This document shows positions 1 through 64,000 of a DNA stretch of 64,000 bases, one piece after another; within the stretch, counting starts at the first letter, position 1; every line of letters begins with the position of its first letter. The DNA lies in assembly GCA_965637545.1 (NCBI GenBank), contig OZ281494.1:2790001-2854000 (forward strand), read 5' to 3'. Below the pieces are notes generated by a model. The model saw nothing but the letters and a program-made list of their open reading frames with translations, did no database searches and was not told the origin of the DNA. Source of the stretch: Phallusia mammillata (Eukaryota). The position numbers were made by a program, and so were the translations under genes.

Positions 1-13779: not shown

Positions 13780-14979
13780 AGAAGTTCCATCCAAAAAAAT
13801 ATAATCTAAACAAAACTCAATTACTGGTCGTAATTTTTATAGCACCAGCTCCGCACGATAAAGAGTCCCCAAGAAAGTTCTGCTTGATACTCAAACAAGT
13901 TATATGTAAGATTTCCGAATTCACGCAAGCAACTAAGCTTTGATAGACATTGCGTGGAAAACAACGCCCTTTTTGTACAAATTTTTAGAAACTTGTCTGG
14001 CTTTGCAAGGAGATGGTACAGCTTTTTTATTGGATATAGTTTTGATTTTGTAGAACTAATATACGCAGCAAATCATTCGACGTAATTAGAACCAGCCACA
14101 CGATACGAGTAAAATAGATTAACAATCAAGATATAGAACATACAAACTGGTATTATACGAAAAAATCACCATTCTAGTAATTGTTTAAAATTGAAGATAG
14201 GCTGTTTAAAAAGCAACTGGTTTGGTAAGTTAACCGAACTAAGACGTCGTGAACTTCTAAATATCACAGTAAACACAACTTTGCTTACTTAGGTTGTTTG
14301 AGAAGTTTTAAATGCGGCTCATAAACCTGATTTGTTTGTGTAACTACACCAGGAACCGTTGTATGATTTGTTCTGTGTTGCACCAACCGCAACCAACACT
14401 CAGTTTACTGACGTCAAGAATTGTAATCATGATGTTATGTTAGCCATAGTTATGCAAACCTGTCTTTAAATTTTGATTTACTGTGTCAGGTTAAGAGAAA
14501 AGTCAAAGGTCCATCCGTTACAGCAAAACAACAGCGTTTGCCCGAGCGTATTGACACAGGTTGCAAAATAGGGGGGTTGATTTCGTTGGGAGCAAAAGCA
14601 CCCCCTACATGCAGCTAAAAATGGGGGTTTTAAAAAATATGCGCTATACAACTTATTGTTAACAAACAAACTAATAATTTAAACTAATATGAGTAATCAA
14701 ACTTACTGCCGAAAACAACTTTAAAATAAATTAAATCCTTGTTCGGTTTTGCAACAATGTGTACCCCTGAAACTACTTTGGCTTGGCCCCTAGATTTCAA
14801 ACAATACATAAAACACCGGTCCGCCCAAAACCTGCACCATCACTAACCAAATGTACGGGCAGAGGAGTGGTCAAGTATGATTTTAATGTCAAGTTTAGGT
14901 TTGAATGATGCAATAACTGAATTCGAATCAAATCTACAGAAATTGCATGTTTGTTGTTTAGTAAACTGCAGCCATAAAA

Positions 14980-15791
14980 ATGCATAATGTTGTTGTTTTT
15001 CTGCTAACATTGACTGTGCTCTCTGAAAGGAATTTATTTACAGGTATGCAGGTCATACCTTCAAACATAACTAACATATCTTATTTGTAAATTTGGGTTA
15101 TTTTTTGCATTATGTATGCATATGAAAACGTTGTTTTGTGCATTCGGATGTCACTAAACGTATGGCAAATCACAAACTCTAAACAAACTCTAAAGCAATA
15201 TTGTTATTAAACAGATTTTTTTTCACGGGTTTCGAAGCCAGGACACTCCCGGGGACGAATCCCGATCAAGTTTTTTTTTTAAATATCTGTATGTGGGTCA
15301 GGCGCGCCAGACCATTCGGCCAAGTTCCTGCCCAAGTTATTAAACAGATGCACATTCGTCATGTCTTGATCTGCTCAACAACGCCACCGCGCGACCTATG
15401 AGTGGCACTTTGCACGATTCAAGCGGAATTCCTTACCTTGCATACTGCGACATGATCACTAACATGTGAGGTTGGACGCTGATCGCCAGCATCCATGAGA
15501 AAAACATCGAGGAGAACGGATACGACGATTACAAAAATCCAGGTTACTTCGACATCGACGCCGGAGATTTAATGATTTGGCAGACTGGATTTGTTACTTT
15601 GTTTGGTCATTGACATTAGGTTATTGGCAGACTAACATAAATGAACCACCAACCACGTGAATATGAACCGCTTCCTAACTTTTAGTCTTGTAGCCAAATT
15701 TGTTTGCAATTTTAAGTCAACGTTTTCTTCGTACTTTAAAAGGTTATTAACAAGACACCACTGAATAATTGGAGAAAGTCTTCATACCTTC
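14980..15791 (+). pseudogene. ITLN: Intelectin pseudogene C
   Basis: Exon 1 (14980-15043) is intact. A SINE sits at the intron 1 acceptor. Exon 2 (15348-15583) has a TGA, internal deletions and a lost GT donor. Only ~50 nt of exon 3 remains (15743-15791). Confidence 0.92.
15217..15335 (-). mobile_element. tRNA-Leu-derived short SINE, full-length copy
   Basis: Minus strand GGCAGGAACTTGGCCGAATGGTCTGGCGCGCCTGAC (A box) ... GTCCTGGCTTCGAAACCCGTG (B box) plus an A tail. 14-bp TSD gttattaaacagat at 15203-15216 and 15336-15349. Confidence 0.85.
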
Positions 15792-16261
15792 AAAAGTGTT
15801 TGCGATTCAAAATAGTAATACAAAATGTTTTTAGCAAAATAACGTGCATCTATGACCAAATGATGTTGCAAGTTTATGCTGTGAAATAGTTCTATGCAGA
15901 GTTCAGGGTCCAAATCCAATATTTTTTCATCAGAAAGAACGGTGGAAACGGGGACCAAGTAAGGTTTACCGGGAAATAACAACGCAAATGTGGCCAAATG
16001 TGATTCAGGCTGTAAGTCATACAGTTTTATTTAAAATTCAGCCCTAACCCAGGGAACACAGGCCCAACTTTTGTGTTTCAGAACAATCTTTATAGAATCA
16101 TGAGATGAAGGTTAACTTATATCTTGATATACAGTCATGAAATAACGTATATCTTGCTAAACCTGAAACTTGCAATAAGAATCTTTGTGTAAGGAGTTTA
16201 AAGTGAAGCATAAAATCAACAAGTCCCAGAAAGTTTGTTTATTTGCTTCACACGAATGACT

Positions 16262-17480
16262 TTAACGGTAAAACAACATAAAGGTAGTTTCAATCATCAG
16301 CTTGTCGACGCTCAAGCCTACACCAGTTCCAACTCCATTGGCAGCCATCGAAGCAAAATCACCACATTGGCCTAAAACTGCATTGTATCCGGTTGATCCG
16401 ATACAAGCCGCCGGAGCGTCAAGGAAATCGTTGCTGACTTTTACTCCAGGACACAGAGCGTACGCCGCATTTATGTCCTTGTTGAAGCCATAGAAGTGCC
16501 TAAACTACAAACAAACCTTTTACATTTGCAGTTTACCATTTATATATAAGCCATTGCTGCGAGGCATAAAATCAAGTTTGTAGGGGTCTTCTGGAAAATG
16601 TAATTGCCATTTATATGTTATACACTTGGTTAACAACAATCATAAAGATAAGAAATTTCTGAAATGGGGAATTTTGTCAAACAGGCAATTTTACAGCAGC
16701 TAATTTTAACTAAAGGTTTGTTAGGAGAATATTTACTTGAATGTATCCGGGCGTGAGATAAGGTTGAGAATTTGGTCCAAAATGGTGAAGCACATCACCC
16801 ACCGACCCTTTATCAAACACCACAGGTACACTGGGACCGTTGTCATCCGGCCAAGAGTAAACACCAGATTCGACAGGAAACACTTTGTAGAGTGAATACA
16901 AGTTGCCCTTGTCTCCGAACGAGTCGAGAAATCTGTTCTCAGTTCGATATCGCAGGTAGGCAGACTTTCTCCAATTATTCAGTGGCGTTTCGTTAGGAAC
17001 CTTGAAAATACAAAGGAGAAATTGTTTTCATTTTTCAACAGTTCGTATTCACATTGTTGGTGGTTCATTTCTGCTTTTCTGTCAACAACTTAGGTGAATG
17101 ACCAAGCAAAGTAACATATACCACCTGCCAAATCATCAAATCTCCGGCGTCGATGTCGAAGTAACCTGGGTTTTTGTAATCGTCGCTGGTCGCCGACACC
17201 ACGTTACCGAAAGTGTTCATATTCGCCCAAGTGTTTTCACCCCTGGGTAAAAGTGGGGAGTTTTCCTGCTGGCTGGACCACCGGTCTCCCTGGGTGCAAT
17301 GTCCATTCGCCTCGATGTTGTTCTCATGGATGCTGGCAATCAGCGTCCAGCCTCCCCTGTTAATTATCATGTCGCAGTATGTCAAGTAAGGAATTCCATT
17401 TGAATCGTGCAAAGTGTAGACGCCACTCATCGGTTGCTTGGTGGCGTTGTTGAGCAGTTCCAGACATGACGAATGTGCAT
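16262..17480 (-). CDS. ITLN: Intelectin D: exons 2-4 intact (17480-17125, 17000-16737, 16504-16262); exon 1 not resolved
   Basis: Three exons are open and in phase, with GT-AG introns, ending MLFYR*. The only candidate signal exon (17698-17638) contains an in-frame TAA, so the copy may be a pseudogene. Confidence 0.7.
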
Positions 17481-19211
17481 CTGTTCAACCAAACGAATTG
17501 AGTTGCTTTTGATTTTCAAATGTACCAAATAACGTAGCCACATTAATTGTTCATTTGTGAAATTAATACAAACAGTTTTTGATTTTCAATTTCGGTTTGC
17601 AAAGGAACTTATGATGCCTTATGTTTACACATTTGACCTGTATTTCCAGCTCGAGTAAATTATAAGAACAAACCGGTTATTGCGGCTAAACAACACATAC
17701 TGTATTACCGGTACATAGATTTCTTACAGAGAGGACAATCAATGTTAGAAGAAGTACGACAACTTTTTGCATTTCAATACAACCTACAAACTAAAGGACA
17801 AAAATACATTTTTGATTGTTTGTTTCAAGTTACACCACTGCACATTTTTTATCAACATCTTCATCACTTCGTACTACATACGCGGGCACCAATTATTGTA
17901 CAATACTTTTATTTTTCTAGTTCCTCCACTTAGTTTTTCTTGCATTCTAAGCTTCTAGAAGGCTGTTTCTTATTTAAACTACATATATATATATATATAT
18001 ATATGCCAATCGTTGGTATGAGAAAAACTGGCTTAACATAACTTAGCAAAGGGGCAGTAAGTTTTCATGCCTTGTGTGGGAAAACGACCGGCTTATTTGT
18101 ACACCTCTCTGTAGTCTTTGTATTCAAAGTCAACTTGGCTGGAAAACAATACTAACGTTTGTCTGTGACACTTTACAGACACAGCAGGTGAACAGAAGGG
18201 TCTTTAATAAGGACTTGTAAATACCCACTTCTTAATCAAACATTGTTTAATTAAAAGTTGTGCTGTTCAAATTCAACAAACATTGATTCCGTACGCACCA
18301 AAAGTCCTCACAGGTTTTCTTGTAACAATCCAATATTTTCGAAAATATTTGTTTTCACAATTTTAAGTGACCCTGACAACTAGCAAAATATCACGATCTT
18401 GTCATCAGCAATGTTTTATGTGTATGTGTATAATGCACTCAGAAATGTCACTATTGTCAAATTTCGTAATTCACAAGATTTGTGGTCCAATGTTTAGAGT
18501 AAGCAATGTGGTCAATTAAATATTGCACCTATTGTTCCAGTAAAGGAAACAGAAAGACATCTGAACATTCTTTACAGGAAAGGCGATAATTAAATAAGTA
18601 CAGAAACATCCTCCAATTTATTGAAAAGCGAACCAAACTAATGTGAGGCTTTTTAAAAGTTTTTGGTTCCATGACATTAATCTCAACGATTTAACAACAT
18701 GGGGGTTGTTTTCATCTGTTACTGATTGACTCTCCATTCTGGTTTGTACGAAAACAAGGCAATACCGAAATATAAACGTATTGACAGGGCTCGGAATTAT
18801 TTCCAATTGAACCGATGCAAGCCGTTTAAGGGCAACTAAAAACAACTTTTGCTCCATGACACAAGACAGAAATCGTGTTACGAATCCAAACTGCAATACA
18901 AAAATAACTTGGTGTTCAAAAATCAAAACATTCAAAGGTGAATTGTTCTACCAACAAAACAAACACCAAATTATATTGGATTTGATCCTTGACGTCATTA
19001 AACTGAGTGTTGGTTGCGGTTGGTGAAACACAAAACAAATCACTAAGCGGTATTTGGTGTAGTTACTCAAACAATTCAGGTTTATGAGCCGCATTTAAAA
19101 CTTCTTAAACAACCTAAGAAAGCATAGTTGCGTGTACTGCGATGTTCACACATTTACGATGGTCTCTGTCCGACTGACAACAAAGAAACATAACTGATGA
19201 TCAATGAAATT

Positions 19212-19836
19212 TAGTGTAAAAAAACATTAAATCTGTCGCTATGTTTTATTTGTTTTATCAAAACAAATGCATTTCGCTATAAACTGCATCATCAGTGTCT
19301 AAAAACAAAATGGAAAGCGGGATAAAAGCAAAAAATACAAACAACACACAAACCCGACCAACCACAAAAAGCCTTTCTTCTGTCTTACAGGACTGCAAAT
19401 GCAGACCGGCAGGTGTGGCGCTGATAAAAACCACGTTAAAGGGCAAGGAAAAGATAGGGGGTGACCGCGCGACCTTTCTTCAGCACTACCACAATAAACA
19501 TTTCCGACTTTTCCAAAAAAAGTTAGGTATTGCACAATGTTATAATGTGGTTTTTGTAGAGGAACCTCGGACTGAAAAATTTGACGTTTGTGAAAACAAA
19601 TGGCTAATTTTAACGGGCGCCACAATAAATGTTCAAGCGATGGTCCTTCCGGCAGTTCGTTGACTGCAATCGCTTTGTTGTTACAATCGTGTTTGTTTTT
19701 TTCGTTTTGCGCCCTTATTTTTTCCTCGCCTTTTTTCGTGGTTTTTATCAGCGCCATACCTGCCGGTCTAGCGAAATGCATTTGTTTTGATAAAACAAAT
19801 AAAATATAGCGACAGATTTAGTGGTTGTTTACACTG
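19212..19836. mobile_element. MITE with long TIRs inside a 721-bp insertion (19202-19922)
   Basis: A 51-bp near-perfect IR aaatctgtcgcta...catttcgcta (~19229-19281 / ~19769-19819) extends imperfectly to ~70 bp. Additional internal IR ccggcaggt..gataaaaaccacg. The insertion is absent from the paralogue at ~61320-61345. Confidence 0.8.
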
Positions 19837-20248
19837 AATTTTCTTCATATGATTTTAATGACCCTGAATCGTCGCGGTCGTTTTACTTGAAAGGAGATTT
19901 CAATATTAAGAAATAGATTACTACATAACTGATGATATTATTAAACATGTGCTTTACAACATGATATTATATAACTATAAAGTTGTTTGTTTTAATGATG
20001 AAATTGTTGCATGGTTTGTTGCCAAGTTTTCACAGCCGTAGAGTAATATTTATGCTTTCCGTACATACAATTTACGTCCAAAGTTATGTATAGTGGATTA
20101 TTAATATCCAAACGCTGAATTTTTATGTCTTTTATCAACAGCGTGAAAGCGAAACAATGCACCCTCCAGCAAACCTGATAAAATTATAATCACACAACTT
20201 AATTTTGACTATTCAGTGAGTTTTAGTTGGTTTATTGTTTAGAATTAT

Positions 20249-21639
20249 TTAACGATAAAACAACATAAACGTCGTTTCGATCATCAGCTTATCGACGCTC
20301 CATCCTATTCCTGTTCCAACTCCACTGATAGCCATCGCAGCGAAATCACCACAGTGTTTCACGTTGATGTTGTGTCCAGTTGATCCAATGCAAGCGGTTT
20401 CACAAGTTGCGAAATTGTTACTAATTTTCACTCCGGTACAAAGAGCGAATGCTCCTCCCTCATTCCCTCGCAAAGCTCTAAACTACAAACAAAATGAATA
20501 AAGATTAAAGTTTTACTCCGTTATTAGATTTTAAAAGATAACGAGTCAGCCAATAGATGTCAAGTAATATTTAAATAACCATACCCATTATAGCGATGAA
20601 ATTGATCATGTATTTACCTGAATGTATCCTGGTGTAAGATAAGGTTGAGCATTGGGTCCAAAATGCTGCAGCACATCACCCACCGATCCTTCATCAAACA
20701 CCACAGGTACACTGGGACCGTTGTCGTCAGGCCGAGAGTAAACACCAGATTCGACAGGAAACACTTTGTAGAGTGAATACAAGTTGCCTTTGTCTCCGAA
20801 CTTGTCAAAAAGTCTGTTCTCAGTTCGATATCGAAGGTAGGAAGACTTTCTCCAATCCTTCAGTGGCGTCTCGTTAGGAACCTACATTGATTTTACATTT
20901 TTAAATCAAAATACCCTCAACAACATGACCCAGCAGTTTTTAAATTTGCACGTTATGTTGGCTATATAGTTTTCGAATTTTAAGTGCTTCATATCTAAGG
21001 TTTTTTTTAACAGCAAACGACAACAAAATCACTGCTTTATGATAAAGTAACAAATCCCACCTGCCAAATCATCAAATCTCCGGCGTCGATATCGAAGTAA
21101 CCTGGGTTTTTGTAATCGTCGCTGGTCGCCGACACCACGTTACCAAAGGTGTTCATATTCGCCCAAGTGTTTTCACCCTTGGGTAAAAGTGGCGAGTTTC
21201 CCTGCTGGCTGGACCACCGGTCACCCTGGGTGCAGTATCCGTTCTCCTCGATGTTGTTTTCATGGATGCTGGCGATCAGTGTCCAACCTCCCTTGTTAGT
21301 GATCATGTCGCAGTATGCGATGTAAGGAATTCCGCTTGAATCGTGCAAAGTGTAGACGCCACTCATCGGTCGCTCGGTGGCGTTGTTGAGCAGCTCCAGA
21401 CATGACGAATGTGCATCTGTTGACAAAAAGGAACATGCATTTACATATATTCTTATTTATAATATTTTTTGTCTAAAAGTTTTTTTGTACTTGTTAGATT
21501 TACACGTACTCTGTACCTGTTAGATTAACTTGATTATTTGCATCAAGCAAATGCGGTATTCAAACAATCATATACCTGTGAATGGAACTTTTCCACAGAG
21601 CACAGTCAATGTAAGCAGGATAAATGGTAGAATATTCAT
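20249..21639 (-). CDS. ITLN: Intelectin E, intact, ~305 aa; exons 21639-21576, 21416-21061, 20881-20618, 20482-20249
   Basis: Signal peptide MNILPFILLTLTVLCGKVPFT. The 918-nt spliced CDS is open, with GT-AG introns and full intelectin motifs. Confidence 0.95.
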
Positions 21640-23889
21640 GTTCAATTGCGCGAACTAAACAATAATAATGTGTTTACAACTTTGTAAAAAAGGTCTGATT
21701 TGCTTAAGTTGAAGGTAAAAGTTGCTGTTCTAATCTGTCTACGCGATGCTGTCACTAACACAAGAAACATACTTAGAAAGCAGGGACAAAACCATTCCTC
21801 TTGCAACCTGTAAGTAAGGTAATGTCACAAATATATTTTGAGCTATTCTGTCACAATAAATTTCTACTGAGCTGTACCACGCTCTTTTGTTTAAACCACT
21901 TACTTATAACTTTCATGTAATACAGATGTTATCTTTCCTAACATGAACTTCTTCTCGCTTGAATATACTAGTTAGAAGAAAGTTCTCGCTATGACGCAAC
22001 TATTGCTAACACTTGCACCTAATAATAGCGAAGGCATTCGAGGAGTGTAGAAGCAACGATGTGTACACGGTCGCTCTCTATTTATTCAACACTTTATATA
22101 AGTCTATACACATGTTGTTTTGTTAGTATACGAAGTTGCTTTAATGGTTTGCAACGTCATACGAGATAAACATTTGGTTTTATGTAGGTCCTACCTTTTC
22201 GACACATTTATGTGCCGGAAGTTGGAAAGAAATGGATGGATTTGGGACAAAAGAATTATTTTAAACTTTGGCAGTGCAAACAATAAACTATTAAAATATT
22301 TTCTTTGTACTTGGTTGGAGTTTTTTGATGAAAATGTTTTTTGGCCTCTTTATGACCACTCCAAGATGTTTTTCAGTATAATAATCACAAGTTGACGTTG
22401 AAGGTTGAAGGTTGAAGGACACAAACTTTGAAACAATTCCCAACAGTTTTTTTGCATTCTCCAATTTAACTACAACTCTCTTTTTGCACCCTGGTTGTCT
22501 GCAACTAACGCCGATTTACTTGCACAAAAATGTCGTAAAAATAAGTCATGGTAGCTTATAACATTACAAATAGATTTGTTACTCTAATGTTAAACGCATA
22601 GTTTACAAAATTGGGATGCGAAATCCAATCTCCAAAACAACAGCACAAACTAATTTTATTTGTATGTAAACAATACAGGTCAAATACATTCACTTAACCT
22701 GTGAACGACTTCTGTTCCGTTGACCCATTAATTGCATGGTTGTAGGACTTTGAGTAAATTAGGAAAGATTTCCATAAATTTCCATTGGCCACTATGAGAA
22801 TAAATTAGAGTGTAAATAGTGAACAAACTTCCGTAAGAATATTTGTCGTTGACAACAGTCTTGGTCCGGCCCTTAAACCAGTTTTTATCTGGTTTCAAAA
22901 CACAAACAAGTATCCGGGTTTCGTCAAAACAGGAAGACTTCCCAGTCGGAAGACTTCTCAGTGCGCACGTTTGCATCTAATAATAGAAAGTGAATTCAAT
23001 ATTTGTTGAAACGATAAGTGTGCACGCTGCCACCAACTGTTTACCCAACACTTAAAACTTATAAGTCGATAGGCTCACTGTTTCATCATACACGAAGTTC
23101 AGAAGTTCATCGCAGCACGTTGTCAGTGGATAAACAGTATTATATGGTCAATCCCTGTTTATCTGACACGGCAAGTTGGATCTGTGTTTCGCAGTTGAAG
23201 TATACGATTTATTAAAGAGCTCATACAATTTACCACTTAAGGATGGGATATGTTGTTAAATGCAAAAAAAAATGTCGAATGCTTATTAATATAATCATCT
23301 AAACAAAATAAAGCGAATCCTCACTAAACGTTTTTATACAAGAAGCATTAGGAGTAATTAATAAACTGAATGAAAGAGGACATCATTCGTTGCGGGAAAA
23401 AACCTGCCCTAAACTTGACGTTGCCAATTGTTTCTATTAATGTTGTTTCTGTGATTGTTTAAAAGTCAACATTCTAGTTTTGTACGCATTACAAAAGATG
23501 TGTCAGGTACCATAAGGCGAAATGACGGGTGTTTAATTTTATTATACCCAATCGTTTATTTTGAACCCACGACAATCTATTTTTAACATGTGGAATACGA
23601 ATCTGTTGATTTACAGAAATATTTTAAACAACAATGGAGAAAATCAGATTCAGTAAAAATCCAAGCTGGAACGATACATAATCAACTAAATTCCATAAGC
23701 TTTTCAGAAATTATTCTTGATTAACTACGAATAATCATAAATAAAAAATTAAATTAGTTGCTTATTTTACATAACTTATCTTAACGATACAACAACATAA
23801 AAGTTGTTTCAATCATCAGCTTATCCATCCTTCTCCTGTTCCAACTCCGCTGAAAGCCAATGCAGCAAACCACAAAACCTTACATCAAC

Positions 23890-28520
<4,631 letters not shown>

Positions 28521-29463
28521 GGCAGTTGCTTAAAACAGGCAACTAATGCCATTTTTTAAATAATAATTATTTGTAGGTAATCAATTTAACTTTTAATGTT
28601 TCTCTTTAATTCACTTTAACGTGAATCATTTTAGCTTGCATTGTTTTTTTTTAATCTGATTTTCTCCATTGTTTTTTTTATATTTATATTTTTTTATATT
28701 ATATTTCTTTGAATCCACCACCAAGCAAAACTGATTCAAGGAATACAACTTGTCACAGAATGTTGTCATCATTGGCTACTTATTGATGGAGAACAATCAA
28801 CTGATAAAATGATTGAAATCTGTACTGATACTTTCATAATTTTTGTGTCCAGATAATGATTTAATTACTCACAAACCCAAATAAACTAAAAAAAGTTGTA
28901 TTTGTAGTTTCAAATGTGGTTCAAAACACACTTGCAGCATTGCTAGCAGTGTTTAAAATATTTTCATTTCTTAGTGTCCGGCTGATTTGAATAATATAAA
29001 AAGGTAAATCAATCAATCGAGCTTTGTCTTTTTTTTAACCAGTAGGTCATTTTATTTCTTGCCTGCGTCGCAAACATAAGTACACGTGTCTCCGTTTGAT
29101 ATTTTCAAACAACCAGTAGTACCTGGATCGCCCCCGCAAAACCTTGCAACTGCCGTTACCGTATTTTTTACCAACTGAAAACAAATTGACAAGCTTTTGG
29201 GAAAAAACCAAACCTATAGCTGTTTAGGTTTTAAATTTGAAAGCTCAAACCTAGAATAAAGGCCTTTTTTACCTCCTACCGTACATTAGATATGGTAATA
29301 AAAACTTGTTTTGGTTTAGGTCGGTTTCGGCATTAAAAGGAAGTCAAAGGTCGTTAAATAAAAGTTTGAAAAAAGACGGTTGGAGTTTTAATTTCAAACC
29401 AGAAAGAACGATGTTTCAAACACAGCTTTACATACGACTTTTGCGTTTTTTCAAATAAAATGA

Positions 29464-32342
29464 TCAAAACCGATCGTATACAGAAGTTACCTTGCGGTTT
29501 ACGATGTTGCTAAAGAGGAATCCAGCAAACACAATGAACATCATGACAAGAAAGTTAAGATTCACTTTGCACGATCCGCTGGTTGTGGTATCTGGAAAAT
29601 AAGTTGTTACAGTGTTGTATGACATATGTGACCTCTAGTTTAAAATATATCTCATGTAATGTTTATCTGGGACAAACACCAAAACCGGAAAGCAAATAAA
29701 CGACTTTAGCGTTCACCTGTATCGTTGGGAAGATTTGAATTAGTTCGTAGACCACTGTTTTAATGAAAGTACTTTATCTCTTGCCAGAAAAAGCTTTACA
29801 GACAATTTTTTAACCAATTAAAAAACACGAAATTAAAGACTGTTTTACAATTTAAAATTCGAAAACTATAGCACGGTTACAGTTGAGCTAATGTAAACTT
29901 TTGCCAGGAAAAGCTTTACAATAAATATATTTTGACCAAATGATAGAACCGCAAAAAAATCAACACAAACTTATAGTTACCTGGTTTGTTAGTTGGAGCT
30001 GAAAAATAAACAACAGTGACAATAAAGCTTTGTTAATTCACAGCTATTTGAATCACACAATGTCCACTGTTTCTACCTATAAGGTCTCTTTGGTAAAGCT
30101 GGTAAGAAGAGATATAGGTGCGGAAACTGTGTGCGCTGTCTGCTGCTTATTATTAATTGGAATTACAAGACAAGATTTTTAAATTAATACAAATAAAGAG
30201 AAATAATGGCTAGTGGTTAGTGTAGCCAAGCATTGCCTCAGACCAGTGTATACTGTCTGCTGATTATCATTAGTTGGCTTGATGCCTTAAAGAGCAAGAG
30301 TTTTTGAATTAGAAGTAGAAAAAGCGTATTGACAAGTTACCTGGTGGATTGTCTGAGTTGCAATAATCTGGAAAATAAACAGTAAAACTTGTAAAACAAA
30401 AAGTATTTTTACATCAAGTTATTCACGAATACGATTTTAAATCGCAAAGCAAAATGTAATATTGACCGAACTTTGGCGCAATGTTTTTTTGCTCGTTGTT
30501 AAAAAGGCAATTTCGCAGAGTCGTTAAATTTAATTAACCTCTTTAGGTTTTACGACTTAGCCTACTTTCCCAAGATGTTCTTTTTATAAAAGGGTCTGCC
30601 CCATCTTATTACCTTTCGTGACTTTAGTGGTTTATAGCTGTACTTTGGATAAGTCAGACATTGAAACATAAAGCAAACTAGGCGTTTTGTGGATAAAAGA
30701 GCAATAATGATGTTATATTCCTATTGACTTTTAGGAGAAATAGTCATGAATCCGAAAAAAAAGATTGCATACAAAAAGCATTTGGGAAAAATTAATAAAA
30801 ATTTTTGAACATTTTTAATACGGTAATCAAAGTTAAAATTATATTACTAAACTTGTTTGAAAAAAGTTACCAGCGTCCCAATTTTGCATCAGCATAGCAA
30901 GTAATACACAAAAAGTGGTATTAAATACCGCATGTTACGCATGATACCGTGTAATGTACCTAGAATACCACATGGTGTGTGAAATGTGCGAAAAAAAAAC
31001 GACACGGTGAAATTAGGCCTGAAACCTTAATTCAATGACAAACCCTCACCACGTGTTTCTATTTTGTCCGTGACAATAGAAAAATGTTTACTGCGCAAAC
31101 GCTATTTAAAATACTAACTTTTTTTATTTTTCGCTGAGCTAGGAGCGCTTGCCGACCAGACTCGAACCTTCCAAATAAATAAGTCACTCACTTATGCGGA
31201 TTTAGTTATTTAAGCTTGGTTCAATACACCGTGTGGTTGACAAATACATCAGTAAAGTCTTGTTCTTTGTAGGGTAAATGCCCACTTACGCTGGATAAAT
31301 AGAGTGTAAGGCTACATAAAACCTAGCACGCCCCTAAAAGACAGCACAAAAGGAATGACAATTTACTGTCTTTGCAATGTTAGCTGTGTCTTCCACAAAA
31401 GCTACGTTCAATATACCATAATAAACCTAGCAAGCCCAGATAAAGATAGTTAACCAATTACTACCGACCCAAACGCAATGAATTATAATTTCCTTTATCT
31501 ACCAGATTTTTTTAAAAATACCTGCGGCATTAGTTTTCTATTTGTGTTGCTTTTGTGTTTCAAACAACCTTTTTTAAGAGACATTACTGCGGCAGTTCCC
31601 GTTAAAATATTGTTCAGAAAATTGTTTGATGCTGTTTTAAATGTGTGGAACATTTTCTCTTACCTGTGTCGCAATAATAGAAACACTCGATTCCATTTGT
31701 AACATCCTCACAACCAGAAACCGACCTCCCGCACCCCCTCCTAACATGATCGTATGTAACACCGTCAACTGAAAAACGATAGTTCTTTAGTGTTTTGTTT
31801 GTCACAGGTTTCTATTAAAAAGTGAAAATAGTATAAAAAAAACTAGTCTTCAACAAAAGTCATGTTGGATTAGAATTGAGATAACCACATCTGCCCGATT
31901 ACAAAAGCGCAAAAATATTTTAATAATATGAACATTAATTATGTTTTAATTAGGAATTTACAAAAATGCAAAAATACCTAAACACAAACCTGTGCCCGTG
32001 CTTATGGAGGTTGTACAGGAGTAGGTCGCAACAGGGCAATATTTGACATAAGATTGATCCGGGTTTGGACCTTTGCATGATGGGTCCCCCTCACCCGGTA
32101 CAGGTGGGTCATAAAAATGACAATCGTAACAATAGAGTGCTGAAGCTGCGGAATGAAAAGAAAGTATTTCTGATTTCTAAAGCTCTGGCTTAAACACAAT
32201 AAACATTATCCAGGCCACGATAATATAATGGATTTCATCCGACTTTAATAGGTGAATTTTTGAAAACTTTATCACATTTTTTTTACTTACCAACTGAGCT
32301 CAATACAAGCACTGCAAATGCTGATAGAAGCAGGTTCTTCAT
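29464..32342 (-). CDS. Ly6/uPAR three-finger protein L7, ~161 aa; exons 32342-32291, 32145-31990, 31768-31664, 30367-30341, 29998-29981, 29591-29464
   Basis: Signal exon MKNLLLSAFAVLVLSSV. 10-Cys LU domain CYDC...SCKG...YCP...SC...RGCG...GC...EC..YCDTDYCN. Micro-exons DYCNSDNPP and APTNKP. Hydrophobic terminal segment followed by NRKVTSVYDRF*. Confidence 0.85.
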
Positions 32343-34558
32343 GCTTCAATTTAGGATCTTAATTTTGTTACAAAACTTCAGTTTTGGTTGTTTATCTGCA
32401 GTGGTTGTAACAAACACAAACTAAAACAATGTATTTTCGATAGCGCTTACCGAACAAAAGCGAATAGTTTGAATAATTCTTTACTTAAGCATTTGTACTA
32501 AAATAACCCCAAAACAAATGATTTAATTGTTATAATTCTGTCATTTAATGGGTTTCGACTTCTGTTATGGACAAAAGAAAAATGATTTCTGCCCAAACGA
32601 TGTTTAAATCACAAAATTTTACCTCTTCCTACTGATGTAGCACTTACCAGCTCGACTCAAACCTTCCAAATAAATACGTCCCTTGACGATATGGAATCTT
32701 TATACTGTAGTAAGGCATTGAACGTTTACAGTGAGTCATGTGGCTAATACTACCTTGGATACCAAAAGGTGTTTTTGCTCAAAACATTTGCCTGGGCTGT
32801 AAAAGTGCCCAGTGTTGATCGACACTAAACACAAGCTTCTTTTGTTGCAAGGCGGTGGTTAGGTGGGAACAATAACTTACCTCATAAAAATCGGGCTTTA
32901 ACTGTTTTATGTTTAAACTGAAAAACACTGTAAAATGAACCACCATTTCAACTTACCATAATAAATCGACCATTAAAGGCTTGTCCTTAAAACAGTTAAA
33001 GTTTCGTTTATGGAGCGATAAAATGTATGAATAATATTTAAGTACAGTGACTAGTGGATGATAAATTATTTCTTTGCATATATATATAATTGATACATGT
33101 TTCGGCTAAATGGCACTATCGGTTCCAGAAAATACCAAAATAACGCACAATCATGTAAAGATTGGCGCTACACCAACCACGGTAAAACAAACGAAACTCG
33201 TAAAACAAAGGTGACTTAACATGGTAATTGAACGTAAAAATCAAAAAGGAGCACATGCTGGTCGATTACAATGGCGGCGGATTTCTGAGGGAAAATCCAC
33301 TAACACAAGAACTCACAGAAGACTAGTTTGCTAAATACCGATGGATGATGCTAAGAGCATTCGAGAATAATTGAAGTGCATTTTTTTGTAAAAATCCAAC
33401 GGTTAAAGCTATTAGGGTTGGTCTGAGGTTTCCTAATAATAATAATAATAAAATTAACCGCCCATTTACGCCGTCGACCAGTATTTAGCTACCTTTTTTT
33501 CTGTAAGGTCTAGTGCTAATACCTTTACCGTTTTACAAATACGACACAAACATATCTAGCAATGTCCGGCTTATATTTACGTACTTGCTTTGCAACAAAG
33601 CTGCTTTTTACTGTAGTCATTTTTTGCATAGCCCTAAACCACGCCAGCGTACAGCTATACAAAAATTACTATTTTAAAATTAGATTCGTAGTATAAGTTG
33701 ATGTGTGCACTCAAAAAGTGGTGTAACACTGCAAACCTTAATCCACCAAAGATTTACGTGAGAATCCATAACAAGTCACAACCTGTTTAAACCGGTACGA
33801 AAAAAATGTTACGACTTGCTGTTGGGCGTAAAAAACATCCTTTTTGACAAAATATCCTGTTTGATTCAATTTGCGCCATGAAATTATCGGTTATTTCTAA
33901 GCTGTCAGTTTATAAGAACAAAGCTAAAGCTATTTGCAACCTTTCATGAGCATTTTCTGCTCATAATTAACTTTTTTGCCTTCATTTTTGCCAAGTGTGA
34001 ATTGAACCTACTACAACGTCCTGCAGCAAATAGTAATTTGATTGTCCTTAACTGCAAACCATCACTACACATGGAAATATGGATTTCTAGTGTCCCACGT
34101 GTATGAAAAGACAATAAAGCTTTTTGCTTGCCCACAAAGTAATTAAATCGACAAAGAAAAAGAGAACTCTTCACATCAGTGTAGCTCAGAATAGGACATC
34201 ATAAGCATGATAACCATTTTCAAAATTGCCCCTGCGTTTCTACTTCTGTAGTTATTTTATTTAATTCTTTGTCAAACAGTACTCTGACGTACCCAACGTA
34301 TTAACGAATTGGCGCCAAAATATTGTGGCAAATTTATTGCGAGATTGAATTACATTTTGGCGTCGTCAATGGCAGATTAAAGCAGATGAAGTACCAAAGT
34401 TGTAGGAATCTAAATCACTGGTTGAAAGAGTATTTAAATTTGAAATCACAAAACGTTGAAATCACATCAGTACGGATTCTAAATTACAAAAATTTAATGA
34501 TCCAATTAAGTCAAATGACTATTTAAGATGATTTACAGCAGGAGACTTAGCCCTTAAC

Positions 34559-36084
34559 TTAAAACTTGATCAATATGAATCCAGAAAACAGAGACACCAA
34601 CATGATGAAAAAGTTGAAATGCACTTTGCCTGATCCGTTTGTTGTGTTACAATCATCTGAAAACCAAAAACAATTAAATTTAACGCAACCTATATTAACT
34701 CCTGGTCCGAAATATTTGTTGTCCCCTAAAGCCCTAATGCATTCAGCAAAGTTTTGACCTTTTATTGTCAATTACATTTTATATTTCAGCTCTTAGACAG
34801 CACAAACGGAATAGCAATTTACTGTATTTGCCTTGTTAGTAATGCAGTGTTAGCTTTCTCTTTCACAATAGCTGGTATCAGTATAAACTGTTTGGTTGAC
34901 AAATACACCAACCAAGTGTAACTCTCTGTTGCTTGAAAGGTCTTTTCCGCTGGATAAATAGAAGGTTAGGCTACATTAAACCTAGCACGCCCCTAAAAGA
35001 CAGCACAAAAGGAATGACAATTTACTGTCTTTGTAGTGTTAGCTGTCTCTTCCACAAAAGCTTGGTTCCATATACCATAATAAACCCAATAAATTACAAT
35101 TCCCTTCATCCACCGAATTTAAGGTATAAATCCAGCAACATTAGTTTTTTTGTGTGTGTTGATTTTGTTTTCAAAACTACTTACCTTAAGGTGCCGACAG
35201 TCAGTTTCTGCAGCAGAACCCACAAAAAGGCTGGTCACAACATTTTAGGTTGCTGTTTTACAAGTGTGGAACAGTTTCTCTCACCTGTGTCGCAGATATA
35301 GGTACACACGTTTGCAATTCCTATTTTCTCACAGCCAGAATCAGCTGGGTCTCCTCCGCACTGCCTTATTACGGCACGTGCTGTAACGCCTTCAGCTAAA
35401 AAGATGGTGTTTTTAAACGCTATGCTTTCACAGTTGCCATTAATAAGGAAGAAGTCAAAAACAACATATTTCAATCTTTATCACGATACTACTGATGTTT
35501 GGTTAGCATAACATGAAATTTTTTGATCACCATTTGTCTAAAAAAATGCTTACGGTTTGGGCTTTGAGGATTGGGCTAAGGTTTCATAATAATACACAAA
35601 AGTATACCTAAAAACCTTGGTTTTCAACGTTAAATTCAGCTCTTAACCCTAACTGGAAAATTATTTTATCATCTTGAAAATGGTTTATGATATACAATGT
35701 TAATTGCTTGCACAGAAAGCTTAACACTTACCGGAACCTGTGCTTGCTACAGTTGTACAGTAGTTAGCCCCAGGGCATTCTATAAGATGAGATGCATCCG
35801 GGTTTGGACCTTTGCATGACTGGTCCTCGAAACCCGGTACAGGTGGGTCAGAAAAACGGCAACTGTAACATCTGATGGCTGAAGCTGTGAATTAAAATAG
35901 AAGGCATTTTTCTAATTTCTTAAACTCTGGCTTAAACACGATAAACATTTCCAGGCTAATATAATTTAATGGATTTCATACAACTTAAATGGTTGAACTT
36001 TTGAAAACTTTATCACATATTTCCTCACTTACCAACTGAGCCGAATGCAAGTATTGCAAATGCTGACAGAATCAGGTTCTTCAT
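34559..36084 (-). CDS. Ly6/uPAR three-finger protein L6, intact, ~137 aa, GPI-anchor-type C-terminus; exons 36084-36033, 35884-35732, 35395-35285, 34656-34559
   Basis: All introns are phase 1 and GT-AG. IRCYSC...VCTYICDTDDCN, then TTNGSGKVHFNFFIMLVSLFSGFILIKF* (small residues followed by a hydrophobic tail). Confidence 0.9.
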
Positions 36085-38418
36085 GACTCAATTTGGATGT
36101 TAACTTTGCAATAAAAAAACTTTTGGTAGGTTTTGGTTGTTTATCTGCAGTTGTTGTAACAAACACAAATTAATTAAGCATTTTCGATATCGTTTACCAA
36201 AGTTGATACTTTCACTGTTTTTTTTGCAGAATTCTTTACGATATAATTTTGCTTTGAAATAACCCTAAAACATAGGATTAAAATTCTGAGAACATTGTAG
36301 GTAATAATTTTAACTTTTGATCTGTTTTGATTACTGTTAGTGATAATAGAAAAATGATTACTGCCCAAACGATGTTTAAATCACAAGCCTCTACCTCTTC
36401 TTACTGACGTAGCACTTATCAGCTCGACTCAAACCTTAAAAAGAATTAAGTCCCTCAACGATATGTATCTTTATAGTTAGCCATGTAATGTTTATAGTTA
36501 GTCATGTGACATTACTGCCTTGGTTCACAAAAGGCGTTTGGCTAAAAACATTTGTCTGGGATGTAAAATTTCCGCAGTGTTGATCGACACTAACTTCTTT
36601 TGTTGCAGGGCGGTGGTATGCAGGGAGCAATGACTTACCTCATAAAAAATCTGATGTGTAGGCCTACTTTATGTTACATTTTCACTATATAAAATAAACC
36701 ACCCTTTCAGCTGACTGTAAATGGCACTTTCAGTACGACTTGTTGTGGTACGTAGTAAAACATGTACGTTGTGTATTTCAAACCACGTTGCTTAATGGTC
36801 GATGGCTGGCCCAAGCCGGATTAAACCGGTTAAAACAGTTTCGTTTTGGGCGAGGAATATAATATATGCCTTTTTTAAACTAGGAGTTGCTAGCAACGAC
36901 GATAAACGATAGTTAAACTACTAGTTACCAAAGGCGATTTCAACGTTATTTGCAACATAATATCAACCGTTGATGTTAACACTCAGAAGTATCACAAAGA
37001 ATGTTGAAATGTAGTTCGTCTGATACACTGACTGTGTTCACATCTAGAAAGCAAACAACAATAGTGAAAAGTTTTTTTTAAATCCCAAAAACCAGCTAAA
37101 ATGGATATATTCTATGAAACACAAGGAATAGGAGACTGGCTTTAGAGATTACTAGTTGATTTACTGATTTACATGCGATAAACAAACAACAAAAATACGG
37201 AACAATCCTTTACATCTAAGCAAAAAGTAACCAAGTTCTGTATCAAGTGACTCTAGTGGATGATAAAATCTTTCGTTGGGACAGAATTAGTCAGTTTTCA
37301 GTAAATGGCTAAATGACATCATCGGTTCCTGAAAAAAAGTAGCGCACATTAATGTAAAGATGGGCGTTACACCAATCACGATAAAGTAAATGAAACGCAT
37401 TAAACAATAAACCAACGACCAGAAACAAACCTGTAGCAAGGTGACTTAACATGGTGACTTAGGTAAAACATAAACTCGGTCGATTCTGATGGCGCTGGGT
37501 TTGTGTGGAAAGGTGTACTAACACAAGAACTCACAGCCGACAAGTTTGCTAAAAACCAATGTATTGTGCTAGAAGCATTCGCATACCAACGTAACAGGTG
37601 AGAAAATTCCATTTAAGTAGTGGCAAACAAAAGTTTCTGAAGCTCGTTTCGAAACTCATGTTGCTCATAAATTATCACCCAGTGTTTACTTTATTGGTTT
37701 TGGTTCGTGCCGCTTTGCAAATTTTAACTTCTATTTCTATTTGAATTTGTGTTTGGATCAGAGCTTTGAAGGCTCCAAATTGCAACCGAGAAAGTGGTTT
37801 TAAAAAAACAGCAAAAATCCAAACACCACAATGCAGAACAGGGGCATTTAAAGAGTGTGTACTCCAATGTCAACGTAAATTGCTATTGTGTCGGTTTACA
37901 AAAAATTCCAGCTCAATTCACTCAATAAAACGCTCGGTTGGGGTGTGTAGGGGGCGTGACCCGATGGATCCTGCTAAGATCAATGCAACTAATTTTTACT
38001 ATTGTTGCCACGCCCCATTAAATTAAATTTCATTCCTTTGCTAAACAAGTTTATTGATGTTAAAAAAGGGAGTCGATTCCTATAAATATTCCATTGGCAG
38101 AATAAAACTATATTTGAAAATTGTCTGTGCAATTCCAATTAAGTAGGCGGATTTGGATCCGTTTGTTTGTTGGCAAGATGTTGGATCAGTTCCTGCATTT
38201 TATCATTATAAATAAGACAAGATATATATACTTTACCTATCTACAGATTTTAATCTGCACAGTTGATTTGAGTAGGTATTTTTAATTGTTTATAGCTTTT
38301 GTTTTACAATTTTGACATTTGTTCCCATGCCTTTTTTTTACATCAAACCAATGTACAGAATTTTACTTTGTGCGTGAACGTGCCAGTGATAGTAATTCAC
38401 TTAAACTTTGCTTTTTAG

Positions 38419-38591
38419 CTTCGGGTATCCAGTGTTATGAATGCCACTTCTCAGAGCCTCATATACCGGACATTACCGAGTATAGCCTACTTGTGAGGGT
38501 CCAAACCCACATGCAAAACATCTCACAAACTGCTCTGCTAATTTCAAGTACTGTTTGACTTTTATTGTTTGATTTGTATTCTGGGTCTCTG
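38419..38591 (+). pseudogene. Orphan inverted Ly6 exon 2, frameshifted
   Basis: tttttag|CTTCGGGTATCCAGTGTTATGAATGC (SGIQCYEC...) continues after a frameshift as TCEGPNPHAKHLTNC..YC, with donor GTAAGT. It is on the opposite strand to the array. Confidence 0.8.
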
Positions 38592-39424
38592 GTAAGTGCC
38601 AGGTTATTTACGAGCATGTTGTAACACAAAAACCAAAGCTGATTGCGTCTTTTCACAACGTGGAGCATATGATTTATGTTTTTTCCATGAGTTCTGTCAC
38701 ATAACGCTTGGTAGTAAAGGTTTAATTAACATCCATCCACCAATTGTGCCTTGACATTTTCGCGCTTTGTAACATCTAAACCTAGCACATCTGTTTCCAG
38801 TTTGGTTAATATTTAGCACATTTATGATGCAACGTTTCTAGTATTGAAAGACCCCTAGCGCCCCGAGTGTACAAAACAGGTAAAAAAGATCCGTATTTTT
38901 TTTGCTTGTGCATAAATAAAATCTCCCAAATCGACAAAGAAAAAAGAGAATTCCTCACATCAGTGTAGCTCAGAACACGACATCACTAAGATGATGATGC
39001 CGATCATAAAAATGCTCCCTGCGTTTTGTCTTTTAAATTCGTTGAAAACATTCTTTGATGTATTTTGGTAATCATAACTCTGACGTAATTATTCTAACGA
39101 CAAATTGACTCCAAAATATTTATTGCCAGATTTATTTACATATTGGTGTCATCAGTAACAGATTTAAGAACCAAATGTGCTAAAGTTATTAGATTCTAAA
39201 TCACAGTTTGAAGGAGTATTCAAATTGCAAAACGTTGACATCGCATCAGCCTGGAATCTAAATCACAAAAATTTAATGATCCAATTAAGTCAAATATGAC
39301 TATTCTTCTTTTTTACATTCTATTGTCTGCGGGAGATTCCTTAGGTGACAAAAGTTTTCCAGCTGACTATTTAAAGTTATTTGCAGTAGCGATCATCCCT
39401 GAATTCAAAACTTTCATACTAAAT

Positions 39425-41181
39425 TTAATACTTTGGTATGAACCCAGTAAACAAAGACACCAACATGACGATAAAGTTGAAATGTACTTTGCCTGATCCG
39501 TTGCTTGTGTTACAATCATCTGAAATCCAAAAACAAATAACATTTTAGCTCAACCTATGTCAACTCCTGGTCCGAAATAAATGTTGTCCCTTAAAGACCT
39601 GACTCACTCAGCAAACGTTCGGCCTTTTACAGTCTTTAACAGTTTTTCTGCGCCTGGACAGCACAAAAGGAATGACATTTTACTGTCTTTGCCTTATTAG
39701 TAATGTAATGTTAGCTTTCTCTTTCACAGTGGCTTGTTTCATTAAACCGTTTGGTTGAAATATACATTAACCAAGTTTTACTCTCTTTAGCGAGAAAGCT
39801 CACTTACACTGGATAAAAAGAACCTTAGGCTACATTAAACCTGGGACGCCCCATAAAGATAGTTAGCTAATTATATTACCAACACAAACGCAATGAATAA
39901 TAATTCCCTTTATTACACGAAGTTAAGGATTAAATCCTGCAGTATTATTTTTTTGTGTTGCTCTTGTATTCAAAACAACCCAACTTAAGGTACAGACAGT
40001 ATGTTACTGCAGAAGATTCCATGAAAGACTGTTCAGCAAAAAGCAAAAAGGTTGGTCAAAACATTTTAGGTTGCTGTTTTAAATATGTGAAATATTTTCT
40101 CTTACCTGTATCGCAGACATAGGTGTAGAATTCAAGCATAGTTGCTAATTCTACCTTTCAGTCTCTCGACTGGCAGAATAAGAGCGGTCAGTTTCACATG
40201 CACTTTATTGAAATGAAGAGTGATTTAAAACGATTTTCGACCACCTAAACCAAATAGAATAAAGAACGTAATAACTACAAATAGTCAAAACAATCTTACT
40301 TGCAGCACATAAAGTATGTACCATAACATAACTTAATAAGCTCACAACTAACTCATACACTACTGTAACACTAACTGGACTGCACGTGCAGACACAAAGA
40401 AAACTGTTAAAGTGGGACACAGACAAGGTCAGCAGTTTTGACGTAACAATGCATGTATGGTGTGATGATTGCAACGGCGGGAAAAGTTTTTGTTGTAGGG
40501 GAGCGTTACTGTCCGTTACAATAGGTACACACATTTGCACCTGCTATGTTAACACAACCAGAATCAGCTGGATCACCCCCGCATCTCCTTGCAACAACAC
40601 TTGTCTTAACACCGCCAGCTGAAAAACAATAGTGCTTTTATTGTTTCGCTTGTGACACGTTTGTTTTCAAAAGAAGAAATAAGTAAAAAAAAACGTATTT
40701 TAGTCTTAAACAAAAAATCATGTTGGATTAGAGTTAAAATAAGCACATCTTCTGTCCGATTACAAATAGACAAAAATATTTTAACGACATGAACATAAAA
40801 ATGTGGTATGGTTGAGGATTTTAAATATTGCACAAACAGCTAAACACATAGCGGTGGCCGTGCTTACAACCGTCGAACAGTAGTTGATCCCCGCAGGACA
40901 ATCTAAACGTTGGGATAAAGCCGGCTTTGGACCTTTGCATGATTGCTCGCCCGCACCCGGTACAGGTGGTTCAGTAAAAGTGCAACTGTAACATCTGATG
41001 GCTGAAGCTGTAAGATGAAGTTGGCTTAAACACAATAAACTTCTTCTCGGCCACAATAATTTAATGGATATCATCCGACTTGGATGGTTAAATTTAAAAA
41101 AAAACTTTGTCACATATTTCTTCACTTACCAACTGAGCCAAATGCAAGCACTGCAAATGCTGACAGAATCAGGTTCTTCAT
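39425..41181 (-). pseudogene. Ly6 gene L5, disrupted
   Basis: Exon 1 41181-41130 and exon 2 41007-40852, whose donor is mutated GT>CT. Exon 3 is split by a solo LTR (40124-40520). Terminal exon 39519-39425 is open. Confidence 0.88.
40124..40520 (-). mobile_element. Solo LTR (397 bp) inserted in exon 3 of L5
   Basis: TG...CA ends, 5-bp TSD atagg (40119-40123 and 40521-40525), and AATAAA on the minus strand near 40205. Removing it restores ACCTAT-GTCTGCGATACAG|GTAAG. Confidence 0.88.
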
Positions 41182-44100
41182 GCTTCAAGTTAAAATGTTA
41201 TCGTCAAAACAAACTTACGGTTTAGTGGTTTATCTGAAGTTGTTGTAACAAACACTAATTAAGTATTTTTGATAGCGTTTACCGAACAAAGTCGAATGGT
41301 TTATAGTTTGACTGCTTTTATTGCAGAATTCTCTATGTATGCTTCTGCACTAAAATAAACCCAAAAACAAATGATTAAAATTTTAAGCACATTGTTTTTA
41401 TAATTCCCTCTTTCGATTTCCGTTAGTCACAACTCGTCACCTTTCAAATAATTGAGTCCCCCAAGAATATGGAGTCTTCACTTTCAGTGCGACTTGCTGT
41501 ACGTAGTAAAACGTAGTGTATTTCAAACAATGTCGCTTAATAGTCGATGGCTGTCCTAAGCCGGATTAAACCGGTTAAAACAGTTTCGTTTTGGGCGAGA
41601 AATATAACATATGGTTCATTTTGAAATACAAGTTGGTGGCAACGATGATAAACGATAGTGAAGCACTATTTACAAAAAAGTAGCAAACGTTGATTTAAAC
41701 CCTTGCTAAAGGGAATCAAGCAAACAAGGTCAGAAGTATCACAAAAATGTTGAAATCTATTTTGTCTGATATAACTTGCTGATTGTGTTCACATCTAGAA
41801 AACAAAAAATAACAGTGAAAAGTTTTTTGAACCCCACAAACCGCCTAAAATGAAAATCTTTTATGGAAGACAAGGAATCAGAAAGTGGCTTTAGAGCTTA
41901 CTACTTGGTTGACTGGCTGTGCTGAGATCCGATAAGCAAACAATAAATCTACTGGGTCAATCATATAATAAAAAAGTAACCTAATGCCGTATACAGTAAA
42001 ACGAATGGAAGATAAAATCCTTGGCAAAGGAATATGTATTTCGCCTAAATCAGTGGTTCCTAAAAATACCGAAGTAACGCACAGTAATATACAGATGGGC
42101 GCTACACCAACCATGGTGAAATAAATGAAACAGAAACCTGCAACAAGGTGACTTAACATAGTGACTTAAGACGCAAAAATCGGAAAGGTAGAACACTCGC
42201 TGGTCGATTACGATGTGGGTGGGTTTCTGAGGAAAGATCTACTAACACAGGAACTCACAGCAGACAAGTTTGTAAAATACCGATGGATGGCGCAGGAAGC
42301 ATTCGCAAGTATTAAAAATGCAATTTCTGTAGAAAAGGGGGATTAGGGTTGGGCTGAGGTTGCATAATAATAATAATAATAACTCATAATAATAATAACA
42401 AAAAAATCCTTATGTTAAATTTAGTTCTTAACCCTAAACCTGTCTCACAGTGAATTTAAATAACTTCGCTCTTCACGTCATCTATCGGTAGTTAGCAAAC
42501 TTTTTTATTGTGAATTCTTGTGTTAGTAGCTCTACCGTTCTTCAAAGTGAGGAATAGCTTACTTTTTGGCCCCGCACATAACTAATTGTTCCGCAGAAAT
42601 TTTTTTAACAAATACGACACAAAAATATGTAGCCATACCCGGCTTGCTTTTTAATATATTAACGTGCTTGCTGGTGTGGCATTGCAATAAAGCGGTTTTG
42701 TCCTTTTTTAATGTTGCCATTTTCTACCATACATCCCTATAACTGCACTATCTTACAGTTATATTGCTTAACTGCTTTAAAATTGGATTGTTAGTATGAG
42801 TTAAATTATGCAGTCAAAATGTGGTGTAACAATGTAAACCTTAACCAATCAAAATTTTAAGTAAGAATCCATAACAAAGCACAGCCTGTTTTAAACCGGT
42901 TTGAAAGAAAGAATGTTTACGACTTGCTGTTGAGCGTCTCAACTTCCTGTTTGGAAGAAAATCATGTTAGATTTCATGTTTGTAATAACATTATGGGTTC
43001 TTTTGAAGCTGTCAGTTAACAAGAACAAACCTAACGCTATTTGCAACCTTTTATGAGCGTTTTATGCCAAGGATGTGAGAAAGGATGTAGGAAAAGAAAG
43101 CGACCACCTTTTTCGCCTTTATTTTTCAAAATCGAAAGTGTGAATTGAACCTATTGCATCGTCCCCCAACAAATAGAAATGTCATTGTCCTGTTCTGCAA
43201 ACCATCTGTAATACTGCTTATGCTTAAACAGGTAACAATGAAACTGTGTGGACAGAAATTCTGTACTGCTAGCGAAGTTAAGTAGCGTTCTTACCTAAGT
43301 ACAACTTAAATCTTGAGAGAAACAAATCCAAACCACACGTTTATGTCTGTTCAATCTATGAGATTTTCATAGTTGGCAAAAAAGAAACAATAAGCCAAAA
43401 ATACAAATGCCGAACCAAGCAAATGCATGCAGTATCAGAGTCTATTCTCAAGTTTTACTTTGTAATGAAATCTAACAATTGTTTTTCAGTTGCTGTTTAG
43501 GAAAAATAATTAAATAACTTCAAATAGCAATTTATTTCGTATGTAATGTTCTGGGCGTTTAATACAAACTGGTACTTTTTGCCAACGTCTTCCGAGGTTT
43601 TATAAAATACCATAAACAACTGGACGCTATCAGGTTTGGCAAGGACAAAACGCAGCCAAGAAAAGATACATAGTGAAAATTAAAGCAACTAAAACTTAAC
43701 GACTCTTAATTACAATAATGTCTAATTCCTTAACGATATTGTATATAGCTAAAATACATGGATCAAGTGCTGGAATTAGTGCTAAAGCGTCGATGCAGAC
43801 AGCAAACACGCCATAAATACATTATAGAACGCCAGGCTGATCGACAAGTCACATAAGAATGCTTGGGAATCCTTCTTGATTCGATTTGCATAGGCTTGGC
43901 GTATTATGATAAAAAAACATTAATAACGCTTTTCAAATCTTTCTTTTTTATTTTGCTATAACAGAAACCTGACCAAAATGACCAGCCAAAGGTTAATTTA
44001 GTTTGAGTTTAACATTCAGTGTGCATATCAGATGAAGCACAAGAATCAAAATTTTACATTCTGTACACATACCACCTACCACTGCTATGTCCCATCAAAG

Positions 44101-44727
44101 ACAAAATGAAGCCAAATTGTTTTCAAACATTTTTTACTTTTAGCCAATTTGTGACGTTGTTTTGTTTTACGATGAGAACCAAAACCCGGCATTGTGTATT
44201 CCACAAAACCAAACAAGCCGCGCATTTGTACATTATTCAGCCGCCAGTCATCGTTTCTTCTTTTTTAAGAGGACCTCTAGCGCCCCGAGTGTACAAAACA
44301 GGGGATCAAATTTTTTAGTTTTTCGCTTGCGCACGAAGTAACTCTCCTAAATCGACAAACAAAAAGATAATTCCTCACATGAGTGTAGCTCAGAATACAA
44401 CGTCACCAAGATGATAACCATCATAAAAATCCCACTGCGTTTCGTCTACTGTGTTTATTTTATTTTTTTAAAAACATTTGTTGATGTACTTGGTAAACAA
44501 TACTAGTTATCGTCACATTAACCAATTGGCGCCAAAATATTGTGGCAAATTGATTACGAGTTTTAATTACACTTCAGCATCTTTAGTAGTAGTTTGAAGT
44601 AAAAATGTTAATGGAAGTCTAAATCACTGGTTAAAAACATTTAAATGACAAGAAATCTAAACTACAGCTTTGAAATCAAATTATTACATGACATGTGTGG
44701 CTTATTTAAGATTGGTCATCGTGGAAT

Positions 44728-45691
44728 TTACAGCTTGCTGACGAGGAATCCAGCAAACAAAGTCACCAACATGATAAGAAGGTTGAAATGCACTTTGCCT
44801 GATCCGTTGGTTGTGTTGCAGCCATCTAGAAACAAAAAAAAATTAGCGCAACGTATGTCAACTTTTTGTCACTTCAAATACGTAAAATATTTTCTCTTAC
44901 CTGTGTCGCAGACATAGGTACACACATTTGCAATATCTACATTCTGACAAGCAGCATTAGCTGGGTCTCCTCCGCACGTTCTTATAACGGCAGTTGCTGT
45001 AACGCCGCCAGCTAAAAACGGTAGTGTTATTAAAAGTGCTGCTTGTGTCAGGTTTGTTTCAAAACAAAAGAAAAAAACATATTTCATTCCTAAACGACTG
45101 ACAGTTGGTGAGAAAAGGCATCATGAAAATGGCAGTACACCAGGCCTATTGCGGGCGCAATACTGAATCAGCCGGTCACCAAGCATTCACTGCCATATGG
45201 CAAGGAGTGGCTAGACAAATCTATCATGTGGTGGAATTCGAACCCACGACAGGAGTCTTTCCGGGACTAAGTTCATTTTATGTTCATCTTATGATCAAAA
45301 TAATTTATGATTTTAAATGTTAATTACTTGCACAGAAAGCTAAAGACATACCAGATACTGTGCTTACAACCGTCGAACAGTAGTTTATCCCAGTTTGGCA
45401 ATCTATAAGATGAGTTGCATCCGGGTTTGGACCTTTGCATGTCTGGTCACTCACACCCGTTACATGTGGCTCAGTAAAAGTGCAATCGTAACACCTGATT
45501 GCCGAAGCTGTAAAATAATGTAGAAAGCATTTCTGAGTCTGGAAGTTCTGACTAAAACACAACAAACATCTTCCGGACTAGTTTAATCAATTTGATTTGG
45601 GCGATATAATTTTGGTAAACTTTATCATACTCCACTTACCAAATGTGACAAATACAAGCACTGCAAATGCTGACAGAACCAGGTTATTCAT
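44728..45691 (-). CDS. Ly6/uPAR three-finger protein L4, intact, ~138 aa, GPI-type; exons 45691-45640, 45507-45352, 45011-44901, 44825-44728
   Basis: Open spliced frame. IRCYDC...VCTYVCDTDGCN followed by TTNGSGKVHFNLLIMLVTLFAGFLVSKL*. Confidence 0.9.
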
Positions 45692-46029
45692 GTTTAATTT
45701 AAAGTTTTATCTTTGCTAGGAAGCTTACGCTTTGTTTGTTTTTCCTGCACATGTAAGAAAAGGGAAATACAGCAAACAGAGTCAGAATAATGTGATTACT
45801 GCGCAAAACCGTCTAAATCATAAACATTTCTCTCTTAGAAGCGTTAACCTGTCCAACTCAAAACCACAAAACAAGTCTCTCGAAAATATGGATTTTTGTA
45901 GTGAGTCAGTGCAGGTAACAACCCACTTTTCTGCCTCAGTTCAACATTACTACTTTGGTTCAGAAAATACGTTTTTGCTCAAAATTTTTGCTTGGGCAGC
46001 AACATTTTTAAATTCCCCCTGTTAACCGA

Positions 46030-47972
46030 CACTAAATACTACCTTCTGGTCCGCTGGTTGTGGTAACTGGAAAATAAGTAACAAAGTTGCAGCTCTTGTG
46101 ACCTCCAGTTTAAAACGTCTGTCTGTTGGAATGTGTATTTGCTTTACAAGTATTTAAACCGCAAATTAAACACACGACATTTTATTGTTGAGTCTGAAAA
46201 AGATTTGTTGAAAATAAGTTTATGTTTATTTCCCAAATGTAAAAACTGCAAAACTAAACATGGACTTTATGATATACCTGGATTGGTGGTTGGGTTGAGA
46301 TATACCTGGACGTCTGGAAAACAAACATGAAAATTGTTACAGGAGAGCCTTTAAGTAAATACTGTATTGTTTTTTAGCTGCACTGCCTGAGTTGCAACTA
46401 TCTGAAAAGCACAAAACAACACTATTAGCAGATATATTTTTACACATAAAGTGTTTCCCCCATTTTATCACACCTTTATTGATTTACCAAGAAAAGTTAC
46501 GACAAAAATGTGCAAAGCGTTAAGTCAGGCCGGAAATCAATTCTTTTTTTGAAATCGATGTAGGCCTACCAACACGACCCCAATAGCCAAGTACGACTTG
46601 CAACTGTGGTTTGCCGAGGAGTAAAAGTTAGATACGTTTGATTACACATATGCAATTTATGTACAATGTTTTATTCTCACCTGTGTTGCAAACCATAGTG
46701 CATGTACTTCTACCTACGGTGTTAAAACAACCAGTAATACCTGGAAAAACCCCACATGTCTTTGCAGCAGTTGTTGCAGTAACGCCGTCAGCTGAAAAGC
46801 AACAACATTCAAAGTTTAGTCTTTAAAAGAATAAGTCCCCGAGAGTGTCCTGGGTTCGAACCCCGTGAAAAAATAAAGATAAAATGGAAAAGACAGATTT
46901 TTTTATGAACCTTTTGCCTACTGTAGACAACTAGTGCACTACGACAAGCTTAAACAAAATGTTTGATTATATTTATCACCACATTTGACACCATCACAAT
47001 TTTTTTTAATTGGGTATTTGGTCTTTTACTACAGGGTCGATAATCGGTTTAACCCAAACACGTATACGGCCTTTATCCACTTTTCACGGACCCTTACAAA
47101 AATATTAGGAAGATAAAGGGATATCAAGAACGTAAAAAAGAAATTAGAACTATTGTGCAACCTAGAGATATGCCACTACCCTATAATGATGGCGTCTTGC
47201 ATGACGCAACGTCGATTATTTATAATAAACTGCTGGATGAGCAATTCTCGGTTATACAATATGCCTGGCAGCAATAGCTTATTCAGAACACTTGTGGCTA
47301 GAATGTTTGCCGGTTTGGGGCTTAGATACTCTTTAACGTCAGGTACGCGATAGTTTAAAGTTTGTTAAGCAGTCAGGTGAAATACAATAGATTGGACCTA
47401 AAGTGATAGGCCTAGCACTAAATTATTTTCATAATATAACATATTGTACCTACAACACATTTAGTTTCAGATAGGGAAGTTAATTACTTAAAAGAGCAGA
47501 CAATTATGGTTTAAGATTTTATGTGTTTATTACTTGCACAGAAGGCTAAACACATACCGGTTACGGTGGTAGTTATGGTCGTACAGTAGTTGTCCCCAGG
47601 ACAATCAATAAGATGAGTTTCAGCCGGGTTTGGACCTCTGCATGTTGGTTCTCCTGTAGTAGGTTGAGGTGGATCAGTAAAAGTGCACATGTAACATCTG
47701 ATTCCAGAAGCTGAAAAAGTATGATTTTGTGGTTATGTTTTTCAACTGATATAATTTTGAGTTATAAAAGATTGATTTTTCCATCAAGTTAGCATTTTCA
47801 GACAAAGGTACAACTGCAAACCTTATCTGATTAGTTTAATGTTTAATGTTAAGAACAACATGATTCGTTTGCTGTTGGTTAACTTTTAATCATTGGGAAA
47901 ATCGCTGTACCTGCACTTACCCGTTGATCCAAACGAAAGCACTGCCAAAAGTAATAACCTCAAGTTGTCCAT
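46030..47972 (-). CDS. Ly6 gene L3: exons 47972-47921, 47710-47558 and 46791-46681 intact; 3' exons aberrant and GPI tail missing
   Basis: The LU domain is completed by the DSCN micro-exon starting at 46401, but its expected GT donor is absent. The terminal-type exon near 46066 reads VTTTSGPEGSI* without a hydrophobic tail. It could be a secreted form or a pseudogene. Confidence 0.55.
46835..46873 (+). mobile_element. 5'-truncated copy of the tRNA-Leu-derived SINE in L3 intron 2
   Basis: gtccccgagagtgtcctgggttcgaaccccgtgaaaaaa with imperfect TSD aaagaataa/aaagataa. The empty site is present in the paralogous intron at ~50540-50570. Confidence 0.8.
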
Positions 47973-48234
47973 GTTTCACTTTAAAGTCCTATTTTTTGTA
48001 AAACCTGGATTTTTTTTAATAAATGTAAATGAAAGTAAGTAAAAATTTTCTTGATACTGATTTGCAGCCCAGCAAGCTGTAAAAAACGCATTTTTTTCAT
48101 ATTATGCTGCCGGATAAGAAAAAGTAATCAAATACTCTTTAAAATTTAATTCAAGCATAACTTGACTTATTCAGTAAAACTGTTATTCAACACTGCAAAC
48201 TTTATCGTTGAAATCTTACGGGCGGCAACATACC

Positions 48235-49790
48235 TGTGATGTATGTATTTACCGCTAGATGTCGTCCCTGAGTTATGACGTCACGTTTCGTATATAACCG
48301 TGTACCGCGTCTTAAACGTGGCAGTCAATACAGGTAACCGCTTAAAGGTGTGTGCGTTCATGACATGGTGTCAGAAGTGGTTTTTCAAATAAAATGGGAG
48401 GTTCGTTCTCACTGCCGGAAGCTATGCAATGGAGTGACAATGTGTCACAAAACTGGGTTAAGTTTATTAGGGGATTTAGGCTTTATTTGACAGCTGTTGG
48501 TTATGACGGAAAGGCTGCAAAAGTTAAAACATCTATGTTGCTCCACGTGTTGGGAGAGCAAGGTCAAACCATCCACTCAACATTTAAATTTGAAGAAGGA
48601 CAAGAAATGCACTTTGAAACTGTAGTCAATGCCTTCGAAAGCTACTGTTGTCCGAGGAAGAATATCACCAGCGAGCGATACAGTTTTTTTTCTAGAAATC
48701 AAAATGATGGTGAAAGAATAGATGTTTTTATAACCGATTTAAAAAACTGTCTAAAAGCTGTGATTTCGGTGATCTTTGCGACTCATTAATCCGAGACAAA
48801 ATTATTATTGGTATCAAGTGTGATCAACTTCGTCAAAGTTTGCTGCGGGAAGAGGAACTAACGCTTGAAAAAGCTATTAAAATGTGCATAACAAACGAAA
48901 CAGTAAGATCGCAAATGACAATGTTTCGATCAACAAATTCTACAAGTTTTAGCTTGGATGCTGTTCAACGCGAACCACGTGGTAATCAATTACCAGCGCC
49001 TCGAGTTTGCAGATTCTGTGCCTTGCGACATGACGTCAGAGCGTGTCCTGCCTGGGGAAGGCGATGCTTGAAGTGTCGTGGAAGAAACCACTTCGCTCGA
49101 TGTTGCAGTGCAGCTAATCACCCGCAAGCGCAACGCGCGGATACAATTCAGACGTACAACATGCACTCTGTAAGTACTACTAGTTCACAAAAAGATTGGC
49201 TTGTTGACGTGCACTTCGTTTTAAGATAGATACGGGAGCCCAAGTAAATATTTTGTCACGAAATGATTTTCAAAAACTTCAGGGACGTCCATATGTTTCT
49301 TCTACTAATATTCGATTGATCTCATATACTGGCCACCATATTCCAGTTTGTGGGACAGTTAGTACTTCAATACAGAGAGCAACCATTTACTCTACCATTT
49401 GTTGTTGTGTAGATTAATGCATTGCCTATTATAGGATTAAATGGACCAGTAACTCTTGGCCTAATAAATAAACTGGAACCGATTGTCAGTGACGAACAAA
49501 ATTTGCTGTCCAGCTTTTCAGATTTATTTCAAGGGTTGGGTTGTGTTCCAGGTTGTCACCGAATAAAGACCGATAGCAGAGTTTGTCCCGTAGTCCGTCC
49601 CAGCAGAAAAATTCCATTTGCACTCAAAAACAAACTACAACAGGAGCTACAAAGAATGGAAAGCATGCAAGTAATCAAAAGAATAGAAGAACCAACTAAG
49701 TGGGTGAACTCTCTTGTAATAGTAGAAAAGAAAAACGGAAAACTAACAGTTTGCTTAGATCCGCGAGATTTAAATAAAGCAATTTTGCGT
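48235..49790 (+). mobile_element. Ty3/Gypsy LTR retrotransposon (Mag-like), 3'-truncated and decayed
   Basis: 131-bp LTR TGTGAT...ATGACA (48235-48365), then PBS TGGTGTCAGAAGTGG (complementary to the tRNA-Leu 3' end). Gag has a stop and two Zn knuckles (CRFCALRH..CP; CLKCRGRNHFARCC). Protease KIDTGAQVN is frameshifted. RT starts ...CLDPRDLNKAILR and then breaks. No 3' LTR. Confidence 0.92.
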
Positions 49791-49995
49791 GTAATTAAAT
49801 TGTTGCAGTTCAAACCCTGTGAGGTCTAGTTTAAAAAATGTTGGTTTGAATATATGTCTCGTGGGTAGGATTTGAATTGCCTAAAAAACATAAAGCTGCC
49901 ACAGGGAAATTATTGTTACCTCTGGGCAGAAAAATGTTTGCAATAAATAAAACTTTTATGAGAATTGCAAAATTAGACACGGACTTTATAGTTAC

Positions 49996-52097
49996 CTGGT
50001 CCGTTAGTTGGATCGGGACTGTCTGGAAAACAAACATTAAAATTATTACAGGAAAGTCTTGTTAAGTAATTAGCGTATTTGTTTCACGTGTTCCACTCCC
50101 TGAGTTGCAACAATCTGAAAAGCACAAAAATATCAGCACAAATTTTTTGACCTATAAACGTTTCCCCCACATTTACCACACGTTAAAAATTAACAAAGAA
50201 AAGTTACAACTAAAATGTGTCAAAGCATAAAGTCAGGCCCGAATCAACTGTTTTGTTTTAATTGAATTTCGAACTCGACCCGAAGAGCCTAGTCCGACTA
50301 AAAAATTTGGTTTGCTGAAGAGTACAAGTTAGACAAGTTTGATTACACAGATAAAATTGCGTAAATTACAGCTCTTAAAATGCGCACAACGTCTTTTCTC
50401 ACCTGTGTTGCAGACCACAGTACACGTATTTCCATCTGCGGTGTTGACACAACCAGCAGTATCTGGAAAACCTCCACATGTCCTTGTAACAGATGTTGCC
50501 GTAACGCCAGCGGCTGAAAAGCAACAACATTCTGAGTTTTTTTTTCGTTTAGGAGAATAAAATCGAAAAGACAGATTTTAATTACTCTTTTGCCTACTGC
50601 AGAAACTACAACAAGCCTTAACGAAGTGTACAGTTCCTTTTGCTACCACCTTTGACACCAACACAATTATATTCGTTGTTAATGAGGTCTTTTACTACGG
50701 TTCGGCAACGGTTTTAAAACTGAAATTTTATCGCGGTTCGACCTTTAAATAGCAGCAAAGGTGTAGCAATAAAAATTTATATTTGAACATGGCAACACGG
50801 ACTGCTACAAAAAGCATTCAAGCTGAAAAAGTATACGGCCTTTACCTACTACTTACGGGCACTCACAAAACTATTAGGAGGATAAAAAAGGTTATTAAGA
50901 ACGTAGCAAAAGAATTTAAAATTTTATTCACGCAAATAAGTTGTCGTTGTTGTCTCAGTCTGTTTTAGCAGTCAGGTAAAGTAGTAACAGCACAAACTTA
51001 AAGAGATAGTACCAAATGATATAAATCGTATAGCATATTGTACCGAGATGTGATTTGAAAATAGGATATTAATTACTTAACAGAACACACTATTCATTAA
51101 AAGCGATGATATGGGTTAAGATTGTGTGTGTTAATTACGTACAAGCAAACACATACCGGTTACAGTGGTAGTAACGGCCGTACAATAGTTGATGCCAGGA
51201 CAATCAATAAGATGAGTTGCAACCGGGTTTGGACCACTACATGTTGGTTCTCCTATCCCCGGTTGTGGAAAGTCCGTAAAACTGCACATGTAACATCTGA
51301 TTCCTGGAGCTGAAAAATCATGATGTTGTGTTACTGGAAAGTGAAGGAAAAGTATGAATAGTATTTAAACAAACAGATGTTTGTGACAAAATTAAACCAG
51401 TAAACCATCTCAAACTTTCTTAAAGCGATCCAAAATTTTGTTTCGCGTTAACTTTTAATCATTTTTGTTTTGTTTAGCGTAAATATTTAAAAACTTACCA
51501 GTTGAGCCAAACGAAAGCACTGCCAAAACTAATAAACTTGTAGCGATTGCGACATAACTTGTGCAAACTTTGCAATAGTTGTTTACCAAAATAGCTCGTT
51601 TTTGACTCGCTAGCTCAAAGCTTGCGAGGAAGTTAAATTGTGTAGCACCAAATTCAACTCTATTGACAAATCGTGTTCGGGCTTTGTAATATTTCCTGTC
51701 GCAGTTAATTAGGATGCAGATGCGACTTTGTGATGTGGTGTTTACAAGCTTTTGCCGTATGTTTTATCTCGTGCTGTGATTGGATGCTGCTTTGTGTGGG
51801 AATTGTGCAAGAGCCAATCGCAAGAGCACATGTGTACGATTCAACGCCTTTTTCCGGGGTATATATAAAACCGCACTCGTTCATTTCGATCTCTTGCCTC
51901 TCTTTCTGTCTCTTCTCCTGCAATAAACAAACGAACCAAAGTGCAAGACACGTGTGTGGAGTTTCTAGGACTCTGTCCTGACAAGCCCAGGAGCTTGGGA
52001 GGTTAAGGACGGTGGTATACCTCTTTAATTTGTAGTGACTCGGTCTTTAGCTTGTACCGAGACACCTTATTTAACACTACAAACTAAAGTTGTCCAT
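49996..52097 (-). pseudogene. Ly6 gene L2, disrupted
   Basis: The signal exon is split by a solo LTR (52097-52082 + 51538-51499). Exons 51309-51157 and 50513-50403 and micro-exons 50114-50088 (DCCNSGSGT) and 50022-49996 (DSPDPTNGP) are open. The terminal exon is lost at the Gypsy breakpoint. Confidence 0.88.
51539..52081 (+). mobile_element. Solo LTR (543 bp) in the signal-peptide exon of L2
   Basis: TGTAGCG...CACTACA ends and 4-bp TSD aact (51535-51538 and 52082-52085). CCAAT, TATATAAA and AATAAA occur in order on the + strand. Confidence 0.9.
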
Positions 52098-52852
52098 GTT
52101 TCCCTTTTAAACCCTAATGTTTGTAAAATCTAAAATTTGTTTTTGCAGTGAATGTAAATCAAGTTTTTATTTCTTGTAACATTTCTAAAAAAATCCTCTC
52201 AAATTTGTTCACTAGAAAAAAATTCTGTTTCTTTAGCATGTCTCGGCTTGTAAATGGTTATTTGCTTTAAACTTCTCCAAGAAACATATCGCTTAAAAAT
52301 CCAAAGCGAGTGATAAATATATGAAATCACTTTTGATCAGCTGTTTAAATCACACACGTCCTGCAGAAGAGATCGTTACATTAAGTCTGCGTAAACCGAT
52401 TTCCTTAGTTGGCAGGTACACTCCAAAGGCTTTTTTAGTAAAATGTGACAACGTCCGCCTTTATCAAGAAATTTATTGGAACTGATTTGCAGCCCAAGCT
52501 GGAAAAGAATTCCAATTAACTTTAATATCTTGTCGTCGCACTATAGAAATCAATTAAGTGCTCTTTGAAATTGCATTTATAGCATGACTTGACCTATGCA
52601 GTAAAACTGTAATTCAACAATGTAAACCTTATTTGGTTGAAAGCTCACGTAAGGGCGACAACAGGCCTAAGCCTGTTCAGACAAGTTTGAAAACTGGAAA
52701 ATAGCAAATTGCGTATGTAACAAAAATGCGCTGCACCGATGCCAACATGAAGTCACTCTAGCGCCTCACGTGTTTGAAATATCAGTTTGTTTATTTTAAT
52801 AATTCCAATTGCAAAATATTTATGAGTCTTTCACAAAAAACTATCGTTGCTT

Positions 52853-55259
52853 TTAAAATTCTCTGAAAGCAAATCCAGCAAACAGAGTCATTATCATCAA
52901 AAGAAGGTTGAGATTTACTTTGCCTGAACCACTGGTTGTGGTAACAATCTCTGTGGTACTATCTGAAAACAAACTTCAAAGTTGTTAATCTTGTAAACGT
53001 TTGACCAAAAAAAACTAGATTAAATGTTCTCGAAGAAACTTCACAACCCTAGAATAAGACATATCTTTTAAGGTTTACCTGGTTCTTCGGTCTGAGTTGG
53101 TTTATCTAGAAAACAATTGAAGTTTGAAATGTTACTGAGCAATCTTTTGACCCATGGAAAGAACTGCATAAATTGTTAAAATAAATAATTGTGACGCATT
53201 TTTAGAAAAGTAAGATATCGCGTAAATAGCGTCACAACGTACATGAAAATACAATGACATCACAACATGCTAAAAATATTGAGGAAACAGGTTTGCGTCC
53301 TTGATGAAAAACGTTAGAGTTGAAACCTGTTTCGTATTAGCTTTTCTACCAATTTAGGTATTTTTACGTGCCTTTCAATTTAAGTGTTGGAATGACAATG
53401 TACCTTACAAAATAGTTAAAAGTTAATGAAATATTTACCTGGTAAGCTGGTTGTGTTGAGTTCATCTAAAAAAACACCTAACGTTAAAACCGTTTACTCA
53501 AGCATTCAAACCTGTATAAAGTGGTCGCCTGGTTCTTTCAAATATGCGCTTACCGTTAAATATGGGAGCTGAACAGAAATTTGTTACAAGGAAATTGTGT
53601 TCTTATATTTGTTTTTAACCGGACAACGCAAGCGATTTAAAAAATGTTGTCTAACATTGACAACTTAAAGGCCAGTTTGAAACCCTGGCCAAAGTTGACA
53701 AACTGGTATCATTACTAAACCAAGTCCGTAAAAATAGCTGTTAGATGGTGCCACAGGAAAAAGTTTAAAAACAACACGTTTTTGCTCATAGTCAGAAAAA
53801 GAGTATAAACATTTTTGAATGATACAACTAACTTTTATAACGTTACCTAGTGTGTGAAATGTGTTGCATCCATCTAAAAAACAAAAAATTAAACTTCAAA
53901 GTTAGCGAAACGCTGACATTCAATAAAAATTTAACTGTGGACATGTGTATCCTTATCTTTTGTTAGCGTGAAACCTTTGGTACAACATGGGGTCGCAAGT
54001 TCTAACAGAGGCGTCTTTGCTTTTGGACTAATTATTTAAGGTTTGAAATTTTGGACATATTCCAGTAAGCTTTTAGCTGCGGTTTGTACAAATGTGATGT
54101 TGAAATGGGGTGTAACACCGCTGGAAAACGCAAACGATTCACGTAAAATCCCAACACAAATAGAAATAAAACATAAAAGCGGTACTGCCCTATGAATAGT
54201 TCGTTTCCCGCGTCGGTGGTTTGAGAACAAATACTGTTCACAAAAAATCACAAACAACAATCAATGAGAATTAAAGCACTCAATTATTTATGAGTAACAA
54301 GAATTTTGAAACGTAGTTCTGAAACATGTGTTCACCACAGTATTGAATTGTGGTTGTTTTTTCCTCACCTGTTTTGCAGACGTTTGAGCAAAGATTCACA
54401 TTTGTTATTTTGAAGCAACCACGAGCAAGTGCAACCCCACAAGATCTTGCAAAAACTGTAACTAAATCTACAAACAAAATGCACAGTTTTCTTTATTTGA
54501 TTAAAAAAGGCCAGATCTATATATATAGTTAACTTATTCTTTACTTTTTCTATTTATTTTGTGTGTGTTTACAATTACAAATTTGGAGACAATTTTGACA
54601 AAAGTCGGCTCGTTCCGATTAGAACACGATTCTTCGTTACTGTTGAAAAACGAAAGTGATTGACGACAGCTTCTGTTTATTGGAATAGAGTTACCTTGGC
54701 TTTAGGCATAATAAAAAATACGGGAATGATTACCTACCAGCTCATAAGCTGGTACAACACGCTTTAGTAGCAAATATAAACCTGGCGTTGGTTAGTTTTA
54801 CAATGTCGTTTTTTTACGAGGCTATAATAGCTATAAAAGGCTATAAACAGACGTACTTGGCACCTCGACACCTACGGTCGTACAATAGTCTACATCAGGA
54901 CAATCTGTAAGATGTGTTTCATCCCAATTTGTTCCCAGGCATGAGTAATCCATAGAATTACAACTGTAACATCTGATGCCTGAAGCTGCAAAAGTTTGAT
55001 TTTTACTTGGTCTTGTTTGTCAATTGTCGATGACACAAACAACAATTTTGTATAAATTGTATATGTCCGAAGATAGCGTTTTGGCAAATGTAGAAATTAT
55101 ACAACAAATAGCGACTTACAGATTGGCCGTTAAAGAACGACAAGTTTTTTAGTTACATTTTTCAGTTATTTTTAACAATATTTATGTAGTTTAAAAATTA
55201 TACTTACTGATTGTACCAAATGCCAACCAGAAAAATGCAGGCAAAATAAACTGATGCAT
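52853..55259 (-). CDS. Ly6/uPAR three-finger protein L1, intact, ~156 aa, with stalk and GPI-type tail; exons 55259-55208, 54985-54857, 54467-54369, 53873-53847, 53465-53439, 53105-53079, 52962-52853
   Basis: Signal MHQFILPAFFWLAFGTI, 10-Cys LU domain, three 27-nt micro-exons (DGCNTFHTL, DELNTTSLP, DKPTQTEEP) and tail ...TTTSGSGKVNLNLLLMIMTLFAGFAFREF*. All introns are phase 1, GT-AG. Confidence 0.88.
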
Positions 55260-56065
55260 GTTTCAAATTGAATCCTTTGTATAAAACTCCTAGGCTTGGT
55301 TGGTTAACAGCTGCAAAAAAAACACTTATACCTGCATCTTTTCAAAAGTGAAAACGGCGATTAAATTTTAGTGCAACTTAATTATATCTTGCCAATACAA
55401 CGGAGTTTAACCCTGTTTTCTGCCAAAAAATAGTCTTGCTTAGGTTGATTCGGACGATTACAATTTAGCTGAGATATTTGGGGATCGCATAATGGCATTC
55501 TTTCCTGTCCGTTTAAAAAGATTGTTTGATTGAAAAAGTAAAGAAGCGCCTCGCATGTTGCAAATGTACTGTTTTATGAACATAAGAACCTGAACGAAAT
55601 GATAAGTTGCTACGTCGATACCATATTTTTATTATGTCATTTTCTGTTTTACGTTTCAGTTGTAGCACAAACATTCTGTGCTTTTTTCCGAAATTTGGCA
55701 TCTACAGAATTTTGTTTCTGCATAAAGTAATAAACTGTTTTCGATAAAACTTCAGTATATTTAGCTAACTATAACTAACAACAACTAAACCCCGCGTTGT
55801 GTCTTCTTTGAACAAATTCAGACTTTACACTCGGATCAGATTAGGCAGTCAGTTTTTATGGTACAGACGAAAAGAAAGTAAAATTAACAACACCAATCTG
55901 AAATCGTGTCAAAGGTTTTTATGATGTCATATATGTTAAATGGTTTTAATGTCGGTCTTGAAGTGTTTAAATTTGTTTTCCAAATCCAAGTCATGTTGCG
56001 TTGCAAAGAAAATAGTGAGGGTTAACGCTAATATAAGTTTATACAGTGATGTAAAGGCTATAGCA

Positions 56066-56500
56066 CCGTGTTCTCCAAAGTATGGGTCTCCGAAAATTAT
56101 TTTGGGTCGCCTGTTTTGAGGTAACCGCACTACTTTATAACTTGCTTTGTTGTCTTGATTTTCTACGACTTTATCTGTTGCGTAATAATAACGTCATAAT
56201 GACTTGTTTTTGACTGGTAAACTTGCTTTATTTGTGACGTACCAAGTTGTTTGGCTGAAAGTGCATCCGAATTTTTTTTGAATTGTTTTCAGTCAATGGA
56301 ATGTTTAGTGAAAAGAACGAACCATTTCGGTCGAAACTCGCACAGTAATTTTCACAAGAACTAATTTTTTGAAACTCTATCCCCGTTTTACGAAATAAAG
56401 CAACTATAATTCTACTTATAAGGGAAAAGTATGGCGGGAAATCTCAAATATACATTTAAGAAGTATTTAAGTAGCGTCAAAAAAAGTTTGGGAAGCACTG
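56066..56500. mobile_element. Decayed hAT (Charlie-like) MITE
   Basis: Ends ccgtgttctccaaagt / agtttgggaagcactg (11/16 inverted match). Degenerate 8-bp TSD ctatagca / ctctcgca. Confidence 0.5.
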
Positions 56501-56872
56501 CTCTCGCACCAATCCTTGAAAGTCACTATAACGAAAACCATTAACCCAATCCTAATAATTGAGCATCATCGCATGACCAAGCCGCAGTTCTTGAACTATG
56601 CAATCCGTTCTCTAGCGCCTCTTGCGTTTTTTCAAATGGCTTTTCACTGAAGAGACTTTATTTATAACATGTTTTTCCTGGGTGTCCGGTTCCTGAAGAC
56701 AAGCTTAAAGCCCCGACAACTAAAACAAATTAAATTTTTCAGCACACAGGAAAGTATGAGGAGTTTTGATGTGACCTAGTGGGGCATGAGTATGAATGGT
56801 CGTGGGTACTTTCCTCGAGCTCCTCTTGTGGTCATTCGTACAGTCAAAAAAGCTACTTCATTATTAGACACA

Positions 56873-59800
56873 AAATACAGTTTACCTCCCATGTTTAATG
56901 TAAAAGTTTTGTTGGATCGCTCTACCACCTTAAACGGTCCGTCATATGACTTTGTCAGTGGTGGACGATGTGTATCTCTCCGAACGAGCACATAGTCACT
57001 AGCCGTCAGACTTGGTGGGATTGCTGCTTTTACATTGTCGTGTCTGGACATAGGAGTTGGGAGAAGTTTGTCGACTGCATCCCGTAGGGCAGGTAAAACT
57101 TGAGAGGGAGGTGATTCATCATGACAGATAAAATCTCCTCGCACTGCGATTGGAGAGCCATATACGAGCTCTGCTGAAGATGTCTGGAAATCATCCTTGG
57201 GGGCAGTTCGAATGCCCAACATGACCCAAGTTAATTCGTCAACCCAGTTTGGTCCGGAAAGGCGAGCCATTAAAGCACTTTTTAAATGCCGGTGAAATCG
57301 TTCAAATAATCCGTTTGCTTGAGGATGGAAGCTTGTGGTGAGATAAAATTGTATCCCAAGCAGATGGCTTATTGTCGACCACAACTGGGACGTGAACTGC
57401 GGACAACGAGCAGCAGATAGGTGTGCTGGAATTCCAAACCGTGAAATCCAGACCGAAAGGAAAGCTCTGGCACAAGTTAAAGTTAAGGAATCCGTCATGG
57501 GAACTGCTTCTGGCCACCTTGTAAACCTATCTACTATATTGTCAGCAGATATCTGTCCTCGAGCTTTAGGTTTGTAACTGCTGTACGATATGATTGCACT
57601 TCTTTATAAAGTTGCGCATTCGCTATAGCTTTGTAATCGAAATCCAACATCACCTTTTGTAGACTTGAGACAGTTATCCGGGACAATGCATCAGCGACTT
57701 GATTATGTTTCCCTTGGATGTGTCGAACATCAGTGGTGAATTCGGATATTGCTGTAAGGTGGCGTTGTTGGCGCGCTGACCATGGATCAGACACTTTTGC
57801 AAACGCAAACGTTAACGGTTTGTGGTCAGTAAAAGCAGTAAAACTGCGCCCTTCAAGGAAGTATCGAAAATGGCGGATTGCCAATTGCAACGACAGTAAC
57901 TCTCTGTCGAACGCGCTGTACTTTCTTTCTGGTGGTCTGAGATGCCTGCTGAAAAATGCCAATGGCCTCCAGCAACCTCCAATGTTTTGCTCAAGCACAG
58001 CACCAACAGCTGACTGTGACGCGTCGACCGTCAAGGCGGTTTGTGCCTGAGGTATAGGGTGGTGAAGTAGCGTTGCGGCAGCAAGTGCCTTTTTAGCGTT
58101 GGTAAATGCTGCCAGCATTGTGTTGTTCCAAACCAGGTGTTTTGGTTTGCCAGAAAGTGCTTCATACAATGGCATCATGATTTGCGCTACACCAGGAAGA
58201 AATCTGTGATAAAAATTTATCATGCCAGCAAATTCTTGTAAGCCTTTAATAGTGGTAGGTTTGAGAAAGCTTTGAATTGCCTTGACTTTGTCAGGTAAGG
58301 GTCTGGCACCAAATCTATCCACGCGATGACCGAGAAAATCGATTTTTGTCAGTCCAAACTTACATTTGGCCAGATTAATGACAAGTTCATGGTCAGCTAA
58401 TTGTTTAAAAAGCTGCTAAAGATGATTGTGATGTTTGTTAGCTGACTTACTTGCAACCAATATGTCATCAAGGTAAACAAACACGAATTTTAAAGACTGA
58501 CAAACTGTATCCATCATTCTTTGAAACGCTTGAGCTGCAATTTTAAGTCCAAAGGGCATACGCAGAAACTCAAAAGCGGCGTTACGACAGCCGTTTTGGA
58601 AATGTCTGCTGGCGCAACGGGTACCTGGTGATATCCTCGAACCAGATCGATTTTAGAAAAAATCTTAGCCTCTGCCAGTCGTGCTGTAAAATCCTGGATA
58701 TGTGGGATCGAGTAGCGGTCGGGTCGTGTTGCTTCTTTTTTCACGGGGTTCGAACCCAGGACACTCCCGGGGACGAATCCCGATCAAGGTTTTTTATGTC
58801 TGTATATGGGTCAAGAGCGCCAGACCATTGTTGCTGCATTAAGGCGTCTGTAATCGCCACAGGGGCGCCATCCACCTGATGTTTTGGGAACCATATGAAG
58901 TGGAGACGACCATGGACTGGATGAACGGCGGACTATTCCCAACTCCATCATTTTACTGAATTCTGCCTTTGCAATGGCTAGTTTTTCGGGTGGAAGTCGT
59001 CTTGCCCGAGAGTGCACTGGTAGGCCGCTTGTGGGAATGTGATGTTCCACACCATGTTTTGGCATTACTGCAGAAAAATGTGGCGTTGTTATGTCATAAC
59101 TTGATTGTGCGTTGCTAATTGCGTTTAGGCGAGGTGCTGCTTGGTTTGTCTTGCCTATGGTCATGCTAGTTAACGACTGAGCATGTACCAGACATTGCCG
59201 TTTAACATCAACAAGTAAACCGTGCGCTCGAAGAAAATCGTCTCCGAGTAATGGTCTCGATACGTCGGCGAGTATAAACTTCCATTGAAACTTGCCGGAA
59301 GGAATATCAAGAGAAATTAACTTGGAACCGTAGGTTGTTATGTTGCTGCCGTTAGCTGCTGTGAGATTTTGTCCCTTGTGGTTCATTCTCCTTTCATAGC
59401 CAGAAGGCGGAAAGACACTGATTTCAGCACCAGTGTCCACGAGAAAGTTGCAACCAGAGGCTCGATCCCACACGAAAAATAAATTGTGTGATTTGCCGGT
59501 TGTCCCATTCATTGTGGAAAACCGGCCTTGGCGTTTCTCTGTTGTGCAGCACATGGTGGACGACATTGTCGTGCATCCTGTTTGAAACGCCGGTGGTAAA
59601 AACAATATTGACTACTGTCGTTGCTGTTGAAAGGTGTTGTAGATTTAGCTTGCCTCTGCTTTCTTAATTTGGCAATGGTGTAGTCTGTGTTGCTCGTCCG
59701 AGCAAGCCTCAACTTATCCGCCTGTTTTGCCAAATCGCGAGGGTTTTCCAAATCTTTTTGAACGAGGACGAAACAAAACAAATGTTGGAATAGAAAGCAA

Positions 59801-60380
59801 GACTGGTGTTTTCCCATTAGGGCTAGCATTTCGTCCATAAGTTCGGACGGTTTTCTGTCACCGAGAGGTGCCATGTTCAGTAAGCGTGCTGCTCTTTCTT
59901 GATTTGATAAATCAAAGGAATCCAGCAGTCTTTGTTTAATTGATGCGAGCTTGTTTTCTGCTGGAGGATCTTCCAATAAATCGATTATACGCTTTGCTGT
60001 ATCTTGATCAAGTGCGGACACTACATAATAAAACTTTGTTTGGTCTGCAACTATGTTTTTTAATGCAAATTGTGCCTCAATTTGTTGGAACCAAACACGT
60101 GGTTCTGCTGACCAGAAAGTCGGAAGTTTGATCGCAACTGCATGCTGGGTTTCTCCGTCGGTTGACATGCTTGTTTAATGAACTCCAGAAAAGTCGTTTC
60201 TGGATTTGGGGTCACCAAATGTAGCGTCCGTTTATTTCAATCGCAAATAATAGAATGACGCGTCAAACCAAACGCATAGCAAACGTGCGCACCAAACGAA
60301 AAAGGCAAAACACACGCACAATAGGAAAAAGGCAAACGTCACGCTTCGTAAGAAATAAATAAGCGACAGGGGTCGCTACA
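56873..60380 (-). mobile_element. Ty3/Gypsy LTR retrotransposon (CsRn1/Kabuki-like), 3'-truncated and defective
   Basis: 161-bp LTR TGTAGCG...CGCTACA (60380-60220) and PBS TGGTGACCCC (tRNA-Trp type). Gag has AIKLPTFW and a CHCC motif (CFYHRRF..ARQCRPPC). Protease FLVDTGAEIS. RT is interrupted by a SINE, a frameshift and a stop. RNase H is present. The integrase core lacks its HHCC domain. No 3' LTR. Confidence 0.93.
58734..58828 (-). mobile_element. tRNA-Leu-derived SINE, slightly 5'-truncated, inside the Gypsy RT
   Basis: Same sequence as the 15217-15335 copy from ATGGTCTGG onward. 7-bp TSD tgttgct (58727-58733 and 58829-58835). Removal restores RRLNAATRPDRY. Confidence 0.9.
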
Positions 60381-60421
60381 AGATTAACTTATGCTAATAT
60401 AGGCCACAAAAACACGTTAAC

Positions 60422-60623
60422 CTGAATATATCCTGGTGTGAGAAAAGGTTGAGCATAGGGCCCAAAATGCTGAAGCACATCACCCACTAACCCTTCATCA
60501 AACACCACAGGCACACTGGGACCGTTGTCATCAGGCCAAGAGTAAACACCAGATTCGACAGGAAACACTTTGTAGAGTGAATACAAGTTGCCTTTGTCTC
60601 CGAACTTGTCAAAAAGTCTGTTC
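60422..60623 (-). pseudogene. ITLN: Intelectin exon 3 remnant
   Basis: NRLFDKFGDKGNLYSLYKVFPVESG...TPGYIQ|GTTAAC. The 5' side is cut by a deletion at ~60624. The Gypsy LTR is inserted ~40 nt into intron 3, and exon 4 is not found. Confidence 0.9.
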
Positions 60624-61640
60624 CCTTGTAACAATCCAATATTTTCGACAATATGTTTTCCCTATTTTAAGTGGCCCTCACAACAAGCAAATTCTCACGA
60701 TCTTGCCATCAGCAATATTTTATGTGTATGTATACAATGCACTCGCATTTGTCAAATTTCGTAATTCACAAGATTGGTGGTCCAATGATTAGAGTGAGCA
60801 ATGTGGTCAATCAAACATGGCACCTATTGTTCCAGTAAAAGAAACAGAAAGACATCTAAGCATTCATTACAGCAAAGGCGGTAATTAAATACGTACAGAA
60901 ACATCCTCCAATTTATTGAAAAGCGAACCAAACTAATGTGAGGTTTTTGAAAAGTTTTTGGTTCCATGACATTCATCTCAACGATTTAACAACATGGGAG
61001 TTGTTTCAATCTTCTGCTTATTGACGCTCCATTCTGGTTTGTATAAAAACAAGACATAACCGAAATATAAAGGTATTGGCATGGCCTGCTGTTATTTCTA
61101 GTTGAAACAAAGCAAGTCGTTTAAGGACGACTAAAAACATAGCTAACGTTTGGTTTAGGACACAGTACAGAGGTCGTATTACGATTCCAAACGGCAATGA
61201 GAAAAATCACTTGCTGTTCCAAATCCAAAACATTTAAAGGTGAATTGCGTATTGCGAACAAAACAAACAAACTGTGATTTTTACAATTTTAAGACGGTCT
61301 CTGTCCGACTGACAAAAAACAAACAAAAATGACGGCATTATAAAACTTGTACTCAACAACATAATATTATATAATTATAAAGTTGTTTGTTTTAATGGTG
61401 AAATTGTTGCAAGTAATGTAGCCATGTTTTCACAGGCGTAAAGTAATTTTTATGCTATTCATAAAATATACGTCCTCATGTATAGTGGTTTATTAATATC
61501 CAAACGCTAAATTTTATGTCTTTTGTCAACAGCGTAAATGCGAAACAATGCACTCTCCAGCAAACCTGATAAAATTAAAATCACACCACTCAATTTTGAC
61601 TAACAATTGAGTTTTATTCGGTTTATGTTGTCAGAATTAT

Positions 61641-63026
61641 TTAACGATAAAACAACATAAAGGTCGTTTCTATCATCAACTTATCGACGCTCCAACCTAT
61701 TCCTGTTCCAACTCCACTGAACGCCATCGCAGCGAAATCACCACAGTGTTTCACGTTGATGTTGTGTCCAGTTGATCCAATGCAAGCCTTTTCACAAGTT
61801 TCGAAATTGTTACTAATTTTCACTCCGGGACAAAGAGCGAATGCTCCTCCCTCATTCCCTCGCAAAGCTCTAAACTACAAACAAAATGAATAAAGATTAA
61901 AGTTTTACTCCGTTATTAGATTTTAAAAGATAACGAGTCAGCCAATAGATGTCAAGTAATATTTCAAAATCCATACCCATTATAGCGATGAAATTGATCA
62001 TGTATTTACCTGAATGTATCCTGGTGTAAGATAAGGTTGAGAATTGGGTCCAAAATGCTGAAGCACATCACCCACCGACCCTTCATCAAACACCACAGGT
62101 ACACTGGGACCGTTGTCGTCAGGCCGAGAGTAAACGCCAGATTCGACAGGAAACACTTTGTAGAGTGAATACAAGTTGCCTTTGTCTCCGAACTTGTCAA
62201 AAAGTCTGTTCTCAGTTCGATATCGAAGGTAGGAAGACTTTCTCCAATCCTTCAGTGGCGTCTCGTTAGGAACCTACATTGATTTTACATTTTTAAATCA
62301 AAATACCCTCAACAACATGACCTAGCAGTTTTTAAATTTGCACGTTATGTTGGCTATATAGTTTTCGAATTTTAAGTGCTTCATATCTAAGGTTTTTTTT
62401 AACAGCAAACGACGACAAAATGCTTTATGATCAAGTGACAAATCCCACCTGCCAAATCATCAAATCTCCGGCGTCGATATCGAAGTAACCTGGGTTTTTG
62501 TAATCGTCGCTGGTCGCCGACACCACGTTACCGAAGGTGTTCATATTCGCCCAAGTGTTTTCACCCTTGGGTAAAAGTGGCGAGTTTCCCTGCTGGCTGG
62601 ACCACCGGTCACCCTGGGTGCAGTATCCGTTCTCCTCGATGTTGTTTTCATGGATGCTGGCGATCAGTGTCCAACCTCCCTTGTTAGTGATCATGTCGCA
62701 GTATGCGAGGTAAGGAATTCCGCTTGAATCGTGCAAAGTGTAGACGCCACTCACCGGTCGCTCGGTGGCGTTGTTGAGCAGCTCCAGACATGACGAATGT
62801 GCATCTGTTGACAAAAAGGAACATGCATTTGCATATATTCTTATTTGTAATATTTTTTGTCTAAAAGTTTTTTGTACTTGTTAGATTTACACGAACTCTG
62901 TACCTGTTAGATTAACTTGATTATTTGCATCAAGCAAATGCGGTATTCAAACAATCATATACCTGTGAATGGAACTTTTCCACAGAGCACAGTCAATGTA
63001 AGCAGGATAAATGGTAGAATATTCAT
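61641..63026 (-). CDS. ITLN: Intelectin H, intact, ~305 aa, near-identical paralogue of E; exons 63026-62963, 62804-62449, 62273-62010, 61874-61641
   Basis: Open 918-nt spliced CDS with GT-AG introns. About 7 aa differences from E. Confidence 0.95.
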
Positions 63027-64000
63027 GTTCAATTGCGCGAACTAAACAATAATAATGTGTTTACAACTTTGTGAAAAAGGTCTAATTTGCTGATGTTGAA
63101 GGTAAAAGTTGCTGTTCTAATCTGTCTACGCGATGCTGTCACTAACACAAGAAACATATTTAGAAAGCAGGGACAAAACCATTCCTCTTGCAACCTGTAA
63201 GTAAGGTAATGTCACAAATATATTTTGAGCTATTCTGTCACAATAAATTTCTACTGAGCTGTATCACGCTCTCTTGTTTAAACCACTTACTTATAACTTT
63301 CATGTAATACAGATGTTATCTTTCCCAACATTGAACTTTTCTTCTCACTTGAATGTACTAGTTAGAAGAAAGTTCTCGCTCTGACGCAACTATTGCTAAC
63401 ACTTGCACCTAATAATAGCGAAGGCATTCGAGGAGTGTAGAAGCAACGATGTGTACACGGTCGCTCTCTATTTATTCAACACTTTATAGAAGTCTATACA
63501 CCTGTTGTTTTTTTAGTATACGAAGTTGCTTTAATGGTTTGCAACGTCATACGAGATTAACATTTGGTTTGATGTAGGTCCTACCTTTTCGACACATTTA
63601 TGTGCCGGAAGTTGGAAAGAAATGGATGAATTTGGGACAAAAGAATTATTTTAAATGTTGGCAGTGCAAACAATAAACTATTAAAATATTTTCTTTGTAC
63701 TTGGTTGGAGTTTTTTGATGAAAATGTTTTTTGGCCTCTTTGTGACCACTCCAACATGTTTTTCAGTATAATAATCACATGTTGAAGGACTGAAACTTTG
63801 AAACAATTCCCAACAGTTGTTTTTTGCATTTCCTAATTTAACTACAACTCTCCTGGTTGTCTGCAACTAACGCTGATTTACTTGCACAAAAATGTCGTAA
63901 AAATAAGCCATGGTAGCTTATAATATTACAAATAGATTTGTTACTCTAATGTTAAGCGCATAGTTTACAAAATTGAGATGCGAAATCCAATCTCCAAAAC

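What the first reader, a model, noticed from the sequence alone, without database searches (positions are those of the whole stretch)
29981..53873. Stalk micro-exons appear to be born from the first 27 nt of the terminal exon through a latent GC donor
Seen: L4 and L6 have no micro-exons, and their terminal exon begins AT GGC/GAT TGY AAC ACA ACM AAC GGA TCA G|GCAAAG, a GC-type donor-like sequence at exactly +27. L1, L2 and L7 have 27-nt (one 18-nt) phase-1/phase-1 exons of clearly related sequence (AT GAA CTC AAC ACA ACC AGC TTA CCA G|GTAAAT; AC AGT CCC GAT CCA ACT AAC GGA CCA G|GTAACT). The first micro-exon carries the domain's last Cys-Asn and later ones encode Thr/Pro-rich spacers. Inference: duplicating intron plus terminal exon and one C>T change creates a new frame-preserving module, tuning the height of the domain above the membrane. 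Symmetric phase also permits alternative skipping.
Basis: partly seen in the sequence, partly recalled or inferred. Interest (0 to 1): 0.75.

Follow-up and report, generated by a model that had tools for sequence, protein, structure and literature searches.

The report
Duplicated tiny stalk exons in Ly6 genes
In a row of seven sea-squirt genes for small lipid-anchored Ly6-type surface proteins, the spacer between the folded domain and the membrane anchor is built from 18-36-base exon candidates that are diverged copies of the start of the last exon. This is a clear case of a known process (small tandem duplication that adds exons), but no transcript confirms it yet.

Summary
The minus strand carries seven tandem Ly6/uPAR-type genes. 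L4, L5 and L6 start their last exon with a 27-nt unit (Asp-x-Cys-Asn-Thr-Thr-Asn-Gly-Ser) followed by GCAAAG. L1, L2, L3 and L7 carry 18-36-nt phase-1/phase-1 exon candidates with strong acceptors and GT donors.

- **Homology of units:** the tiny exons match the 27-nt unit in register far better than decoys do.
- **Relics:** L1b and the L1 last exon keep decayed Cys-Asn codons. L7t and L3c lack exactly the 6 nt that hold the Cys codon.
- **Acceptor flanks:** the L1a and L1 last-exon flanks share 18 nt, and L1a sits behind the same intron end as L4t.
- **Donors:** none of the 8 micro-exon donors has G at +5, against 19 of 20 constitutive donors as computed.

Several points stay open. No RNA contig covers the locus. 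Most flanking introns show no homology. L2, L3 and L5 are defective. L7 is a mosaic. A Clavelina relative already has internal Cys-Asn-plus-linker exons, so gain versus loss and the C-to-T step remain inferred.

The scan noted duplicated micro-exon rows in other genes of this genome, but not this case.

The parts
52853..55259 (-). L1, an intact gene of 157 codons. Exons: 55259-55208, 54985-54857, 54467-54369, micro-exons a/b/c, last exon 52962-52853.
   Evidence: open frame, all introns phase 1, 10 Cys only if L1a is included; the exon-2 peptide hits Pfam QVR (E 6e-4, below cut-off).
53847..53873 (-). L1a, a 27-nt micro-exon carrying the last Cys-Asn of the domain. It sits behind the ancestral intron-3 acceptor.
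   Evidence: L1 53891-53860 aligns with L4 44845-44812 (85% over 34 nt, E 4e-6).
53439..53465 (-). L1b, a 27-nt spacer micro-exon. It is the best copy of the 27-nt unit, with the Cys codon changed to Leu.
   Evidence: 18-19 of 27 bases. family D2 (22 nt, 73%, to the L1 last exon across the donor); p 0.005-0.024 against all five last exons.
53079..53105 (-). L1c, a 27-nt spacer micro-exon candidate and the most diverged one.
   Evidence: family D1 (64% to L1b over 39 nt); only 12 of 27 to the unit.
52924..52950 (-). Relic 27-nt unit inside the L1 last exon, with frame-shifted Asp-Cys-Asn codons. The present acceptor lies 12 nt upstream of the old one (CAG at 52953-52951).
   Evidence: L1 52953-52872 aligns with L6 34659-34578 and L5 39522-39441, starting on their acceptor CAG; alignment.
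49996..50114 (-). L2a (50114-50088, or ending at 50097) and L2b (50022-49996), in a defective gene.
   Evidence: no in-frame ATG. L2b matches the last-exon boundary at 15-16 of 22 bases. L2b plus 85 nt downstream aligns with L7b plus its downstream flank.
46043..46401 (-). L3a (46401-46384), L3b (46313-46278) and L3c (46066-46043). L3c is the orthologue of the start of the L7 last exon. L3 has no in-frame GPI tail.
   Evidence: L3 46181-46050 aligns with L7 29707-29575 (E 4e-13)..
44728..44825 (-). L4 last exon. The 27-nt unit is 44825-44799, then GCAAAG at 44798-44793, then the hydrophobic tail. Intron 3 is only 75 nt.
39425..39519 (-). L5 last exon, of the same type. The gene is a pseudogene.
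   Evidence: the exon-2 donor reads CT at 40851-40850, and a 396-nt insertion with a 6-nt target duplication splits exon 3.
34559..34656 (-). L6 last exon. The 27-nt unit is 34656-34630, with GCAAAG at 34629-34624.
30341..30367 (-). L7a, a 27-nt micro-exon with Cys-Asn. It is needed for the tenth Cys.
29981..29998 (-). L7b, an 18-nt spacer micro-exon and the orthologue of L2b/L3b.
   Evidence: 20 of 22 bases to L2b. family D8: the 14 nt upstream are shared with L7a.
29464..29591 (-). L7 last exon. It starts 6 nt short of the unit (no Cys codon) and has GCAAAG at +21. The tail is lengthened because the usual stop is out of frame.
   Evidence: L4 44815-44735 aligns with L7 29587-29507 (81%).

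Best explanation
The locus is a tandem family of single-domain Ly6/uPAR (three-finger) proteins with a signal peptide and a GPI-type tail.

The peptide between the last Cys-Asn of the domain and the likely GPI attachment site (Gly-Ser-Gly) is encoded by a repeatable unit. The unit is about 27 nt, starts AT, ends CAG, and has phase 1 on both sides.
- In L4-L6 a single unit is fused to the GPI-signal exon.
- In L1 and L7 (intact genes) and in L2 and L3 (defective genes), extra units stand as separate tiny exons.

The extra units arose by small tandem duplications that copied the acceptor end of the intron together with the start of the last exon. The upstream copy then needed a donor at the unit's end. 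That donor is CAG|GTAA.. where the last exon has CAG|GCAAAG, or, in L2a/L3a, the GT of the next Val codon.

The surplus Cys codon of each downstream copy was then disabled: by substitution in L1b, by a frame shift in the L1 last exon, and by a 6-nt deletion in L7t/L3c. The copies then drifted into Thr/Pro/Asn-rich spacer.

The outcome is a stalk of about 4 residues (L4-L6), about 17 (L7) or about 36 (L1).

Shown here: the sequences, splice signals, phases, unit homology and relic codons. Inferred: that the spacer exons are spliced in, the direction (gain rather than loss), the C-to-T step, and any effect on function.
For: - **Gene models:** open frames, phase 1 throughout, and strong acceptors.
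- **Need for the first micro-exon:** L1a and L7a supply the tenth Cys, so they must be used.
- **Unit homology:**. L1b and L2b are the best non-terminal matches to the last-exon boundary (15-16 of 22 bases, top 1% of 703 decoys).
- **Alignment past the donor:** the L1b alignment to L4t runs about 20 nt beyond the donor (31 of 42 columns).
- **Repeat family:** L1a, L1b and L1c form a repeat family at 408- and 360-nt spacing.
- **Shared acceptor flanks:** L1a with the L1 last exon (18 nt, 89%; p 0.013; z 2.9). L1a with L4t/L6t.
- **Relic unit** in the L1 last exon.
- **Donor type:** G at +5 in 19 of 20 constitutive donors as computed. The odd one is a coordinate I set one base off; read correctly it is GTAAGA, giving 20 of 20. 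Micro-exon donors have G at +5 in 0 of 8 (Fisher 3e-6). This fits descent from a non-consensus progenitor such as GCAAAG.
- **Outgroup:** the last LU domain of a Clavelina lepadiformis relative has Cys-Asn fused to the GPI-signal exon, like L4-L6.
- **Known mechanism:** tandem genomic duplication with use of latent splice sites is a published route to added coding sequence (PMC3443670).
Against: - No RNA contig lies on any exon of L1/L2 (share 0.00) or of L7/L6.
- No significant similarity between the 90 nt after each donor and the GPI-signal coding part.
- No flank homology for L1b or L1c, and none between the intron bodies.
- L1c, L2a and L7b are not individually significant.
- GCAAAG also codes Gly-Lys in the last exons of the micro-exon genes, at +39 and +21. 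It lacks the +5 G that GC donors usually need (general knowledge).
- The micro-exon layout with its flanking introns is shared by L2/L3 and L7, while L7's exons 1-3 and introns 1-3 belong with L4-L6. L4-L6 could therefore have lost the modules.
- Clavelina has internal 51-54-nt Cys-Asn-plus-linker exons ending CCAG|GT.
Confidence: 0.5

Rival explanations
1. Loss, not birth. The ancestor of the array already had a Cys-Asn micro-exon, spacer exon(s) and a last exon that began with a unit. L4-L6 collapsed the row by unequal, in-register recombination (or deletion) between the first unit and the unit of the last exon. That regenerated one hybrid 27-nt unit followed by GCAAAG. On this view the 'latent donor at +27' is a by-product.
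For: - L4t equals the first 14 nt of L1a joined to the L1 last exon from its 23rd base, with a 4-nt overlap.
- The a/b/terminal layout and its intron flanks are shared by L2/L3 and L7.
- L7 nests within the L4-L6 clade for exons 2+3 (85/85 and 85/90 support) and for introns 1-3.
- Internal Cys-Asn-linker exons are old in the wider ascidian family.
Against: - The tail tree puts L7 outside (L4,(L5,L6)) (90/92). L7 may therefore be a head/tail chimera, which removes the need for loss.
- The outgroup's terminal LU domain has Cys-Asn fused to the GPI exon.
- The relic Cys-Asn codons in L1b and in the L1 last exon still require duplication of a Cys-Asn-bearing unit.
- No relic units are found in the introns of L4-L6.
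Confidence: 0.3
2. Only the first, Cys-Asn-bearing micro-exon is a real exon. The spacer candidates (L1b, L1c, L7b, L2b, L3b) are unspliced relics of duplications that happen to keep splice-like edges.
For: - There is no transcript evidence.
- Their donors all lack +5 G.
- By my own estimate from the 391 pyrimidine-rich acceptors in the window, about one symmetric, open 'micro-exon' is expected by chance in a 1.4-kb intron.
- Skipping them keeps the frame.
Against: - All have pyrimidine tracts as strong as the constitutive exons and end in CAG|GTAA.
- They keep an open phase-1 frame in both intact genes.
- L2b, L3b and L7b are kept at the same position in three paralogues.
- Their codons are of one compositional kind (Thr/Pro/Asn).
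Confidence: 0.15
3. Domain loss. L1 and L7 descend from multi-LU genes like those of Clavelina. The tiny exons are the surviving inter-domain linker exons after the LU exons between them were deleted.
For: The Clavelina genes have three LU modules. Each is followed by a small phase-1/1 Cys-Asn-plus-linker exon ending in Pro-Gly codons. L1 has three Cys-Asn-derived units.
Against: - No relic of LU exon 2 or 3 is found in any tail intron (tblastn E >= 0.5; blastn).
- The spacer units are closer to the last exon's start than to the first micro-exon.
Confidence: 0.05

Closest known systems
Typical Ly6/uPAR gene (human and mouse)
   Same: Small secreted or GPI-anchored three-finger protein. The signal peptide is on the first coding exon, the LU domain is split by a phase-1 intron, and the GPI signal is on the last exon (PMC4839075). 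The genes lie in tandem clusters.
   Different: Here an extra phase-1 intron cuts three codons before the last Cys-Asn. In four of the seven copies, one to three further tiny exons lie before the GPI-signal exon. The typical mammalian gene has only three coding exons.
Multi-LU GPI proteins of Clavelina lepadiformis (XP_076817801.1 and XP_076817962.1; uPAR-like repeats)
   Same: The exon logic is the same. Each LU is a large exon, then an exon ending ..TGCAA(T/C)ACAG, then an exon starting ATGG(A/C)TGCAA. All introns are phase 1. The last exon has Cys-Asn, small residues and a hydrophobic tail. Exon-2 peptides are 31-39% identical.
   Different: There the small exons (51-54 nt) link successive LU domains. 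Here they lie in a row after a single LU domain and encode only stalk.
Tandem genomic duplication with latent splice-site use ('imprecise' intron gain, or exon duplication)
   Same: A short tandem duplication across a splice-like AG|G site creates a new intron and adds coding sequence (PMC3443670, PMC4974935). The duplicated exons keep their length and phase.
   Different: Here the copied piece spans an acceptor plus the first 27 nt of a terminal exon, so a terminal-exon start would become an internal exon. The required donor is not a ready AGGT but AGGC, or a nearby GT.
Schistosome micro-exon genes (MEGs)
   Same: Secreted or surface proteins with rows of short symmetric exons that could be mixed by skipping (bioRxiv 10.1101/2023.06.21.545858).
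   Different: In MEGs most of the coding sequence is micro-exons. Here only the stalk is, the folded domain has normal exons, and no alternative splicing is shown.

Membership tests
Ly6/uPAR (LU, three-finger) domain proteins | Match to a curated LU-domain profile | tested here: inconclusive
   Exon-2 peptides alone hit Pfam QVR (PF17064), positions 1-40 of 86, at E 6e-4 to 8e-3 and 18-21 bits against a cut-off of 27.3. Exon-3 peptides give nothing. The joined domain was not searched because it has no reference. The Clavelina homologue P0004 passes the cut-off (61 bits).
Ly6/uPAR (LU, three-finger) domain proteins | 8-10 Cys in the LU pattern, ending in Cys-Asn | tested here: met
   The mature parts of L1, L4, L6 and L7 have 10 Cys with a C-terminal Cys-Asn. 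The exon-2 Cys positions are invariant in all seven copies.
GPI-anchored protein | N-terminal signal peptide, and a C-terminal signal made of small residues, a short polar spacer and a hydrophobic tail of about 15-20 residues | tested here: inconclusive
   The translations show a hydrophobic exon 1 and tails of the form Gly-Ser-Gly-Lys-Val-x-(Phe/Leu)-Asn followed by 14-18 hydrophobic residues. No GPI predictor was available. L7 has a lengthened tail (also noted in s1-408749).
Tandem exon duplication | Neighbouring exons of equal length and phase with significant sequence similarity | tested here: met
   L1a, L1b and L1c are 27 nt each, phase 1/1, and form a repeat family at 64-72% over 39 nt. 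The units rank above decoys.
Tandem exon duplication | Homology extends into the flanking introns | tested here: inconclusive
   Present for L1a and the L1 last exon and for the 14 nt upstream of L7a and L7b. Absent for L1b and L1c and for all intron bodies.
GC-AG intron / latent GC donor | The GC dinucleotide is used as a 5' splice site in transcripts, usually within a near-perfect consensus (G at +5) | not testable with these tools
   No RNA covers L4 or L6. The site reads CAG|GCAAAG, with A at +5.
Schistosome-type micro-exon gene | Most of the coding sequence lies in symmetric micro-exons between a signal-peptide exon and a last exon | tested here: not met
   Micro-exons make up 81 of 471 coding nt in L1 and 45 of 486 in L7.

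The most novel reading that the evidence does not exclude
The boundary between the mature protein and the cleaved GPI signal (CAG|GC) acts as a standing proto-donor. The stalk would then be an exon-intron repeat array that still expands and contracts by unequal recombination among paralogues. Its symmetric modules would be skipped in a regulated way, giving one gene several stalk lengths.
Probability: 0.12. Interest if true: 0.6.

Novelty: new variant of a known kind. Interest (0 to 1): 0.35.

Why it matters
If confirmed by cDNA, this would be a compact, datable example of how part of a terminal exon can turn into internal, frame-neutral modules. It would also show how a family of surface receptors varies the length and glycosylation of its tether without touching the binding domain.

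It gives concrete primers and expectations for a simple RT-PCR test. It adds no new principle: tandem duplication with latent splice-site use is already described. The functional pay-off of linker length in Ly6 proteins is doubtful according to published simulations (PMC9819746).

Tried and rejected
- **RNA evidence:** the run search on 49850-55300 found only two probable DNA holders, and the RNA-guess runs had share 0.00. Laying four RNA-guess runs from four studies on 29460-35440 put no contig on any exon. This is no proof of silence, since the runs are small.
- **Word search:** the search with the L5 exon-2 reading frame was blank.
- **Profile search:** the big search with the exon-2 alignment gave three hits. 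Two are Clavelina multi-LU proteins and one is an unrelated mussel thrombospondin-repeat protein. No closer relative, and no annotated product of this locus, is on record.
- **Relic of the GPI signal:** my visual impression that the intron after L1b continues the GPI-signal coding sequence did not pass the 90-nt test. It is only marginal in a gapped alignment.
- **Intron-body duplication:** rejected.
- **Domain-loss relics:** rejected.
- **In-frame GPI tail for L3:** a search over all acceptors found none.
- I replaced it with coordinates read from the ruler.
- **Joined models:** joined (spliced) protein models were translated only inside scripts, from window coordinates, for reading. None was sent to a family scan, homology search, exact-protein look-up or fold. 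There is therefore no full-domain Pfam score, no structure model and no GPI prediction.
- **The repeat finder:** it needs plus-strand regions (searches failed and were repeated).


Full report
**What is there**

The finding lies on the minus strand. Reading 29-56 kb shows seven head-to-tail genes. I mapped them with blastn using the L6 exons and built models from coordinates. Each gene has:
- a 52-nt signal-peptide exon;
- a 129-156-nt exon and a 99-111-nt exon that together encode most of a ten-cysteine domain;
- a last exon encoding small residues (Gly-Ser-Gly-Lys) and a hydrophobic tail.

All introns are phase 1. Exon-2 peptides alone hit the Pfam Quiver u-PAR/Ly-6-like model over its first half (E 6e-4 to 8e-3, below cut-off because only half a domain was given). 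The Cys positions are invariant in all copies. These are single-domain Ly6/uPAR-type proteins, very probably GPI-anchored.

Other notes of this scan call the genome a sea squirt, Phallusia mammillata. I did not verify the species.

**State of the copies**
- L1, L4, L6 and L7 are intact.
- L2 has its ATG out of frame, with no in-frame Met upstream. Its hydrophobic last exon is replaced by a 50-nt open stretch, followed by about 1.5 kb of foreign sequence.
- L3 has the start of a last exon (L3c) and a tail relic about 260 nt further on. No acceptor gives an in-frame tail.
- L5 has a mutated exon-2 donor and a 396-nt insertion with a 6-nt target duplication in exon 3.

**The observation**

- L4, L5 and L6 begin the last exon with 27 nt encoding Asp-x-Cys-Asn-Thr-Thr-Asn-Gly-Ser, followed by GCAAAG.
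- L1 has three 27-nt candidates.
- L2 has two. The first is 27 or 18 nt, depending on which weak donor is used.
- L3 has three (18 or 39 nt, 36 nt, 24 nt).
- L7 has a 27-nt and an 18-nt candidate.

All have pyrimidine tracts as good as those of the large exons, an AG, a GT donor, and phase 1 on both sides. The first one in each gene carries the tenth Cys and the Asn, so in L1 and L7 it must be used for the domain to be complete. The later ones encode Thr/Pro/Asn-rich peptides. The stalk between Cys-Asn and Gly-Ser-Gly is about 4 residues in L4-L6, about 17 in L7 and about 36 in L1.

**Is the similarity more than chance?**
- Against 401 AG-N27-GT decoys from both strands, L1a, L1b, L2a, L2b and L7a match the L4/L5/L6 unit at 16-19 of 27 positions. 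They are the top of the distribution. L1c is weak at 12 of 27.
- A weight matrix built from ten units ranks three units that were left out (L3c, L3a, L7b) above the 99.99th percentile of all 128,000 positions.
- A 22-nt comparison anchored on the 3' boundary (16 exon bases plus 6 beyond) gives 15-16 of 22 for L1b and L2b against the last exons. That is within the top 1% of 703 decoys ending AG|G(T/C), and that top 1% is mostly the last exons themselves.
- The repeat finder independently groups L1a, L1b and L1c (39 nt, 64-72%, spacing 408 and 360 nt). It also pairs L1b with the L1 last exon across the donor (22 nt, 73%).

**Signs that a Cys-Asn-bearing unit was duplicated**
- L1b keeps the Asn-Thr-Thr codons, but its Cys codon now reads Leu.
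- BLAST aligns the L1 last exon to L5 and L6 starting on an internal CAG (52953-52951) that matches their acceptor. The 27 nt after it (52950-52924) hold a frame-shifted relic of the Asp-Cys-Asn codons. Today's acceptor lies 12 nt upstream.
- L7t and L3c equal the L4 unit minus exactly the 6 nt that hold the Cys codon.

A surplus unpaired Cys would be harmful after a duplication. Three different ways of removing it is what the duplication model predicts.

**Flanks**
- L1a and 18 nt upstream of it align with L4t and its upstream flank (85% over 34 nt, E 4e-6). The first micro-exon therefore sits behind the ancestral intron-3 acceptor.
- The flank upstream of the L1 last exon shares 18 nt (89%) with the flank upstream of L1a (p 0.013 against pyrimidine-rich decoy acceptors; z 2.9).
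- L7a and L7b share the 14 nt before the acceptor and the donor GTAACT.
- L1b and L1c have no detectable flank homology.
- The intron bodies between micro-exons are unrelated.
- The 90 nt after each donor do not resemble the GPI-signal coding part.
- A gapped alignment of L1b to L4t does run about 20 nt beyond the donor (31 of 42 columns), but it is only marginally significant.

**Donors**

As computed, 19 of 20 constitutive donors of the seven genes have G at +5. The odd one is a coordinate I set one base off; read correctly it is GTAAGA, which makes 20 of 20. None of the eight micro-exon donors has G at +5. They read GTAAAT, GTAAAC, GTAACG, GTAACT (three times), GTGAAA and GTATAT (Fisher 3e-6).

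This fits descent from one non-consensus progenitor, and GCAAAG with C changed to T would be such a site. It fits equally well the weak donors typical of regulated small exons.

In L3a, and less clearly in L2a, the exon ends inside the Gly codon that holds the GC. The donor corresponds to the GT of the following Val codon, after a 2-nt loss (12 of 12 matches with one gap). The GC-to-GT step therefore cannot be the general rule.

**Direction**
- Exons 2+3 give (L1,(L2,L3)) against a clade of L4, L5, L6 and L7, with L7 nested inside (85/85 and 85/90).
- Introns 1-3 agree. L5/L6/L7 are 69-75% identical over 500-800 nt.
- L7b with 85 nt of downstream intron matches L2b (E 3e-7). The start of L7's last exon with 115 nt of upstream intron matches L3c (E 4e-13).
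- The tail tree puts L7 with L1, outside (L4,(L5,L6)) (90/92).

Two readings fit. Either the modular tail is older than the L4-L7 clade and L4-L6 lost it, or L7 is a head/tail chimera. A single in-register recombination between the first unit and the unit of the last exon would recreate exactly 27 nt before GCAAAG.

Another scan note reports gene-conversion mosaics in a different Ly6 array of this genome (s1-353695). The window alone cannot decide between these readings.

**Outgroup**

The word search found nothing. The profile search of 1.8 billion representatives with the exon-2 alignment found only two real relatives. Both are three-domain GPI proteins of Clavelina lepadiformis.

I mapped one of their genes exon by exon in L001, with these results:
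- All introns are phase 1.
- Each domain is a 135-141-nt exon plus a 108-120-nt exon. The second and third of these end ..ACAG, like exon 3 here.
- The first two domains are followed by a small internal exon (54 and 51 nt) that starts with the Gly-Cys-Asn codons and encodes the linker to the next domain.
- The last domain has Cys-Asn, small residues and the hydrophobic tail in a single terminal exon.

Both states, an internal Cys-Asn-plus-linker exon and a Cys-Asn-plus-GPI last exon, are therefore old in ascidians. The existence of old internal linker exons, one of them ending CCAG|GTAAAG, means the first micro-exon need not have been born in this array.

**Mechanism and function**

The best-supported account is serial small tandem duplication of a piece made of the intron's acceptor end plus the unit. 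The upstream copy was recruited as an internal exon through a donor at or near the unit's end, the surplus Cys was removed, and the copy drifted to spacer. This is the published 'tandem genomic duplication with latent splice sites' route (PMC3443670, PMC4974935).

That the modules tune height above the membrane is a guess. Human Ly6 proteins have linkers of 0-24 residues, and simulations found only a weak relation between linker length and position (R = 0.45; PMC9819746). Added N- and O-glycosylation sites (Asn-Thr-Thr, Thr/Pro runs) are an equally plausible effect. Alternative skipping is allowed by the phases but is untested.

**Limits**
- No spliced (joined) protein was given to any search, look-up or fold tool. 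Searches were exon by exon, by reference. The joined translations were made from window coordinates only, for reading.
- The retroelement at 56.7-60.2 kb was only observed.

**Verdict**

The structure is real and the units are homologous. The birth story is plausible but unproven, within a known class of event. Interest is modest.

Noticed in passing
window 40851-40850 and 40520-40125 (minus strand): L5 is a pseudogene. Its exon-2 donor reads CT instead of GT. Exon 3 is split by a 396-nt insertion flanked by a 6-nt direct repeat (40526-40521 and 40124-40119), probably a small transposon.
   Followed up: partly
window about 48300-49790 (plus-strand ORFs 48394-49829): About 1.5 kb of foreign sequence sits where the hydrophobic last exon of L2 should be. 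It has three 129-135-aa open frames on the plus strand with no Pfam hit. The intron that precedes the last exon in L3 and L7 is still recognisable just before it.
   Followed up: partly
window 29500-29475 versus 30350-30325 (minus strand): The extension of the L7 last exon ends ..CGCAAG|GTAACT. It is 77% identical over 26 nt to the 3' end of L7a plus its donor and intron start. The L7 tail may have picked up a micro-exon/intron junction, or it has a further donor.
   Followed up: no
window 29175-29063 (minus strand): An orphan exon-3-like fragment ('L8') lies just downstream of L7, with GC instead of GT at the donor position (..GACGCAG|GCAAGA). No other L8 exons were found.
   Followed up: partly
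window 31678-31664 versus 30367-30353 (minus strand): The last 15 nt of L7 exon 3 and the first 15 nt of L7a are 87% identical (both encode x-Tyr-Cys-Asp/Asn-Thr/Ser). The Cys-Asn unit may itself be an old copy of the end of exon 3.
   Followed up: no
window 56779-60168 (minus strand): Retroelement fragment: open frames with RT-RNase H, a weak gag-aspartyl protease hit and DUF7041. Observed only.
   Followed up: partly
L001 22190-22215: In a neighbouring Clavelina LU gene, a second copy of the unit's start (ATGGATGCAAC) lies in the intron 8 nt before the acceptor of a Cys-Asn-linker exon. Small duplications at this boundary therefore also occur in another ascidian.
   Followed up: no
window 44826-44900 (minus strand): Intron 3 of L4 is only 75 nt, against 590-1300 nt in L5-L7. 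It consists of the two ends of the longer introns, that is, an internal deletion.
   Followed up: partly
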